From Psammoneis japonica (taxonomy: Eukaryota): a stretch of DNA of 64,000 nucleotides. This document shows positions 1-64,000 of this stretch, piece after piece. Position 1 is the first letter of the stretch, and the number at the start of each line of letters is the position of its first letter. The notes below the pieces were generated by a model. It did no database searches. It was given only the letters and a program-made list of their open reading frames with translations, and was not told the DNA's origin. The position numbers were made by a program, and so were the translations under genes. Location of the stretch: assembly GCA_008632985.1 (NCBI GenBank), contig QPGO01000001.1, forward strand, positions 1 to 64,000, given 5' to 3'.

Positions 1-310
1 TCACCACTGCAAGTCCAATCTCTTTGGCCAAAACTTTCTCTTGCACCACCACCTTTTTGCACTTCAACACAGTGGGTGCCAGAAATCTGGCTGCTGGCGG
101 GTGGTGTCGCGACAAAGCAAAAGGCATGCTCCAATGTTTTGTGCACAGAGCTTCTGTTGTGATGGTCCAAAAAATGACAAATGTTCAGACACCCATGACA
201 CCCTGTCAATGTCATCGTCAGCTCCCGCGGGTTTTTGACAAGTTCTCCGTGCAGTGTCAGTTGTCACTGCGGTGATGGTCTGTGCGCTAATCCGGAGCAC
301 ATCACCTGCC
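1..310. mobile_element. TA-depleted repeat remnant, family unidentified
   Basis: Almost no TA dinucleotides and CA/TG-rich, like the TE blocks further on; no recognisable motif. Confidence 0.4.
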
Positions 311-477
311 ATGCCAATTTCGAATGATTGCGGTTGATGATTCGTTCGATTCGAGTCCGGGTTCTGAGCTCACCGATCATGGATTTACCGCACTGGATGG
401 AGCCGCGGCCGTCGCAAAACAACACCATGATGCCTCTTTACCTCTCTTGTTGATACTACTGTAATTGCATTGTCATC

Positions 478-3050
478 ATGGCTTCGTGGTATACAGAAAC
501 AACAATATTGTCGTCGCTGTTGTCTGCTGCTTACGTCATAACAACACCGATGCCGTTCAAGCATACCGGTCAAGCCCGGAAGCTTTTTCCAATTTCTAAC
601 CTATCTCTACGCGGAACGCAAGTTTATTCTTGTCATCTTGATTCACTTTGTTTGTACCATGGTAATTTGGGGTGAGTAGAGTATATTGTATGATTGAGTT
701 GTGTGTGTGTGGTGTGTGATTTGCTATACTCATCAAACATACCGCCGCACCTCTATACCGTACTCCCTAACATAATACTACAGCACACTTCTTTGTGGTC
801 AAGTTTCATCAACAAGAAAACAAAGTACCCGAGGACGCAAATCGATATTGGTGGAAACGTCTCGCTCCGCCACTCGAGTTTGGAGCCATGCATGCCATTT
901 TGTTTCAAATGGCATTCCTACCGCTCACCATGGCTCGGCTCTCCATTGCGGCAGCCTCCAAAACATCTCTCAATACGTACTTTCCCTTCAACAAGAGTCA
1001 GCGCATTCATATTCATTTGGGATACGTCTTTGGGAGCATTGTTGTGATTGCCACGATTTTCTTTTTTGCCTTTTTTGGATTGCTTTGTTCCGATGGCGAA
1101 CAAGCGTTTTGTGACAAGTTTACGTCGGAAATCATGATTACGGGGTACATTACCGTGGCCTTTGTCTTGATTATCCTCTCTACATCATTCTTTCGAGATT
1201 ACATGCCATACGAAGTCTTTTATGGCATTCATCATTTGGTATTTGCCATGTACCTGGTGGTCTTGTTGCATACGATCGATATCAACGTTCGAAAGGACGG
1301 ACAGAATCGGAGTCAAACCTTCAAGTGGTTTTCGGCGACACTCTTGTACTACGTTTCGGACCGCCTTGCCATGCGGCTTAATCATCGCTACAAGACGCGT
1401 GTCCTTCAAGCCAAAATTGTCAAGAATACAAAGTCGAGTATGATTTTGCTACAGCTCAGACGTCCGTCCTTGTTTCAATACGAACGGGTCAGTACGCGCA
1501 TCTTCGGTTTCCCGACATTGATTCGTATTGGCATCCCTTTTCGATTGGAAGCAGTCCGGATTCCAACGTGTTGGAGTTTTATATTGAAGTCTATGACGAC
1601 AAATCGTGGACGGGAAAACTCTGTCAATTGTTGGGTAATGACGTTAGCCACGAGAATGTTCGTGTTCAAGTCACGGGCCCGTACGGAACACGCTTGGGTG
1701 ATACTCATCGATACTCTCATGCCATGGCTATTGGCAGTGGTTCTGGTGTCGTTCCCATTTTGGGACTCTACAAAAAGCACATTTGTCAGCTACTCCGATT
1801 GGACCCACAAACATACTTTGAAGAACAAGCTCAAATGCATTCGCAACTCAAGCGTATGGAACGAGCGCGAGAACAAACACGTGGATCGTGGCTCAACTAC
1901 TTTTTGCGGTGTTCACCTCAACCGACCCGACACGAAATGGGCGTCATTTCGGGAATCTTTGATTCGAGCGATGCCGAAACCAAGGACTTGCGAGAGGCGG
2001 CCAAGCGTGCGTCTTTACCGATTTATGGCGTCAATATATTGATGCAACTGGTTGTCTTGGGAGTAATCATGTTGGGATTGACCTTGTCGTGGAATACCAT
2101 GCCGTTTGAACTCTACGACGGCATGCGAGAAGTGTTGATTGTTGGCTCGATTGTGTTTCAAGGCGCCTTTGCCGTTGTGTCGATTGGATACTGGGACCGC
2201 GGCTCGTTGCTGGCGTATGTTGATGTTTTGATTGTCATTGCTGGTGCCGTGGCCAATTGGTATTGGTTTGAGTACGACAAGTGGGCCAACTTTGAAGCGG
2301 CCAGAGCATGTGTATTACATCTTGTTGTTTGGATACATGACGGCGCGGTTGTGGCATTCGGCCGTCAAGCCACGATACTGTTCATTGCGGAGCAGCTTGG
2401 AACGACAACACACGAGTTCAGCATTGGACAAGCTGCACTTTGTTTGGATTACGCGTTCATCCACCAACGTTTTGAAGATTGCACCCACAATCATGCAAGA
2501 ATGGAATGCGCTTGTTGCGGCGTGGGGATTGGAGAATGCCGTCAAGGTGTGTCAGGTTTCTATTTACGTTACCGACAAGGACAAGGCCGCCGTGGGCTAT
2601 CTCAAGCAGGAGTTGTCCAAGACGCCCCTTTACAAGCAAGGTGCATTCCATTATGAGCGTCCTGACATTTCCAAATTGTTGGAAGAGCATGCCATGGAAC
2701 GCATTTATGATGAGAGTCGTCCCACCTCGTCTACCCTCTTGTGCTTTTGCGGATCTCCCAAGCTATCATCAGTGATAAGCAAAGCCAAGACCATTGTGGA
2801 TATATCAACAATGATTACGGGAAACAAGTACCACCAAATGGATTTCGTTTCCGAGAGTTACAGTGCCTACACGAAGCGTCCGTCGTCGTCGAACAATAGC
2901 AACGCGGTAGTTGTCGCTGCCTCGGCAAAGACGCCACAGTACAGTGTCTTTATGGATTCACCCAGCTTTATGGAGAAGCAACATTCGGGAGATGAATTGG
3001 ATACGACGGATACCTTTGAAGACAATGAGGACCACCTTATTTCCATTTGA
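478..3050 (+). CDS. Ferric reductase / NADPH oxidase (FRE/NOX) family flavocytochrome, with three apparent 1-nt frameshifts
   Basis: Intron 672-783 (GTGAGT...CAG) joins ...TMVIW-A-HFFVVKF. Heme-type His in TM helices (RIHIHLG, YGIHHLV...LLH). FAD motifs (P)GQYA and WHPFSIGS are read across a frameshift at ~1484. NADPH motifs GPYG, IGSGSGVVP and C-terminal FCGSP...ESY. Other frameshifts at ~585 and ~2292 lie in short T runs. Confidence 0.88.
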
Positions 3051-3116
3051 GACTACAGAGGATCGTGGACGGCACGCAACTTTAGAATTGTTTTAGTTTA
3101 CCTTGCGCATTTATAA

Positions 3117-3196
3117 TTTATAACTACCTCAGCATACATTGATTGTCTTCAGCCTGTGATTCATAACTACCCCAGCATGCATTGATCGATTTCAGC
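3117..3196 (+). repeat. ~44-bp-period tandem duplication at the gene/TE border
   Basis: ttataactacctcagcatacattgat...ttcagc followed by tcataactaccccagcatgcattgat...ttcagc. Confidence 0.75.
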
Positions 3197-3299
3197 TTTT
3201 GTGTGTTAGTCTTTTCAATTGAGAACTAGATGCATTTACAATGCCTCCAGTTCCATTTGAGATGTGCATCTGGCTTTTAGAGGCACATGCTGGGAAGCC

Positions 3300-4190
3300 A
3301 TTTTGCTTCATTTTTCCTTGAGCAACTTCCACAAGAAGCTCGAAAATGCCCAACCTGGCCTGATTGCGAAACTTCTGCGTGCAGCCAAGATGGAAGACTG
3401 CAATGGATCTCCAACTCCTGCCCTTCCCATCTCTGTTGGCAGTGACACAGAAGGCCCACCATTCGATGAACCTTGTGACTGCCGATCTGTGGTTGGCATG
3501 TTGATGCATCCAGTGCCCAACAGCTGTCTGGACATCATCTGCACTGCCCATCAATTTGCTTGGTTCTCCTGTGCTCCAAAAGCCTCCCATGCCATTGCTG
3601 TCCAATGCATTCTTTGACACTTGAAGGACACGACTGACAAAGGGCTCATCCCAGCCCCAACCATGGATCAACGACTTGATTGTCATGTTGATGCCAATTT
3701 TGTGGGTCTCTTCCATGTTGAGGATGATCAGGTTCCTGCTTCTGTTAAGTCTCGCACAGGATGTCCAAGCTGCAGCGGCCCCTCATGGTTTTGTCTCTGC
3801 TGTTGGAGGCAGAGAATGTTTCTCTCCCAATCAATGCATGGCCTCATTCCCCTTTGTGAGATCTTGAAGGAAATCAATGCACATGCTTTTGGTCAGCTGG
3901 ACAGGAAGAATGGCATCACCACACATGCCAAGGCTTTCCAACCCACCAACGATGGAACCAATTCACCCCCCATTGCCTCTGCCAGCATCAGCTTGCTCAC
4001 ACGCCAAAACTGTCCCCACAAACCAAGCACACCATCGTGCCTTGTCACCAGTTTTGTGCTGAAGTTGAGGCTTTGGAGATCAAGATTGAGCCTGTCAGCT
4101 CTGCTGCACAGCTTGCTGACCAGTTTGCTGGGGGTTTGACTGCTGCTGATCTGTTCTGCACTTGTTGTGGGGCCCTCATGGGCTGGCGAC
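3300..4190 (+). mobile_element. Ty1/Copia RT-RNase H remnant
   Basis: QPGLIAKLL...DCN...TP, CRSVVGMLMH (consensus YRSVVGMLMY), CHVDANF (YVDADF), SVKSRTG and QLADQF..GL motifs; stops and frameshifts. Confidence 0.9.
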
Positions 4191-5308
4191 TGTTTGTCCT
4201 GCTTCTCTTGATTTTGCAGGCAGGCTGGGAGAAAATGAGTCAATTTGCTGCTGTTCTGTTGCTTTCCCCAAACAACAATGGCAAGTCTGCCACCCGTGGC
4301 AGAATGTGCAATCAAGGAATTGCTGCGGCAACATGAAGAAAACGCAGCAAGCCACCAAGGAAGAAGAGTGTCCGTCAACGGCTGTTTTGGAGGTCCTGCT
4401 TCACTTGAGCTGCACCAATGTAAAAGTGATGCAGGCTTCACACTTTTTCATCTTGCAGTCTTCTTTGCAAACATCCTTTTGAAATGCCTGGCACCACGTG
4501 CAAAGCTTTTGGGTCCATCAGGAATGAACCGCTCTCACAGCTCTTTTTGTGCTCGATCGACGACAATGGGGCGAACAACCCAAGGTCCAAATTGTCATGG
4601 GTCTTTTTGGCAAATGCAAATGACTGTGCACCGGAGTGGAGTGGCTTTCCATGAGACAACAAACGCCAACGTTGGAAAACAAGGGTGGGTCTTTTTTCAA
4701 CAATGGCAGACTTGACAACATGCATTGATTGACCAAGGTGGCAAAACACGCCACGTGTGCACCAACAACAGCATCATCATTTCTGCTCGACAACAACAGG
4801 GGATGATTTCGATTGGTGTTGTTGGTTTGGTTGTTGATGTTGAAGTGAAGTGCGGCATTGGCGGCCTCTCTTTTTGGCACGCACCGGCCGGCTGGCACGC
4901 ACCGGTGTGACTGCACCTATGTGGGTGACAGACGGACGGACCAACCGGATGGCCACATAGTACGCCCGCCTAAAACCAACATGCGTGCAGCGCAACGCTT
5001 GAACCGCACGATCGTTCATCGCGGGAATAAGCATGCAAGCAGTTGGAAGTTGAAGTTATTGGTTATTGTTCTGTTGTTCTTCTGTTATCCCATTGCTTCA
5101 TTTAATTCGTTCCTGCCCTTGTCTCACGGGCAAGCGTCGCTGTTCTACAGCATAATCGATCTCGCCTTGTTGCCATTGTGTTGGTGCCTGTCTCCTTTGC
5201 AGTTGCGTTTCTGCTGAGCAGAGGAACCACCTCTTGTCTCGCGTCTCACCGATCCGGACTCCGCAATTTTGATTCTGCATCTCGCAGAAAGACACAAAAA
5301 CAGCAGAC

Positions 5309-8300
5309 ATGCTTGGTGACATCATCGCCGGCATAGAAGCGGCTTTCAACTTGTGCGCCGTGATTTACAAGAGCTATGAAACGGTAAAGATCATGCCGGA
5401 TTTGGCCAAGACCCTCAAGGACCGCGTACAAATATTCAAACCGCGACTCGAGAAACTCGTTAGGGAATGCCAGGCATCAGGCACATCACAGAAGGTAATT
5501 CCGCTTTTGCATATTCAAAGCTTGAACACGGTGTTGGGTGACATTCAAAAGTACATGAAGAAGCTTCAGGATGACTCTAAACTACGAAAGTTGAAGAATC
5601 GGGTGTTTTATCAGAGTCTCCTGGATGAATATGAAGAGCTCAACACCAAGCTCAATCGTTGTCGGGATGATCTTAAATTTGACTTTGAGTTTGATGTCGA
5701 TGCCGAGAGAAAAGCGTTTGAGAATGAAACGAAAGGTCTCCTACAGTGTCTTATTGATCATCAGGGTCAAGAGCACCGTATTCTGCGCGAGATGCTTCTG
5801 AAGTCCTCAGGTTCATCAAGGGTCACAAAGCGCTAAATCTCAATGAACAAAACAGTCCTGCTATTGTGACCGCTTCTGCATTTATGGACAATAGTGACTC
5901 TGCAACTCTACGAGCTATCATTGATGAGCAGAGTGCCATTGAATATGAACTCCCGCCATCGGAGGTCGTTTTAGAAGATATCGAGCTTGGAGCAGGCACC
6001 TTTGGTGTCGTATACAAGGCAACATACAATAATCAAGATGTTGCCATCAAGAAGCCTCATCGTCGAGAATCGGATGTTTTGGCGGAACTCATGAACCAAG
6101 AAAGATGCAGCGGCTCGCCTTTTGTTGCCCTTATACACGGCTTTGTTTATGTCAATGAGATTCGGTCTATTGTTATGGAGTTCATGCCATGTGGTACTCT
6201 AGGAGGTCTACTACGCCACGCAATGGGAAGGGATGGGATTGTGTCCATCAGCAAGGACCAGCAAAGTCTCGAGGCCACACTAGCTGCGTACACAGTAATT
6301 CAGCTCTTTCACAAGGTTAGTGAGGGAATGCGATTCATCAGTCAACGTAATGTGATACACCGCGACCTCAAGCCGGAGAATATTCTTCTAAGTCAAACTC
6401 TTGACCCCAAGATTGGGGATTTTGGGTCTGCTCGAGAGCTCGCAAACAGCGCGACTCACCTTTCGGGATCCGCTGCTGGATCTGTATACTATATGGCTCC
6501 GGAAGTATTGACGGTCCTTAAAGCTGACAAAGGACAATACTCCTATCCTGCCGACCAGTACAGTTTTGGAATGATCATGGTTAAATGCTGCCATGGTCTG
6601 TTTGGTCAGCAGTCTCGTGTGGACCGGCACGACGAGGACGCGCCTCTTCCAGAGATTCCTCTTCCTGATGCGTTCCCTTCTTCGGTAACAGATATCAAGA
6701 ACAATTGCATTGCTTCAGACCCATTGATGCGCTATGGTCGTGGCACCGCTTCAGAATCACTTCTATCAGAAGCGTTCGAGAAGGTACTGCAGCAATTGGA
6801 TAGCTCTGTCTCTTATCCAAAGATTGATGGGTATTATGGTGACGACGTTGCAGAGGTGGCAAATATTGCTCGGATCGCTTTTGAGAGTAAGACGCATCGT
6901 GGGGTATCTGGCATTATAACTTCGTCCTCATCGCTGATCCCAACACCCGGCATGGAGAAGAAGCCATTGAAGGACGGAGAGCCGAGCTACTCCACCGCGT
7001 CCTTGTCACATTCGTCTACATCCGCGAAAGAACCGGTTCCTCGTGCAAGGAAGGAGAAGAAAAAGAAGAAACCGACTGCTGATCTCCGAGTTCAAAAAGA
7101 GCAAAGTGCATCGTCTCGCAGAAAAAAGCGTCCTGATCTCCGAGTTCAAAAAGAGCAAAGTGCATCGTCTCGCAGGAAAAAGCGTCCAACTCGTTCCGGC
7201 AGCTCGAAAGAAAAAGGACAACCAGCGCAAACTGGATCATCAGCAATTGCTTCAAGTGGTCACAATGACAGTGCTGAAAGAGAACGGGGCGTTAAGGACG
7301 AGACGCAAAATACAAGCGAATATCATAGCCGCACCAGTCGGGAGAGGTCCGTCAACAGCACAGCCACAGCAAGCCTTGCGCTATCGGCTGCCGCGTATGT
7401 CGCGCCAGATGCTTTCACAGTGACGTCTGGAGACCAAGCTGCACAACCCGAAGAACCGGACAGAGATGACCGCGTCACAGTTACTTCAGATTCCAACAAA
7501 GTGATGGAGATGGATCCAGCACAAGTCGTAGAGGCGGTTCCTGCTACTTCTGATGGTGGTGGTGGCGGACAGAATGAGAAAGCAAATGACACAACGCGAA
7601 TTAGTGACGAGGATGAGAATGCTGAAGATGAGCTTCATCGCAAGTACCTTCGCAAACGATTCATTATTCCGGGCGTTGTATTGTTGGCGATTGCAGCGAT
7701 TGTCAGTATTGTTGTTGCAGTAAAGCCGTGGGACACAGGTGGTGGAGGGAGCCCCACTTTCCCCCCTACTGTTTCCCCTACTGTTGCACCCGCCACAGAG
7801 ACTACCGAACGAGCCACCGGTTTGGTCATGAGTTTGATTGGTATTGATACCGAGTTTGATGAAAATGATTCCGAGTTGTGGGCTACGGCAACCAAAGCAT
7901 TCGTCGAGGATTATTACAACACTCGTCGTCGTCGTCGTGGCCTTGGCTATCTCCAGACCCCTCGTATATTACAAGTATCGAATATACAGAATGTCGAGAC
8001 GTCTTTGGATGTTACTAACACCATTGTGGTTGAAGATGGCAATGGTGGAGAACCATCCCTTCGAGTCACATACAACCAAGCTATCACGTATACTTTTGAA
8101 GACAGCAGCAACGAAAACATTTCCATGGATGCCATGGTGACCGAACCATTCAAGACGTCTGATAGTCGATCGGCCTACCAAAAAGACCTCCAGGCGGCGG
8201 GCACCAGTGCTGGAAGCAACATTTTTGACAATTTGATTGGCACTAGTGAAGTTTCAACCAGCACAGCTGCTCCGACACCGTCACCTACAAATAGCATTCC

Positions 8301-10036
8301 AATTACGGAACTACCAACACAAGATCCCGCGTCGCCACCGTCGACTCCGGGTCCAACGACTCTCAATCCAACATCGTTGCCGACGACAAACCCCACTCCT
8401 CGTCCAACTCTCAATCCAACACCTCGTCCTACACTCAATCCAACGCCTCGTCCAACTCTCAATCCAACCCCACGCCCCACTCCATCACCAGCTCCAACAA
8501 CACCCAATCCCACCAGTGGTGGTGGCAGCAGTAGTTTGCCGCCAAACGGTCCATGGAATCCCGTTGGACAAACTTTGCACGGCAAGGCTGCAGAAGATCG
8601 TTTTGGCGATTCCGTGTCCTTGTCTCGTGATGGCAGTGTCATGGCTGTCGGAGCGGATCAAGATTTGTCTTCTTCCAATCCCGGCTATGTTGTTGTGCAA
8701 CGATACAATCCAAACACCCAACAATGGGAACAAATTGGCCAAGAATTGATTGGACAAGCCGGCGGTGACGGTTTTGGAGAGTCTGTTTCGTTAAATGGCG
8801 ACGGCACAATTCTTGCAGTTGGAGCGGATGCAAATGACAGTGGCGGATTGAATGCCGGTCATGTTCGTGTGTTTGAATACAACTCGGCATTGGATCGTTG
8901 GGTCCAACTCGGCAGTGACATTCTTGGACAAGACGCTGGTGGTCGATTTGGTTTTTCCGTGTCGCTCTCGGACGCGGGAGACATTCTTGCCGTGGGAGCG
9001 TTATACGATTACACGGAAAATGGCTCTGATTCTGGATCGGTTCGATTGTTTCAATACGACCGCGGCTCCTCATCCTGGAACCAACTCGGACAAACACTCA
9101 TTGGCCAAGCTGCTAATGATGAATTTGGTATTTCCGTGTCCTTGAATGCGCAGGGAACCATTGTCGGCGTTGGAGCAAATTACAATGATTCGGGTGGAAA
9201 CAATGCGGGTCAAGTGTCGGTGTTTGAATACAATTCTGCCTCATCCAGATGGGATTTGTTGGGCAATCCAATCAATGGCCAAGTCGTTGAAGGGCGGTTT
9301 GGATTTTCGGTTTCTCTTGACGACAGCGGTTTGATCATGGCCGCGGGTGCACCTGGAAGCTACGACGAGACGGTTTTGGTTTATTCATACGACCGCTCGA
9401 CTTTGACGTGGAGTCAACGTGGCCAAACTCTATTGACACAACAGCGTGGCGATTTTTTTGGATGGTCCGTGTTCGGGTGGAAACAATGCGGGTCAAGTGT
9501 CGGTGTTTGAATACATTTCTGCCTCATCAAAATGGGATCTGTTGGGTGATCCAATCAATGGCCAAGTCGTTGATGGTTGGTTTGGATGGTCGGTTTCTCT
9601 TGACGACAGCGGTTTGATCGTGGCCGCGGGTACACCTGGAAGCTACGACGAGACGGTTTTGGTTTATTCATACGACCGCTCGACTTTGACGTGGAGTCAA
9701 CGTGGCCAAACTCTATTGACACAACAGCGTGGCGATTTTTTTGGATGGTCCGTGTCATTGAGTGGCAATGGAAATGTCTTGGCTGTTGGAAGCAATCGGC
9801 ATGACGTCAATGGATTGATCAATGCGGGTCAAGTTCGAATCTTTCAGCACGACAGCAATGCAGACGAATGGAAACAAGTTGGAAACCCTTTAAATGGTGA
9901 GGCTGAAGACAATGGTTTTGGAGGATCCATTTCATTGTCGTCCGACGGAAGCATCGTTGGAGTTGGTGCACATTTTGCTGATGTCAATGGCGGCGCATCC
10001 GGATCCGCGTACGCATTCACGGTAAATGACAATTAG
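5309..10036 (+). CDS. Receptor-like protein kinase: N-terminal MLKL-like helical bundle, Ser/Thr/TKL kinase, single TM helix, Pro/Thr stalk, FG-GAP beta-propeller
   Basis: ORFs 5309-5836, 5866-9510 and 9446-10036 join via frameshifts at ~5828 (A run) and ~9471 (283-bp duplication). Kinase motifs GAGTFG, VAIK, HRDLKPEN, DFG, APE are intact. TM FIIPGVVLLAIAAIVSIVVAV at ~7660-7722. Repeats of FG.SVSL..DG..LAVGA. Confidence 0.85.
7079..7186 (+). repeat. 54-bp in-frame tandem repeat (DLRVQKEQSASSRRKKRP x2)
   Basis: Two near-identical copies read directly from the sequence. Confidence 0.95.
8350..8510 (+). repeat. 24-bp coding repeats (PTLNPTPR) of the Pro/Thr stalk
   Basis: Repeated ccaactctcaatccaac units. 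Confidence 0.9.
9189..9754 (+). repeat. 283-bp tandem duplication within the FG-GAP region
   Basis: 9189-9471 and 9472-9754 both start ttcgggtggaaacaatgcggg and end gatggtccgtg; several substitutions between copies. Confidence 0.95.
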
Positions 10037-12165
10037 AAAATGTATTTTGCGCTACATCCTCTTGTATCAATCACACTGTATTTTTTGTAGTTTAGTTCAT
10101 TTGGTAGACCGTACATTTGCGTCGTTTGGCTCGTGTCATTGTGTGCTGTTTTTCGCGTTTGTTCCAAAAATCAAAAAAGTCTGTCTGTCGTGCGATTCCG
10201 CTAGTCTATCACGAACCACACATCACACACACACACATCACACATCGGCTCGCGGTCTTGAACAACCATGACGCTATCAACAGCACTACGAATCATCATG
10301 TAACAACAACAACAACGATGTCATAACGTTTGGAGGATTATCCGCCTCGTGAGTAGAACACATCAACAATGAGAGTTGTTTTGAACAAACTGTGTTGTTG
10401 TTGCATGAGTCGAATGCTGCCGCTTGTGAAAATCATTGACACGCTGCTGCTGCCACGCACGCTACAATATTGTTGTTGTACATGTCTACGCACTCTCATA
10501 CTCATCACTCCTTCTCTTTCACACTCTCTCTCTCTCTCTCTCTTGACTACACGTAATGATTCACTTAAGTGTTGTCAAGACACACAAGTCCTTTGAGGGC
10601 TTGACTGCAGCTACCGGGGAGCATGCCCACAGAGTATGGAATCAGCAGCAGAGCCGGAACCAGTCAATCAAAAGTCGAACAACTGTCTCAGCAAGCACTC
10701 ATAGGCATGGTGGAGCGAAGGTATTGTACGAGCACACTGGATGCATGTTGTTGTCATGCATGTCTACGTACTCTCTCAAACGAATTAAAAATGGCCTCCA
10801 TCCACACTAGTTTGGGCGTGCGACTCTGTGAATGTTGCTGAGCTCTTTCGAGATGTGGGCTCTGAACAACGCGTCGGTTATTATGCAGTGTGTTTTGAAT
10901 GTACGTGTTTGATGTTGTTTCCATGTATTGCTGGGTCATAACCATCTGCAGCGGCCTGGGTGGAAACGTATGGATTTTTTGGAAAAGAGTTGCAACTCGT
11001 ATAAAGTGGATATTGGAAACCACGTGTGTCTCGCGGTCGGACAGTTCTCCAGCACAAACCATGGCGGCGCCTGTTGGATATCATACAGTGAACAAGTAGC
11101 GGGTGGAACGGGCTTGTTGGAAACTGCTGTGGTGGGACAAGAAGAAAAAGCGCGATGAGGAAATCAACATCCAAACAACCACAACCGAAGGGGGGTGCAC
11201 GGTGCCGGTACTGCTACTACTACTACTACTGCTACTGCTGTACGAACTATATAACAACAATGACACGGATGATTATGACTTTGGAAATGTCGATATCTTT
11301 GTACTGACTTTTCTATTGGCACTCGTCAATATTAACGATGACAACGACAAGAAGGATGACGAAGAGTATTAGTAGTATCAACAATGGCACTAGTAACAAT
11401 GGCGCGGTGGTGGAAATATCATTTCATCCTATGGAGACTTGAAAGCACGATTTGCCGATAAACTCAACAAAAAAAAGGGACCGCTTGGCTGCTTGTGGGA
11501 TGTCTTTGTTCCTCCCTCCTACTGCTGCGAATAATAAGGACAAGGACAATGAAAACTACAATGACCTTGGAGATGTCGATAGAGGAAGGGGTTCCTTTGA
11601 TACCACATGCGTGGCGGAATATAAAAATGTACAATTGCAAGAACGAAACTGAATCCTCGAGATGGTTGGGAAGCGATGGAGGATGAAGTCGTGAATCATG
11701 AACGCTGCTCCGACTCGACTGTTGTTGCAAATGATATATTGTCGGCCTATACTGTGCAACCCGTCTGGAAGACACTCTCTGCATTGCTATGGGGTGTTTG
11801 TCTTGGAATCGGTAGAGCCTGAACCATGGTCTCTCAAAAATTCAAACTCCTGTCTCGGCAAACAATGCAGGCACGGTGGAGCAAGCGTACTGGATGCAAC
11901 GAACGATTCGTGACGTGGTATTGGAATTTCTGCGCTCTCTTCATTTCGCCAGATGCTTTTTTTGGATTTCCAAGAAACTCTCTAGACTGACTGCTCTCCA
12001 CTCTCTAGCTGTAGCTCTAGAGATCCCTACATAAAGAGTAACACGTCCCCAGCTGCTAGTAGAGCCACTCTCTCACATGACAGTGCAACAGAGAGAGAGT
12101 GCTTTGGACTTGAGAAAAGAGAGGACGCACACCGCATGCTCTGCTAGAGTAGCTAGCTGCACAGT

Positions 12166-12684
12166 TCGAATTGTCGATGATTCGTTCGATTCGAAGCCGG
12201 GTTCTGAGCTCACCGAACATTCGTCGCCATGACACGCTCGCCGTCGCAAAACAACACCATGATGCCTCTTGACCTCTCTTGTTGATGCTACACTGTAATT
12301 GTGTTGATGTCATGGCTCTGTGGTGTGCAGCAACAGCAACATTGTCGCAACAACAACATGAATGCCACGCTTCTTGGGTGATGCTCACAGGTGCTCGCAC
12401 GCCATGGCTGTTGGCAGTGGCTCTGGTGTGGTGTCCACGTTTTGGGTCTCTGCAAAAAGCACATTTGTCAGCTGCTCTGATTGGACCCACAAACACACTT
12501 TGAAGAACAAGCACAGATGCATTTGCAGCTCAAGGGTCATGGCTCAACCATTTTTTGCAGTGTCAACCTCAACTGACATGACACGAAATGGGCGTCATTT
12601 CAGACATCTTTGACAACTCAACTGACGTGAAAACCACTGACTTGCAAGAGGCAGCCAAGCTTGTGTCTCCACCCATTTGTGGTC
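12166..12684 (+). pseudogene. Deleted, hypermutated copy of the ferric reductase gene or a close paralog
   Basis: Three joined pieces match ~335-513 (upstream region and 5' end), ~1693-1852 and ~1888-2028. Confidence 0.92.
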
Positions 12685-12689
12685 CTTGT

Positions 12690-13443
12690 TGCATTTTGAC
12701 AAAGCCAACCCACAGCTGGCGTGTTCCTCCATGCCGGCGCCAATTGTCAATGCACCGGGATGAAGCACAATGTCTGCTGGAGGGCAACCCACTTCATGAG
12801 TGTCATGCAAGCACTTGCACATCCCAACCTTGTCCTCCTTGGTCACTGCTTGTCCTTGTTTGAAAATTGCCACAACTGCTGCTGCAGCTCTGTGTCTCTC
12901 TGACCATGTTCAACCACCTGCTGCTCTCCACAATGTGCCTCTTGGTGGTGCTCTTCCTGTTGAGCCCAAAACCCTTGCCCCAGAGCATTTGTCATGTGAC
13001 AGCAAGTTGTTTGCTGACAGATTGAGTCTCTGTGGTCTTTGTCTCCAGCACGCGACAAAACCATTTCTTGTGAAAGTGCCATTTGGATGATGCCATGATG
13101 TTCAGATGAGACATGAGGTCATTCACAGACACTTCAAAATTGCTTGATGAAGCTGCCACAAAGTGTGGCAAAAGCAACAAAAGTGCTGTTTCACGTTCTT
13201 TCCAACTGCAGAGTCAGGTGACTTGGAAGACATGTTGTCAGAGATGTGAGAGACTCTGCTTTTTAGATTGGCCAGTGTTGGCATGATGAAAGTTGCAGTG
13301 ACATTCCAAAACTGCAAAGGAGCAACAACAGGATTTTCGAAAAATCAAAATGTTTTCAGTCGTGATTGCACGGCAAAGCATGGGAAAATGGCGGTCACTT
13401 CATCAATCTCATTGTTGATGAATGCAAGGCAAATGAAAAAGTC
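12690..13443 (-). mobile_element. Possible MuDR/MULE remnant
   Basis: Minus-strand CKC...VG.P..H pattern near 12760-12820 resembles a degenerate SWIM finger; TA-depleted. Confidence 0.35.
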
Positions 13444-13447
13444 ACCC

Positions 13448-13836
13448 GACGTGTTCCAGCCCCAGGTGGGACTCCGTGTGACATTGGGCCCGCAGAATTC
13501 TACGTGCAAGCTCTGAAGCACGGGAATTTAATCAATGGACACATTTGTCTTCAACATCAAATGAACGGCCAAGTTTGTGGTGCAATCATGCCTCTCACCC
13601 TCGACGTTTTTGCAAATGCGCCTGCCCTGCACGATTCTTAAGACATTGTAGAACAGCGCTGCAACAAAAAATGTCAAAAGTTTTTGGACGGATCGCTCAA
13701 CAAGTGCACCGTAAAATGACACAAAACATCAAAAAAATCACATAGAAATCCATGTGCGCGACATACGACGAGATTCAAAAAACCATCGATGTCACAGTTC
13801 AGTGGTGCGAGGTCCCACCCAGACCTGGAACACGTC
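13448..13836 (-). mobile_element. ~389-bp MITE (GAC...GTC family), copy 1
   Basis: TIRs gacgtgttccag..aggtggga / tcccacc..ctggaacacgtc; 4-bp TSD accc; inverted relative to copies 2 and 3. Confidence 0.92.
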
Positions 13837-14100
13837 ACCCCCCATTTTAAGACCACCACAACACCCTCTTTCAACTGAGGTGCCTCTCGTTTTGATCCAA
13901 GAAAATTCGTCTCCATGTGATTTGTGCAGCATCCCCACCCATGGCTGTGCAGCACGGTCTGCGCACACTGACTGCCAATGCTGTGCAAGTGCCTGTGCTG
14001 ATGATCTGAGCTCTGGGGCTGCTGCACTGCACAGTCTTCACACGCTGACTGCCAGTGCACTTCTGTTCGTTCAAGCACCTGTTCAAGCACCTGTGCGTGT

Positions 14101-15355
14101 GGTTGGGCTCACAGTGCATGTTGCTGGATCTTTCAATCGAGAGCTCGTGCTCATGCGTGCAGGTTTTGCGCTGTGACACTCGTGCAAAAACTGCGCGGTT
14201 TTTAAAAAATGCCTGGATTCAGCCAATCAAAAGCTCCAAAATCATCCTCTCGCGCTCGCATCAGCAACAAATCTTTCCGAGGTGTGCCGCAAAGTGCAGC
14301 AAAACACCGACACGATGATGCGCTGACAACAAACAACAACGAAAGCAACGATGCAACGACCTTCAATTCATCATGACAACCATGGCACCAGGCAGAAAGA
14401 AATGCTCCAAGGACAAGATGCAAAGAAAGAAGCGACCAAGGTTGTCTGAAGAACAAAAGGCTGAGAGGAAGAGGAAGATTGCCGCGACGAAAGCCAGAAA
14501 AGGCAGAGAAGCAATGCAGCTGGCTCTGAATGGTGGACTTGCAAGAGCTGAAGCTCCTTGTGACAAAGAAGAGGAAGAGGTTGAGACACAGGTTGCTCAA
14601 GGTGAGCAAGAGCAGCAAGACAAGGTGGGGAGCCCTTTGCTGCCTGTGGACTTTCCAGCTGTCATGGCAGAGCTTGACTTTGATGATGATGGAGGTGTTT
14701 TTTCTGAAGAAGAAAGCGAGGACACTGGCAAACCTGGAGGAGTCATGGCACAATGTCTTGCAGCCATTCAAGCTCAACTCAGGAGAGAGACAACTGGAGG
14801 TGGTGTTGGGGCGCTTGACTGACCGTGGCTGTTGGACTGGAGAGTCCCACCTTGGGATGCAAGAATTGTTTGTAGGAAGCTCGGCATCCCATTTGGGGAA
14901 CCATCCCACTGCCGAGAATTTGTGGTGTGGCTCCCACAATTCAGGTGGGGTCCAGAGGCCACTCCATTTTGCCCCACATGCCTCAAAAACCGCGAGTGGG
15001 TCTTCACGGCTGCCAAACCAATCATGGCACCAGGCGAGTTATTTCTCTCAACACGTGCCATTGTGTCATGACGGCCCAACAAATTTGCCATGATTGCAAA
15101 GCACGATGCCAGAATGGTGAAGGCATCCCACAACACATGCTCATGGGACATAACCCAACTTCTGTTGGATTGCTGCCTCATGGACACGGCGACGAGTTTC
15201 CCGTGTTCCTGACTCACAAGGCTGCAGTCGACAAGGAAACAGTGCTGGGCCTCATGCGTCCAGTTCATGACAAAGGCATGCGGCCCGAAGCACTTTCCAG
15301 CCTGCTTGTTGAATTGCATTCTAAAAAACTCTTCCGTGAGCTCATCAAAAGAGAA
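14101..15355 (+). mobile_element. DUF6729-type DNA transposon, copy A, 5' part
   Basis: 14101-14860 is nearly identical to 28921-29700. Motifs C..C...FPVFLTHKAAVDK...LVELH. Interrupted at ~15356 and resumes at ~23069. Confidence 0.75.
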
Positions 15356-16194
15356 AACATGTGCCGACGTGACAGGCAGTCCAACCCCACAACACAAAGA
15401 GACGTCTGGTGGGGCAACAATCTGACATCGCGCGCGAACTCGCGTGCGACATTCTTGCCGGACATGTCTGAATTTTTTAAATTTAACATGAATTTTTTTA
15501 CACGCGGTGTCAGAAATCTTGCTTCTCATCTAATTTTTTTGTCATGTGTCACAAGAAAATTTAAATGCAGTGACCATGCAGAGAATGTTCCCGACATTTT
15601 CAAGTGCAACACTCATCCACTTTTCACCGTGCGACAATTTACCTTTGTGACAGCCCCCAGTTCACATTGCTTTCAAACCTTGCTTTAAATCTAACAAGCA
15701 CACGGACAAGATTCCCGTCATTTTACAGCGCAACACTTGGGTGCTTTTCACATTCTACATTGCTGCAGCTTCCGAGCTGAGTGGATTTCCCGGTTGACAT
15801 CAATGCCGCCGTTGTTTCCTGCTGCATGCTGGCAAATGCCACTGCCGTTCCGCGCGCATCCTCGTTGCACCCTCAGTCGCTTCTGTGTGTTGTTGTTCAC
15901 TCCTCTTCATCGAGATCCTGTTTGTGTCGAAGCGCTGTTGTCAGTTGCTGCTGTTCCTGGAGTCTCTTCCTCTTCCTTTTTGCTCCCTTGCTCATCGTTC
16001 CTTCCTTTGGCCTCCTCCTCACTGTCGCTCCAATCATTTTTTGGAGCAGCCCATCCACTCATGCTGTCCTTCTTTTTCTTCTTTCTTTTCTTGCCACGAG
16101 CGCTCTCTGATTTCTTTGTCTGCAGGCACTGTGCATTGACTCTGCCGCAATCCGTTCTCTCCTTCGCCACAGCATCATAGAGTTTGTTGCACTT

Positions 16195-16583
16195 GACACG
16201 TTCCAGGTCTAGGTGGGACCTCGCACTGCTGAACTGTGACATCGACAGTTTTTTGAATCACGTCGTATGTCGCGCACGTGCATTTCTACGTGATTTTGGC
16301 GAAATTTTGCATGATTTTACAGTGCAATTGTCAGGCTGTCCATTGAACAACTTTTAACATTTTTTTCTTCTACTTCATTCTCGAGTGTCTTGAGAATGGC
16401 GCAGGGCAGGCGTGTTGTCCAAAACTTCGAGTGCGAACAGGGATGGATGCACTGCAAACTTGGCCATTTTTTTCATGTCAAAGACAAACATGTCCATCAA
16501 CCAGAGTGCGAACTGCAGAGCTCGCACGCAGAATTCTGCGGGGCAAATGTCACAAAAAGTCCCACCTGGGACTGGAACCTGTC
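16195..16583 (+). mobile_element. ~389-bp MITE (GAC...GTC family), copy 2
   Basis: TIRs gacacgttccag / ctggaacctgtc; TSD actt on both sides. Confidence 0.92.
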
Positions 16584-18002
16584 ACTTGTTGATCCCATCC
16601 TGGTTCCATCCTTGATTTCATTTTGCCCCTTTCCCCAAGAAAGTGCACTTGGTGGCCACGGGTTGGGTCGGTGGCTGCGTCGCGCCGTTTTGTTCAAATT
16701 GCTCTTCGATCTCTGCCACCGACACGGCCGTTTCGCAGCAGTTGTCACACATCAGCCTGGCAAAAGCTCCATGCTTGTTGTCAGCCAATCGCTGACACCT
16801 TGGCTGTCCGATGTTTTAAAGTGCTCCATTCCTGCCGCCAGGGAGCAGCAATTTTCCAAGAACCAGAAGTGCATTTGAGGCAACACCCTGCCCTTTTTGA
16901 TGTCTTTGACGCTTGGCATTCCATTGCATCTGGCCATTTCTGAGCAAGAATCAACTTGTGAGAACACTGGCCCATCTCATCCACGCACAGCCCTGGCAGC
17001 ACTTGCGAACCAACTTCTTTCTAAAAACCTCCTGCCTGTTGTTTCTTCTTCTGTTCAGTCTTTTCTGCACCTTCTCCTTGTTCTCTTCCCGCCAAACTGC
17101 AGAGTCACTCGCATCCACGTTGAGGTGTTTGCAAACCTTTTTCTGCATTTTGCTCCCGAACACCAACTCAACCTCGTCGTGTGTCACGAATTTTGTCTTG
17201 GGGTGCACAGCCGTTGCAATGCAGTTGGTTGTCTGGCCATCCATGAACTTTCTCCTTGCCGCCTCCGAGCTGATGACCAACATTCCCGCAATCTCCACAT
17301 TGTGTGATCCTGTCTCTGCCGTGTCATGGGGGCTGACTGCATCAAAGGACACAAGACATGCACAAGCTTGCCAACCCGTTTGTGCAATGATGCCGCAACG
17401 CACACACCTGATGAATTGTTTCGCACCATCATGTTTGCTCACCCACTCTCCAATGTGTTTTGTGTCAACAAAATTCCTCCCTCTGTGCCAAACCCAGTCC
17501 TGAGTGTGCGCCCGCCAGCTTGCCCATTGGCCCTTTTTAAAAACTCCCTTTTGTTGCATGCCAAATTTTTCAAAGCACTCACTGTCAAACATCAACTGAT
17601 GAATTTTGCACTCCTTTTGAATGGCATGTTTTGTCATTGTCAGCCTCACATCATCCGTTCACTGCACATTTCATGATCTGCACGAAGAACAATGGCACTC
17701 CCCACTGTTGCATGCCACAATTTTCAAATCGCCAGCTGATTTTTTTTTTCGTCCAGATTTTCATAGAAGCAAGGGCTGCAGTCCGAACACTTCTTTTTGC
17801 TTTTTTATCTGGCATGCGACACCTTGCTGTGCCATCTTGGTCACCATGATCTTAGCTGCCCTGATCTTCTTGCCCGCCCACAAAGAACAGAGCACCGTTT
17901 TGACACAGTTCTCAACTCACCAGTCCGTTAAAAATTTCCATGATGTGGCAGGTGCTGTGTAGATTTTATGCTGTCTGGGCCATTGGGCTCATCTCTTTGC
18001 CC

Positions 18003-19007
18003 TCACTCGTCACCCAGCCTTGCTCTCACCCTTCTGTTTTCCTCATTGTTGACTCCTTCTTCTTCTCTTGCCATCTCGTGTGATTCCTGCAAGCGCTCCA
18101 CAACTTCGTGCAATCCACCGTTGTGACCACATCTGGCTGCATGCACTCCTGTGCAGAATGCCCGCAATCCCAAGAGTGCTTTCTTGCACACTGCTGTGTC
18201 TCCGCTCACCAGCGGGGGGCAACATCCCTCTGCAAAAGGCCAGGAGGCTCTGTCGCCATTGTCGTGTTTGTCCAGATGAATCGCGTTAACACTGGTTTCT
18301 CCTCCTGGTCTCACCTCACCATCTCTTCTAGGTGGCAGAGCACACACAATGTTTGAGTGGCGGCATTCTTTGTCTCCTTCAAGGCAAGCCAACACAATCG
18401 CGCAAAGCAGCTGCTGCGAAACGGACACCGGCACCTCCAACTCCAAGCCCACCAAATCTGTCATCAACGTCACTTTGTCCACGCACGTGTTGCAATGGAT
18501 CTTTTCCTTTTTCATCCACCCTTTCACAAATGGTTGCAAGCTGCACCTGCGGTGTCCATCACCATCCATGCACCCCACCGCGACATGACAATTGAAAGCT
18601 CTGCAGTCAATGCAAGCTCTGTTTTTATCCAGTCTTTCATGCAAACTCATCGTCCGAAACTCTCCCTCAATGTGCACCTCTCGCATTTCACGCAATGGCC
18701 CATTTGTCCGGTTTTTCCACATTAAAGTGCATCTGGGATCGCCAAAGTTGCACCTCCACATTCTCAGTGCATTGTCTTGCTTCGCTGCTTCTCTCAAAGC
18801 ATTGAGCACATGTGGAAACAACTGTTTGTGAACAAACAGCCATCTCCACATCATCTTGTAGCTCGTGCAAGAAAACACACACTCCAGGACGCCTTTGGTC
18901 AACGCAAGGCATCCCAGGCTGCCCAGTGTGTCGTGCTGTTGGCAATTGGACACAACATGTTCGATCAAAGGATGTGTGGCAGCTGTGGTGCCACTTCGAT
19001 TCTGCAT
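18003..19007 (-). pseudogene. Degenerate ORF of unknown function, co-oriented downstream of the Plavaka-like transposase
   Basis: 334-codon protein-like ORF with charged C-terminus; TA-depleted, so its length may be inflated by loss of stop codons. Confidence 0.3.
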
Positions 19008-19699
19008 GGTCGCTGCATCAAAATTTTATGTGGGGCCACACCCGGGGATTCCAATCGTGCCATTTGTTTGTCATGTGTCGCTGAAAGTGAGTGCAAAATT
19101 TCAATGTTTGTCTTTCACCTTGTTGATTTGATTTCACACAATTGGGATGTAAATCGACACACTGTCGTCAAAAAAGGGTTGATTTTTTGTCAAATTTTCC
19201 ACACTGTCACCAAAACAAGAGAGTGATCATGCACAACTCAATTTTCATTGCTGAGGACAATTCTTTTGTGTTTTTGTGGTCCCAGGTGATGCTCCTGGGA
19301 CTGCAGCCCATGTGTTCACAATGTCACACAACCTCTTCACATCTGTGTTGCTGTTTTCTTCTGCCAGGTTGCAACCCACTCTGTGACAAACATCCATTTT
19401 CTCCTGCCATGTTGTTGTCATGTTCCAACTGTCACCACATTCATCATCTGCCACCCATTCTGACAGGACTTGATCACCGAAACAACAAACATTCTTGGCA
19501 ATGTGCGCATTTCCAACCTGGTCAGCATGTCAGCAAGAGGACCTTGACACACAAGAAGACAGCTTCTGTTGGACTGTCTCCCACTGGCATCAATCATTTG
19601 TTCCGCACTCTCAATGCTGATGGATTTCTTGGCACAAAAAATCAACAACGTCTGGCTCTAGATGAGCGCTTTGTTCCCTTTTCATTTCCAAGGTGCCGG

Positions 19700-22600
19700 T
19701 GCACTCGCAGCATGTTTTTTCAACTCGGTCGACTGTGAACATGGCGTGACCCAGGTCGTGGTGTAATGCTGCTGCCACTGACAAATCCTGAGTTGCATGT
19801 GGACGGACAATCAAATTGTTGGCTCTCTCCAAAAGACTCTGCTCTCGCACAGTTGGCTCACAAGTTGACATGTGAACTCTTCTTTGCCTTGCAATGCTTG
19901 GCAGGTCTGACTTGGAAGCTTTGCCCATTTCTTTAGACCAGACTTGCCGGTGGTGGCATCCCATCCTGAAAACACACCCAACCGACAAAGAGCGGCGACC
20001 AAGTGCAGCAGGTCATGGAACTTGGATGTTTTCCATCCATGCGTGCCTTCACCACGATTGATCATGCTGTGCAGCTCAAACATCAGAAGCTCTGGGTGAC
20101 ATTCAATGTTGGCTCAGTTGGTGCGTGAGTGCAGGGAAGAACCACAGCTGCAGAAGGAGTGGAACAACAACAATTTGTTGAGCAAAAGCAACAAGTGTTC
20201 CGCATCATCACAGTCCACTGAACAACAAGCCAGCTCCAGGTCATTGCACAGGCTGTTTGGCCTTTGGCGGAATGCAAGAGGCAACTCCTTTTCAATTTCT
20301 GAACAAACGAATGGTGGGTTGTGAGAATTTGCCTTTGTGTGAAGGGACTGGTGTCGATCCACACAGCGTCTGAAAATCTCAGAAACAGAGGAATCGGTGT
20401 GGTTTGGGATGCAGAGTTGATGATCCAGGTTGACATTTCTTTTTGCATCCACACAATGTTGTGACAAACATGAGCTTGAGCTGTTGTCAGCTGCTGCGTG
20501 TGAGGACACTTGTGCATGAGCCCGTGTCCGCGATGTTGATCCTCCAGATGTTCGTTGTGGACTGGGTCATCGTGTGGCCACATTCTTTGTCAGTGCAAGG
20601 CTGGTTGACCGAGGATGCGGAGGCCTGCGGTGGTTGATCCCCAGGGGAAACTTCCTCCTTGTCACTTTCTTCCTCGTCATCTTGTGGATTTGGTTGCTGT
20701 TTGTCTGAATCACATGCGGACTCATCGTCGTCGTTGTCGGAAATGGGCTCACCTTCTTCGTGTGCATGACCATCATTGTCCTCTTCTTCGTGTCCACATT
20801 CTTCTTTGTGTTCATGTTCTGAAGGCTGGTCATCGAAATTAGAAGCGCGTTTTTTCTTTGTGTTGTCAAAATCTGGATGGCAACGAAGACGGAGCATGCT
20901 CCGTCCCTCCTCGGTCTGACCCATCAGTGCCAATGCAAACAGCTTTTCCATCTTTTGGTTGCAGGTCAAACCAGACAAGGTGCAAAATCCATTTTGCAAG
21001 ACAGCCGGTGGAAAGTTTGATCTCTGACCTGGTCTGCACCACTGAGATCCAAACACGCGGTTTGCCAAATCATTCAGTCGGGATTTGGAAGAATTGGGCA
21101 AATCATCGACAATGACGGAGAGCGTCTGAGGGACTGTGCCGCCTTGGAACATGTGCATTGGATCAGGGGACGCAAACCCAAACACACCCTGACGATTGTC
21201 TCCCATCCGAAGACAAAAGAATGAATTGTCAACCGTGTGTTGGCCACACACCTTGTGGGGTGTGGTGGAACAAATGTTCATGCACCGGACGACTGCACTG
21301 CGTGCCTTGGAATGGATTGAATCGGCTTTCGACTTGGACATCACTGTGTCCATTTGTGATTTGACACAAAGATGCCATGGACTGCCGGTGGAACCGGGTG
21401 GTGGTCCAAGGGCTGCAACAGTTAAACACTCCATCAGTTCTTGGGAAAAGTGCCTGCAGCAATGCAAAGGTTCATTGCTGTTGGTCCAGGAAGTGTGACA
21501 GGCACGACTGATGCGGCGGGAGTTTTCGCACCCAGAAACACGGCCGGTGACTTGTGCGACGTTGACAGCATCGCCCAACGACGTTGCACTGTGAACAACA
21601 ATGCGCTTGTGACAATGCTGATTGCCAAGTCAGACTCGGCAGACAGGAGGTGATTCTTGCCATTGAATTACAGACACTGGAAGGACAGATGAAATTCAGT
21701 GGCAATTTCTGATGTTCATCCCTAAAACGGGATTCTTTGTTTTGCAACCTGTGTGTTTCGGAACAAATCCGAGAGGTCGCCATGCTTCAAAACAACGGTG
21801 GGCACATGACTTGATGAGAGTTGCAGAGAAAACAAATGGCTCCATCGAATGAGGTGTGACCTGTCCTTTCCCAGTTTTGTCAGTGCAACGCAAAACAAAC
21901 ACATGAAAGGAACCGGGGACGGCGGGAAAAATGCTGCCACAAAAACAGTTCCTGCAAGTTTCACCATCCTTCTTTTTGGCGTCGTCACAAAGTTTCCAAT
22001 CGCCATTCTCGTCCAACATGGGTTCACTGGAGAGCACCTGAGACCAACGTGAATCAGGAGGAACATCAAGATTTGAAAGATCGGCAAAAAGGGGATCATC
22101 GAACAGATTCTGCAGTTGGAGGGAAAAGTCATGCACAGGGATGCCGGGAGAGAGCTCCTGAGGCAGGTTGTTCTTGAATTGGTTGACGATGGACACAGAC
22201 TTGAGAGGAATGCACTGCAGCACTGGGGCCACAATGCTGGGCAACACCAACTTGAGCTTGGACATGAAAGTTCGAGAAGAGGGGATTTGTCCAGTGATGG
22301 ACAACCCACCACTGGAGAGTTCCTCCTGCACAGTTCTCAGCAGTTCATCTGTCGTGCTGATTGGGACACCCTTGTGGCAACACAAATTCAACATGCAGAC
22401 CATGGATGTCGTTTTGCAGTTGTGCGCTTTGGGCACCACGAGGTTCTCGTCCGCGGAGAGGTGTCCAACTTGATCGAGTGCGGAAAAAGGGCCAGATTCT
22501 GCAACATTGGTGGCAGAGCCCTCGGCATCAGAAACAAATTCTTTGGGGTCTGGAAACTGGCAGTCTGAAACATCATCAACGTGGGGAAGAACGGAGTTGT

Positions 22601-22961
22601 TGTGGGAACCACGCAGCTCTGGCACAGATGAAGGTGCGCGATTGGAGCGTGGCGGCCGGGGATTGTGTCGGGTGCAACCATGTGGAGCTGGAACTGCATT
22701 GGCATCGGGACCTGCGGCGACAAATTCAAATGGAGAGCCGGGGGTGGAAGAGGTGGCAACATCCACTTGTTCATCCAACTCTCCAGTTTGGGGGTGTTTG
22801 CCATGAGCGGGGTCGGATTGATGGGAAGAAACATCGCAAAGGCTTTGAGAAAAGGACAGTTTGCAGGTGAGACAAGTTCTCAGGTGGTGTTGAAGACCAG
22901 TTGGGAGAAAACGTTTGCCACACACGGGACAATCATTTCTGATGGCAAAGGGGGCCGCCAT
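19700..22961 (-). mobile_element. Plavaka-like transposase remnant
   Basis: N-terminal CPVC...H..C finger; CTDKTG (YxDKT), EPFVFS, AWRPLGFVP, GDA...GR, PDPMHMFQGG and KFHDLLH motifs across ORFs 21696-22961, 20487-21578 and 19811-20083. Confidence 0.75.
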
Positions 22962-23068
22962 TGTTCATGTTGTAAAAACAAATGAGATGAAAATGAGTGG
23001 GACGAACCACGTGATAAAAAAAACACGTGGCAGGTGACAAGATTGGGCTCTGCATGAATCAACTCAGG

Positions 23069-26000
23069 CATGAGCATGCAAGATTGCAGCTTGGTTTAAC
23101 GCACAACATCAGTTGTCTGCACGCCGGCATGCAGAGCCAGCATCAGGCAATTGACAATGTAGGACAAATCGGACTTTCCGCAGTGACGGAAATTTTGCCA
23201 TGCTGGCTTGCATCATCTCGGATTGTTGCCCCACCAGACGGAAATGCACTCACCGTTTGCCGACAAATCTGGCCATGACGGTCCAGTCCCCACCGGAAAG
23301 CATCTGGCACATGTTCACAAGGAATGCCACAAAACCATTCGGCCCCACCTTGACAGGGAAGCAAAGAAGCAGGGCGCCCGTTGCCTGCCCATTGACGCAT
23401 CATGCAAAGAAGCAAAGCATCTTTGTCAGCATCATGGAAACCCAATTTTCAAAGCACTGGTCACTTGCACGATTGAATTTGGAGAGATCAGAGTGCAGCA
23501 TCATGTTGTTTCTGACAGCCATGCCCAGATGAGGAATGCCATGGCAGGGTTTCTCAACACTGTCGAAGAGCACGGGCAGGATCCCATCGAGTTGGCATTT
23601 GCAGACAAACCTGATGCAGACAAGGCTTTGCTGCTTGAGACCATTCCGTCCTTGAGGCAGTTTGAAGACCTGCACAACAAGAACATTGGTGATGCACAAA
23701 GCAATTCTGCCAGCAGCAGTGATTTTCTGATGTGTGCTGTGGACTCACAGGACATGAGAGCCATGCACAGCAACACAGAGATGAGTGCCGCCATGGATGC
23801 ATGCAGAGATGAAACAAAGCAGAAACCAGAAAGTGAGAGGGTGGTCGGAATAGATTGTGAATGGCCAACAGCAAAGAACTCACAAGGAATGGCAGTGTCA
23901 AGTGGAGAGACCTGCACAACAAGAACATCAGTGATGCACAAAGCAATTCTGCCAGCAGCAGTGATTTTCCGACGTGTGTTGCAGACTTTCAAAACTGCCA
24001 TTCTTGCCTGTTCACGGAGTGGATGAGATGAGACTTTTCTCCAGGCTTCGTCCAGAGTCTCGTCATGATGCCCGCAAGTGCAGCATCGAATGGACCAAGC
24101 ACTGCAACGGCGCGACCATCTTTTTAAAGCTCGAGGTGCACCTTGACATGTGTGACGAGCGGCAGAAATGAAGCCAAAGGAACAAAGACGCCGTCCAAGG
24201 TGCAAGAACCATTTTCAAAGCTCTTGCAAACTTGAGCCAAACCCTTTCCACCGGAGGCATGCAACGGAGATTCAAGCAATGCTGCAATGGAAATCCTTGG
24301 TGATGAAAATGATGACACACCAAACGGCAGTGCCAGTTCAGTGGAAGCACCATCTCAAAATCAACAGGACCCTGCATTTCACAGTGCACATTGGCCCACA
24401 CCCTTGGCGCCGTGCACTCTCGACTTGCTGTTGCAGTGTGCTCATCACAATGACGAAATGCCAATCATGGTTGGTGGGATGCAGACATGTCCCCTGCACT
24501 GTGTGATGCCTGAGAGGGAAGAAAATCCAACAAAAATTAGAAGAAGAGGCGAGCGCAGCAGCAACACCAGGAGACACATTCCAGGCACAGGTGGGACCTC
24601 GCACTGCTGAACTGTGATGTCGACAGTTTTTTGAATCACGTCGCATGTCGCGCACGTGCATTTCTACGTGATTTTGGCAAAATTTTGTTTCATTTTACAG
24701 TGCAATTGTCAAGCGATCCATTCAACAACTTTTAACATTTTTTCTTCTGCGCCATTCTCGAGTGTCTTAAGAACAGCGCAGCGCAGGCGCATTGTCCAAA
24801 ACTTTGAGCATGAACAGGGACACATGTGCTGCAAACTTGGCCATTCATTTTATGACAAAGACAAATGTGTCCATTGACCAGAGTGTGAACTGCAGAGCTG
24901 GCACGCAGAATTCCACGGGGCAAATGTCACAAAAAGTCCCACCTGGGACTGGAGCCCATCAGGAAATGAAGCAGTCGTCATTGCATGCGCTGCATCCGAT
25001 GCGGAGGAGACAAGGCCCTCGAATGTAGAGGCCAACACCCAAGGCCAGGACAAAAGAAATGCCTGCATTTTGAAAGTGATGGGAGCCCCCGACACTCGCA
25101 GCATGCGCGGAACAAAAATCAAAGCAAATGCACCACAAGCATCCACAGTTTTCCATGTCTCTTGACAACAGCAAAGAGGTTGACGAGCCGAAGGCAGCAC
25201 TTTTCTGCCATGCTGGCAGTGGCAGACAGCCAAACAAAACACCATTTTGTTGCCTTTCATCTTCACCATTTTGCCAGCTTTTGATCCCTGAACGAGGGAG
25301 CACCAATTGCTGGCACAAAGTCGTGAGAATGAAAGAGAAGCAAGACGTGACAGTGGCCAGACAACTCAACCAAATCAAGGAATGAATGCCACGATGCCCA
25401 TCAACAAGCTCAAGTCTGACACAGAAAAAATGTAAAAACAAAATGACAAGACTGCAGGTGAGACAGGCAACAACATGCAACAACATCAGCAGCAAAAAAG
25501 GTCACGACGAATGTGCTCCCGAGCAGTGCTGCTTGCTCTGCCACGCCCGTTGCAACTGAGACAAGGGATGTCTTAATTGAAGCGGGTTGGTTGATGGGAA
25601 GAAAGTGCCAAAAATGATGTCACATTTGGCAGCAACCGCACTCTCAGCCAAAAGAAGGAACCCCGCAGATCCAATCCGCTGCCCCATCAACATGTCAACG
25701 GAAACCTGCCTGATGCAGAATGACAAAAATTCACACTGGAACAAACGTCACAAGACAGGTGACAACATGTCATCAGCAAAAAAGTTTGTGAGGGACACGC
25801 ACATGAGCATCACTTGCCACACACACCTGGACATGAGCTTCACAAGAAACACAGCCAATGACACAGACAGCAAGACAGATTGAGATGGATGCGTTCATGC
25901 CCACCCAGCAATCATCATGTGCCTTGCAACCATTCAAGTGACACCGCTGCAAGCTTCAAGATGACAGCATCTTTGACATCCACACAACTGCAGACTGCCA

Positions 26001-26388
26001 CAAAATGGGTGGGTTCCATGCTCTTCAATCTGTCGAGAAAGAACAAAAATGGCAACGAAAGCAGTGGGGGCAACACATGTGAATGACAGCACAGCCACAC
26101 AAGGCAGTCATTGTCCATTTTTTGATTCACCTCTCTTTTCATTGGTGCACTCATCAGAACATTCAAAACATGATGCAGGGTGTGACAGAGATGTTGGCAG
26201 CAGCCGCGTTGGCGACAATGTCCAGCACTGCCTGTCGCCGCTGTCATGGCCTGTTTTTTGCAATGATGTTCTCATGAGGGAGACTCTTAGCTCGCGCCAG
26301 ATCGCGCTTTTGTGCACATTTCCACGCAGTCTAAAAAAGTTTGCACGTGCCAACTGATGGTTTTTGACACCAAAACTGGCGTTTGACC
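23069..26388 (+). mobile_element. DUF6729-type DNA transposon, copy A, 3' part (internally deleted, MITE inserted)
   Basis: IDASCKEAKHL...ALVTCTIEFGEIR...D catalytic-type motifs and VVGIDCEWP; 23988-26388 parallels 32263-33982. Confidence 0.78.
24573..24960 (+). mobile_element. ~388-bp MITE (GAC...GTC family), copy 3
   Basis: Similar to copy 2; TSD agga; absent from the homologous site in transposon copy B (~32843). Confidence 0.93.
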
Positions 26389-26585
26389 TTGCGCGTCATT
26401 CTCACATCTTAACAACACAATGACAGGCCATTGTTTTTGTTTGTTCATTCATCAAGCCAATGCAAGGCTTTGTGGTTATGAGGCAAAGGGGGAATGATGA
26501 ATCCATGTGACCAGACCCCTTGAAGGTGTGACGCGATTTTTTAAAAAAATGTTTGGTTCTGATTGGCTGAGGGGATCTGTGTGAC

Positions 26586-28569
26586 GACGCGTTCCAGCCC
26601 CAGGTGCACCACGGTTCATCCATAACATTTGCGTCTGTAGAGCGATATTTTTAGTGCCAGCGTAGAAATAGTACTTAGATCTTGTGTAGACTTGTGACGG
26701 CAAGACCGCAACGGAAGATTGCACATTTTTTTTCTCAACCCGAAACCTTCACCATGACGCTGGAAGTGTTTCGACGGCCATCGTAAGTGTATCATGTACT
26801 GACAATCAGCGTATTGTATCATTAACCTTCGAAGGAATATCTCACAATGCTTGTTTGCTTGAAATTGCGCGGAAATTAAAGAAATTCAGTTGCCAACAAT
26901 CAGGAAGAAATGTTGTAGCATTCCGAGGGTGCCGACAAGTAGTAACACGGCGGGGTTTCGTGTCTGTTCATCTTATTGAACCGACAGCTGGAATATTGTC
27001 TCTTTTGAATATTCAAGGTGAGTTAAATGTGAACATTACAATTCAAAACAATCCCAAAATATCGAAATGTGCTTTTCAATTTTCTCACTTTCAATTTCTT
27101 CTCTCTTGTGCACTCTGAAGAAGAAGCAAGAGTACTCGATTGATTAACGCTTCTGTTACAGTATCAAGGTCTAACATTGTCATATGAGAACGCAAGAATG
27201 CGAGTGTGGTGGATCAACTGCCACATTTAGCACCGCTGGTTTGTTTTTTGCTCCGTTCGACACCAGTCGTTGCACCTGTCGATTCCACCCGCTGCGCCGA
27301 GGAAAGAAAGTGAGAAGGCCTTTTAGTTTTCGTTTCATTGTGGTGCAAAGCTCTTATGTTGTCGTCAGTGTGTGTAAGAATGCGAATGTATGGTTTGAAG
27401 TGTTTGGTATTGACTAAACCTTGCTTTGCCTTTTGTTGCACATTCTCACTTTCAACATGTTCTCTCTGTGGACTCCGAAGAAAAAGAAGCGAGCACTCGT
27501 TTGATTTTAGCTTCCATTGCAGTGGTAAGCTCTCATATTGTCAAGTGGATATTCACGAATGAGAATGTGGGTGCATCATGTACCACCATGTTCATCGGCT
27601 CGTTTGTTGCTTCCTACATTCGACACAAGACGTTGCTCCGATCCAAACCAACCGGTGCAGAGGAAAACAGTGAGAAGGCTTAATGGCTTTTGGTTTTATG
27701 CGGTACAAAGCTCTCATGCTGTAGTTTAGACATGTTAGAATGTAAATATGGCTTACACTTTTTACTACTGACTAAGTCTTTGCCAAAACAGTCGACAAAG
27801 AAGGCGCATTAGCTAGCAGACGAAGATGGCGAAACAGGATTCCAAAAATGTGTCGGTGATGTTCGCAACATTCCCGCTTCAAACCCTCGGTACAGGCTTC
27901 CCATATATGCTCGGTATGTATCAAGGTTGGCATATGGAGCCATCGAACCGAGGGTCTTCATACCTTTACCCGACATTACGCAACGGCTTTCGCTCATCGT
28001 CGAAGAAAAAAAAAAATGTTTTGCGCTACGATCTTTGTTTCTGGTAGAGCACTCGTAGAAATCTACGTGCTAAGTAAGACATGTGTTTATTCTGAGAATT
28101 CCGAATTCCTACAACATCGTCTGTAATTGACACGAAATATTTTTAGTCATATGATTCGACGCTAATACCACCGCACGTAGAAGTTGAACCGGGAGCTCGT
28201 AGTGCTGACGTGTGACACAAATAATTTTTATCATCCGTCGCATGTTTCGCACGTAGCTTTCTACGTGTGATATTTAAAAAAAATTGTCCAGACTCGCTGT
28301 TTTGCGAAGCCCCAGACGTTTTATATAACGAATTTATAGAAACAAAAATGCGCCAGTTACATTCTTCAATGTCTGAAGAATGTAACTGGCTAAGTAAAAA
28401 ATGATGTACTTCAAACAACATGGGCGAGTTTGTGCGTTCGCAAAATTGCCTCATTTTCTGTTGGCGATCATTGACATTTTAATTACCGTATAATTTTACT
28501 ACGGAGCTCGCACGTAGAAGTCTACGGGCCCAATGTCACACGGATTCCCACCTACGTCTGGAACGCGTC
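26586..28569. mobile_element. 1.98-kb non-autonomous element of the GAC...GTC family, TA content intact
   Basis: Perfect 12-bp TIR gacgcgttccag / ctggaacgcgtc, TSD tgac, right end homologous to the MITE ends; no convincing ORF. Confidence 0.9.
27082..27785 (+). repeat. Diverged ~360-bp direct tandem repeat inside the 2-kb element
   Basis: ttctcactttcaa...gtgagaaggc...tgactaa occurs from ~27082 and again from ~27443. Confidence 0.75.
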
Positions 28570-28920
28570 TGACGCAGTTTTTTAATCAGCTCCCCAAGTG
28601 TTCTCCAGCACAAATGCACATGCACAATTCTGGTGCAAAAAACAGCGTGGACTTGGGTCGAGCTCCACAATCGATCTAAAATCATCCAAAACAATTGCAA
28701 GCTCCACAGCTTTCAAGGGTCTAAAATGGGCGTTGGGAACAGCATCGGAAACGAGCCACAAAAGCAGCACCTTTGTTGCCGCTCAAGCAGCAAATGAAGA
28801 ACAGAGTCTCTCCTCTTCTGTTTTCTCTTTTTTTCTCTTTTCTCTTCTTTCTTTTCCTTTTTCTCTTCACCTTTCCCTTTTCAGTCTAAAATGCACTCCA
28901 GCGGCATGGTCTAAAAACCT

Positions 28921-31900
28921 GGTTGGGCTCACAGTGCATGTTGCTGGATCTTTCAATCGAGAGCTCGTGCTCATGCATGCAGATTTTGCACTGTGACACT
29001 TGTGCAAAAACCACGCGGTTTTTAAAAAATGCCTGGATTCAGCCAATCAGAAGCTCCGAAATCATCCTCTCACGCTCGCGTCAGCAACAAATCTTTCCGA
29101 GGTGTGCCACAAAGTGCGGCAAAATGCCGACACGACAATGCACTGACAACAAACAACAATGAAAGCAACAATGCAATGACCTTCAATTCATCACGACAAC
29201 CATGGCACCAGGCAGAAAGAAAGGCTCCAAGGACAAGATGCAAAGAAAGAAGCGACCAAGGTTGTCTGAAGAACAAAAGGCTGAGAGGAAGAGGAAGATT
29301 GCCGCGGCAAAAGCCACAAAAGGCAGAAAAGGCAGAGAAGCAATGCAGCTGGCTCTGAATGGTGGATTTGCAAGAGCTGGAGCTCCTTGTGACAAAGAAG
29401 AGGAAGAGGTTGAGACACAGGTTGCTCAAGGTGAGCAAGAGCAGCAAGACAAGGTGGGGAGCCCTTTGCTGCCTGTGGACTTTCCAGCTGTCATGGCAGA
29501 GCTTGACTTTGATGATGATGGAGGTGTTTTTTCTGAAGAAGAAAGCAAGGACACTGGCAAACCTGGAGGAGTCATGGCACAATGTCTTGCAGCCATTCAA
29601 GCTCAACTCAGGAGAGAGACAACTGGAGGTGGTGTTGGGGCACGTGACCAACCATGGCTGTTGGAAATGTTGAAGTCACAGGACTGGAGAATCCCACCTT
29701 GGAAGTGATGCACAAAGCAATTCTGCCAGCAGCAGTGATTTTCCGACGTGTGTTGCAGACTTGCAGGACATGAGAGTCACGCACAGCGATGCAGAGACAA
29801 ATGCCGCCGTGGGCGCACTTAGAGATGCAACAAGGCGGAAACCAGAAAGTGAGAGGGTGGTTGGAACCGATTGTGAATGGCCAACAGCAAAGAACTCACA
29901 AGGAATGGCAGTGTCAAGTGGAAAGACTGGCACAACTCAGCTTGCATGTTGTGCCAACGATGGCTCAACCAAATGCCTCACAATGTCATGGGGGGAAAGA
30001 GACCACATCCCGCCTCGTCTCAAAGCTTTCCTGAGTGACCCAGAGATTCCATTTGCAGGCATTGGAGCAACTGGTGACTTCAAGAAAATGGGCCGCAATT
30101 TTGGCTGTAACGAATTCACAAAAGAGATGGCAAATGTTCAGAATCTTGGGACGCATGCACGAAAGCGAGACGTTTTGCAGAACGGAGCCGCAGGTCCAGA
30201 TGTGCTCGTGAAACTTGCTCTTTGCAAAACCTTGGAAATGCCAATTAATGTGCAACTCTCCAACTGGTCAGTCCATCCTTGTCACCAGAGCAGATTCAAT
30301 GTGCAGCTGTTGACGCCATCAAGTCATTGGAGGCATGCCTGAAGCTGCAGGAAATGCCGGATCTTACAACAAGGTTGCTTCAAGAGGATGCAGTGGCAGG
30401 CACCGCAGTGGATCTTGTTCCCAGTCGTGGAAGCATGTCTTCCATGGCAACAGAGCTGGATGGGGAATGACAGTTGATGAGTCAGCAGCCAACAGTCCTG
30501 CAAATTGCATGCCAGCTCAGATGACAGTTTGTTGCGCAAGACGCACCTCGACAGCAGCGCAAGTCGACAAAGTTGCTGCACCCCATCTCACAGTTCCTGG
30601 GTTGAAGACGAGTGCGGGTGACAAAGTGTGCCTTGGCGACTTTGGCAAGACTCTTTTTTCGATGGTGCTGCCACTGTCTGTGCTGAAACAACACGTCCAA
30701 TCCGAGGATGTCAGAAACGTCCCCACTCCCAATGACGCCGCACCTGACAACAGCAACACAAGGACTGCACCGGCACCTGCACCAGTGAACAATCGGTGAC
30801 AAGAAGATGATGAAACAAGTGAAAGTGAGGAGTTCGAGTCAACCAATGAAGATGACAATGAAGACATTGACACCTTGTCCGAAACACTCACCACGGCTGA
30901 CATTGAATGCATCAGGCAATGCAAAGCTTCAGCCAGAGGTGCCAAAGCCGGCAAAATGTCTCTGTCGCATCCTCACCTTGACGACCCACCTGAACCCAAA
31001 GAAATGCAAGACTTGTTCTCATGCACAAATGGAGATGGATTTCACAGCAGCAATGAAGGTGGCCCTTCGTGAAGCCAAGTGCGCTTGGAACCCACAGAAG
31101 CTGCAAGAAGTGAAGCAGGCGATGATCGAAGATGGTTTCACAGAGACCAAAATCGAACTGGAAATTGCCATTGATCAAAATTTTTCCGAGACTGCATTGA
31201 CCATCGGAAGTTGCTGCTGAAACAGTTGCATTGGCAAGTCCGCGCTGCATGTGTGCTGTTGGGCAACAAAACAGACAGTGAGACCGGGCAACCAATTTTC
31301 AACAAGAGAGCATGGAAGAAGGCGAGCGGGGTTCTGAAAAGCATCCTGGCTGGGTGCATGTCCGATCCTCCTGGAGCATCATTCTGCACGCTCCGGCTCA
31401 ACAGTTCAGGAGAACCAATGAAGAACAAGTGTGGGTTTGATCTCCTTGACTGCAACCGGGGAACCAGAGACGTTGAGTCAACACGGAGTTGAAAGTGAAA
31501 CAGGCAATGATGAAGATGGTTTCACAGAGACGAAATGAACTGGAAATGTGCCATCGATCAAATTTTTCCGAGACTGCATTGACCGTTGGAAGTTGCCGCT
31601 GAAACAGTTGCATTGGCGAGTCTGCACTGCATGTGTGCTGTTGGGCAACAAAACAGACAGTGAGACGGGCAACCAATTTTCAACAAGAGAGCATGGAAGA
31701 AGGCAAACGGGGTTCTGAAAAGTGTCCTGGCTGGGTGCATGTCCGATCCTCCTGGAGTGTCATTCCACGTGCTCCGGCTCAACAGTTCAGGAGAACCAAT
31801 GAAGAACAAGCATGGGTTTAATCTCCTGACTGCAACCGGGGAACCAGCGACATTGAGTCAACACACAAGCAAATGTGACTGTGTTGGGACTTGGTGCGCC

Positions 31901-33982
31901 GGAGTTGAAATGTCGGATTGCCTTTCAAGCGAGCGTCGGCATCATACAATCATCGAAGCTCGGAACGTCGGCACCAGGGCTTCCCAAGGGTTGGTCATTT
32001 GACACTTGGCTGATTGATTGGGCACAGCTCCCAGTTGAAGAGAACCATGGCATTCTGTTCCACCCCAAATGGACCAATTCAAGTGATTGCAAAGGCACAC
32101 CAGAGAGCTTTGACACAGCTCCATTGCACAATCAGGAGCTGGCAAACACTGTTGAAGACATCTCCAAATCGAATTCTGGACAAAGAGTGACAAGGGAAAA
32201 AAGGGGGAGGAACATAAAGTGAGATTGACAAGAGACCAGGCGCATCTTGCAGCTGCCATGGGATCAAAACTGCCATTCTCACCTGTTCGCGGAGTGGATG
32301 AGATGAGACTTTTCTCCAGGCTTCGTCCAGAGTCTCGTCATGATGCCCGCAAGTGCAGCATCGAATGGACCAAGCACTGCAACGGCGTGACCATCTTTCC
32401 AAAGCTCAAGGTGCACCTCAACATGCATGACGAGCGGTGGAAACAAAACCAAAGGACCAAAGACGCCGTCCAAGGTGCAAGAACTGTTTTCGAAGCTCTT
32501 GCAAACTTGAGCCAAACTCTGCAACAGGAGGCATGCAACAGAGATTCAAGCAATGCTGCAACAGAAATCCTTGGTGATGAAAATGATGATGCACCAAATG
32601 GCAGCACCAGTTCAGTGGAAGTGCCATCTCAAAATCAACAGGACCCTGCATTTCACAATGCACATTGGCCCACACCCTTGGCGCCACGCACTCTTGACTT
32701 GCCGTTGCAGTGTGATCATCACAATGATGAAATGCCAATCATGGTTGGTGGAGTGCAGATGTGTCCTCTGAACCATGTGATGCCTGCTGGGGAAGAAAAC
32801 CAAGCAACAACAACAAGAAGAGGCGAGCGCAGCAGCAAAACCAGGAAACAAAGCAGTCGTCGTTGCATGCGCTGCGTCCGATGCGGGGAAGACAAGGCCC
32901 TCAAATGCAGAGGCCGACACCCAAGGCTGGGACAAGAGAAATGACACAAAGTCATGAGAATGAAAGAGAAGTGGGGCGTGACGGCGGCCAGACAACTCAA
33001 CCAAATCAAGGAATGAATGCCATGATGCCTGTCAACAAGCTCAAGTCTGACACAGAAAAAATGTGACAACAAGTTGACAAGACTGCAGGTGAGATGGGCA
33101 ACAACATGCAACAACATCAGCAGCAAAAAAGGTCACAACAAATGTGCTCCCGAGCAGCACTGCTTGCTCTGCCATGCCTGTTGCAACTGAGACAAGGGAT
33201 GTCTCAATTGAAACGGGTTGGTTGACAGGAAGAAAGTGCCAAAAATGATGTCACATTTGGCAGCAACCACACTCTCAGTGAAACAAAGGAACCCCACAGA
33301 TCCAATTTGCTGCCCCATCAACATGTCAACGGAAACCTGCCTGATGCAGAAATGCAAAAATTCACACTGGAACAAATGTCACAAGACAGGCAACAATGTC
33401 ATCAGCAAAAAAGTTTGTGAGGGACACACACACAAGTGTCACTCACCATGCACACCTGGACGTGAGCTTCACAAGAAAAACAGCCAACGACACAGACAGC
33501 AATCATCGTGTGCCTTGTGCAACCAAACCAAGTGACACCACTGCAAGCTTCAAGATGACAGCATCTTTGACATCCACACAATTATAGACTGCCACAAAAT
33601 GGGTGGGTTCTGTGCTCTTCAATCTGTCAAGAAAGAACAAAAACAGCAACAAAAGTGGTGAGCAATGCGTGTGAATGACAGCACAATCATGCAAGGCAGT
33701 CATTGTCCATTTTTTGATTCAACCTCACCTCTCTTTTCATTGATGCACTCATCAGAACAAAATGTGATGCATGGTGCAATGGAGACATTGGCAGCAACCG
33801 CATTGGCAACAATGTCTAACACCGCCTGTCGCCGCTGTCATGGCCTGTTTTTTGCAATGATGTTCTCACGAGGGAGATTCTCAGCTCGCGCCGGATCGCG
33901 TTTTTGCACACATTTCCACACAGTCTAAAAAAGTTTGTACATGCTGACTGCAGGTTTTTCATGCCAAAACTGACGTTTGACC
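28921..33982 (+). mobile_element. DUF6729-type DNA transposon with WRN-like 3'-5' exonuclease domain, copy B
   Basis: Shares 5' and 3' ends with copy A. Exonuclease motifs VVGTDCEWP...QLA...LKAFL.DP.I...G...D and SNW...L..EQIQCAAVDA (YAAxDA). Internal deletion at ~29705; ~383-bp duplication 31107-31864. Confidence 0.8.
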
Positions 33983-34169
33983 TCACACAATGCACTCATG
34001 TCTGTGAGATGTGACAACTGACATCATTTGATGATCACTGCAACACAGACACAGCCATCTTGGTTCGTCCATCTCAGACGGACGCGCCGCAATCCTCTGG
34101 TCTTTTTTCATCTCACTCACCATCAGTGCCAACCTGTGCAAGAGAGTTCTGAGAGAAGGAATTGCAGCA

Positions 34170-37100
34170 GAATGGAGAAGTGTTGTTCCCGAAAGCTTCC
34201 CAGCACCATGGGCATTCAGTCCCAGGCTCGAAAGCCTGCCACAAAAAAAGCAAAGGAGCGAGCTTTTTATGGAATCGCGAAGTTGTCGGGAAAAATCACG
34301 CCTCGGTTTTCAACATCACCGGCGTCGAAGGCAGAATTGCAAATTCTTGCTCCACCAAACAGTCACATCACTCAGAAAAAGGTTGTTGAGTGTAAAAGGT
34401 GCAAACAAGGTCCATCCTGCAAAAAGGGCCACAACCCAAGCTGCAAACAATCCATGTGTTGTGGAAAGAACATGAGCACCGAGCAAAACGCGGCTGTCCA
34501 CCGCTTCGCTGCTGGCAACGCAAGAAAGAACGCAAAAAAAATGCAGGGTTTTCAGCGTCCAACAAAGGACAGTGTGGAGGAGCTTTTTCACACTCGCGCC
34601 AGGTCTTCCAAAAATGGCAACCAATCTGTCACGGCCGTCTCGTTGAATGCTGCTGCCACTGGCACCATCACATCAAATGCAAGTGCCATTGCTGCTGCTG
34701 CCATCAGCACTGTCACGTCAAATGGCATGGAGCATTCTGCCAATGACATTGAAGAAGATCTTCTTTCTCCACTGGTGCTGAAGAGAGAGATTCGGAAACG
34801 AATTGAGACGTGCAAGAAAAAGAAGATTCCTTGTCCCGTGCCCGGTCAGGATTTGATTTTGTGTCTTTTTGACTTGCTTCCATCTCGGTTTCATGCCGAC
34901 TCTAATGAGATCATGGGTGGAGAGGTGAGCGCCAAGAAACTCAAATGGTTTCAGAAGAACTTTCCTTCTGGTGTGCCACGTCATTTGCCATGCCGTGGGA
35001 TGACGCATCCATGGCTCCTGATGATTTGCATGCCAAGATTGAGGGAGTGACTGTTCATGTCCTCCAATGGGAATTGATTTGGCTTGGCATCCACTTGCCA
35101 TGCATTGACGGGTGTGCAGATGGCAATGTGACCCATCAACAATTCGACATCAAGAGGGAGCATCCACTGACTCCTGTCTTTGATGCAAGTGGCACCACTG
35201 ATTGGGGAACGTCTGTGTGCCACAAATGCAACAAATGTGGTTGCAAGTGCAGAGGCAACGACGCAAAGCTGCTTAAAAAGCTTCCAAGGCATCTCCAACT
35301 TTGTCATCCTGTGGATCTGCACCACGCCAGTGCCAATCCATCTTTTCATTTGACATTGCCGACGACCCGCTACATTGACCACTCCATGCAGAAGTGCAGC
35401 AACAGTGATGACATGGCTGCCTTCTTGCATTGACAACGAGGACGCAATCATCTTGACAGAGAAGAGCAGTGTTTTTTGCAGTCGATCAATGCTGGCAGGA
35501 ACTCAACAACTCCATTGTCAGCGTGCAAGGACTGGATGGGTTGATGTGGACCAACAGGACAAAATGTGAGAGACGCGCATGATGCTGTGTGCAAGTCAGA
35601 TCTTGCCAAGACTGGCATCAGTGACAACATGCGGCACACCAGAGAAATCCAGTCGGTCGGTTGCCGTGCAAGTGTCACATCAGACCACACTTTTGATCAA
35701 CTGAAAAATTACAGAGAAACGGATGGCAAGGGACTGTTCACCATGGCAAGTGAGACGGGGGAGATTGGAGGGGCGGCAGTTGCACCAACGCTTCAAACAA
35801 AAGACTGCGCCCATGCCGCGGAGCAATGTGCTTGACATCCAAACGTGAAGCCTCGTGTTCACCACTCAGACACCTGGCCAAACAAAGAAGAATTTTGGAA
35901 ACAAACTTTTGGTCAGGACATTGCATGTCGGCTTGGCCTTTGGCACTGGACCAACCAAATTGTTTGTACACTGCGGGCCACTCATGTTGATTGTTGTCAT
36001 GCAGTCCATGATTTGAAGGACTGCATGCAACACAACGACGAATCTGATGAGTTGCGCGCAGTTGATGCACTTGTCTTTGGAAGACTCGGTGGGAAGAAAA
36101 ATGCAAGGGAAGAAATTGAAGATGTCAAGAACAGTGAGAAATGGAAGAACTGCAACAAGTGCATTTGAAGGTGCGCTTGCCCTCTGGAAACTTGAAACAA
36201 AAATCTTGAGGCGTGGTTCAATCGCCATGAGTGCACGGCATCTCCTGGAGCAGCTGAAGCCAGCAGACCACATGACCCTGATTCTGGCAAGCCTCTTTTC
36301 ACCAAAGACACTAAGTTGGCAGCAGAAAATGCAACAGCATCAGCTCGTGGACTTGACGAGCCACTTGCATGTCAAGACTTGCACCACGTTGTGCACCCTT
36401 CAAAATGGTCAAAGTGCAAGCTAGACACGCATGTCACTGCCACGGGCACCGAGTCGAAACTGGAAAAATGCCATCACGTTGTCAAGCATTTTTGGAACAC
36501 CGGTTCCAGAAGCACCCTCATTGATGCTCTCTGTCTTGCTGGAACATGTGAGCACAATGCAGGAACAAGAGAGCATCTCCAAGTCGATGAGATGATGGCT
36601 GAAGAGCGCGCCAAGATTCCCCGCACACCTTTTGAGGCATCCCCACCTTTTTGAATCACAGCCGCCTTGACTGCAACAACAAGCTGGCACAAAAAGCTGG
36701 AGCTCAAAATCCTGTGCATGAGAACGTCAGAGAGTTAGCCCAGGACAATGGAGAGCAACATTTTTTGGCTTGCCCAAAGCAACTTGAACGTTTGAGAGAG
36801 GAACTCGAAACAAGGAGGGCACCCACCGGTGCAACAGCAGCATCTGCCAAAAAAGATTCTGACAGATGCATGTGCGACAAGTGCGGCACAAAAAATCCAT
36901 GTTCAACTCATTCCAACCCAGTGCCGATTGTGGAGAACCCATGCAGAAGAAAATCCAAGTCCCTGCAGCCGCCGCCGTCTGAGGAGCCACGCGCCAAAAA
37001 AAACAAAACCTTTGAATTTGCAAGAGGAGGTGGTCTTGCCACAAAAACCACCGCCAGTGCCGATTGCACCACGTCCCCTTCCACATTGTGTGATGATTCC

Positions 37101-37290
37101 CATTGCTCCTCTTTGGCCTGGTTTGCCAACATCTTTGCCGCCGTTGCAGATTCCGCCAAATCTGCAGTCGGGTCTGACTCAAAAATTCTGTTGTTTCCAA
37201 GCACAAGTTTTTCACCTTTCAAAAACAAACTTGTTGGGGGTGGCTGCTCAAGGAAGAGCACCACATGATGAACATTGTTCATCAAAGTAG
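34170..37290 (+). mobile_element. Second, divergent DUF6729-like transposase remnant
   Basis: CHKCNKC...LLKKLP, TSDHTF, SETGEI...VAPT, HSDTWP, RLGLWHW and TGTESKLEKCH motifs over several frameshifted ORFs. Confidence 0.6.
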
Positions 37291-37987
37291 CCTGTCAATG
37301 TAGATGCACAATTGCAATTGTGATTCTATCCCATGTTGCATCTTGAATTGAGGACAGATGGAAGATGGGAAACAGGGGGTGATGCCGCCTAAATAAAGTC
37401 AACCTTCGTAGATTTTCATGCACGATGGGCTGATGTCCTCTGTCTTCAACACCACAAAAACGCAACAACACCTCACATCTTGCACTCACTTCTGCCATTG
37501 CTGCATTCTTCTCCTCTCTTCCTTTCTTCTCTCTTCTTGTTTCAGCAGCAACGGGGTTGCTTTGCTCCCCCTCTCCCCCCCTCTTCTTCCATCGGCACCC
37601 CCCTGTTTTTGGCCCATGACAATCTACATGCAGTGCTCTAATTCACAACTGTGGCTCGCATTTCCCACACTTTACCATGTTGTTTTGACCTGCCTTGGAA
37701 CACCCCCGAACACTCGCGCGTTCGTCAAACCCTCACAAGACCACTGGATGGCTGCAAGAGCTGCACATTTGTGCTTCAGTGCTTCAAATGCCACTTGCAG
37801 GCCCATGCCCTGTTGTCTGGTCGAAAGAACCGCAATTTTTTTGCTAAAATTGGGCTTCTCATGGGAAAGCAGCCACAACTCTCCGGGAAATGCCAACAAG
37901 TGGCATGTGACTGGCTGCAGACACAACATGTGCAGTTGACAAGGCAAAAGTTGAGCATGGTCGTGCATGTTGTTTGAGCATTTTACA

Positions 37988-38345
37988 GTGTCTGGCAAGT
38001 GGACAAAGTTCGACCCATTGCTGAAATTTTTTTGCGAACACTCGCACATTTGCTGTGAAGCATCCCGGTTGTTTTCACAAAAGTCAGGAGCTCCCAAAAA
38101 ACAGACCACAGCACGTAGATCCATCCTTAAAACAGACAGCTGCTGCAGCTTTTGATTTGCCACCCTGCTCACCAGGGTTTGGTTCTGCATCTTCCCATTG
38201 GACACAAAATGGCGGTGTGCACCTCATGGTGTCTGGCGAGTGGACAAAGTTCAACCCATCGCTGAATTTTTTTGCAAATGTGCGCGCATTTGCTGCGAAG
38301 CATCTGGGTCATTTTTACAAAAATTACGAGCTCCCAACAAAACAC
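37988..38345 (+). repeat. ~115-bp direct repeat, ~240-bp period
   Basis: gtgtctggc(a/g)agtggacaaagttc...gagctcccaa at ~37988 and ~38229. Confidence 0.8.
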
Positions 38346-41300
38346 CAGTTCACAGATCAGAGCGCAGCAGCTGGGGCATGGTGCAGCCTCTGAGAGGCAC
38401 AAGAAGGGGCAACAGCAGACCACCAACAGCAATCTTTTTTGAGCCAGAGAGTTGCCAGTGCATGGCAGCCCACCAAAGCATTGTTCTCACTGTGGTTTGT
38501 TGGGCCTGCTGCATCTTCTTGGCTGCTGCTCTTTTTCATGCACAAAGTTGTTGGCAGTGGCTGCCACAAGAATGTTTTGAAAAGATCTTTTGCTCCTGGT
38601 GGCTCTCTTTTTGTGCAACTTGCCCTTGCTTTGGCTCCATTTTGTTCTTTCTTTGCTGCCGTGCCACCAACATTTTTTGCAAAAAAAGTGGGCTCTGCTG
38701 GCACTGTTGAAGCAGCGCTTGAGCACCTGGGTGGGACAAGCCATGACACTCTGCAGATGATGCTAGATGGAGATTGTGGCAAAACCTTTGCTTTTCACTG
38801 CACATTCTGGTCCAGTCACAACTTCTTGGTTCTGGGAACAGTCAGCCTGTTCAAGCCCCAGGTGATGTGCAACCCATCATGTTGGTTCAATTCTCGGTGC
38901 TCAGTTTTTAAACTCCTTCAAATTTGATTGTTTCGAAAATTGAAAGGTGAGTGCACACAAAAACAATGGTTTTATGTACACTCACCCTTCGATTTTGCAA
39001 AAAATTGAAATTGAAGGAGTTTAACATGCCAAATGCAAAAATGGGCCAGTGATGGGAATCGAGCCCTTGCACATCACCTGGAGCTGGAACAGGCCAGTCC
39101 CAGAACAAGTCTCATGTGTGTCTGAGAGTGTCTTGAAATGGAAGGCATTGAACATTGATGTGAGGCGTCATGCCAATGTTCAGCTGACAGCACCATTGTG
39201 TTGATCCCATTGCTGTGCAAACTGCACATTTGAATGCCTTGCTCTTCTTTTGTAACATCATTTGATGTCACACATGTGCGCGCACAATTAAATTGTGAGT
39301 TGCATCTTCAATGTGTGCGTGTGCTTTCTGTCTGTGTGTGTGCCTGAAGTGTGGCCATTGCACCCCCTCTTCTTGGCTTTGATCAGGTGCATGTGCTCAT
39401 CTTGAACAGTGTGTGCACATGCACACAGTTGGCGCCAGTTTCCGCACACACTTGTTTCTCTGTGGGTGTTTGTGCCACAGGTGGTGCAATTTCAGCATCA
39501 GTTTTTTTGAAGTTTTTTGTCGTTTCTTTGTGTTGGATGCACAAGGTGACATTTGTTTCATTGTTTGGCAAGCGTGTGTGGTGCATTGCTCTCTTTTGCC
39601 CTGTGAACCCAGCGGGCGACGAAAAAGCAGACATGTTGGCCCCTCCCTCAATCGTCGCACAAAAACAAAAACAAACCAGGCCTGCTGGGAGCATTGGCCA
39701 CTTGTCTTTCTTTGTGGGTGTGGGTGTGTGCCATTGCATGCTGCACTAAATTGCCTGCACGCACCGGTGCGTAGGGCCCTGCCGCCGGGGCTGGCATTGT
39801 GGTGGTGGCAGCAGAGTGGCATGGCCACCGCACCGGTGACGCGGATGACCATTAAATTTGATGTCTCGTGCCATTTTTGGGGCTGCAGAGAGGTGCGCGG
39901 ACACTCTTTTTTTTCCAATTTATTGCCATGATGGCGCATCGCACAAACCAAGTTGTTGTTCAATGTGTTTTCCCCAATGTGACTGTTTTGTGTGGAATTC
40001 ACGGCAAATTGTCTTTGTTTGTAACTGAGTGCATTTTTCAACATGCCACACCGGCAATCCCAATTTTTCAGAACTTTCAAGCTCTCCTGAAAAACCGTGC
40101 CACGCACCTGTCATGGGGAATTCATCAATTTTTTAGGATGTCCCCATGACCTCTCATGTCCTCAATGATCATTCTGCAAATCCAAAGAATTCATCTGCAC
40201 TGAACAACCCATCCCGTTCCAAAATCCGAGGGACACACTTTCAAATTCGGACGGACTGCCCGACTGCCCGACTGCCCAACTGCCGGACTGACACGAAAAA
40301 GTCTGCAATTGCCAACCACTGAGTGGTCAGTGAAACGTTTTTTTGTTTTCGTGACACGCGAGATGGCCTTGTCGTTGAGCAAAAAGAAAAACACCCCTTT
40401 CATGCATTTCTGTGCCAAACCACGCATGTGCTGAGCCACGTGCAAACAACACAGGGTTGAGTCAAATGCCCAACGAACAAAATGGGCAAGACACACAATG
40501 GCGCATCCGAACCCATTTTATGATGGCAACTGACAATCAATCATGACACGAGTCAATGCAGTCGACAATGTTGATTGAATTTGATCTACAGCACAAAAGA
40601 CAAAATGAAATGTGGTGGCTTGTGTGCAGGATGCTAGAGTGCAACAAATCGGTTGTCATGAAAAGTGCCATTTTTGTGTCGTGTCATCACAAATGCAAAT
40701 CACAAGGTGACCAGATTGATGGCTGAGGCAAAATTAGAACCTTGTGTGGCCAATGAAAACACGATGGATTGAACAGTCATGTTTGTTCCTCCCTTCAACC
40801 CATCTTGTGGGCAGAACACAGCGGATCATTGCATCATGCTTTGTGCTGCATGGTCACAAACACAAGCCATGAGGCATCTAAAGTGAAGGCTGAGGCCACA
40901 GCTGAACCACACACAACTGATGTTAATGTGGAGAATTTAATTGACAAGTTCACTCCTCCTTCTTTCTGCTGCAAGGGCCGCATCGCGTCGATGTGTCAAT
41001 GCATGTCATGGTCCATCGCCCGCAGTGCATTTGCACGTGGCAAAACATGCAGCTGCGTTTTTGTGAGCATTTTGTTTCCACAAAAACGTGGTGTCGTTTT
41101 TGTTCACAAGCACTTGTGAACAAAAACGAAAGTCTTAGTCAAGCGAGTCAAAGTGCAGTCAAATGGGTCAAATGCGTTTTTGTTTTTGCTTGCGGAAAGT
41201 GCTTTTGTCAAAATTGTGAGCTGGTTTGGCTGCATAAAAATGGAATCGTGTGAATGGGGAAACATGGGAATTTTGGCACTCTTCATTTTGATCGCATCAA

Positions 41301-43219
41301 ATCGATCGTGCATTTGCATGCTGATTGTGCAGACCTGTCACGTGTTGTCTCCACGTGGCGCCTTCATGTGGCATCGCACTTCAATCGTGGGCCAGATGAC
41401 TGACGCGCGTGCTGCACGGGTGCTTGCTTGGCATCCTCTGAAATTGCAAGAGCCACGTCCTCCTGGAAGACGCTGAAATTGTGCACGAAACGTGCCAGGA
41501 CAGACGTTGAATTTTTGCACAATGTGCGCATCCCCAACCCGCGCTGAGGGGTCATAAAATGTCCCCAACGGCGTTTTTGTCAAAAATCCAGAATCCTGAT
41601 TCTGTCGCCTTCAGAGACATGAAATGCACCCTCAGAGGGTGAGCAATGAAACCATGGGTGGCACGCAAACAAGCGCCTCTGTTGGCCTTGTGACGTCTCT
41701 GCAACACATCACAACCTTGCCACAATGCTGCATCACAACATGGCCATTTTTTTTTATCCGGAAGCAGTTGAATTCTTGCAACAGTTCACTGCAACGATGA
41801 CATGAAACTGACAATCACCTTAGCCAGCAAGTTGTTGGGCATGCTGTGTCACACAAAGCATTGTTGGTGAAGTTGTCAATGGTCACACACAACACTGTTT
41901 GTGCTGTGTGGCAATGCATTGTGTTGTGCAGTGATGTGCTGCAAAATGTAAAGTCACAGCACACATTGCATTGTCACCAAATGTTTTGTCACTCAGCAAA
42001 ATGTAACAAGCAGAAGTGGCTGTGTGTGTCACTGTGCATTGTGTTTCAAAATCTGTTGCAACATCCACTTTCAGCATCAACAAGAGTGACCATGCTAGAG
42101 AGTGAAGCATGCATGTTCCCTTTGTTGCCAAACCAATTCCAGCATCTCATTGGCACTGTCAACATGCTGTGCCAAAAACTCTTCTGATTCCTGAATGAAC
42201 AGTTCCGTTGATTGCGCATGCTGCTGCTGCCACTGCTGCCACTTGTCACACAATTGCAGCAATTAGACCTGTCACCACTGCCACTGCTGCCTCTCAATGC
42301 CATTCACCGTTCCAGGGATTCGGACTGCTCCTGCTGAGTTGGGTGGATTGTTGACTCCATTGGCAACGCGACAAACAAGCCCGGCACTCACTTGACACAC
42401 TTGGCGACAAGAGCAACCTGGCAGACTTGAATTCTTTGAGACTTTCAGGAAATGATGGGTTGTGCCCTTGTCAATCTGTTGAGAACAAACCGAAAACACA
42501 ACGCAAGCGTGAGAAACAAGTGGTGAGAATCAAGCAGATGGTGCAGAACGCGGTTTTGTCCATTCTTCCACTTTTTCGCACCTCTCTTTTCATGGATGCA
42601 TTTGTTGCAGCAAACAGTGATGCATTCTTTGCTGATGTGATTGTCAGGAAGCGTGTGGGCGCCACAATCGAGCGCCGCCTGTCGATGTTGTCATGGTCGA
42701 TTTGTTGTGATCACAGTGTGTTTGGCGTTCGCAGCGCGGGAAAATGTTGTTTTTGCTGTTTTTGGATCAGCCAGCTACACATGCAATGTCAACAGCACAA
42801 TGTGCACAATGCAACAATTGTCGCAAAAAAATGCGTTGCATGAGGGTGCACATTGTGTCCCCTGCTCAGTTTTGGCGATCAATTTGGACAAAAAAGCTTT
42901 AGCTTTGACAAGCTTGCAGGGCATCGAAATGCATTCGCACCACATTTTGCGACAATGGCCTGTTTTAGAAGGAAAGCTTCTGTTTTGTCATGTTTGGACA
43001 AGTTTTGTGTCAAATCATTCTGACATCTTAATTCGTGACTGAAAAGTGAGGGTGCATTTTATGACCCCTCAAGTCATGGGTTGGGGATGTGCATGCACTC
43101 AGCAATCATTGACAACACAAACACACATTTTTCTTCATGTGTCAGCAGAAAACAATTCGCCAACCGAGCTCATTTCAATCACCAACCCTGCTCATTTTGA
43201 TCACCAACAATTGGCGATG

Positions 43220-43370
43220 GAAATGAGCAAATGTGAGCAAATGTGAGCAAACATGAGCAAACATGAGCAAACGTGTGCAAATGTGAGCAAATGTGAGCAA
43301 ACATGAGCAAACATGAGCAAACATGAGCAAATGTGAGCAAATGTGAGAAATGTGAGCAAATGTGAGCAAT
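43220..43370 (+). repeat. 10-bp minisatellite (aaaTGtgagc / aaaCAtgagc); second cluster at ~43627-43700
   Basis: Units read directly from the sequence. Confidence 0.95.
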
Positions 43371-46300
43371 TTCAGCACACGATCGAAAAAGTGATCAACC
43401 ACGGGGAGTTGATCGTTCCACGCTGCATGCGAAAAAAGCTGCCGGATTTCCACTGATGCACTCGTCAGTTATTGCTTGTCCGTTGTTTGTGCTCAAGCTG
43501 GCACCTCTGTGCAAAATTTCTGGCTCTCTTCTTTGTTTGGCATCGTCGTGTGAAGGAAATCCAAGACTTTTGTGTTTTTCCTTTTTCCCACGAGAAAAGC
43601 AGTTGACAATTCAAATGAACATGTTTGAGCAAATGTGAGCAAGTTGAGCAAATGTGAGCTGACATGAGCAAACATGAGCAAACATGAGCAAAAATGTGAG
43701 AAAATTCGAGCACAATTGGCAATGATTTGAGCACAATTGGCGATGACATCAGCAGAAGTGGCGATGACATTTAAATGAATGTTGTCATTTTTACAAAAGT
43801 CTGTTAAAAACTTAAAATGCCTGTGGGAACACATTGTGAATTCCACAGCATCTGTCCTGGCACGTTGCGCGTGTGAGTGCGGCGTTTTCCTGTGGTCGTG
43901 CTTCCTCAGGTGCGCACCAGCAGTGCTGCGCTGCTGCGTGCCAGGGGCTGTGCACGGTCTCGCCATGTTGTCCAGTGCCACGCAGGCACACTGCACTTTT
44001 CTGCTTTGTGTTTTGCTTTTTGTTTCTTTTGGCATGTGTGCCACCAATTTGTGGAGAGAGGGTGGACTCTGCAGCTGGTTTCTTTTGTTTTTGTTGGGTG
44101 TGCTCCTTGTGCTCCATTGGGTCTGCATTGTCATTGGTTTTCTGTTTTCATTCTGACATGTCTGTTCATTTTTCTTTCAGGACCCACAGATTGATTGCCA
44201 CCTTTTGCTGGAATTTCCATGGAAGCGCGAATTCCCAGGAATTGCTGCAATTGCCACTTTGTCACACATGCACTTCACACATGAACAAAAGTTTGTGCAT
44301 TGGCAATTCCCTGTGCTTCCCATCTCATGCATTTCTGCATCTTCTGCATGCCAGGATGAGCTGAGCCAGACAATCGACCGGACTCAGCAAGATGTGCAAC
44401 ACACCATGGCATGTTTGCACCCCATTTGTGGCAGCTTTTGTTGATCGATCATGATGCCGTTCCATGCATTTGATGACATTGACTGAATGGGATCTGCATC
44501 ATAAAACACAAGATGAAATGTGGTTGCTCATGTGCAGCAGAACACTGGTGCAATTGAGCCATCAGTCATCAGTTGTTCTTTTGTCATGCTGTCACAAGTG
44601 CAAGCCACAAGGCATGCAGCAGAGGCCAAGGCAAAAGCAGAACCATGCATGGCCAATGATGACAATGAGGTGGATTGAATGGTTGCCCTCATTCCTCCAA
44701 TTGACACATTTCATCTGCAGAATGAAGTGGATTGTTCAAATCATGCTTTTGTTGTGCAGCCACAAATGCAAGCCATGCGGCATCTGGAGTGAAGGACAAG
44801 GCAAAATTAGAGCCACATGTGGCTGACAAAAATGTGGCAGATTGATTGATTGTGTTTTTCTTCCCTTTGATCCATCTCATGTGCAGAACACAGCCGCATC
44901 ATTTTTTCCTTCTTGTGTCATGTGGTCACAAATGCAAACCACAACAGTTCTAGAGCAAAGGCCAAGGCAAAAACAGAGACAAACACATGCAACATCAATG
45001 TGCAAAAACAGAGACAAACACATGCAATGTCAATGTGCAAGATTTGGTGGTCAAGTTTGTCGCTCCCTTGCTCCACCACAAGGGCCACTTCATGTTGATT
45101 TGTCAATGCATCCATCATGGTCATTGCTCAGCAGGGCTTTGCTGGCTGGGCTGGAGGAAAATGGGCACCCACCCATGCCAAACAAATGGGAATTGCTGCA
45201 ATGCACCTGTTTTTTGTTCCCCTCCCCAAGCCCTTTCAGTTGTTTCTTCTCCTGCTGAATCACCCTCATTTCCTGGGTGTTCCCTAAAAGGGCAAGGCAG
45301 TCCCCTTGCCCTTGCCATTTTGGGGAATCCCCAAATGGGCAAAACCAAACTGAGCTCCACACTTTGATGGTGTGCCAAAGAAACACTGTGACTTGCACTG
45401 GATGGGCACTGTGATGTGTGCTGAGATCTTTTTTTGTTTTTGTTTTGCTTTTGTTGCTGTTTCTTTGTTTTTGTGTTTTTGGATTTCAGTGGTTTTGCGG
45501 GCTCTGCAACATGTGCTGACCTGAAATGTTTCTTTAGCAGGCATTTTTTAATGCACACCAGCACGAAATGGGCGCTGCAACTTGCACTTGGTTGGGCACC
45601 CCAACATGTGCTGGCTCTGGTTTTGTTGTTTTGACACTGTTCTTTTTGTCATTTTTTGTTTTGTTTTTGCATGTTTGTCTGCAACTGTGGTGTGTGCTAA
45701 ACTGCACTGGTTCTGATGATGAGATGCAGCTTTGTCTGTGGCATGTGGCATGTGAGAATGGAGCTTTTGCTTGGTTTTCTGGCTTTCTTTCTTTTTTCTT
45801 GACAGGAGTTTTATCTTTTTCATTGGTGCTTGTCAATGTTGGTTGAGTTGGAATTGAGAAACAACAAAGGGGGTGGGACAAGCTTGGCATTGGCCAAGGC
45901 GGAGGCTGGCTTGAACCAAACTTTCTCAAGGATTGTTTTTTGTGTCCTTTTTTCTTTCCTGAGGGGTGTTTGGGCCAAGTTTGAAGTTGAATGGTCTGAG
46001 AATCAAAATGCTGGGGTTGGTCAGGTCAACCAGGTCTGACCAGGTGACACACTTGCTGTTTTGGTCTAGCTCTTTTTGTGGCGCAAATTCTCTTCCTTGG
46101 TTGGAGCATTCCAGGACTCCTTTGGGTGCGCTGTTGTGCATTTGTGCCACTCAATTCTCAGCAGCTTTTGTCAAAAGAAAGGGAGGAGTCCTTGGAGCAT
46201 TGGGCGAGGAAATCAACACAGCATTTTCAGTGTGTTTTGCAGTTGGCTGTGTCCTGCAGCTGGTGCTTGCTTCCAGATTTGCTTGGATGAGCTGAGTTGT

Positions 46301-46459
46301 GGGTGGAGGGCATCAGTGTTGCTTTGCACATGAAATGAAGAAAAGTTTGTCTGTGGATTCTTCAATTTCTTTGAGTGGGTTGAGGTTTGATTGTGTCAGG
46401 GGTGATTTTCATTGGACCTGGGGTGTGGTTTGTTGCTTGGCTTGTTGCTCTTGGCTTGC

Positions 46460-47082
46460 AGCTCTTGCTTGGCTCACTGCTCTTCTGGGTTGATCTTTGT
46501 TGAAGTGTTTGCTGTCCAATTTGGTGGTGGAGAGAATTTGTTGTTTGTGGAGGTGTTGGCAGCAAATGGATCAGGTCATGCAGTTTCTTCTGAGCTGGCT
46601 GTGGGTTTGCTGTTTGTGTTGCTGAGCCACAGATGGTTGTGTGAGTCCACTCTGATTGTGGGACAGGTGCATGATTTTGGTTTGGGCACCAGCAATCAAT
46701 TGAGCCAATGGGAGTGCATGATTGGATGGATGGGGGACGGGGGTGGAGATTGACTCCTTTGTGTTGTCTTGTTGCTCTTGCTTGGCTCACTGCTCTTCTT
46801 GGGTTGATTTGTTGAAGTGTTTGCTGTCCAGTTTGGTGGCAGAGAGGAATTTGTTGTTTGTGGAGGTGTTGGCAGCAAATGGCTCAGGTTGTGCAGTTTC
46901 TTCTGAGCTGGCTGTGGGTTTGCTTTTGTGTTGTTGAGCCACAGACGGTTGTGTGAGTCTGCTCTGATTGTGGGACGGGTTCATGATTTTAGTTTGGGCA
47001 TCAGCAATCAATTGAGCCAACGGGAGTGCATGATTGGATGGATGGGGGACAGGGGTGGAGATTGACTCCTTTGTGTTGTCTT
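46460..47082. repeat. ~315-bp tandem duplication
   Basis: ctcttgcttggctcactgctcttc...gattgactcctttgtgttgtct occurs twice in succession. Confidence 0.85.
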
Positions 47083-47149
47083 GGTGCTGCTTGGGTTTTT
47101 GAATGTGCAGAGGAGGCAAGAACTGTGTGGCTGGTGCTTTTGACTGTGA

Positions 47150-48800
47150 CAAATGGCGTCCATGGCTGCTGCACTCTAAATTTTTGACTTTGCCTGATTT
47201 TTGGTTGCTTTGCTTTTGGATGTGTGCAGCACTGATGTCACCTGGTTTGCACAGTGGATGGGTGTTTGACCGGCACCATTCACTTGTTCTTGGTGGGTGG
47301 TGTGGTGGTCATCATTGAGGATGCAGATGATTTGCAGGCTCAGTTGGCAGTTTTTGTCAAGGTTGTTGAGGTGCTGTTGAATGTTGAGTGCCTTGTTGCT
47401 TGTGTTGCTCCACAGTTTGTTCAGCATTTCCAGCTGGGTGTCCATTGGAAACTCAAAGACTGAGCCAAAGGCAGTGCAGCTGTGGGCAATGTTGGTGCCA
47501 TCAATGGGTGCTGCGTTCCATGCTTTGGGAAGCCTTGGTGGTTCCCTTTTGAGAGTGGGATCCATTCCATGTGGAGTGCATCACACATTGCTTCAAAGAT
47601 GCCCATCTGAGTCCTGTGCAAAAGAGCACCTGTTCCAGCAGAAGTTTTGAAATGGAGGCAGCTGACATTTTTGTGATCTCTGTTGTGATCATGCTGCCAG
47701 TCATGTCACACATGGCGGTGAGATGCCTTTGGCATTTTTGAACAAGAGTGTTTTGTTGGCTGCCCAGACATCTGGGAGGGTGAACTTCCATGGTTTGTTG
47801 GCTGCTGAGCCAAAAAGCATGTTAGAAGTTTGAGCTCTGATGGAGTTTGATGGGATGCATTCTGGGCAGGCCTTGATGGAGGTGGAGACAAAGGATGACA
47901 TTTTTGGCCAGAAGAAAAAATTCATTCTCAGCAGGGTGAGTGTTGCCTTTTGTCCCATGTGTCCAGTGCTTGGAGTTGCATGGCAAGCTTTGAACACCAT
48001 GCATCTTGTTTTTCTGGTGCAATGATGAGGAGGAGCTTGCAAGATCCTGAGCAGATGGGTTTTTTGATGACAAGATGGTTGTTTTTGCATTTGATGAGAT
48101 GGTCTCTGTTGAGACCTCTGTGTGCTGGGTTGACCTGGAGCAGCTCATTTTTTGTCTGCTTGTGATCTTTGTTGAGCACAAGGGTTTTCCAGATGGTGTG
48201 TGTGTTGTGATCATTGGAGTGCAGGCTGGAGGGAGAAGAGTGAGGAATGAGAGAGTGAGCACAATTGCAGAGTTGACAAATGCAACCTTGAAGGAAGAGA
48301 GCCAAGCAGGAGGCTGCAGCAGGACCAAATTTGGAGCGGCAGGGAACAGGGGCAAGGACAAGGGCCTTGAAGAGCAGCAAAAGCTTCCAGAAAGGTGCAG
48401 AATCATGTTGCCATGGAGGAGTGAGATGATCAGGGTCAGCGAAGGGGGTTGGGAAGTGGCAAGGCTCCACCGAAAAATGTGGCGAAGAGTGGAGCAGAGA
48501 TCCTTGCAAGCAGAAGAAGAAAGCTTGCAGTGAGAGGAGGCTCAAAAAGGCAGAGGCGTGGGTGTGAAGGAGTGGAGCCACTGAAGGGAAGAGTGCCATT
48601 TGCTGATGTCGTGAAGGGAGGAAGCAATGATGTCAGGGTTGAGAGCAGAGCGAGGAGCGAAGTGCTTGTTTTGCAAGTGGTTGTGATGATGCATAGAAGA
48701 GAGGCAGTCATGTTGGCTGTGATTGCAATGTCTGCAGACATGCAAAAAGTGGCATTGAAGAATTCAGCATGTGCTTGAGACAAAGAGAGACGTGGATGCT
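47150..48800 (-). mobile_element. Ty3/Gypsy pol remnant (integrase)
   Basis: HATPSTGHMG..ATL..LR..FFWPKM...V...IKACPEC matches the Gypsy integrase H2C2 zinc-binding domain. Confidence 0.85.
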
Positions 48801-49410
48801 CCTGGCGAAGGTGGCTGCGGACAGCAGCGAAAGGGAGGATGCATCTGCAGATGAAGGAGACCAGGAGCAAAAGGGACAAGTTGCGGTCTTGGTGGGTTCC
48901 ACGATTCGATGGTGTCACAGAGAGAGTCAAAGTCAGGGGATGCAGCCCGGAGTAGCGGCTTCGTACAAAGGCGTCCAGTCAGAGAGATGAGCTGGGCAAT
49001 GGGAAGCAACTAAGGCGTCAAGGGCATCCAAGAGTTCCATCTCGCGCTGGGGCTCCTCTTTGCTGTTACAGGTTGCTTCGCCGTGCGTGTGCAGGCTGAC
49101 ACATCCGGTCCAGACATGATGGATGAATCTGTTGAAGACTGAAGCTGGGACTGGGACCCTGCGAGGAGGAGTGAGCCATGCTCTTCCCTGGCCACGATGT
49201 GCATTAGACAATGTATTACTACACATGCATGAAACTATAAGTTTGTCAGAAGGCCCATAACGCGATAACCATTAATGGTCCAGTGCTTTACCCATACAAC
49301 TACTGAGCGCATCAAATCGCTTCGCTTTTACCCGAATACACGAGCGATGTTATCTTCAGCCACATAAATAGCTTTTTGAGCTATTTCTTGCTCTCTTGCT
49401 TACTATCACT

Positions 49411-50385
49411 TTAATTGTCCTCAATCTTCGGCCATATGCTATCGAAATCAACAACCCAGTCAGCAGTTGGTAGGCCAACTTCGACCAAAAGTTTGCATTT
49501 CGTCCATATCTCGTCCACCTCGACAACATTGTCGTCTAGACAAAGCGCCGCAACGGAAAAATGTAGCCCAGTATGTGATGATAACATCGAACGAGCGTTC
49601 TGTCGCGTTTGAATATCGTTCAAGCTGATCCCCGAAAGAAGCATAATTGAAGCCACGAGACATGTTAAATCATACCGAAGTGAGGCCTCTGTCCCGCAGT
49701 CCATTCCAAAAGCAGGCGAGGTGGCTGTCAACATGTCTCCGTATGCTGTACACGATCCAAAGTCTATGGTAACCACCGTCCGGTTTCCTGCCTGGAACAT
49801 CATATTCGAGGGTTTGATATCGCCATGACACATTTCTTTGTTGGAAAATGCCTTAATGGTAGCAAGGCCACATAGCGCCACATTCAGAATTGTGGCTTCG
49901 TTCACACTTGCGTGCGATACAGGAATGGGATAGAAAGGGCACACCATCGCAACTCGATTCTCGTCGATTCGTATGCTGTCAAAGACTGGCATTACAGACG
50001 GGCACTGCTGTTTCTTGTGAATCAGCTGGGACGTCTTCACCTCGGTCTCTATTGTTGCTGTGTCTCCAATTTTGGCGCAGTATAGATCGGAACCTCGAAT
50101 AACATACTGTAGCACGGTCTTTTGTTGGCCGAATGCCATGGGCACCAATCCGTCGAAAATATAGTCAGAGACGAGTTTGGACCTTGTCGCGGTTTTTACC
50201 ATTCGCTGGATTTTGATGTAGAGAGAACTGATGTCGCGATCCTTCATTTTGTCATTCATGATCAATACAGCCTGTGAAGAGAACGTCGTCAGTAAGCACG
50301 ATGCTTCCGAGTCGGTCAATTCTTTCTTCACAACACGCTCCATTTCCTCTGTGGGATCCTTAGCTGCTGTGGCTGACATATTCAA
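49411..50385 (-). CDS. Small intronless atypical protein kinase
   Basis: Intact 324-aa ORF with CAK, HGDIKPSN and IDFGS; no clear Gly-rich loop or APE; normal TA and Tyr content. Confidence 0.8.
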   Translation of the reverse strand: MNMSATAAKDPTEEMERVVKKELTDSEASCLLTTFSSQAVLIMNDKMKDRDISSLYIKIQRMVKTATRSKLVSDYIFDGLVPMAFGQQKTVLQYVIRGSDLYCAKIGDTATIETEVKTSQLIHKKQQCPSVMPVFDSIRIDENRVAMVCPFYPIPVSHASVNEATILNVALCGLATIKAFSNKEMCHGDIKPSNMMFQAGNRTVVTIDFGSCTAYGDMLTATSPAFGMDCGTEASLRYDLTCLVASIMLLSGISLNDIQTRQNARSMLSSHTGLHFSVAALCLDDNVVEVDEIWTKCKLLVEVGLPTADWVVDFDSIWPKIEDN

Positions 50386-50566
50386 AGTTGTTTTATTTGC
50401 GTAGTTGTACTCGTTAGTTGTTTAGCTTGTTTCGTGCCTTGTCGGATCTGGTGGTTGTCGTCGATGTTCATGTTATCTTGCTTGTTGGCCATCGTCCATC
50501 GCACGGTATGTAGACGGTAGAAGTACTGGTAGTATCGTGTAGATTAGAGGACGCCTGTTGTGTTTC

Positions 50567-50777
50567 GCAAGGAAATTCGCAGTGGCGGTCTGTCTGTACG
50601 ATGGTTTCTACGCAAATTTTGTACTTTCGTCCGTCCCTACCACCTCCCGCCCGCGCCGAACCGCCCGACGACGACTCCTCCAATTATTGTCTCGACGGAG
50701 GTGGCAGGGACGGACGAAAGTACAAAACATGCGTAGAAACTATCGTACAGACAGACCGCCGCTGCGAATTTCCTTGC
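50567..50777. repeat. Inverted repeat with 81-bp arms and 49-bp spacer
   Basis: 50567-50647 is the reverse complement of 50697-50777 with a few mismatches. Confidence 0.93.
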
Positions 50778-50851
50778 ATGTAATGTGGCGACACCCAAAA
50801 TCTCGCAGTGTCGTGAAGGTTTGCACAACCACTGTTTTTTTTGAAGTCCAC

Positions 50852-53800
50852 TGCGACAACTCTCTCGTCTGAGAGCTGGGAGAGGTCGACGGAAGGTTGA
50901 GCAGATGATCGCATCGATGGCAGTGGGCTGACGACGATGGCAGAATCGGCAAAGCTGCCAATGTCTTGTTGCACTGGATGTTGTGATTGTGAGCAGAAAA
51001 AGGGGACAAGTTCTCCAAAAGAAGGGCGGGAAACCGCACGCGCAAGTGAAGAGCGCGCGAGTCGCGCATGAGTTCGCACTGTGTTGGAGCTCCCTCTCGA
51101 ACGAAGAAGCTGCCAGCCGCAAAGCAACTTGCAAATGGACTCAAATTTGACAGTGACGAGTCCTTTTGTTAGAATGTCAGCGTGTTGCAGGTCTGCTGCA
51201 ATCTTGGATGCAGCAACTCGATTTGGTTTGAGCTGCGAACGAAACCAGCGACACTTGATTGCGCAGTGCTTGGACCTTGGCGCAATTCGGCCAGGTTCCA
51301 TGTTAGCTGGAGTCAAGGCTCCAGCATTGTCCTCCCACATGGTGGTCCTGATGGTCTTGGTGGTCCCCAGACCAACTCCAGTGCCTTGGGAAATGGCTTG
51401 TGCGGTGCGAAGAAAGGGAAGGACAGTTTTCATGCATGTGGAGAGAGCGCTGCACTCTGCTTCCATGGTTGAGAGTGCGATCTCGGGTGCAAGCTTGCCA
51501 GACCAGATGACAGGACAGTTTGAAATGCAAGTGACAAATCCTGTTCAGCTCTTGACGCAAGCCGGGTCTTGCTTGTCTTCATGAGGCCACAATCCAGCAA
51601 AATCTGAGTCCACAAAAACGTCGATGTTGAAGTCCCCAGATGGCTTGAGGATTGAACCTTCCTCCAGTGTGCCCTCCAGGTGTTGGCCGATCTTTTCGAG
51701 GGCTTGTTCATGCAAGCAGCATGGACTGTGAACAAATCTTGCGGCAGAGCCAACTGCACAGGTGATGTCGGGCCTTGAATGGCCTTGGAGATGCTGGAGC
51801 ATGCCAACAACACTGGCACAATTAAAGGCTCCATTTGGTGGGTCTCCATCGGTGTCCTTGACCAACGGAGTCAACAGTGTGGGTGTTTGGGCCTTTGGCA
51901 GATGGCTTGCATTGAGGGCTTCGATGACACGCTTGGCCAGGCCACTCTGAGTGAGCTTGACAGTGCTGTTGTTGCTGTCACGATGGATGTGGACGCCTGA
52001 AAAACCTGCGACGGAATCCTCGACTTCGATGGCCAGACCACCATCAATTTTGAGTTTTTCGATCACTTCGTTGATGTGCTCTTGCTTTGGTGAAAAGAAC
52101 AGTGTGTCGTCAACACACACAAGGCAGATGACCTCATCAGACACAAAGAGACACGGATCAACATCATCTTGAGATTGAAATCCGGCATCTTCTAGTTTTG
52201 ATTTGAGGTGCAGGAAAAAGTTGTGCGGTCCTTGTTTGAGACCATGCACGGTCTTCTTGAGTCAAAGTGCTTTGCCGGGCTCAGTGCATCCGCGAGGCAT
52301 TTGTGTGAACATGCCAGAGCGTTCCCACTCTTCGGGTGTCATGGCACCCCATTTTGGATCTTTGTCAATCGGAGCATGCACGAAAGCCGCAACACAATCA
52401 ACTTGTTTCATGGAGAGCTCAAGAATTTGCAAAAGCATGAGCATCAACCGCACTGTTGTCCAATTGACAACCGGAGCAAAGGTGTCAAAACAATCAACAC
52501 CTTCCAATTGCTTGTTGCTGCGGACACAGAATCGGGCTTTGTGTTTTTGGATTGACCCATCAGGGCATCATTTGCATTTGAAGGCCCAAGTGGATGGCAG
52601 GACATTCATCCAATCTTGGTGGTCGACTTCCTCCCAAGCATCTTTGCCGTTGACAAGGGAGTCAATTTTGACATCACAAGCTTTGAGACAGGCTGCGCGA
52701 TCGGGTCCACTCACAGCTTCTTCCCAAGTGGGGTTGTCGGCAGAATTGGCGCCAGCTGCCAGAGCCAGAGGATGCATTTCTTCAAGTGTGCCGTGGACTT
52801 GATCAGTGTTTTTGTGGAAGAGGTTGATCATTGCATGCAAGTCTTTTGATCGGAGTGCATTTGCAATGCTGTCCCATTTTGGGGCCATCAGAAACTGCTT
52901 GTTGAGCGTCTCTGATTTGACCATTCATTTGGGATTCTTGCAGGCTGTCGGCAACTTGTTTGGAGGAATGCGAATGTCAGCCATCATGGCTTCAACAAGG
53001 CGGTCCGGTTTCTTGATGGTGCGGCCGCTGCGAGTCCGAGCAGGCAGAGCAGCAGGTTGAGGAGTGGCATTCGGAGCTGTTGGTGTGAGCTCAGCCACGT
53101 CTGAACCAAGATCCAGGTCTTCAGGCAAGTCATGATGATTGACAAGAGACAAATCGTCGTCGCTGTTGTCACCAAACTCATCAATTTCGACTCCCTCTGG
53201 AGCCTCTGAAGAAACAGATGCTAGATCATCCAATGATTCAGGATCAGCAGGAAGCTCTCCCTCTGGAGATGTTGCGGAAGAGGTTGGAGAAAGAGGAGGG
53301 TTGCCAGATGAGGCGCAGTCTGACGATGGTTCTCACGGTGGTGGCGCTCTTCGGGCATCAGCCAATCGTCATGCAGTGCGGGGAGGTGATGGCGAGGGTC
53401 CTCGGAAGGCTTGAGCATGGTTGACTGCTGAGTCAGTTGCAAGCAGGGATTCCCAAAGGTCTGCGGAGAAAGGGACGTCCTGAAAGCACCCCCCCCAGAG
53501 TCGCTGTTGGGTGCAGTTGAAAAGTGGTTGTCGTAGACCACATGGTGCTGAGGGCTGACACAGCCAGTCACGAGGTTGAGGATCAGGCCAATGTTTGTAG
53601 AATGAGCCGGGGAGATGCCAAGGTGTTGGCCGCGGCAGCTGCGTGGGTCCCACTTCGGAACTTTCTTGCCATCCTGTAGTTTGGGATCTAAAACATGCGC
53701 GGGACAGCCCCGCACTTGCAAGTGCTGTAAATGCGTGCAGAAATCAAAGTGTTGCTTGGAGCAGATCTCAACAGGAGCAGTTCGAGTGTCGATTTTGGGA

Positions 53801-56800
53801 AGGTGATTCCACAAATGGGCAGAGTGAGTCATGGCAAACGGCCAAAGTTCCAGATTGGCGGCATCAGGCCACATGAGGACGGCATGGAGCAACACAGATC
53901 TTGCCCATGAGGCAACAGTTTGGATGGAGCATTTGGCGATGCCATTTTGATGATGGGCACCAACACCAGAGAAGTCTGTCATCTGGTGGTTTTCTTCAAG
54001 ATCTTGCATGAAGGCCTCAGAGCCGAAAGGGATGTCATCAGCAAGGTGTTGCTTGACCTGGACCCCAAATTGGTCACCAAGCTGCTCAAAGGCATGCTTG
54101 GCACGAACAGTTTCACCTGCAGTGAGACCAACTTGATGGGTCAGGAACACGCAGCTAGAAGCGTGATCGACAAAAATCGTGCCGCCACTGCACTTGTCTT
54201 TCTTGGGTTCGTGCCCCTTGGTTGACGGAAGACGTCCAGGGACGCAGCTGATGCACTGGTCGACGGAGACACGTTGACCTGGAGACAAATTGCCCTCTCA
54301 CAACACCATGGGCGGAGGATTGGATGCACTGCAGCGGGCTGGAGTGCACCGCTTTTGTTTCGCCAGTTGACAGGCGGCACACAATGGCGGTGCACAACCG
54401 ACCACCGCATTGGATTTGGGTTGAAGGACTTGGGATTTTGCAGGATCCCTTGGCACAGCACTGAGACGTTGCATGTGCTGGAAGCTGGCGTGACTGAGTT
54501 TTTGATGAAGCAGAGAAGCTCCTTTTGACCTGGAGTGAGGTTCTGATTTGTCTGTGAAGTGACTGACAAGAAGGCATCTAGTCGGTCGGCTGTGCTGATC
54601 GGAGCCAAATTGCATTTTGAAACTCCAGCGGATGTTGGTGTGGACATCATCATAAAAGGTAAGTTGCTGTCCTTGTTGTGCGGGAACTCAAGGGTGTCCC
54701 CACCTGGGAGCGTTGGGGTGGCTTTGTCACCATGCACTGAACATTCACCTTGATTTCCATTTTCTTGAAAACAGGATTGCAGGCTAAAAAGGTGGATGGA
54801 GGCGTCAGGAACGTAACAAGCCTTGGTGCGAACAGTGCGCACAACGTTCCAACAGTCGATTGTGCCCCATTTGACGACGTAACCTTGACCCACAACACGA
54901 GTGGTTGAGGACAATCCGTTGATCGTGGTGAGTTCTGCAGGTTCAAGAGGGCCTGTGAAGTCACTCAAGTGCGGAGTGAGAGAGGAAGAGGCGCCGGCGT
55001 CAAGTGCCACGGGCGCATCAACAGGCAAGGCTGACAACAGAGCTTGACATTGCGAGCTGTCAAGATGTTGTAAATCGGCTAACGACTTGATTGGTTTCTG
55101 GCAAGGATGCATCAGTTGGAGACGGTCCAGAAGTCGAGGTTTGGTGGGAGAACATGGCTGCGCCACCAAAACCAGTCGAGCAGGTTGCTGCTGTTGTTTG
55201 GGACAGATTGGTTGCTGTGCAGGAGAGTGCAGGTGCTTCTCCGCAAGCTCGGAGCACATCCAATGAGGCAAGTGCTTTTGTCATGTGAAATTGTGCAAGA
55301 GGGTCGACACCTCGCACGAACTCATCCAAAGAGATGCCGAGCTGCATGTTGCACACAATCCAGGATTGGTGTGGCAGTCGGTGTCTGATGCGGGCAAACT
55401 CTTCGAGCTCGTGTGCTTTGGGGTCTTCCGCTGGTGCAAAATTGGAGGGTGCTGAATCAGCAGGTTTGAATTCAGCAGACTTGGTCTGCAGGCAATCGTC
55501 TGGCGGATCTGACAACATGACAAAATCAGTTGGCGTTGCACCGCATGGCAAGTCGCACATCTCAGAGGGCAGATGCAGCAGGCGATGCTTGATTTGTGCA
55601 CAAGCTTTGTTGGCTTCTTGAATGGGATCAATGCAGGCAAACCTGGGCTTCTTGGGTTTCAGAGGCTTGACTCGACGCCTTGGTTTTAAGAGTTTCCAGG
55701 ACTTGGATCGGCGACACTGCCTGAAATTGGTTTCTTCAACAGCAGCATCGTCCGGCATGGGTGCTTGACGGTTGCAGTGCCAAGTCGTTGGATGAAGGAA
55801 GGAACGAGGAGGGTCTCTTTGTGGGATTCGAGCTGGACAACGGTCCAAACAACGAACTTTTGCGTGATGAAACAATTTGTGGCGCATCCGATGAAGATGA
55901 GGATGATGATGTGGGACATGTTCCAATGACGAGGTGACAATGAACCAAGGCATGTCATCACATGAGAGCGAAGGATTCTTGGAAAAGAGCAGCAAGCAGA
56001 AAAACAATCCACCTGCTGACACAAAAAGAAACTGCAAAACAGCAGAAACAGCTGCGTCTCCTCCCTCTCCAAGAATCTGGAGAGCAAACCATAAGAGGAG
56101 GGACTGCACTGCAGTCACACAAGCCTGGATGTCCCTTCCAGGACAAGGAGTTTTGCTGAACAGCGAAAAGGGGTGGGCCAAACACTCAAAGAAAGAGGCG
56201 CGCCTGGAACTTCAGGTGAAGGAAGCGAAGAGACCAGTGATGGTCTTGGCAACCTCATGCTTGGCGTTCGCCACAGCCACTTCACGGTCAGGGTTCAGAG
56301 TGGAAGCAGGGGCTGGAGTGGGTGCAGGAGCAGGCACTGGAGGTGCGGGAGGCGCGGTGGCAGCACCAGCGACCTGAGCAACAGGGCGCCAGTGCTTGGT
56401 CTTGTAATGATGGCAGTGATCTTTACCATCAATGTGGCGGTGACTGTTGTTGTTCTTTTCGGCATCAGTCGGTGGTTGCCATTTCTCAGGAATGGTCTTG
56501 GTGGGCTCACCATCCTTCTCAGAGGAAGCAGTGGTCTTGTTCTGAGCCCGTTTTGCGTCGAAAAACAGTTTCTTGTTGGCTCGCACGCGAGCATCGTTGA
56601 CGGGTTTCTTGCAGTCAGATGGAGGATGAGGGCCACCACAATTGAAGCAGGTGACCACTCCGGCAACAAAGGAGGTGGCATTCTTCTTAGCAGTCACGCC
56701 GGACCACTGGTCGAAAGACACAAGGGCCAGACAGTGAGCCTCAGCAAATTTGAGGAGATCAGCCACAGATGTGGTGCTGATGGTTGGACCACTGGACTTG

Positions 56801-58278
56801 AGCTTGGAGATTTGTGAGTCCTTGGCAAGGTGGTCAAATGGAGAGTTAAATTCTGGCACGCTGGAGGTCTGAAACACCTTGGCAAGATTTTCCATGAAAT
56901 CAGAAGGAATGACTGATTTGCCTTTCTGATCCTGGAGGTTCTGAAGTCGAGCACATCCACCATGGATGAGGGAGACGACTTTGCTGACGTCTTCACCATC
57001 AAAGTCAGTGATCTTGAGAGAGGTTGTGTCAGCAACCAAGTGACGAGCAGCCTCTTCAGAGTTGCTCTGAAGAAATTTCATCATGAGCGAGAAAAACAGA
57101 GGTCCGCCTTGTTCTTCTTGCAGATGCTTGAGACATGTCTCATTGACTTTCTTCTGGAGGGCACATGAAGCGTTTCTCTCAAAACAGTTGCAGGTGAGAA
57201 GAAGATTTTGGCTGGCCAAGGTCCCATCGGGGTCCTCGAGCATGGCAGAGTGCCACTTGTTGCTCTTCGCGACTTCAGCTTCGGTGATCGTTGAATGCTC
57301 GGTGCAGAGATCACGGGTCTTGAAGGTGTCAGGATTGACAATTTGGAAAACGTCGTCCATGTCGCACTTGGCGTGGTTCGACTGCATGGTCGAGATGGAC
57401 ATGGCCAGATCACAAGTGTCTTTGAGCTCATCTGGATCGTTGATGTTGAAGTTAAGGAGGTCAAAGCGAGTCTGCTGTTTCGCAGTTGCACGCTGGAACA
57501 AGTCACCAAGCTTGTCCGGATCTAATTTGTTCCTCTGCTGTTCAGTGCAGAGAGCAGCAAGAGCATCCTTGGACGTTTTGGGAGTTGTGCGGACTTTAAC
57601 TTTCCTTCCATTTGTCTCCACCTTGGTGGTCATGATGCTGGCAGGCGGAGTTGGCGCACGCGGAGGAGTTGGCAGACTTGGAGGCTGTTGAGGTGCGCTC
57701 GCATCAGGGCTTGACATGCGAGTCACTGAAGGAAACGGAGGTTCTTCGGATGGCGGTCAGTTGTTTGACCATTGTCAGTCTGAATGTGAACTCTTTGTTC
57801 AGCAATGCGAATGACAGCAGCCTGACGGTCTCGAAGGGTGACTGTGCGACAAAAGTTTCGAACTTCGTTCGTCATCACAACACGGTCTCCGACACGAAAA
57901 TCAGCGATGGTCAGTTCTCTGTTGACAACAGGTCGAGCGGATCCGGCTCTGACTCTGTCACAGTTCTGTCATTCGTGTTTGGCAGCAATGCGACGAACCA
58001 AGTCGGCTTCTTGCAGTTGAAGTGATTGCAGTTGTGCAATGAGATCGTCAAGTGTCTCAGAACTTCGATTGGACATCGACGTTCCGCACGTGGAATTGCA
58101 CGTGAAAATGTGTGGAGCTCAATTCTCGTCCACCGGAGAGAAAAGAGATGAGGCACAGGAGTCGTCAAGCGTGATGCTTGGGCTCCCAACCTGCGACAAC
58201 TCTCATCTGAGAGTCAGGAGAGGTCGATGGAAGGTCGAGTGGATGATCGCATCGACAGCAGCAGGCTGACGACGATGG
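50852..58278 (-). mobile_element. Near full-length decayed Ty1/Copia LTR retrotransposon (CoDi-like)
   Basis: gag 56212-57726 with CFNCGGPH knuckle; protease LDAGAS; integrase VSVDQ, FVDHAS, HHQNGIA; RT HGLKQ and CVDD; RNase H. PPT gagagggag at ~51090-51098. LTR homology 50852-50940 vs 58192-58278 (5' LTR truncated). PBS-like ggttgggagccc next to the 5' LTR. Confidence 0.95.
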
Positions 58279-58657
58279 TGGTAATAAAAATAATTATCAT
58301 CAGTCTGTCCATCCGTCCGTATACGAATATAAACTTCTTGGGAAATCAATTGAAATATGCTATCTGATTGACGGTGTTTTGATTCACATGGTGAAGGCCA
58401 ATGCCGTCAACCAGATAGCCCTAGCATTTCAATTCAGTTCCCGAAAAGTTATTAGCTCTAATCACTCTCTCGTATGACATTGTGTACATTTCTACACGAT
58501 TTTGTGTTTTTTCTCTATGTAAAATATTAATTATGACCCACGCGACATTTTCGAATGATTCCTATTGCGACGGACGGAGTGCAACAGCTGTTAATTTGTG
58601 TTAGTACACCTCATAGCTCTTCCGCCGTTCACATCTATATTGTAAAGTACCTTGATT

Positions 58658-60312
58658 ATGTTCAAAGCTGCCGTGAATGGTCCGAATAGACGACGTAACC
58701 GTGTTGGAGACGCCACCGTCGCTTCGAATCCAGAAACAACTTCTTCCGCGACTTTCTCTGAACAAGGCATTCCCTTTCGCGTCGAGGCTCTGGAGAAAGC
58801 TCCGACCCATATTCAGTCCAAGCTGAATGGACAGCATGCATGTTTAGTTGCTTGTGGCGGGCCGTCGGGGCAGGCACTTTTGCAGCGACACAAGGAGCAG
58901 GCCGACAGTGACGTGATTCTCATTCATTTTCACGACGTGCCCGTTTTGATTTTGCGAGTTCTTTTGCTGCAAGATGAATCAAACGACGTTCTATATCTGT
59001 CAGAAGTTTACCGACATACACATAAGGTATGCGAGGATACAACATACAATATAACGTGCTGTTCTCGGCCGTCGTGTAGTAGTGGCTACGATGCGTTATC
59101 TTCAGTTCTTGTGGAGGTTTCTTTGCGACATCACAGTGACGAGGACGACTATCCCATTCAGGTGCCATCTGCAGCGATTATAAAACAGCTCATGTCTTGC
59201 ACCTATCAATCTATCTTGACAACTAACGAACTGATTTTAGTGGAAGAAGATGAGGTAGAGTTGGTGTGTCGAATTGCTGAGGTCCGCATCCATGCAGGCG
59301 GAGAGGAGGCTGTACTCTCCTTGGAAGAAGCAACAATGGACGACCCATTCCGAGGACAAGTGGTTGTAGATACAGAGTTTTTTGTTTCGGTATCCGGTGG
59401 GAGCTCGTCTGCGTTGGAAATATCCGGAAAAAAACAGCGCCCATTCCCCAAAGGCAAGATGCCTTCCGATGTTGTTCACGGTACGTATCGCAACGTCATC
59501 ATACTATATTCGTGTCGGTCTACAACACCTCGTCTTAACTCCTTTTTTCTTTTTTATTAGTCACCACTCGCGATGGTGAATGGTTTCCCGTACGCAGGTT
59601 ACTTCTAGCACCGTGTTTGCAACTCACACGCTACGTTCAAGCTGGACGAGGCAAATACAAGAACGAAATACCCACGCTTTCCGATGAAGAGCGGAGCGAA
59701 GATGCTCCAACAGACGATGGTCATCCTCATTGTAAAGTTGATATCGATTGCCATGTATTCGACCGGGTTTTACTTTATCTCACGTCTCTTGTATACCCGC
59801 AAAACAAGTTTGTGCCAGAGCTGTCCGAAAACACAGCGCTGGCCGATGCCGCCGACTTTCTCGGAATCGAATCCTTATCCGATTTGTGTCGAAAGCAAGT
59901 ATCGACGTTTGATTCCAGAGTACGAAGGAATTCGTATATTCCTTTCTCTGAGGTGAAGTTGCGCAACGAGATTGGAGGAGAGTTACTCTTGATTATAGAT
60001 GGAATGGTTTTGGATATCACCCGTTGGATTGACGAACATCCTGGTGGACCGACCATTATTCCTACACAGGCACTCAATGTGGACGCAACGGTGTTCTTTG
60101 AGCTTTATCATGTGTCCCGACAATCGTTTGTGTATCTCAAATCGTTCTACATTGGCGAGCTGCGTCCTGAAGACTATTCGCAGCTTCTCGAGTCAAACGA
60201 CAATAATGCCAGGGCAACGGACGGGTTTCTTCAGTCTCTGCGTTCCTTTACAAAGGAATGGCGTGTGCAAATATCACAGGGTGAAGCGGAAAAGATACAC
60301 AAGAGTCTGTAA
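58658..60312 (+). CDS. BTB/POZ-like plus C-terminal cytochrome b5-like heme-binding domain protein
   Basis: Intron 59481-59560 (GTACGT...TTAG) joins DVVH-V-TTRDGEWFPV in frame with the ORF at 59617. b5 motif IIDGMVLDIT.WIDEHPGG...DAT..FE.YH. Confidence 0.82.
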
Positions 60313-60333
60313 CGATTGGATTTCATAAGTTAA

Positions 60334-63300
60334 TTATTTTCGCAAGAGATTCGTTGGAGTGTTTTCGTCTTGTTGAGACTGCTTGCTATTTGCTGTCGGC
60401 TCAACATAGGGTGACGTGGAGACGGGAGCGGCAGGTGCAGTGGACGCACTGCTAGGAGTGCTCAGCGGAATGCCAGCCTGGACTGGCGATTCTGTCAAGT
60501 CGACCTTCTCAGGACCTTTTGGACTGTCTTGAGTAATCTTGAAGAAAGGCAACACGGAACCCTCCTTCTTGGCGGCTACGTTCACGGGCTTCTTGGACGC
60601 GTTGCCCTTCTTTGTATTCTTCTCCTTCCACTCTCCAGTTTTGCTGTCAAAACAATGTCCCATAACCTTTTTCTCCTTGTCTCTCGCGTCTTCGAAAGCT
60701 TTCTGGCAGTGGTCAATTACCTCTTGAGAATGCTTTGGAGCATGGGTGAAGAAACTCTTTAACTCTCTCGAGAGCCCGGCGTAGCCACCGACGATGGCAG
60801 CGTTATTCGTACCGCCACCATAGGCGAAATTATTTCTTCCCATGCGGAGCGTCCGAACGTGGTGTCTCATCCACTTTGGAAGACTACGATGAGCCGCGCA
60901 AACACCGTCAATGGGAGATCCGTCATCACAGTGGCGTGCATCCATCAACACCACCGTGCCGTAGTCAGCAGCATGGCGGATACATCTTCCGAGCGCCTGA
61001 GCGATCGCTCTGTAAGCCTGTTGTGAATACCAGTCCATTCCCGGTAGCAGCGAAGTTCGCCCCTTGAGCTTTCGTTGTTCGTCGTTATACGCCCTCTTTG
61101 CCTGAACAGCTCGGTCAAATGAATTAGGAAACGGCTACGACGCAAAGGTTGCAGTAGATGAGTAATGTGCAGCATGTAATTGAGTAGCAAAAGCAAAGCT
61201 CAAGTTGACTCACCAATCCAACACAAATCACCCCGCGAGCATTGTCATCGTTAAAGCTAATGCCCTCGGACATTTTGCCACGAAAAACAGCTAGTAGAAT
61301 GCAGTTTCCGTCGCGTTTGATCTTGTCCGTGTAGTACCGCTTCGCTTCCTCGAACTTCTCTTGACTTCCCGTTGGCTCAACAATAACTTTTCCTTTACAT
61401 GCCTTAAAGCGCTCCCAAATCTCGGGGCATTCGTTATTGTTGTAGCCAAAGTTTAATCGACTGCGGTCTTGGTACGGATTCCAACACTTGATGCAATTCC
61501 TAAGGAAACTGTAGCTCGGAAAGAAGACGAGGACACCACCTCGAGGAACGGCCTCGATGACAGTTGCGATTGCATCACCAAGCTTTGGATAAAACTCTTT
61601 ATGCTTGTAGTTGCTATGGGTCACCGTGAGAGGACTGCCGTCTGGGAAATGACCGACGCTGACAGCTAAGAGCTGCTTGGGCAAGTCAATGACATGGTTA
61701 GCTTCTAGTGGCTTTGGTTTGACTTGCAATCTACCGACCTCCTCGTTAGATGGAGTTGCGCTACATGGCTTGGTGTCTGCGGCTACTTTTGCTTGTGTCG
61801 GTTCTTTGGGTGGGAAGAGATTGAGTTCTCCACATAGTGATGGAATCGGAGCAAGACTTCCACTCGCAAGAACTACTGTGCGGCATTGACTCGTCATGTC
61901 GTTCATCAAATGCCCAGGAGACAATAGCTTTAGGACAAGATGGGCCTCCCACTTTGGAGTGGAACCATTACAGAAATTTCCATGACGCACGCCTTCTCCC
62001 ATAGCATAGTTATGCTTACGACATCCCGGGTGCACACAAACAGGAACAGGGATATGAGGTTGTACAGCGCTTCGAGGGTGGGTATAGGGTAACGACTTGG
62101 GCTTCTTCTTGAATCGATTCCCTCCATTTCTGGCTGGAGACGAATCTCCTTCTTTATCCTCCCCTGACGCAAAGTCCAGATTACCGTTCGCCTGCGCAAC
62201 GCACGAGACATAGAAATGTCTTCACAACCAATCAAAAAGTGAGTTAATTCAAACCCTGCTATGCAACGACGTTCGGGATTAACTCACTCTGGGGCTTGGG
62301 TGGCGTGAAAGAACTTGGAAACCAATTCACTCATTCTATCCATAATGGTCTTTGTACCACCCCTATCGTTTTCGGGGTTTTCATTTTCTTGGCGTCCTCC
62401 AACGTGACTGTCCATTGCGGCGGCATATGCCACCAACTTTTTCATATCATCTTGAGATATCTGCAATTCGTCAAAAAAAGGTTTGCAGCCGACTGCCTTG
62501 TTCATGACACCGTGGCCTGTCGGGCCATTGTACTTCATTTCAAACTCGTGGTCGTCGGGGGTGTGAAACTTTCGGTACTCGGCAATGGCGGCAACAGCCC
62601 CATTTCGACCGGGGCTTGCCTCAAAAGACTTCTTGTGCTTGGTCATATACAGCACGAGTTTTTCGAAAATAAGAGCAGTCCATGCGCTACTTCAGACAGA
62701 TCCTTTTCTTTTTCTTCACCCTCCACCTCAACTTGATTAAAGGCATGCTTTTGCGCACTAGAATAGTGTGCAAGCAAGGAAACGATCTCACAGAGCTCCA
62801 CTTCGCCAAACTTTCCAGAGCCACTCTCTTTCAGTGTGTCTTCGACGTTGTGTGCCTCATCCAGAACAACCACCGCCCCTTCCAAATCAATTTCGAGGAA
62901 GGAACGAATTGACGGGTCCAGAATGTAATTGTACGGAGCAAAAATGAGCTGGGCGTGTTTGCTCAGAGCCCTCGACAAGTAGTACGGACACGCCGCCTGC
63001 GACGAGTAGTCTTCGTCTTCTTCTTCATTGTCACCCGATGCATGAAGCAAATCTAGCAAGAGAGGATCTTTCGTCGTATTCACGATTGCACTCGTTACTT
63101 GGTCCAGCCGCATATCTCGCGCATCCCTACCGTTGACGGATAGAATACGATCCTTTGGCTTGACGTGACTTGCTTTTTCAGCCGCACCACCCTTGTGTAC
63201 CGCGTCCACCACACATCCGCCATTCTTCTCGTCGCTCGCAATGGCCATTTTGAAAGAGCCAGAACCCGTCTCTCGGTACAAGGCTACACCCTTTTCCTTG

Positions 63301-64000
63301 TGTGGGTTCATTCCAAAGCTTACCAAATCTTCAATGTCGTGAACTCCCGCTTTTGTTTCTTCTCCTCCGACACTACAGCACTGCGACTTGAGGAATGCTC
63401 ATTGGCCATGCTGGCGTGACGCTGAGTCGAAAGCTGTCGATAGTGTGGGCAGGTGGGCTTTTTTTTGTTGTGCGACATGATCCAACCCGAACTGTTTGGG
63501 TTCTTGCCACCGTCGTCATCGTCTTGAGAGCTCTGGTCGACATTGCTGGTGCCGCAACCGTCACTCGGTAAATCTATCGGAGGATTATCGTCCTCATAAA
63601 AAAAGTCTTCTGATTTGGCAAGCCTTCGGCGGATTTTTTCCGTATTGGATACCCGCACTTGGCATTCTCGATTGACATTGATCTTATTCGTAGGTGGATC
63701 GCTGCCGTCGCGAGGAACAAGTGACTTGTGAATACAGAGACGATCCCGACTCCCCAGTACAGCCATGCGAGGACGGTATGGTGTTTTCTTGAGAGACGCC
63801 ACCATTTGAGCCACTTGCGAGTGTGTCCGACTGCAATAAATAATTCTTGGCTGCTTTTCGTCGTTAGGGTGGGTCTTGGCGTGATACCGCTGCCAAGCCA
63901 AGACGGCACAAAGGATCGCTACGCTTTTCCCTGTACCGGTGGGGCTTTCCAGCACGACGTGGTGTGAATTTTTCAAAGCTCGGATCAAATGGAAAGCCAT
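60334..64000 (-). CDS. XPD-family Fe-S DNA helicase, FANCJ/RTEL1-like (5' end outside the window)
   Basis: [67 protein letters not shown]. Introns ~61135-61213 and ~62220-62288. Frameshifts near 63320-63400, ~62650 and ~62030-62190. Confidence 0.92.

Follow-up and report, generated by a model that had tools for sequence, protein, structure and literature searches.

The gene at positions 5309-10036 of the plus strand of the window, by which we mean the whole 64,000-nucleotide stretch analysed, probably encodes a single-pass type II receptor-like kinase. In this reading, to which we give a probability of about 0.55, one gene carries a cytosolic part laid out as in MLKL (a bundle of the MLKL_N/HeLo kind, a brace and an active TKL kinase), followed by a tether, a transmembrane helix, a stalk and a seven-blade propeller. 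Read as one protein, the interval contains in order a helical N-domain, a helical linker, a TKL-type kinase, a Ser/Lys/Arg-rich linker, a transmembrane helix, a Pro/Thr stalk and an FG-GAP propeller (Table 1). As assembled, the gene is spread over three frames (5273-5836, 5758-9510 and 9437-10036 in the ORF list). The N-terminal ORF (5309-5836, 175 aa) begins at the first ATG after a stop codon at 5270-5272 and has its own stop at 5834-5836, and the final stop codon of the gene is 10034-10036. Upstream of the receptor gene, at 771-3050, lies the FRE/NOX-family neighbour named in the initial annotation, with Pfam matches to Ferric_reduct, FAD_binding_8 and NAD_binding_6.

Table 1. Features of the receptor gene, with positions in the window and the evidence for each.
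Feature	Position	Strand	Evidence
N-terminal all-helical domain, MLKL_N-like, aa 1-125	5309..5683	+	Pfam PF22215; low-confidence AF2 helices; Atlas neighbours
Brace-like helical linker from bundle to kinase	5696..5940	+	AF2 helices; P0002 model; predicted self-association interface
One-base assembly gap, T absent	5795..5796	+	Contigs of two DNA runs; homologue alignment
Protein kinase domain, TKL-like, motifs intact	5983..6738	+	Pkinase; PK_Tyr_Ser-Thr; motif reading
Cytosolic Ser/Lys/Arg/Glu-rich linker, 272 aa	6832..7659	+	Composition
Single transmembrane helix, basic cluster on kinase side	7660..7722	+	Kyte-Doolittle scan
Membrane-proximal ectodomain segment without family match	7723..8253	+	No Pfam match
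Pro/Thr-rich mucin-like stalk	8254..8518	+	Composition; tandem repeats
FG-GAP beta-propeller	8560..10036	+	Pfam FG-GAP_2; motif count
283-nt tandem duplication, 2.0 copies, frame-shifting	9189..9755	+	Tandem-repeat detection

The N-domain and the kinase are one protein, as first proposed. The splice junction at 5828 which that proposal implied does not exist; the frame changes at one missing T after 5795. The only contig of DNA run X1 and the only contig of DNA run X2 both carry the extra T at this place, at full depth (250.6 of 250.6 and 105.3 of 105.3, respectively), and over the matched span of about 1.9 kb (5200-7108) these contigs differ from the window in no other letter. With the T restored, the N-domain ORF runs on into the kinase ORF. 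In both homologues found, P0001 and P0002, N-domain, linker and kinase lie in a single frame, and when these are aligned with the window, its frame-1 sequence from 5797 follows immediately after the conserved end of the N-domain. Because the contigs of two runs hold the T and both homologues read through, the fusion is real. Two GT..AG stretches had been considered as introns, and both are moot given the T in the contigs: one of 34 nt near 5828 is too short and of the wrong phase, and one of 45 nt (5811-5855) cannot join the ORFs because its removal keeps the frame. The assembled letters could also be read as two genes, one for a helical protein of 175 aa (5309-5836) and one for a kinase receptor that begins at an ATG near 5884, since the first ORF stops at 5834-5836 and an in-frame ATG of the kinase ORF follows 48 nt on. 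This reading is already contradicted by the frame-fusing T in the contigs of both DNA runs, by the fusion in both homologues and by frame-1 conservation that extends upstream of the ATG near 5884, and we regard it as very improbable.

Judged by the searches made, the family is rare. A phmmer search with the N-domain among 1.84 billion representatives returned two matches, both close relatives (P0001 and P0002), and no plant protein. Further searches for N-domain homologues gave none, either by word index (0 of 815 candidates) or by profile (0 of 4601), and a tblastn search of the rest of the 64-kb window revealed no paralogue of either the N-domain or the kinase. In metagenomes 541 stretches fitted the N-domain patterns, with none confirmed, and in viral contigs 241 stretches were matched, again with none confirmed. 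The kinase patterns matched 239 metagenome stretches; the sole one confirmed (L001) has 28% identity and was judged to be a generic kinase. P0002 keeps the cytosolic module and has a different ectodomain.

The resemblance of the N-domain to MLKL is more than an impression, in that the profile match is borderline-significant. Pfam MLKL_N (PF22215) aligns with aa 13-122 over profile positions 5-108 of 142. With aa 1-162 the match has an E value of 3.6e-6, already corrected for 24,736 models, and scores 27.0 bits, borderline against the gathering score of 27 for the family; with the whole 175-aa ORF the values are 4.4e-6 and 26.7 bits. In the same scan the next matches, which are of the coiled-coil type, score about 11 bits lower than MLKL_N, and other helical families match at E values of 0.02-0.08. 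MLKL_N was matched by two of the three family members, P0001 at an E value of 0.032, and HeLo (PF14479) by one of the three (E 0.026). For P0002 alone, MLKL_N was absent from the Pfam scan at E ≤ 1. Language-model feature neighbours in the Atlas point the same way: those of the window N-domain score 0.95-0.90 and include 7 of 30 in the MLKL_N set as well as others in MCAfunc and RPW8, and residues 1-165 of P0002, a homologue with 47% identity, likewise fall near MLKL_N/MCAfunc/RPW8 clusters (0.91-0.88).

Structure prediction gave the initial annotation's claim of an MLKL-like domain no such support. AF2 on the three-sequence alignment placed helices at about 2-28, 30-57, 63-87 and 98-122, with a pLDDT of 49 and helices 1 and 2 merged; the N-domain in the P0002 model has a pLDDT of 48-69. 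With the window model, which has that pLDDT and a shallow alignment, Foldseek returned no match at E ≤ 0.001, and fold matches to the low-confidence N-domain models were generic bundles, with no MLKL among them. The matches to the P0002 model cover the kinase residues 212-503 only. PDB searches with the single N-domain sequence and with the three-member profile gave chance-level matches only and no MLKL. The three members differ in the net charge of their bundle core (+5, 0 and -6), and this variation lends no support to a conserved basic lipid-binding face.

These results leave some room for the N-domain being an ordinary helical or coiled-coil module for oligomerisation and regulation, with no link to MLKL or HeLo, in a protein that is a plain type II receptor-like kinase. 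The MLKL_N score exactly at the cut-off, the further helical families at E 0.02-0.08, the lack of an MLKL link in the PDB sequence searches, the generic bundles from the structural searches and a predicted tetramer interface that is a plain parallel helix bundle (see below) would all fit such a module. We nevertheless consider it rather unlikely: the E value of 3.6e-6 is corrected for the number of models and the score is about 11 bits over the coiled-coil background, a second member matches MLKL_N and the third HeLo, and two members fall separately among the MLKL_N/MCAfunc/RPW8 clusters. Moreover, a position N-terminal to a TKL kinase, joined by a helical linker, is the layout of MLKL and of Pm13 (PMC10951266; 10.1101/681015).

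Between the bundle and the kinase, the window model has a helix at 130-161 (AF2, low confidence), and the linker of the P0002 model has helices at 126-149, 155-178, 190-200 and 207-219 with pLDDT values of 52-77. The first frame break falls within the linker: aa 130-162 are read in frame 2, and what follows is in frame 1. Modelling predicts that the N-domain self-associates through this brace-like helix. Four copies of aa 1-162 gave an ipSAE of 0.86 against 0.01 for the best control, a value to be read against a calibration made on two copies. In that calibration, 21 of 30 proteins solved as one-chain pairs attained this mark and none of the 23 with single-chain structures did; for eukaryotes, 17 of 29 attained it, only 1 of 7 among those lacking an older solved relative, and none of 30 single-chain proteins did. 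At least 97% of contacts are shared among the four-copy runs, and the partner pLDDT is at least 85. The predicted interface consists mostly of residues 112-162, and the contacts of lowest error pair like-numbered residues within 130-148, that is, a parallel helix bundle. Since long helices often come out as coiled coils in models, the oligomer result may be an artefact.

The remaining cytosolic part and the topology agree with what was initially described, namely a kinase with all catalytic motifs and one transmembrane helix preceded by basic residues in type II orientation. The kinase matches Pkinase (E 5.6e-36) and PK_Tyr_Ser-Thr (E 5e-31), and its G-loop, VAIK, HRD, DFG and APE motifs are all present (HCD and DFG in P0002); its closest solved sequences are B-Raf/Raf (E 2.8e-20). 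Such intact motifs suggest that the kinase is catalytically competent. As it is not a pseudokinase, control by an upstream kinase in the manner of MLKL need not apply. The post-kinase linker (39 Ser, 23 Lys and 22 Arg, also Glu-rich) matches no Pfam family and holds an in-frame 54-nt tandem repeat at 7079-7187. Besides the first 19 residues, the transmembrane helix is the sole stretch above 1.6 in the Kyte-Doolittle scan; the N-terminus itself has acidic residues and, in the alignment with the homologues, falls at the beginning of their helical domain. Five K/R lie within the 12 residues before the transmembrane helix, on the side of the kinase, and one K lies after it, with the same pattern in P0002. 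By the positive-inside rule this favours an N-in, C-out orientation, which would place about 770 aa outside. The order of kinase, transmembrane helix and ectodomain is the reverse of that in type I receptor kinases (plant RLK, animal RTK), which begin with a signal peptide and an N-terminal ectodomain and carry the kinase at the C-terminus.

In the ectodomain, the membrane-proximal segment matches no Pfam family and has no solved relative (best E 0.13). The 88-aa stalk, with 29 Pro, 23 Thr and tandem repeats of 24/48 nt, has the mucin-like composition claimed for it. An FG-GAP propeller had also been claimed, and FG-GAP_2 repeats were found, four stretches in the middle ORF and three in the last (E values of 6.9e-20 and 2.3e-15); a frame-breaking duplication inside the propeller had been overlooked. 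The only solved sequence relative of the propeller is a designed propeller, 8pju_A (E 2.6e-5). Eight blade motifs start at 8602, 8773, 8947, 9124, 9298, 9581, 9740 and 9917, and that at 9581 is a duplicate. The second frame change is a 283-nt tandem duplication (95% matches), and the frame as assembled stops at 9508-9510. Because 13 of 283 positions differ between the copies, all within the first 161 nt, this is no trivial identical duplicate. The FG-GAP part is multi-copy and fragmented in the contigs, with a read depth of up to about 2100 versus about 250 for the kinase part, and no listed contig piece bridges the junction 9472/9473. An intron at this place was rejected: 205 GT..AG candidates restore the frame and none rebuilds a regular blade.

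The duplication may be real, in which case the protein would end at 9510 with five complete blades, as a decaying or truncated copy giving a non-functional or shortened receptor. Several observations would fit this: the copies differ at 13/283 positions, 283 is not divisible by three, 0 of the 205 intron candidates yields a natural blade junction, and recombination among paralogues is plausible because the FG-GAP sequence is multi-copy. Against this, removal of one copy leaves exactly seven blades, the canonical number for a propeller, in a frame open to 10036, and the tail is open and repeat-perfect over 560 nt, which is unexpected if it were long dead. The other frame break in this gene, at 5795, proved an assembly error, so the assembly is imperfect here, and two diverged alleles placed in tandem by the assembler would look identical. 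We consider a real truncation improbable and keep the seven-blade receptor as the preferred reading.

If the receptor is built in this way, binding of a ligand or contact with a surface at the propeller would cluster the receptors, and their kinases would trans-phosphorylate. The brace helices could then zip into a parallel oligomer and free the N-terminal bundle, which would already be held at the plasma membrane's cytosolic face. The freed bundle may act on the membrane by an ion leak, pore or channel, or may recruit downstream partners, and the output could be either death or a non-lethal signal. In animals, plants and fungi, MLKL-type bundles are known to carry out cell death or to serve as immune effectors. 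It is conceivable, though less probable, that the protein is a self-contained, necroptosis-like death switch, in which the propeller senses a pathogen, a virus or a neighbouring cell, the kinase licenses its own MLKL-type bundle, and the brace oligomer permeabilises the plasma membrane. In that case the family, in which P0002 joins the same cytosolic module to another ectodomain, would be a repertoire of immune receptors with exchangeable sensors. Receptor, kinase and executioner would then be in one polypeptide, the shortest conceivable path from an outside signal to a membrane effector. To our knowledge, all known MLKL-type bundles are soluble and activated by a separate sensor (RIPK3, NLRs or amyloid templating). 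Among the literature matches listed for MLKL and diatoms, all were biomedical or unrelated and none dealt with such a receptor; for this reason the architecture of a type II receptor kinase headed by an MLKL_N-like domain appears to be undescribed, and would be so whether or not the protein causes death. In a survey of 67 protists, no homologues of necroptosis regulators were reported, and the pathway was concluded to be probably vertebrate-only (PMC7539657). The gene would offer a tractable single-gene system for how phosphorylation frees such bundles, and it raises the questions of whether they evolved repeatedly by domain shuffling and whether regulated lysis serves as defence in unicellular algae.

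The protein shares with MLKL and the plant MLKLs (AtMLKL1-3) a helical, MLKL_N-matching N-domain followed by helices and a kinase fold of the TKL type. In plant MLKLs, too, the kinase-like domain is followed by a region rich in Ser (10.1101/681015). Self-association through the brace region is known in MLKL and is a prediction here. MLKLs are pseudokinases, whereas VAIK, HRD and DFG are kept in the present protein; they are also soluble, whereas this one has a transmembrane anchor and a large ectodomain and implies no upstream kinase of the RIPK type. In wheat Pm13, one chain carries an MLKL_NTD, a brace of three helices and a serine/threonine kinase domain, and the protein acts in pathogen resistance (PMC10951266). 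The Pm13 type thus resembles our candidate in having an MLKL_NTD-like domain, brace-like helices and a motif-intact kinase in one chain. It differs in lacking a transmembrane helix and ectodomain; its own kinase is of the plant LRR_8B RLK/Pelle group, and there is no similarity detectable by phmmer.

Among stramenopiles, receptor-like TKL kinases with a transmembrane helix evolved separately from the receptor kinases of plants and animals (PMC3019232). The oomycete TKL subfamilies and the diatom LRR kinases likewise combine a TKL kinase, a transmembrane helix and an ectodomain. The described stramenopile receptors have a signal peptide or anchor and a C-terminal cytoplasmic kinase, whereas here the kinase comes first, behind an MLKL_N-like head, and the ectodomain last. 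With integrin alpha the protein shares seven FG-GAP repeats (when the duplicate is left out) as the outermost domain of a single-pass protein. An integrin alpha subunit is a type I protein that has a short tail, lacks a kinase, carries thigh and calf legs where our protein has the Pro/Thr stalk, and pairs with a beta subunit. Finally, the candidate bundle would fall into one broad class with the HeLo/HELL, RPW8/CC-R and MCAfunc domains, that of N-terminal helical domains acting on membranes. Those domains differ in being activated by amyloid templating, an NLR resistosome or channel assembly rather than by a covalently attached receptor kinase.

The N-terminal domain and the kinase lie in different reading frames of the assembled gene, and an intron at 5828 was one possible explanation. 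We compared Logan contigs from three DNA sequencing runs (X1, X2 and X3; one sample, one study) with the window over 5200-10200. A 3024-nt contig of X1 spans 5200-7108 without a mismatch and differs from the window there only by an additional T behind 5795. A 1982-nt contig of X2 matches in the same way, with the identical insertion, and contigs of X3 gave no match over 5200-10200. The depth supporting the inserted T was 250.6/250.6 in X1 and 105.3/105.3 in X2. When this T is restored, the N-terminal ORF is continuous with the kinase ORF. The frame change at 5795 is thus an assembly error, not an intron, and the single missing T leaves no role for a splice site at 5828. The runs may derive from the sample behind the assembly; what they reveal is therefore an error of the assembly, not biology observed independently. 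Two homologues, P0001 and P0002, support the fusion independently, since in both of them N-domain, linker and kinase are encoded in one frame. In the alignment with these homologues, the frame-1 sequence from 5797 follows the conserved N-domain end directly, apart from a gap of six residues. The proposed joining of the N-terminal ORF to the kinase therefore holds at the DNA and protein-family level, which also answers the objection that the N-terminal ORF is a separate transcript.

The other parts and coordinates listed in the initial annotation were correct, as judged by ORFs, Pfam, translated motifs, a hydropathy scan and repeats. In the first ORF, Pfam MLKL_N matches aa 13-122 with E 4.4e-6 and 26.7 bits (cut-off 27). 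The kinase of the second ORF matches Pkinase with E 5.6e-36, and its G-loop, VAIK, HRD, DFG and APE motifs are intact. Besides the first 19 residues, the only stretch with hydropathy above 1.6 is the TM helix (nt 7660-7722), with five K/R in the 12 residues before it versus one K after. C-terminal of the TM follow a 177-aa segment without family, an 88-aa Pro/Thr stalk (P29, T23) made partly of 24/48-nt repeats, and the propeller. Contigs from both runs depart from the window within the stalk (8394-8546): they show C>T changes at two positions, 8394 and 8469, and lack 6 nt at 8527. This reflects either variation in length or a further assembly difference, the stretch being repetitive. Ser, Lys and Arg are abundant in the cytosolic tether of 272 aa (S39, K23, R22). 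An in-frame 54-nt tandem repeat at 7079-7187 (2.0 copies, 98% matches) doubles an 18-aa basic motif of this tether. Contigs stop at its edges (7108/7146) and its depth is about 1.7-2.4 times that of the flanks, as expected if two copies are real.

The second frame change coincides with a tandem duplication at 9189-9755 (Tandem Repeats Finder; 2.0 copies of a 283-nt unit, 95% matches). The unit length is not divisible by three, so the reading frame runs into a stop at 9508-9510. The two copies differ at 13 positions, every one within the first 161 nt. The middle ORF contains five blade motifs; the last has three, one of which duplicates the fifth. Removal of the duplication gives seven blades and a frame open to 10036 (1481 aa); the sequence as assembled, with T added behind 5795, gives 1400 aa. 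An intron was also considered, and none of 205 frame-restoring GT..AG candidates gave a regular blade junction. The summed contig depth over 8540-9875 in X1 was about 900-2100 versus about 250 over the kinase, with many contigs 90-95% alike. The FG-GAP propeller sequence thus appears to be part of a large multi-copy family in Psammoneis japonica, and for this reason the contigs are fragmented in the 9189-9755 region, which is either a real duplication or two alleles placed in tandem.

The resemblance of the N-domain to MLKL was examined by several methods. As a 162-aa query against the whole Pfam library, it scored 27.0 bits with MLKL_N (E 3.6e-6), a score that equals the curated cut-off of 27 and lies about 11 bits above the next matches, which were coiled-coil-type families (E 0.02-0.08). 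Two of the three members (the window protein, P0001 and P0002) match MLKL_N, and one matches HeLo (E 0.026). In an ESM Atlas feature search the top neighbour of the window domain was an unnamed eukaryotic cluster (0.95), followed by a cluster in which 22% of the members carry MLKL_N (0.94) and whose commonest recorded phylum is Oomycota; further MLKL_N, MCAfunc and RPW8 clusters came at 0.91-0.87. Residues 1-165 of P0002 recovered the same families at 0.91-0.83. A short motif in helix 2 of the three members presumably resembles the matching stretch of vertebrate MLKL. In the PDB, sequence searches started from the single domain or from a three-member profile gave no match to MLKL. AlphaFold2 on the three-sequence alignment placed helices at 2-57, 63-87, 98-122 and 130-161 with a mean pLDDT of 49, and Foldseek with this low-confidence model returned no match at E <= 0.001. 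A P0002 model from a 48-row alignment reached pLDDT 48-69 in the N-domain versus 80-97 in the kinase. The family has few members and the alignment is too shallow, so the structural comparison is uninformative. The MLKL likeness claimed for this domain is supported by the borderline Pfam match and the Atlas neighbours and finds no counterpart in the PDB and Foldseek searches; we estimate a probability of about 0.7 that the domain truly belongs to the MLKL_N/HeLo class of bundles.

The two homologues were the only proteins found when aa 1-162 were scanned with HMMER against 1,835,955,588 representatives (E <= 0.001). P0001 has 310 aa and 51% identity; P0002 has 700 aa and 47% identity. P0002 comprises N-domain, kinase, a TM with matching charge asymmetry and a Pro-rich stalk, and its catalytic loop reads HCD, not HRD (a non-RD kinase). 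When the kinase part was used in a word-index search, P0002 was again the one close relative (E 4e-92); the next match, at E 8e-31, was a generic kinase. The P0002 ectodomain begins differently from that of the window protein, and the P0002 sequence is cut after 700 aa by the end of its contig (at most 6918 nt). The start of this ectodomain presumably resembles the cap region of LRR proteins from stramenopiles; the 700 aa present contain no LRR according to Pfam. The differing start is a hint that ectodomains have been swapped within the family.

Four copies of aa 1-162 were folded together with controls. The ipSAE was 0.86 in three of three runs, and 0.01 for the best control. In calibration sets of two copies, 21 of 30 proteins solved as pairs of one chain reached this mark, as against none of 23 solved as single chains; among eukaryotic proteins, 17 of 29 pairs reached it (only one of seven without an older solved relative) and none of 30 single chains. 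Long helices may score high in such oligomer models without biological meaning. The four-copy runs had at least 97% of contacts in common, with a partner pLDDT of at least 85, and in the best-defined contacts, within 130-148, each residue meets its like-numbered counterpart. A parallel bundle of the linker helix is predicted, with residues 38-53 and 62-71 at its flanks, and the model lends support to a putative oligomerisation through the brace.

The domain order, topology signals, catalytic motifs and family conservation of the cytosolic module are the established parts of a possible mechanism. A ligand of the propeller would cluster the receptors, the clustered kinases would trans-phosphorylate, the brace would then oligomerise, and the N-terminal bundle would be freed onto the inner leaflet. 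One may speculate that the 272-aa tether binds acidic lipids or bears regulatory phosphosites. The net charge of the bundle differs among the three members, so we do not claim a conserved lipid-binding face. The immunity conferred by plant MLKLs is separable from cell death (10.1101/681015); by analogy, a non-lethal output of the window protein would be as likely as lysis.

The FRE/NOX-family neighbour named in the initial annotation is present. It occupies three overlapping frames (771-2042, 1382-2656 and 2232-3050), which could be split by introns or by single-base assembly errors like that at 5795. Its adjacency alone says little, and further immune-type genes were not seen in the rest of the 64-kb window. 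The partial kinase ORF had no similarity to the kinase of the gene under study (tblastn, E <= 1e-3). Just upstream of the gene, ORF 3618-4139 looks retroelement-like by eye and has no Pfam match. In the XPD/Rad3-type helicase, a PDZ domain shares an ORF with the DEAD_2 part, an unusual combination.

Features of the gene under study and of its surroundings
Feature	Position	Strand	Remarks
First ORF, stop-to-stop	5273-5836	+	First ATG 5309; three overlapping frames in total
Second ORF, stop-to-stop	5758-9510	+	Pkinase and four FG-GAP_2 stretches
Third ORF, stop-to-stop	9437-10036	+	Three FG-GAP_2 stretches
Ferric reductase/NOX-type gene	771-3050, upstream	+	Ferric_reduct, FAD_binding_8, NAD_binding_6
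Partial protein kinase ORF	49411-50418	-	Pkinase E 1.2e-5, below cut-off
Copia-type retroelement remains	51545-54294	-	RVT_2 E 1.3e-7; retroviral SH3-like domain E 5e-6
Cytochrome b5 domain ORF	within 59539-63395	+	
XPD/Rad3-type helicase	within 59539-63395	-	DEAD_2, Helicase_C_2

The significance of the finding lies in its architecture and rarity. Among the literature matches listed, no title concerned MLKL-like domains of diatoms or of any other alga, and a survey of 67 protists reports that homologues of necroptosis regulators were not found (PMC7539657). MLKL proper is a soluble pseudokinase; the window protein has neither of these two defining features and is therefore not classed as MLKL. 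Plant Pm13-type proteins have the same MLKL_NTD-brace-active-kinase layout; the TM and the ectodomain are additional in the window protein. With the stramenopile receptor-like kinases (PMC3019232) it has the TM-TKL plan in common, whereas its order is inverted and it carries an additional head domain.

Follow-up and report, generated by a model that had tools for sequence, protein, structure and literature searches.

The ferric-reductase gene and its duplicate

The window, that is, the whole stretch of 64,000 nucleotides of Psammoneis japonica DNA analysed here, holds near its left end a ferric-reductase gene and, further downstream, a pseudogene that gives two collinear matches, on the same strand, to this gene 11.8 kb upstream. 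These matches were obtained by BLAST of positions 11801-13200 against the 64,000-nt window, and the pair is laid out as follows:

~300-3050, plus strand: parent ferric-reductase (FRE/NOX-type) gene, with its Pfam domains in order, ATG at 478 and ordinary TpA content
12173-12347, plus strand: pseudogene piece 1, matching gene positions 333-513 with 79.3% identity over 184 columns; 5' untranslated sequence and the first 36 coding bases
12373-12682, plus strand: pseudogene piece 2, matching gene positions 1693-2028 with 74.2% identity over 341 columns; the stretch 3' of the FAD-binding domain

The parent gene shows Ferric_reduct, FAD_binding_8 and NAD_binding_6, correctly ordered and spread over three frames, with E-values of 2e-8, 3e-8 and 1e-7, all of which pass the curated cut-offs, together with an intron at 674-783 (GT..AG) and TpA odds of 0.61. 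Its frame breaks, at ~585-589, ~1484 and ~2240, may be residual assembly indels rather than the mark of a dead gene, because the first two lie at short base runs and because at 5795 one T is present in both runs, X1 and X2, but absent from the window; the runs are contigs of one sample, possibly the one assembled, and their depth serves as a hint only. The designation of the parent gene as intact is thus a probable one, resting on domain order, on the codon-position evidence presented below and on the likely origin of these indels in the assembly.

The pseudogene lacks everything that corresponds to gene positions 514-1685, and its second piece carries a 31-base deletion, insertions of 2 and 3 bases and two in-frame TGA codons derived from CGA. 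Neither a GT/AG splice-site junction at the 513/1686 joint nor a poly-A tail was found in it, and the only clear intron of the parent gene falls in the missing part. Judged from these features (the missing segment, the indels, the CGA>TGA stops and the lack of a splice-site junction and of a poly-A tail), the pseudogene is a dead copy of the ferric-reductase gene, duplicated at the DNA level and rearranged.

Fate of TpA and CpG in the pair

A global alignment of the pair comprises 477 aligned columns with 78 mismatches, and the 18 TA dinucleotides of the parental segments compare with 2 in the pseudogene. In 16 cases both bases of the parental TA are aligned; nine of these read TG in the copy, four CA, one GA and one CG, and only one is kept (gene 462, copy 12296). 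The GA, at gene position 439, involves a T>G transversion, and the CG, at 386-387, lies in a badly aligned indel patch that is effectively unalignable. The two remaining TA are one at 1856, within the 31-base deletion, and one at 457, which is split by a gap in one alignment and kept as copy position 12289 under an equally good gap placement. In piece 1 the TA at 454, 490, 492 and 506 became TG or CA, and in piece 2 all nine aligned TA were converted, six to TG and three to CA. The changes described in the initial annotation, namely six in 1693-1852, three in 1888-2028 and the 5' change from GGTATACA to GGTGTGCA, are all present in this alignment. Its broader statement that every coding TpA is converted applies to all 12 of the coding TA that are aligned (3 of them in the first exon, 9 in 1693-2028), and does not extend to the 5' untranslated part, which keeps two, since both kept TA (457 and 462) precede the ATG at 478. 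From the pseudogene onward no TA occurs for 968 bases (12296-13264).

The alteration of TA in 15 of 16 cases exceeds that of other dinucleotides, TA and CG excluded (103 of 422; Fisher p = 1.8e-8), and it is one-sided, as gene TA reads TG or CA in the copy at 13 of 16 sites and gene TG or CA never reads TA in the copy (0 of 71; p = 5e-13). The co-occurring CG to TG/CA changes that had also been described were recovered at 13 of the 30 CG of the pair; 12 CG are kept and 18 lost, so that these 13 make up most of the losses. The mismatches that belong to neither the TA nor the CG class (49 of 78) indicate that the pseudogene is old or that its source was other than exactly this locus.

At two places within 468-475, aligned with 12302-12309, the gene reads CA and the copy TG, which may reflect either an ancestral CG whose decay took opposite strands in gene and copy, or an ancestral TA that both lineages converted; in the latter case the process would have extended to some degree into the 5' untranslated region of the gene, about 200 bases from the TpA-free sequence at the window start.

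Direction of the change

The change runs from TA to TG or CA, as indicated by four independent lines of evidence, namely the 13 versus 0 asymmetry, the codon positions affected, an outgroup protein and the loss of Tyr from transposon relics described further below. In the coding part, the TA-class changes are distributed over codon positions 1, 2 and 3 as 4/4/1 and the CG-class changes as 3/5/5, compared with 4/6/20 for the remaining 30 mismatches (chi-square p = 5e-4; TA class versus rest, Fisher p = 0.006). The TA- and CG-class changes ignore codon position, and therefore arose without selection, that is, in a dead copy; the third-position excess among the other mismatches points to a largely synonymous divergence under selection in a functional lineage. 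At the protein level, the TA-class changes in the pseudogene replace Tyr by Cys or His, Thr by Ala and Ile by Val. The outgroup protein P0001 (37% identity, the sole relative found in a single homology search) shares T45, I55 and Y152 with the gene, as opposed to A, V and C in the copy. At Tyr positions of the gene that read Cys, Cys and His in the copy, its residue is Phe, and opposite a TGA stop of the copy it is Arg; the outgroup never agrees with the pseudogene against the gene.

These data also bear on the possibility that the source was another functional ferric-reductase paralog that already carried TG or CA at these positions, in which case the pair would be silent on direction. The 49 other mismatches would be in agreement with such a source, as would the location of 20 of the 30 within the coding part at third codon positions, which implies selection in a functional lineage. 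Nevertheless, this explanation is very improbable, since the TA-class changes are spread 4/4/1 over the codon positions and yield residues that run against the outgroup, and since a functional gene devoid of TA over 500 bases would stand apart from the other genic blocks, which in this window contain 35-48 TA per kb. Besides, the homology search recovered one relative only, at 37%, and X1 contigs do not pile up on gene or copy at 80% likeness, which is a weak hint: the gene bins have a depth of 235-265, like their single-copy neighbours, and the pseudogene has 101, in comparison with up to 87,089 for repeats. The close paralog proposed as the source in the initial annotation is possible but not required, as the lineage behind the third-position divergence was possibly this gene itself.

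TpA-free domains of the window

Five TpA-free domains together cover 43,487 of the 64,000 bases (68% of the window), and the pseudogene lies at the left end of the third, D2:

1-287: domain D0, 0 TA, CpG odds 0.50; cut by the window start
3279-4917: domain D1, 2 TA, odds 0.02; between two genes
12155-26287: domain D2 (14.1 kb), 71 TA, TpA odds 0.078, CpG odds 0.56, TG and CA odds 1.66
29024-48952: domain D3 (19.9 kb), 89 TA, odds 0.066, CpG odds 0.43
50783-58281: domain D4, 28 TA, odds 0.065; holds a Copia relic

The domains contain 0-5 TA per kb, with odds of 0.00-0.08, and five genic blocks contain 35-48 TA per kb, with odds of 0.53-0.71. The domain borders are sharp, within ~100-700 bases; D0 ends 46 bases 5' of the duplicated segment of the gene. 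The loss of TpA is accompanied by TG and CA odds of 1.4-1.9 and CpG odds of 0.37-0.64, and over 64 one-kb windows the TpA odds correlate with the CpG odds (Spearman 0.69) and inversely with the TG/CA odds (-0.67), the loss of TpA being about 3-4 times more complete than that of CpG. This correlation fits the suggestion, made in the initial annotation, that the process overlaps probable 5mC domains. GC-biased gene conversion was rejected as a cause, since ApT, ApA and TpT have odds of ~0.7-1.4 and GC differs by only 0.02, being slightly higher in the domains (0.492 versus 0.473).

The recognizable contents of the domains are Copia and gypsy remnants (RVT_2, SH3_retrovirus, Integrase_H2C2, DUF6729). 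In D1 a C-terminal fragment of a Copia polyprotein was detected (tblastn match 3261-3965, plus strand), the Pfam content of D2 is limited to DUF6729 and zinc-finger remnants, and D3 includes a gypsy-type remnant with Integrase_H2C2 at 47704-48144 on the minus strand. Only 9 of the 106 ORFs in or beside the domains have a Pfam match at E <= 0.01, about four of them of transposon type, and long spurious ORFs are numerous (124 with at least 130 residues) owing to the disappearance of TAA and TAG stops. The claim that the process is not limited to TE sequence stands insofar as host-derived sequence is affected; it is restricted by the finding that the change affects the copy within a repeat domain and not the parent, whose odds are 0.61.

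Several further observations concern the sequences in and around the domains. The 170 bases to the left of the pseudogene (11983-12154) contain 12 TA, including six CTAG and three GTAG; as these are mostly conversion-resistant contexts (see below), the true border of D2 may be near 11983 rather than 12155. A MITE-like element of ~393 bases, with terminal inverted repeats of ~20 bases, occurs at 13444-13836 (minus strand), 16190-16582 (plus strand) and 24571-24960 (plus strand), inserted in older relics; other genomic copies are without the insert (contig joints skip 393 bases), and its summed contig depth amounts to 65,730-87,089, compared with ~250 for single-copy DNA. Each copy keeps 5-7 TA and is thus partly depleted, so the element may be younger than its surroundings. 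Outside the domains, a 284-base tandem repeat, 95% identical, in the FG-GAP part of a kinase gene (9189-9755) keeps 5 and 6 TA, and many X1 and X2 contigs with internal skips at 7500-9900 suggest a gene family of variable repeat number. At 60334-64000, on the minus strand, lies an RTEL/FANCJ-like DEAD_2 helicase with an inserted PDZ, an architecture common to most of its diatom relatives in the database; its best matches are from diatoms (50-62%), followed by Triparma (40-41%).

Loss of tyrosine from a Copia relic

A second indication of polarity, independent of the single gene/pseudogene pair that the window offers, is provided by the relic in D4:

51113-55869, minus strand: Copia polyprotein relic, nearly full-length, 54-59% identity to full-length relatives

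The reverse-transcriptase part of this relic has 0 Tyr in 238 residues, and at the five columns that hold Tyr in 89-95% of the 85 Copia reverse transcriptases compared, its residues are H, C, C, H and H; the catalytic Y-V-D-D motif position is among these columns. Over the whole polyprotein, the 36 Tyr positions of the relative P0262 read in the relic as Cys in 17 cases, His in 11, Phe in 4, Tyr in 2 and other residues in 2, that is, Cys or His at 28 of 36. Four other residues served as controls, with 40 of 58 Phe positions kept, 22 of 28 Trp, 17 of 25 Cys and 23 of 43 His. Cys and His are the expected products of TAY>TGY and TAY>CAY, and their ratios in the relic comparisons were 17:11, 18:9 and 14:8.

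A horizontal origin of these sequences from a source of intrinsically TA-poor composition was rejected for the pseudogene and the Copia family, since related loci show normal TpA and keep Tyr: 79 of 80 metagenomic Copia loci related to the relic have TpA odds of 0.39-0.90 (in a scan that used the smaller alignment A2, A1 being too diverse), and all five Tyr are kept in 113 of the 119 closest long relatives, including elements of Nitzschia inconspicua and Cylindrotheca closterium. Tandem double mismatches of the CA/TG type between transposon copies were dropped as evidence of polarity, since they would equally result from an ancestral CG; their share of the double mismatches was 22/33, 4/4, 12/18, 4/5, 9/17 and 3/4, and a comparison of the three MITE copies was likewise ambiguous (CA/CG/TG 3 versus CA/TA/TG 1). 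Related patterns were also observed elsewhere, as a metagenome contig (L060, 1-1789) has TpA odds of 0.04, like the domains of the window, with CpG odds of 0.20, and the database Copia proteins P0159, P0121, P0108, P0107 and P0339 show the Tyr>Cys/His or TpA-free signature, P0339 having the same H-C-C-H-H residues as the relic at 60% identity.

The TpA-free stretches belong to the genome and are not a product of its assembly. Miscalling of modified bases at TpA could be envisaged, since the window indel at 5795 and the frame breaks at base runs suggest a long-read assembly; the artefact is, however, extremely improbable. X1 and X2 contigs, which may be from the same sample as the assembly, reproduce TpA-free stretches without substitutions (X1 contigs match 3070-4093 and 4086-7108 with none, and 12241-12738 with one), the changes go together with stops, indels and Tyr>Cys/His replacements in relics, and unrelated database proteins and one metagenome contig carry the same pattern.

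Strand symmetry and sequence context

Both strands are affected in the pseudogene, with 10 A>G versus 5 T>C changes (binomial p = 0.30). A strong strand asymmetry was found in the block 45001-49000, with TG counts of 297 and 269 versus CA counts of 139 and 158; this block corresponds to a gypsy-like relic with its integrase remnant on the minus strand, and its plus strand is rich in G+T, with a GC skew reaching 0.40, an AT skew as low as -0.38 and CpG odds of ~0.1. The asymmetry, which could be due to intrinsic composition or to strand-limited deamination of a single-stranded intermediate, counts as evidence against a purely symmetric in-place process, which does not predict it.

It is the kind of pattern that strand-limited editing would give, and leaves room for some editing of RNA or single-stranded cDNA during retrotransposition, in the manner of ADAR or APOBEC, with the pseudogene as a retro-copy carried along. 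Fungal mRNA editing also prefers a U before the edited A. As an account of the domains as a whole, this explanation is improbable: the changes involve both strands, at 10:5 in the pseudogene and 17:11 in the Copia relic, the depletion follows the borders of domains and not those of elements and takes in host-derived sequence, and the pseudogene is without GT/AG junction or poly-A, the clear intron lying in its missing part. The preference of ADAR for a U 5' of the edited A would also fit RNA editing (Mettrop et al., bioRxiv 10.64898/2026.01.13.699255, Discussion), against which stands the occurrence in place of the mutations reported in the same preprint for Bigelowiella natans.

The conversion depends on the flanking bases. 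Retention of TA in the domains was computed, strand-collapsed, against two references, genic windows and 50 Copia loci, these windows or foreign loci being taken as a stand-in for the ancestral composition:

TTAA: retention 0.59 versus genic windows, 0.59 versus Copia loci
CTAG: 0.51 versus genic windows, 0.29 versus Copia loci
CTAA: 0.35 versus genic windows, 0.31 versus Copia loci
GTAA: 0.17 versus genic windows, 0.17 versus Copia loci
ATAA: 0.11 versus genic windows, 0.13 versus Copia loci
CTAC: 0.11 versus genic windows, 0.11 versus Copia loci
ATAG: 0.05 versus genic windows, 0.04 versus Copia loci
GTAC: 0.035 versus genic windows, 0.042 versus Copia loci
ATAC: 0.011 versus genic windows, 0.013 versus Copia loci
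ATAT: 0 versus genic windows (71 there), 0 versus Copia loci

The strand-symmetrised trinucleotide retention is 0.04 for TAT, 0.07 for TAC, 0.18 for TAG and 0.27 for TAA, and a multiplicative per-strand model fits, in which conversion per strand is far higher at T-A-Y than at T-A-R. The pair alone is too small to reveal this preference, as 11 of its 13 edits are in T-A-Y, with ~10 expected from the available contexts, and the six sites that offer both contexts are split 4:2 between T-A-Y and T-A-R.

Proposed mechanism

The interpretation that we favour, with a probability of roughly 85%, is a directional conversion of TA to TG or CA that takes place on the DNA of the domains themselves. According to this interpretation, the ferric-reductase duplicate would have ended up within a block of silenced transposon relics, and in such blocks of this diatom T-A would be changed to T-G or C-A, the equivalent of A>G on either strand, most strongly at T-A-Y, with ordinary CpG>TpG/CpA decay proceeding in parallel. 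The sequences establish the direction of this change, its dependence on context, its symmetry between the strands and its restriction to the domains. That both strands are affected, and host sequence only inside a domain, points to a position-guided process that would act in place on double-stranded chromosomal DNA and be confined to sharp-bordered domains. Duplication as such is not the trigger, since the parent gene and the intragenic 284-base tandem repeat are spared; the guidance would be positional, probably through silent methylated chromatin. The likeliest enzyme would be a TadA/ADAT2-type adenine deaminase acting on DNA, such as has been proposed for Bigelowiella natans, and both the agency of an enzyme and its guidance by silent chromatin are put forward here as suggestions of the sequence pattern. 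Adenine deamination itself is a tentative assignment, possible and somewhat short of an even chance.

A different chemistry would serve the same in-place process. An enzyme that modifies thymine, by JBP/TET-like oxidation to 5-hydroxymethyl- or 5-formyl-uracil, might mark the T in R-T-A of silent chromatin, and the modified T would mispair with G and give T>C. As T-A-Y is R-T-A on the opposite strand, all the sequence results fit this possibility equally well. In dinoflagellate DNA, 5-hydroxymethyluracil is found preferentially at TpA and TpC, and 5-formyluracil directs the misincorporation of G. We consider this chemistry unlikely, although the preference of the B. natans authors for adenine deamination, which speaks against it, is based in their preprint on candidate-gene grounds only (10.64898/2026.01.13.699255).

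Comparison with known systems

The closest precedent is the TpA hypermutation of integrated viral DNA observed in mutation-accumulation lines of B. natans (Mettrop et al., bioRxiv 10.64898/2026.01.13.699255). According to this preprint, two viral inserts accumulated 231 mutations, of which 230 were A>G/T>C changes at TpA, with rates close to 6e-7, the rate of new mutation being raised ~1000-fold and the process active in only some lines; the genome contains TpA-depleted, CpA+TpG-enriched clusters with reverse-transcriptase and DDE domains, an ADAT2-like protein is the candidate enzyme, and the DNA-editing ADAT2 of amphioxus and Trypanosoma are cited (10.64898/2026.01.13.699255). The pair and the Copia relic share with B. 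natans the A>G/T>C changes at TpA on both strands with TpG and CpA as products, and the five domains share the coupling of TpA loss to CpA+TpG gain and its confinement to mobile or foreign regions. The differences concern the host, a diatom (stramenopile) instead of a chlorarachniophyte (rhizarian), and the targets, which here are LTR-retrotransposon relics and a host gene fragment instead of giant-virus and virophage inserts. The process is also close to saturation in the window, with odds of 0.02-0.08, compared with 0.45 for a viral region and a cluster cut-off of 0.43 in the B. natans preprint, and it is accompanied by CpG decay, unlike what is described there. Regarding the preference for a pyrimidine at +1 found here, the main text of the preprint does not contain the words 'trinucleotide', 'context' or 'flanking', nor does this main text mention diatoms, and no report of TpA-specific depletion in diatoms was found in the literature, searched mainly at abstract level.

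With fungal RIP the process has in common irreversible, context-specific transitions that wreck repeated or foreign DNA and leave a dinucleotide signature. RIP, however, converts C to T at CpA, so that TpA is enriched and GC drops, whereas the domains have lost TpA and are slightly higher in GC; moreover, RIP mutates both duplicates, whereas here the parent gene (odds 0.61) and the 284-base tandem repeat keep their TA. The process is therefore a mirror image of RIP and not a member of it. Deamination of 5-methylcytosine likewise yields TG and CA, and CpG decay shares the same domains (CpG odds 0.37-0.64), but it cannot touch TpA. Animal APOBEC3 and ADAR also hypermutate mobile elements, and ADAR shares the preference for U/T before the edited A; these enzymes, however, act on single-stranded cDNA or RNA and in a strand-asymmetric way, in contrast to the changes described here, which involve both strands and non-mobile host sequence. 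The natural substrate of TadA is the A of U-A-C in the anticodon loop of tRNA-Arg, and this U-A-C resembles the T-A-Y preference of the domains. To our knowledge, no natural chromatin-targeted DNA adenine deaminase has been established.

Implications for diatom genomes

The new elements are the lineage, the targets, the near saturation, the +1 preference and a simple polarity test, since a gene/pseudogene pair combined with the Tyr>Cys/His test gives the direction of change without mutation-accumulation lines and can be applied to any assembly. For genome annotation, the affected relics lose their Pfam matches and their TAA and TAG stops and yield spurious long ORFs, and the silent domains can be read from the spacing of TpA alone. 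Candidates for the enzyme can be narrowed down by means of the T-A-pyrimidine preference, and a natural A>G editor of DNA, if real, would be a context-specific source of interest for base editing.

A process known from one 2026 preprint is now extended to diatoms, which are major, genetically tractable algae, and its saturation on transposons argues for a real role in genome defence. It is conceivable, as a proposal that we hold with more doubt than confidence, that diatoms, or this one at least, possess a DNA adenine deaminase of T-A-Y specificity guided by chromatin domains, a 'mirror-image RIP'. If so, Tyr codons, including that of the reverse-transcriptase active-site Tyr, would be irreversibly erased from any DNA residing in silenced repeat domains, also when it derives from the host, and the presence of the process in a stramenopile as well as in a rhizarian would make it an old, SAR-wide genome defence and not a chlorarachniophyte oddity.

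Follow-up and report, generated by a model that had tools for sequence, protein, structure and literature searches.

Near-saturated loss of TpA from decayed transposons and a copied host-gene fragment in Psammoneis japonica probably reflects a defence-like hypermutation

In fungi, RIP mutates both copies of a duplication through C:G>T:A changes, mostly at CpA, which makes TpA and lowers GC; it requires a cytosine methyltransferase of the RID/Dim-2 type and precedes meiosis. In diatoms, transposons are methylated, and deamination of 5mC at CpG gives TpG or CpA. Editing of RNA by ADAR and of cDNA by APOBEC3 likewise acts against invading or repeated nucleic acid (10.64898/2026.01.13.699255). A paper on fungal TET/JBP transposons, as far as its excerpted text goes, brings in TA only as a target-site duplication (PMC12730594).

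The closest described system is that of Bigelowiella natans, in which integrated viral DNA underwent TpA>TpG/CpA hypermutation in mutation-accumulation lines (Mettrop et al., bioRxiv 10.64898/2026.01.13.699255, 2026). As the preprint describes it, the mutations are almost exclusively A:T>G:C, occur only at TpA and give TpG or CpA by strand, and new mutations, confined to some of the lines, arise at ~1e-7 to 1e-6 per site and generation (10.64898/2026.01.13.699255). TpA-poor, CpA+TpG-rich clusters are enriched in domains of reverse transcriptase and transposase, TpA is depleted in part (Rho 0.45 in the giant-virus region), and an ADAT2-like deaminase is proposed with reference to the DNA activity of ADAT2 (10.64898/2026.01.13.699255). 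In the portions of its main text considered here, the preprint mentions no context beyond the dinucleotide and no diatoms (10.64898/2026.01.13.699255).

In this study we analyzed a window of 64,000 nucleotides from Psammoneis japonica, for which an A:T>G:C mutator specific for TpA had been proposed. The window resembles B. natans, as portrayed in the preprint, in that A:T>G:C changes at TpA with both outcomes occur in foreign or mobile DNA beside normal host DNA. The two differ in their hosts, a chlorarachniophyte (Rhizaria) and, here, probably a diatom. They also differ in the kind of evidence, which in the preprint is real-time proof in culture lines with partial depletion and here is historical and near-saturated (o/e 0.01–0.20). 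The affected DNA in B. natans is integrated viral DNA, whereas here it comprises Copia, Gypsy-type, Plavaka-like and DUF6729-exonuclease elements together with a copied piece of a host gene. The original prediction knew of no description in diatoms; in view of the 2026 preprint the process as such is now described, and for diatoms our literature searches brought up no report of TpA hypermutation.

The prediction that old repeats are nearly TA-free and rich in CA/TG beside normal genes was borne out by the observed/expected ratios (o/e) and the TA counts of the blocks (Table 1). In 1-kb windows wholly within each compartment, TA o/e was 0.01–0.20 inside the blocks, genes and unique spacers had 0.29–0.77, CA+TG o/e was 1.43–2.02 inside and 1.02–1.53 outside, and CpG o/e was 0.09–0.82 inside and 0.85–1.33 outside. 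Taken as one, the four larger blocks contain 207 TA over 44,114 bp and the flanks 812 TA over 19,575 bp; the density in the blocks is 8.8-fold lower, and ~1,830 TA would be expected at flank density. Block limits are sharp and lie at element ends, and the limits given earlier agree with 200-bp bins. A coding-versus-non-coding effect is excluded because unique non-coding DNA has normal TA o/e (0.64 at 10037–12170 and 0.67 at 26600–28560). The lower TA at 8–10 kb in the kinase gene is compositional because Tyr amounts to 2.0–3.7% there with Cys/His low, and leakage of the mutation into this repeated gene was rejected. The closest relative of the kinase gene product shows 43% identity, and the helicase matched generic helicase clusters only. 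Within block 3, CpG o/e is lowest at 44–48 kb (0.09–0.16), which is the oldest part of the block.

Table 1. Features of the window, with coordinates counted from its first nucleotide
Feature	Position	Strand	Basis or content
TA-poor repeat fragment, window edge	1..310	.	1 TA / 310 bp
Host gene for ferric reductase, unmutated source of the duplicate	795..3050	+	Pfam Ferric_reduct, NAD_binding_6; TA-normal control, o/e 0.55–0.57
Decayed Copia fragment, TA-poor	3200..4910	+	6 TA / 1,711 bp; tblastn; 3 Tyr columns
MLKL_N, kinase and FG-GAP host gene	5309..10036	+	Pfam; TA-normal control
Duplicate of two ferric-reductase gene pieces (parent 333–513, 1693–2028)	12173..12682	+	Self-BLAST, 79% and 74% identity
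TA-poor block 2, nested decayed elements	12300..26580	.	74 TA / 14,281 bp
385-bp three-copy repeat (block 2)	13453–13837, 16195–16579, 24573–24956	.	Self-BLAST
DUF6729-exonuclease element copy 1 (block 2)	14556–15370 and 23235–24607	+	Pfam/homolog alignment
Plavaka-like transposase remnant (block 2)	19500..22964 (start approximate)	-	Relatives; 2 Tyr columns
CTDKT (Plavaka YxDKT)	21873–21887	-	TGY/CAY-encoded
TA-poor block 3	28570..49200	.	99 TA / 20,631 bp
DUF6729-exonuclease element copy 2 (block 3)	29385–32917	+	ExoIII-type motif is CAAVDA
CAAVDA (exonuclease YAAxDA)	30300–30317	+	TGY/CAY-encoded
Ty3/Gypsy-type integrase zinc domain (block 3)	47704–48144	-	Pfam
Decayed Copia LTR retrotransposon, TA-poor throughout	50790..58280	-	28 TA / 7,491 bp; Pfam RVT_2, SH3_retrovirus
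Short LTRs of this Copia	50851–50940 and 58191–58278	pair	Self-comparison
CVDD (Copia YVDD)	52106–52117	-	TGY/CAY-encoded
HGLKQ (Copia YGLKQ)	52232–52246	-	TGY/CAY-encoded
Host genes, cytochrome b5 and XPD-type helicase	58281..64000	.	Pfam; TA-normal control, o/e 0.52–0.77

The ancestral state of the lost TA was read from conserved Tyr codons of the two decayed Copia elements. Among 76 Copia polyproteins, 75 match 3000–4500 in tblastn, and the closest named relatives of the Copia are diatom proteins (47–59% identity), the basis on which the analysis placed the host among diatoms. Many of the 76 homologs have Tyr at all of the 22 conserved Tyr columns; the decayed copies have Cys (TGY) at 11, His (CAY) at 8, Tyr at 2 and Phe at 1. 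The element at 50790..58280 accounts for Cys or His at 16 of 19 columns and the fragment at 3200..4910 for all three of its own, which now read TGC, CAT or CAC. At the other conserved columns, Arg set aside, 481 of 585 residues are kept; Leu has become Pro via CCA at five columns and Val has become Ala via GCA at three. The four motifs cited in the prediction, in which Cys or His replaces an invariant Tyr, are all present and are each encoded by TGY or CAY.

Comparable losses were found in unrelated elements. At 64 sites that are Tyr in a homolog of the DUF6729-exonuclease element (P0121), 20 His, 15 Cys and no Tyr were found. For the Plavaka-like transposase, 58 relatives were found, one of them with a weak match to PF18759 (Plavaka); both conserved Tyr columns are TGC (Cys), and FYTDKTG of the best relative aligns with RCTDKTG here. 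Open reading frames are abundant in this DNA: 35 kb of TA-poor sequence contains 163 stop-to-stop ORFs that reach 95 aa or more. A Pfam scan of the 150 longest gave credible matches to DUF6729 and the integrase zinc domain only; the remaining matches fell below the cut-off and were attributed to chance.

A second kind of decay accompanies the loss of TA. At conserved Arg columns of the decayed Copia, 21 of 40 residues are kept, the others including Cys (7), His (4) and TGA (2), and Arg CGN codons have turned into TGY, CAY or TGA. These codons demonstrate a separate CpG>TpG/CpA decay in the same blocks, and within the same Copia the loss of TA is fuller than that of CpG. Deamination of 5mC at CpG, with which the changes share their TpG/CpA products and their location, cannot remove TA, the ancestral source of which was TAY codons, and RIP runs in the opposite direction; neither explains the loss, as originally argued.

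The same codons reveal the context of the change. At codon position 2, A>G occurred at 11 of 22 TpA sites, as against 1/40 at ApA, 1/41 at CpA and 0/60 at GpA (11/22 vs 2/141 for the other contexts, Fisher 1.3e-9), an enrichment that the prediction had required. At position 1, T>C was found at 8 of 22 sites before A, 1 of 34 before G and 0 of 29 before T (8/22 vs 1/63 before G or T, 5e-5). The alignments thus establish, at the level of homologous codons, that the direction of change is from TA to TG or CA and that A>G is limited to TpA sites. A natively TA-poor composition or codon usage, or loss of TA by GC-biased gene conversion, would explain the composition itself and nothing else. Conserved and functionally required Tyr codons are lost, intact relatives keep Tyr (many of the 76 homologs at all 22 columns), counter to one of the refuting outcomes named in the prediction, and the parent of the duplicated gene has TA where its duplicate has TG or CA. 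Gene conversion would further need A>G to be raised at ApA, CpA and GpA, and no such rise was seen. The outgroups contradict this explanation, and we give it practically no weight.

The duplicated host-gene fragment provides a direct comparison with its source. The duplicate is mutated at both TA and CG, and the alignment of parent with duplicate contains changes such as GATACT>GATGCT, GGTATACAG>GGTGTGCAG and AATATT>AACATT. When folded, A>G amounts to 13/28 at TpA vs 6/61 at ApA, 5/60 at CpA and 6/48 at GpA, and all 13 changes at TpA positions are A>G. The parent, which is under selection, retains TA where the duplicate reads TG or CA. Two further repeats have normal TA, namely a 70%-identical tandem repeat at 27082–27775 and a 95%-identical 284-bp repeat inside a gene. 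The proposal that repeated DNA is targeted was upheld in so far as only DNA that is mobile or repeated is mutated, and it fell short in that repetition alone appears insufficient, the tandem repeat and the parent gene being unmutated. In this respect the process may depart from RIP, which mutates both duplicates; it is like RIP in inactivating mobile or repeated DNA by dinucleotide-context transitions on both strands within fairly sharp limits, and it is unlike RIP in that A:T>G:C destroys TpA. Comparison of these copies and homologs demonstrates action on retrotransposons, DNA-transposon-type elements and a copied host-gene fragment.

Both strands are hit equally, as judged from outcomes at former Tyr sites (29 Cys and 32 His when pooled) and from a TG/CA skew of at most 0.07 per block, in agreement with the proposed action on both strands. 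Sister copies had independent outcomes. CA-versus-TG doubles make up 22/33, 4/4, 12/18, 4/5 and 9/17 of the double differences in pairs of TA-poor copies, and 2/31 in a pair of TA-normal repeats. A single site of the 385-bp repeat reads TA, CA and TG in its three copies, and the two LTRs of the Copia at 50790..58280 differ by CA-versus-TG doubles, which shows in these comparisons that even the LTRs of one element mutated independently. This pattern bears on RNA editing of element transcripts by an ADAR-like enzyme, fixed by reverse transcription. ADAR, as characterized in the preprint, resembles the present process in its preference for A>G changes next to a 5′ U/T. However, ADAR and APOBEC3 act on RNA or single-stranded cDNA with a one-strand bias, whereas here the sense and antisense strands show equal outcomes, and elements that lack an RNA intermediate have been hit as well. 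Transposase-type elements, the host-gene fragment and non-coding parts are hit equally, and the two LTRs differ. RNA editing is therefore exceedingly unlikely.

Beyond the dinucleotide, the 3′ neighbour matters. With the flanks as a proxy for ancestral composition, fitted 3′-neighbour hazards were 2.41 for T, 1.78 for C, 0.68 for G and 0.19 for A. Among surviving tetramers, ATAT was seen 0 times vs 167 expected and TTAA 45 times vs 74 expected. The ratio (RCAR+YTGY)/(RTGR+YCAY) was 1.42 in blocks vs 1.16 in flanks (p 6e-4), and the predicted link of His with a 5′ purine appeared as a trend (23/37 vs 9/24, p = 0.07). Survivors and products demonstrably fit a per-strand 5′-T-A-Y-3′ preference, to the extent that flanking DNA represents the ancestor. 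RTAY was seen 7 times vs ~43 expected by regeneration from 2,281 one-step precursors (P ~1e-11), an estimate that assumes a background of 8/425 taken from one element.

These contexts help to weigh a non-deaminase route, in which a modified base at TpA, either a thymine form such as 5hmU or a modified adenine, mispairs, or error-prone repair of the Pol eta type introduces the change. TpA is palindromic, so that a symmetric modification could be maintained, and A>G on one strand is indistinguishable from T>C on the other. The mutation motif of Pol eta is WA>WG; it predicts ApA targets, which stand at 1/40 vs 11/22 for TpA, and this candidate of the original prediction is disfavoured. Furthermore, RTAY as the best-hit context follows from a non-palindromic, per-strand TAY rule, which fits an enzyme that reads one strand. 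We regard the non-deaminase route as unlikely, though it retains some weight.

Another alternative keeps the same TpA chemistry and places it, in the manner of APOBEC3, on the free element (cDNA or excised DNA) before or at integration. The TA-poor tract of the Copia ends near the end of the element, with the LTR match stopping at 58278 and TA returning at 58282, no more than 4 bp past the LTR end, and this sharp limit is also compatible with mutation of a free element. Block 2 likewise sets in about where the duplicated segment starts, at some point from 12154 to ~12270. Against this, the near absence of RTAY argues for later removal in place, tandem copies within a single element show TG/CA doubles between them and have replaced one Tyr by Cys in one case and His in the other, and the B. 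natans process was seen, according to the preprint, on integrated DNA. The copied host-gene fragment is also affected, although it was possibly carried inside an element. Mutation before or at integration thus appears quite improbable.

The assembled bases agree with one set of public contigs (X1), which contain 82% of the sampled words of 49300–59200 and show zero differences from the window at 49300–50596 and 55023–55713 (word depth 51–67); X1 may be the sample behind the window assembly, so this is not independent support. Coverage by a second set (X2) is limited to the flanks and some fragments, and a third set (X3) gave none. An unrelated environmental Copia locus from a separate metagenome assembly (L061) has 0 TA in 3,085 bp; it keeps Tyr at 0 of 10 columns and Arg at 17 of 18, with a CpG o/e of 0.92. 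The pattern used in the environmental scan, QVDYTAAF, is biased against mutated copies. Since L061 lacks TA while its CpG is intact, the loss of TpA is separable from CpG decay, and this locus, if we read it correctly, would be evidence of a TpA process without decay of methylated CpG. These data also speak to a basecalling artefact, in which a long-read basecaller would write modified TpA in transposon DNA as TG or CA. Systematic nanopore miscalls at methylated motifs are known. On the other hand, contigs of exact 31-letter words at this depth, free of differences at 55023–55713, would not come from noisy reads, L061 is in the same state, the amino-acid consequences are consistent between copies, and miscalling would leave the CpG>TpG changes of these tracts unexplained. 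An artefact is very unlikely.

Taken together, the blocks are probably transposon graveyards left by a DNA-level, defence-like TpA hypermutation that was directed by a mark and acted in place. The A:T pair within TpA would be converted to G:C on either strand, and each TA would become TG or CA. Hypermutation would act in place on integrated copies and continue after the first hit, as suggested by the RTAY deficit. Targeting would follow whatever marks mobile DNA, such as small RNA or heterochromatin, rather than repetition itself, and the process would serve as genome defence. We infer that it is of the same kind as the TpA hypermutation of B. natans. What is new here is near-saturation over several transposon classes, a 3′ context preference and the TA-free, CpG-normal L061, and probably also a second lineage, a stramenopile, with TpA hypermutation.

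Chemically, adenine may be deaminated to hypoxanthine, and a TadA/ADAT2-like enzyme is the candidate that we put forward tentatively and by analogy. TadA and ADAT2-ADAT3 convert A to I beside a 5′ U/T (U33-A34); U33 is invariant ahead of A34 in tRNA, and the 5′ T required here would mirror it. The target A following T/U, as for TadA/ADAT2, is a signature match, a resemblance that does not in itself identify an enzyme. The natural site of bacterial TadA is UAC; this may be in keeping with the TAY preference suggested here, in which pyrimidines are favoured but T (2.41) does at least as well as C (1.78). TadA-derived adenine base editors exist, and to our knowledge natural chromatin-directed DNA activity is not established for the TadA/ADAT2 family. 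A Pfam scan found no deaminase domain among 216 ORFs of the window (66 + 150). A wider reading, which is possible but rather doubtful, is a dedicated pathway that senses mobile DNA in chromatin and in which a natural, DNA-acting TadA/ADAT2 relative deaminates adenine at 5′-TAY-3′ on either strand independently of cytosine methylation, as a defence mirroring RIP, with G:C in place of A:T as its product, that is shared by diatoms and chlorarachniophytes and is perhaps widespread in SAR.

The loss of Tyr codons and TAA/TAG stops yields long spurious ORFs in all frames and lets transposons escape domain searches, and annotation pipelines for such genomes should allow for TA-poor tracts. A natural enzyme that turns A:T into G:C on double-stranded chromosomal DNA would be of interest for base editing. 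If the present reading is true, 5′-TAY-3′ would be a testable sequence rule, and genes common to both lineages would give a comparative handle on the enzyme. Every transposon class in the window would have been silenced to near-saturation, and TpA hypermutation would extend, as a genome defence, to a second major lineage of algae rather than being the peculiarity of one chlorarachniophyte.

Dinucleotide observed/expected ratios computed across the window in 1-kb steps, together with TA counts in 200-bp bins, confirmed the TA-poor repeat blocks of the original prediction, and the bins placed their limits where it had placed them (3200–4910, 12300–26580, 28570–49200 and 50790–58280). The TA ratio was 0.01–0.20 in 1-kb windows wholly within blocks and 0.29–0.77 in those wholly within genes or spacers, while CA+TG was 1.43–2.02 in blocks versus 1.02–1.53 outside and CpG was 0.09–0.82 versus 0.85–1.33. 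The four blocks contained, in order, 6, 74, 99 and 28 TA dinucleotides (207 in 44,114 bp, with approximately 1,830 expected), and the flanks contained 812 in 19,575 bp, so that TA density was 8.8-fold lower in blocks. A coding effect was excluded as the cause, because the TA ratio of unique non-coding DNA was normal (0.64 and 0.67). The kinase gene at 8–10 kb is somewhat low in TA with normal Tyr content, and this dip is compositional.

The flanks carry host genes for a ferric reductase, an MLKL_N/kinase/FG-GAP protein, a cytochrome b5 and an XPD-type helicase. Few domains were matched in the blocks (Copia RVT_2, integrase SH3, DUF6729 and a Gypsy-type integrase zinc domain); the elements found are listed in the table. 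The closest named Copia relatives are proteins of the diatoms Nitzschia inconspicua, Fragilaria crotonensis and Cylindrotheca closterium (47–59% identity), and they are the basis for regarding the host as probably a diatom; homologs of a host kinase and of a helicase pointed to no informative taxon. The 385-bp three-copy element, whose ends are inverted (GTTCCAGG...CCTGGGAC-like) and which is CpG-rich (about 21 CG in 471 bp), looks like a MITE. In 12300–49200, the loss of TAA and TAG leaves TGA as the sole stop; the two large blocks contain 163 ORFs that run from stop to stop over 95 aa or more, counted across all six frames, and most of these are without a family match and probably spurious. 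The duplication in the kinase gene is not a multiple of three in length and shifts the frame, with one ORF stopping at 9510 and the other frame open over 9446–10036. A disabling duplication of recent origin, an intron and an error in the assembly are the alternative explanations. The helicase (XPD/RTEL-type) ORF at 62643–63326 (-) has a PDZ domain immediately ahead of DEAD_2, an unusual pairing.

Repeated elements and duplications in the window
Feature	Position	Strand	Remarks
Copia fragment	3200–4910	+	homology searches
Copia element	50790–58280	-	homology searches; short LTRs
DUF6729-exonuclease element, two copies			relative P0121 (homologous protein, 1,539 aa) has both DUF6729 and a 3'-5' exonuclease domain
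Plavaka-like transposase	~19.5–23.0 kb	-	homology searches
~385-bp three-copy element	13453–13837	-	in TA-poor block
	16195–16579	+	
	24573–24956	+	
Tandem duplications within decayed elements	31108–31864; 46451–47093		91–92% identical; the first repeats part of the DUF6729-exonuclease protein
Tandem duplication, 284 bp	9189–9755		95% identical; inside FG-GAP part of kinase gene
Ferric-reductase pieces 333–513 and 1693–2028, copied	12173–12682		edge of the 12300–26580 block

The four motifs cited as traces of lost tyrosines (CVDD, HGLKQ, CTDKT and CAAVDA) were all found as described. The direction of change in the Copia sequences was determined against an outgroup of 76 homologs, chosen from 120 for a length of 1,200 aa or more; the 647 columns retained had at least 20 homologs aligned and 70% agreement or higher. 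Among them are 22 conserved Tyr columns, which now read Cys (TGY) at 11, His (CAY) at 8, Tyr at 2 and Phe at 1, while other residues are largely kept (Phe 27/29, Gly 51/56, Pro 50/53; 481/585 for all residues except Tyr and Arg). Leu is replaced by Pro via CCA at five columns and Val by Ala via GCA at three, each a T>C change preceding A. Of 40 Arg columns, 21 retain Arg, whereas 7 now read Cys, 4 His and 2 TGA, and these losses are CpG decay. In the DUF6729-exonuclease element, the 64 sites with Tyr in P0121, the single homolog used as the reference, are now His (20), Cys (15) or other residues (29), none being Tyr, and at one Tyr position the tandem copies disagree, one having Cys and the other His. 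The Plavaka-like protein was compared with 58 homologs, using columns that held 8 or more residues and agreed in at least 60% of them, and both of its conserved Tyr columns are now TGC.

The proposed specificity for TpA was borne out at the conserved Copia columns, where A>G at codon position 2 occurred at 11/22 sites in TpA compared with 1/40 in ApA, 1/41 in CpA and 0/60 in GpA (Fisher 1.3e-9), and T>C at position 1 occurred at 8/22 sites with A as the next base, 1/34 with G and 0/29 with T (5e-5). Because the changes are restricted to TpA, both GC-biased conversion and error-prone repair of the Pol eta type, a candidate of the original prediction, are disfavoured; the WA motif of the latter is contradicted by the counts for ApA and TpA. 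Action on both strands also held: former Tyr sites over the three element types are Cys at 29 and His at 32, and the TG/CA skew does not exceed 0.07. RNA editing of the sense strand is contradicted by this symmetry and is thus disfavoured.

The TA dinucleotides surviving in the blocks are chiefly YTAR (TTAA, 45 vs 74 expected; CTAA/TTAG, 25.5 vs 60), and RTAY is nearly absent (ATAT, 0 vs 167; GTAC, 4 vs 149). A model of independent action on each strand, keyed on the base 3' of A, fitted all 16 contexts with hazards of 2.41 for T, 1.78 for C, 0.68 for G and 0.19 for A, which are approximate, the flanks serving as the proxy for ancestral composition. The product ratio of RCAR+YTGY over RTGR+YCAY agreed modestly with the model (1.42 in blocks vs 1.16 in flanks, p = 6e-4), and His tended to be the commoner outcome after a purine (23/37 sites vs 9/24 otherwise, p = 0.07).

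CA-versus-TG changes made up 22/33, 4/4, 12/18, 4/5 and 9/17 of the double differences in TA-poor repeat pairs, compared with 2/31 in the TA-normal tandem pair. CA/TG doubles also distinguish one LTR of the Copia element from the other, and a single site in the three-copy repeat is TA, CA and TG across copies. Therefore, the mutations were acquired separately in each copy, without inheritance from a TA-poor master. Public contigs possibly from the assembly's own sample, aligned at 80% likeness, include many paralogues, most of whose differences are transitions (A>G 295, G>A 354, C>T 262, T>C 273), with TG/CA doubles at 51967–51968 and 54728–54729.

The ferric-reductase duplicate provided a control from a host gene; the functional gene stood in for the ancestral sequence, and the indel-rich first 107 bases of piece one were omitted from the count. 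Strand-folded A>G occurred at 13 of 28 TpA positions (14 TA dinucleotides), compared with ApA 6/61, CpA 5/60 and GpA 6/48. The copy lacks parent bases 514–1692, a coding stretch, which excludes a processed retrocopy; capture of part of the gene by a transposon may account for it.

The right edge of the Copia element is abrupt, the LTR match stopping at 58278 and TA returning at 58282, which could reflect either targeting of the element as such or mutation that preceded integration. A single early burst of TpA mutation would have left RTAY to be regenerated by reversion; 2,281 RTGY/RCAY sites in the blocks are one ordinary transition from it. However, only 7 RTAY were seen against about 43 expected (P about 1e-11), at a background of 8/425 estimated from Copia. 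We take this as continued removal of TA in place, a reading that hinges on that background estimate.

CpG decay accompanies TA loss in the blocks, but the two are separable and the former is slower (Copia Tyr kept 2/22 vs Arg 21/40). When metagenome contigs were scanned with an alignment of 16 Copia sequences, 79 loci were obtained, 78 with TA ratios of 0.39–0.90; one of the two patterns used (QVDYTAAF) needs Tyr, and mutated copies are thus under-sampled. The exception, locus L061, is devoid of TA over 3,085 bp at a CpG ratio of 0.92. It keeps none of 10 conserved Tyr columns (Cys 6, His 3, Phe 1), shows Leu>Pro via CCA at eight columns and keeps Arg at 17 of 18. L061 belongs to a different Copia family, since it could not be matched to the window's element at the nucleotide level and shares 40–57% tblastx identity with it. 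Its composition (TG 201 vs CA 289, T 566 vs A 773) suggests a strand bias that is absent from the window. Two homologs from other sources also deviate at the 22 Tyr columns: P0027, a Copia polyprotein with 0.8% Tyr, has Phe at 11, as TAY>TTY would give, a TpA-linked change of another type that may reflect a distinct mutational process in a different organism, and P0085, with Cys or His at 5 and Tyr at 10, is possibly a partly hypermutated copy.

Our full-text literature search, which covered journals other than subscription ones, found one description of the TpA>TpG/CpA signature and none in diatoms. That preprint (bioRxiv 10.64898/2026.01.13.699255) reports such hypermutation of giant-virus and virophage DNA integrated in Bigelowiella natans, with a rate of ~6e-7 per site per generation, 124 TpA-poor clusters, transposon domains enriched in TpA-poor genes and an ADAT2-like enzyme as the candidate; its main text mentions no diatoms and gives no context past the dinucleotide. 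The interpretation of the blocks as products of TpA hypermutation is supported; the enzyme, targeting signal and role in defence that it would involve are inferred. The hypermutation in the window is a new case of this recently described kind, which it extends to another lineage and to saturated transposons, and it adds a 5'-TAY-3' rule.

Follow-up and report, generated by a model that had tools for sequence, protein, structure and literature searches.

Copies of a Copia-type LTR retrotransposon in the genome of the diatom Psammoneis japonica have lost TA dinucleotides to TG or CA after insertion, a loss that runs against the usual AT-ward mutation bias. We are close to certain of the direction of this change, its timing after insertion, its strand symmetry, its dependence on the flanking DNA and its preference for certain sequence contexts. 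The best overall explanation, to which we assign a probability of roughly 0.6, is a host process that changes A:T to G:C at TpA in silent chromosomal DNA once the Copia element has inserted.

The copy from which the analysis departs, on the minus strand at 50852-58281 of the window (the whole 64,000-nucleotide stretch analysed), is a dead Copia-type LTR retrotransposon in a diatom genome. Its parts, all on the minus strand, begin with a 3' LTR of ~236 bp, recognized by comparison within the LTR family and retaining no TA (50852..51089), which is adjoined by a purine run identical in sister copies (51090..51098), whose position suggests a polypurine-tract-like function. A stop-free stretch without a Pfam match (51075..51544) occupies what gene order suggests is the RNase H position of pol, and next to it lies a reverse-transcriptase fragment (51545..52261; RVT_2, E 4e-8, above the Pfam cut-off) with no tyrosine in 239 codons and Cys at the tyrosine position of the catalytic motif. 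Upstream of RVT_2, in Ty1/copia order, Pfam detected an integrase-region fragment with a retroviral SH3-like domain (53221..54297; E 5e-6, slightly below the curated cut-off), and an open stretch of 514 aa with one tyrosine and no Pfam match takes the position of gag (56212..57756). A putative primer-binding-site-like motif (58178..58191), kept beside the 5' LTR in sister copies, precedes the 5' LTR remnant (58192..58281), likewise recognized by LTR comparison and free of TA.

Of this right LTR only the inner ~90 bp is left, in a family whose LTRs measure ~236 bp; the outer ~150 bp and the target-site duplication (TSD) are gone. The cut end is fused directly to a short multi-copy repeat (58281..58567; at least 40 copies; observed/expected TA, o/e, 0.81), which itself lacks its left end when compared with its sister copies, and the junction would most simply be a deletion. 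In the left flank, repeat comparison identified a short hairpin repeat family of ~40 loci (50567..50798), in which TA is mostly retained and two of the five differences between the arms are TA/TG. The best named match of a gene neighbouring the element is a diatom protein, at 69% identity.

As far as the available part of the report on CoDi describes these diatom Ty1/copia-like elements (PMC2806351), ours shares with them RVT_2, an integrase placed before RT, TG...CA LTR ends, a diatom host and a 5-bp TSD, which matches in six sister pairs and is absent from the window copy with its deleted outer right LTR; unlike them, all eight copies examined are broken and tyrosine-depleted. A metagenome search returned two relatives only. 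Short-read contigs (run X1, possibly the assembly's own sample) match TA-poor interior stretches with 0-5 differing letters, so the TA depletion is no assembly artefact, though with a possibly shared sample the reads do not count as independent biological support.

The two LTRs of the window copy align over 87 columns, with 12 base differences and one 2-bp indel. A first-pass annotation had described ~88 alignable bp without TA in either LTR, several CpGs surviving in both, and four sites reading TG in one and CA in the other, and the alignment agrees on each count. For TA, composition predicts 11.5 in the left LTR and 4.0 in the right remnant, yet neither holds one; six CpGs are common to both. 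The four sites are, left then right, TG 50877-8 / CA 58215-6, CA 50902-3 / TG 58240-1, TG 50918-9 / CA 58256-7 and TG 50924-5 / CA 58262-3, to which we add a fifth outside the 87 columns (CA 50941-2 / TG 58279-80); together the discordant sites span 50877..50942. Each LTR thus carries both TG-type and CA-type changes. At ten remnant positions relatives read TA. Here five are discordant, four carry the same product, TG or CA, in the two LTRs, and the tenth is CG in each, leaving five of nine discordant, in line with independent resolution in each LTR.

CpG decay has also acted after insertion: at three sites that had gone unmentioned (50866-7 / 58204-5, 50890-1 / 58228-9 and 50898-9 / 58236-7) one LTR reads CG and the other TG or CA. 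With one other transition (50876 / 58214), only 1 of the 12 base differences falls outside the TA and CpG classes in a pair that is ~14% divergent, and dating by LTR divergence therefore fails in this genome. On its own this pair is a small sample; the sister copies carry the argument.

For these comparisons 28 loci were found, of which 26 matched the LTR; exclusion of duplicates (L011, L015) and of partial or divergent loci (L020, L027) left 22. The annotation had named an origin of the two LTRs in different insertions as what would overturn its reading. Instead, they are mutual nearest neighbours among the 22 copies, with five non-class differences between them versus at least eight to any other, and they share three characters seen in none of the 20 others. 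They also flank a single collinear interior, with the primer-binding-like motif and the purine tract placed as in sister copies. With the pair's own TSD deleted, it is the three private characters that support a common origin of both LTRs.

When an element inserts, both of its LTRs are copied from the same templates. Six TSD-verified sister pairs nonetheless carry 39 differences of TA against TG or CA and eight of TG against CA, together with 16 of CG against TG or CA, one of CG against TA, eight other transitions and five transversions (C27 and C340, which have no matching TSD, and C237, which is not a pair, are left out of these totals). In pair C22 one LTR holds 14 TA and the other one, and the remaining differences are four CpG changes only; in C95, also TSD-verified, the counts are 16 and 5. 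Since LTRs identical at insertion are now unequal in TA, the change came after integration, as the first-pass annotation had proposed from the window pair. In Phaeodactylum, DNMT5a methylates transposons (available part of PMC9998398). Decay of methylated CpG explains the three differences in the window pair and the 16 in the six sister pairs, but leaves unexplained those sites that read TA in sister copies.

The ancestral state at the four TG/CA sites can be read from the 20 other family LTRs, whose 80 cells, which come from related copies and are not independent events, hold TA 22 times, CA 24, TG 20, CG 0 and other letters 14 (10 of these a subfamily difference at one site). Genuine CpG columns of the family, by comparison, are mostly CG, with TG or CA as the remainder. 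These counts bear out the proposal that an ancestral TA was resolved separately in each LTR, and they speak against the ancestral CG that had been allowed as formally possible at each site. The coding sequence points the same way. At the position of the RT catalytic tyrosine, three of the eight copies have Cys and five have His, and an outside relative has Tyr; the direction of change is therefore a loss of TA. Across all 58 cells opposite the relative's tyrosines, again in related and hence non-independent copies, there are 0 Tyr, 21 His, 11 Cys, 1 Arg and 25 other residues, while its Phe is kept in 83 of 145 cells.

Either strand is changed, and each site only once. In the converted LTR of C22 the order of events is CCGCGCCGGCGCC, in which G-type and C-type changes alternate, and no same-strand runs were detected within single LTRs (P 0.93 and 0.86 for fewer runs). 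For the short repeat, among 39 other copies, drawn from at least 40 listed matches, we counted the 22 TA-poor ones, using those 255 of 287 positions at which the window copy is matched by five or more of six TA-rich copies. The repeat's 374 TA cells read TG 167, CA 167, CG 8, TA 25 and other 7. Both strands are affected, as had been claimed from the window LTRs, but not at one and the same site, CG products making up ~2%. Changes at TA adenines are transitions in 337 of 344 cases, C:G pairs outside CpG have hardly changed, and CpG decay is the slower process, having reached 31 of 149 CpG cells versus 342 of 374 TA cells in these copies.

TA loss follows chromosomal position more closely than repeat family. 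Inside the element TA o/e is 0.07, versus 0.58-0.61 in neighbouring genes, and across the window it is 0.03-0.17 in TA-poor blocks and ~0.5-0.65 in genic stretches, about two thirds of the 200-bp bins having two TA or fewer (the assembly measures 91 Mb). In eight element copies the interiors are nearly fully converted, with 23-52 TA in 5.8-7.3 kb, even where the LTRs keep 11-17 TA. LTRs with TA-poor flanks retain 0-2 TA; in five copies with TA-rich flanks, TA sums per 100 bp, starting at the outer 3' edge and moving inward, are 36, 25, 19, 8, 3 and 2, in bins that differ in available sites. The TA content of the short repeat likewise tracks that of its flanks (Spearman 0.72, p 2e-7; 39 copies among the matches listed), and so does that of the hairpin repeat (Spearman 0.61, p 0.03; 13 copies). 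As one and the same short repeat is converted or not according to its flanks, conversion depends on the chromosomal domain.

The window copy itself breaks this pattern of spared edges: its LTRs lie next to TA-rich flanks and yet are both fully converted, and on the left the last TA lies 70 bp outside the LTR. Its private transversions (39, versus 15 and 6 in its two closest relatives) suggest that this is likely a matter of greater age, and on the right side unconverted DNA may have come to adjoin the LTR through the deletion.

We propose that a Copia element would have inserted with identical, TA-containing LTRs and then lain within a chromosomal domain that is silent and rich in repeats. There, a host process would turn A:T into G:C at the TpA steps of double-stranded genomic DNA, acting a single time per step and on one strand or the other. 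Fixation as TG or CA would destroy the target, which would keep CG rare. The rate would be high inside the domain and drop over the last 300-400 bp toward genic DNA, and over time even the LTRs would saturate, as in the copy at 50852-58281, with CpG decay running in parallel but more slowly. Such a process could serve as a transposon defence.

As for the chemistry, we lean towards a zinc deaminase, TadA/ADAT-like or of another type, that would be drawn to silent chromatin and turn adenine into hypoxanthine, which replication would then read as G. A deaminase search of the genome gave nine matches, which by their motifs we take to be dCMP-, guanine-, riboflavin-type and tRNA-editing deaminases, and singled out no candidate. 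TadA/ADAT2-like genes are among them (L099, L102), but any eukaryote needs such genes for tRNA editing, and these two are therefore no evidence for the mutator. Were a DNA adenine deaminase responsible, engineered adenine base editors would have a counterpart in nature, and the sequence context would offer a fingerprint for testing candidates.

This context is distinctive. In 31 of 39 events the base following the changed A is a pyrimidine, versus 29 of 74 strand-sites left unchanged, and surviving interior TAs take the form pyrimidine-TA-purine in 130 of 270 cases, versus 54 of 479 in genes. Sorted by 5' neighbour, A>G was found in 337 of 727 cells after T, 44 of 1115 after A, 6 of 566 after C and 1 of 734 after G; the AA>AG class touches 20 of 52 sites and is possibly in part shared by descent. 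That minor class (44/1115) fits a polymerase-eta-type WA motif, and a lesion at the A of TAY would leave the same sequence as one at the T of RTA in the opposite strand. A site-wise table of product by context from the eight interiors was set aside, the copies being 70-86% alike and some surviving TAs possibly new.

The 5' order T >> A > C > G would fit an error-prone polymerase-eta-type mutator acting at the same time and place, which would fill repair patches, for instance after deamination of 5mC or C, and misinsert G opposite T at WA motifs. CpG decay does co-occur, and POLH makes WA hotspots at template TW (available part of PMC6423074). According to the same source, however, a quarter of POLH errors in vitro fall at C/G, contrary to the nearly pure transitions (337/344) and almost untouched non-CpG C:G pairs seen here. 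TA also exceeds AA by over tenfold even after saturation, one LTR (L017) has lost 13 of 14 TA and kept 17 of 19 CpGs, and same-strand runs are missing, all of which makes such a mutator unlikely.

We give slightly less credence to a lesion of thymine, in which the T of RTA in repeats would be oxidised to 5-hydroxymethyl- or 5-formyluracil and mispair with G. 5-Formyluracil does mispair, and the sequence outcome would be identical to that of an adenine lesion. Moreover, 5hmU marks dinoflagellate transposons (available part of PMC11572971). A search of the genome for TET/JBP returned no match, but it was equally silent in control genomes. An adenine modified beforehand, such as N6-methyladenine at TA in silent DNA, might instead deaminate or miscode, with a methyltransferase as writer; by inference this would explain both the domain dependence and the near-pure transitions, but eukaryotic 6mA occurs mainly at ApT and in active genes, and we regard the idea as improbable.

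An ADAR/APOBEC-like enzyme that edits the RNA or cDNA of the element ahead of integration is very improbable. The 5' neighbour order does resemble that of ADAR, and interiors far more converted than LTRs, as in several copies, might come from a transcript-linked process. Such editing is expected to leave one-strand polarity and the same changes in both LTRs; what we found is the unequal TSD-verified pairs C22 and C95 (14 versus 1 and 16 versus 5 TA) and both change types within one LTR, which largely refute it; the first-pass annotation had argued against it from the window pair. The exact TG:CA symmetry and flank dependence of the short repeat and the conversion of tyrosine codons to His as well as Cys speak against it too. 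The LTR evidence thus supports a reading opposed to editing at the RNA or cDNA stage and compatible with an ADAR/ADAT/TadA-like enzyme on chromosomal DNA. The chance that the direction is reversed, with CG decaying to TG/CA and in part on to TA in a RIP-like manner, or that the LTRs stem from different insertions, is negligible: CpG decay is real in the family, the window pair has lost its TSD and C27 and C340 lack a matching one, but the absence of CG at the four sites in 20 copies, the high CpG retention of the LTRs richest in TA, the lack of the Arg that a CG origin would give at the RT catalytic tyrosine, the tyrosine-cell counts and the three characters private to the pair refute it, unless the assembly lacks most copies of the family.

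A host process acting on TpA in silent DNA, our preferred reading, invites comparison with two known systems. RIP of ascomycete fungi likewise introduces transitions at particular dinucleotides of repeats in genomic DNA and so destroys the reading frames of transposons. Its direction is the opposite: RIP makes C>T transitions that create TpA from CA/TG, whereas here TA is lost and not gained. In addition, it seems to be the flanks and not the presence of a homologue that decide whether a copy of the short repeat is converted, and short multi-copy repeats in TA-rich flanks stay TA-rich, although they possibly lie below a RIP-type length threshold.

The closest known case appears to be Bigelowiella natans, in which, according to the available part of a 2026 preprint (bioRxiv 10.64898/2026.01.13.699255), TpA>TpG/CpA hypermutation of integrated NCLDV and virophage DNA was measured in mutation-accumulation lines, with a rate per generation raised ~1000-fold in some lines only; it notes TpA-poor transposon domains and offers an ADAT2-like deaminase as a proposal only. 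Going by that part of the preprint, both systems show A:T>G:C transitions at TpA with TpG and CpA as products, act on integrated nuclear DNA and are limited to foreign or repeat DNA, sparing genes, as the unequal sister LTRs and the contrast between element and genes show for the diatom. They differ in that the host is a diatom (a stramenopile) and not a rhizarian, the targets being retrotransposons and short repeats rather than viral DNA; in that conversion is near saturation (o/e 0.07, versus 0.45 in the NCLDV region), flank-dependent and spares edges; and in that the 3' pyrimidine preference and the minor AA>AG class, itself possibly in part due to descent, stand against TpA only.

No report of TpA hypermutation in a diatom was found in the literature searched, which takes in few subscription journals, and our results would add a diatom, with transposons as targets after their insertion, to a process described in a single preprint on a rhizarian alga. 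More tentatively, diatoms might carry a natural DNA adenine editor, guided by chromatin and preferring T >> A > C > G on the 5' side and a pyrimidine on the 3' side, which saturates silent domains and stops a few hundred bases before genes; it might be homologous to the Bigelowiella activity and hence an old genome defence of the SAR lineages. In the diatom, the excess of TA changes is a relative one: in pair C22, 13 of 14 TA are changed, with no difference outside the TA and CpG classes.

A related, broken Copia-type element from a metagenome (L039, positions 3501-6500) is poor in CpG (o/e 0.38), has a normal TA content (o/e 0.63) and retains the RT tyrosine. This combination of normal TA and a retained tyrosine in an element that is itself broken indicates that TA loss is not inherent in this type of element.

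A short repeat with an internal hairpin (window 58281-58567) is present in at least 40 copies in the diatom genome, and across these copies TA density ranges from 0 to 8.7 TA per 100 bp, tracking that of the flanks, making the repeat a handy reporter for mutated domains. A second short repeat family, with about 40 loci, is represented at window 50567-50798 and carries inverted 81-bp arms that are 94% complementary; of the five differences between the arms, two are TA/TG and one is CG/TG. Two pairs of loci are identical in sequence across two contigs of the assembly each (L014 and L015 on C237 and C113; L097 and L098 on C41 and C317), suggesting that they are haplotype duplicates.

Other decayed mobile DNA forms large TA-poor blocks (window 3200-4700 and 12200-49200), whose internal duplications are 85-98% alike; at window 44000-48000 CpG is nearly gone too (o/e 0.10-0.13). 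Within a TA-free block lie 10-bp tandem arrays and repeats of about 167 bp (window 43204-43724 and 40671-44977), the units of which differ mainly by TG/CA exchange. An intact kinase-like ORF on the minus strand (window 49411-50421; Pkinase E 1e-5, below the cut-off) has a normal TA content, with converted domains on both sides. The terminal part of a kinase gene, which encodes beta-propeller-like repeats, contains a 283-bp tandem duplication (95%; window 9189-9754), at which the frame shifts.
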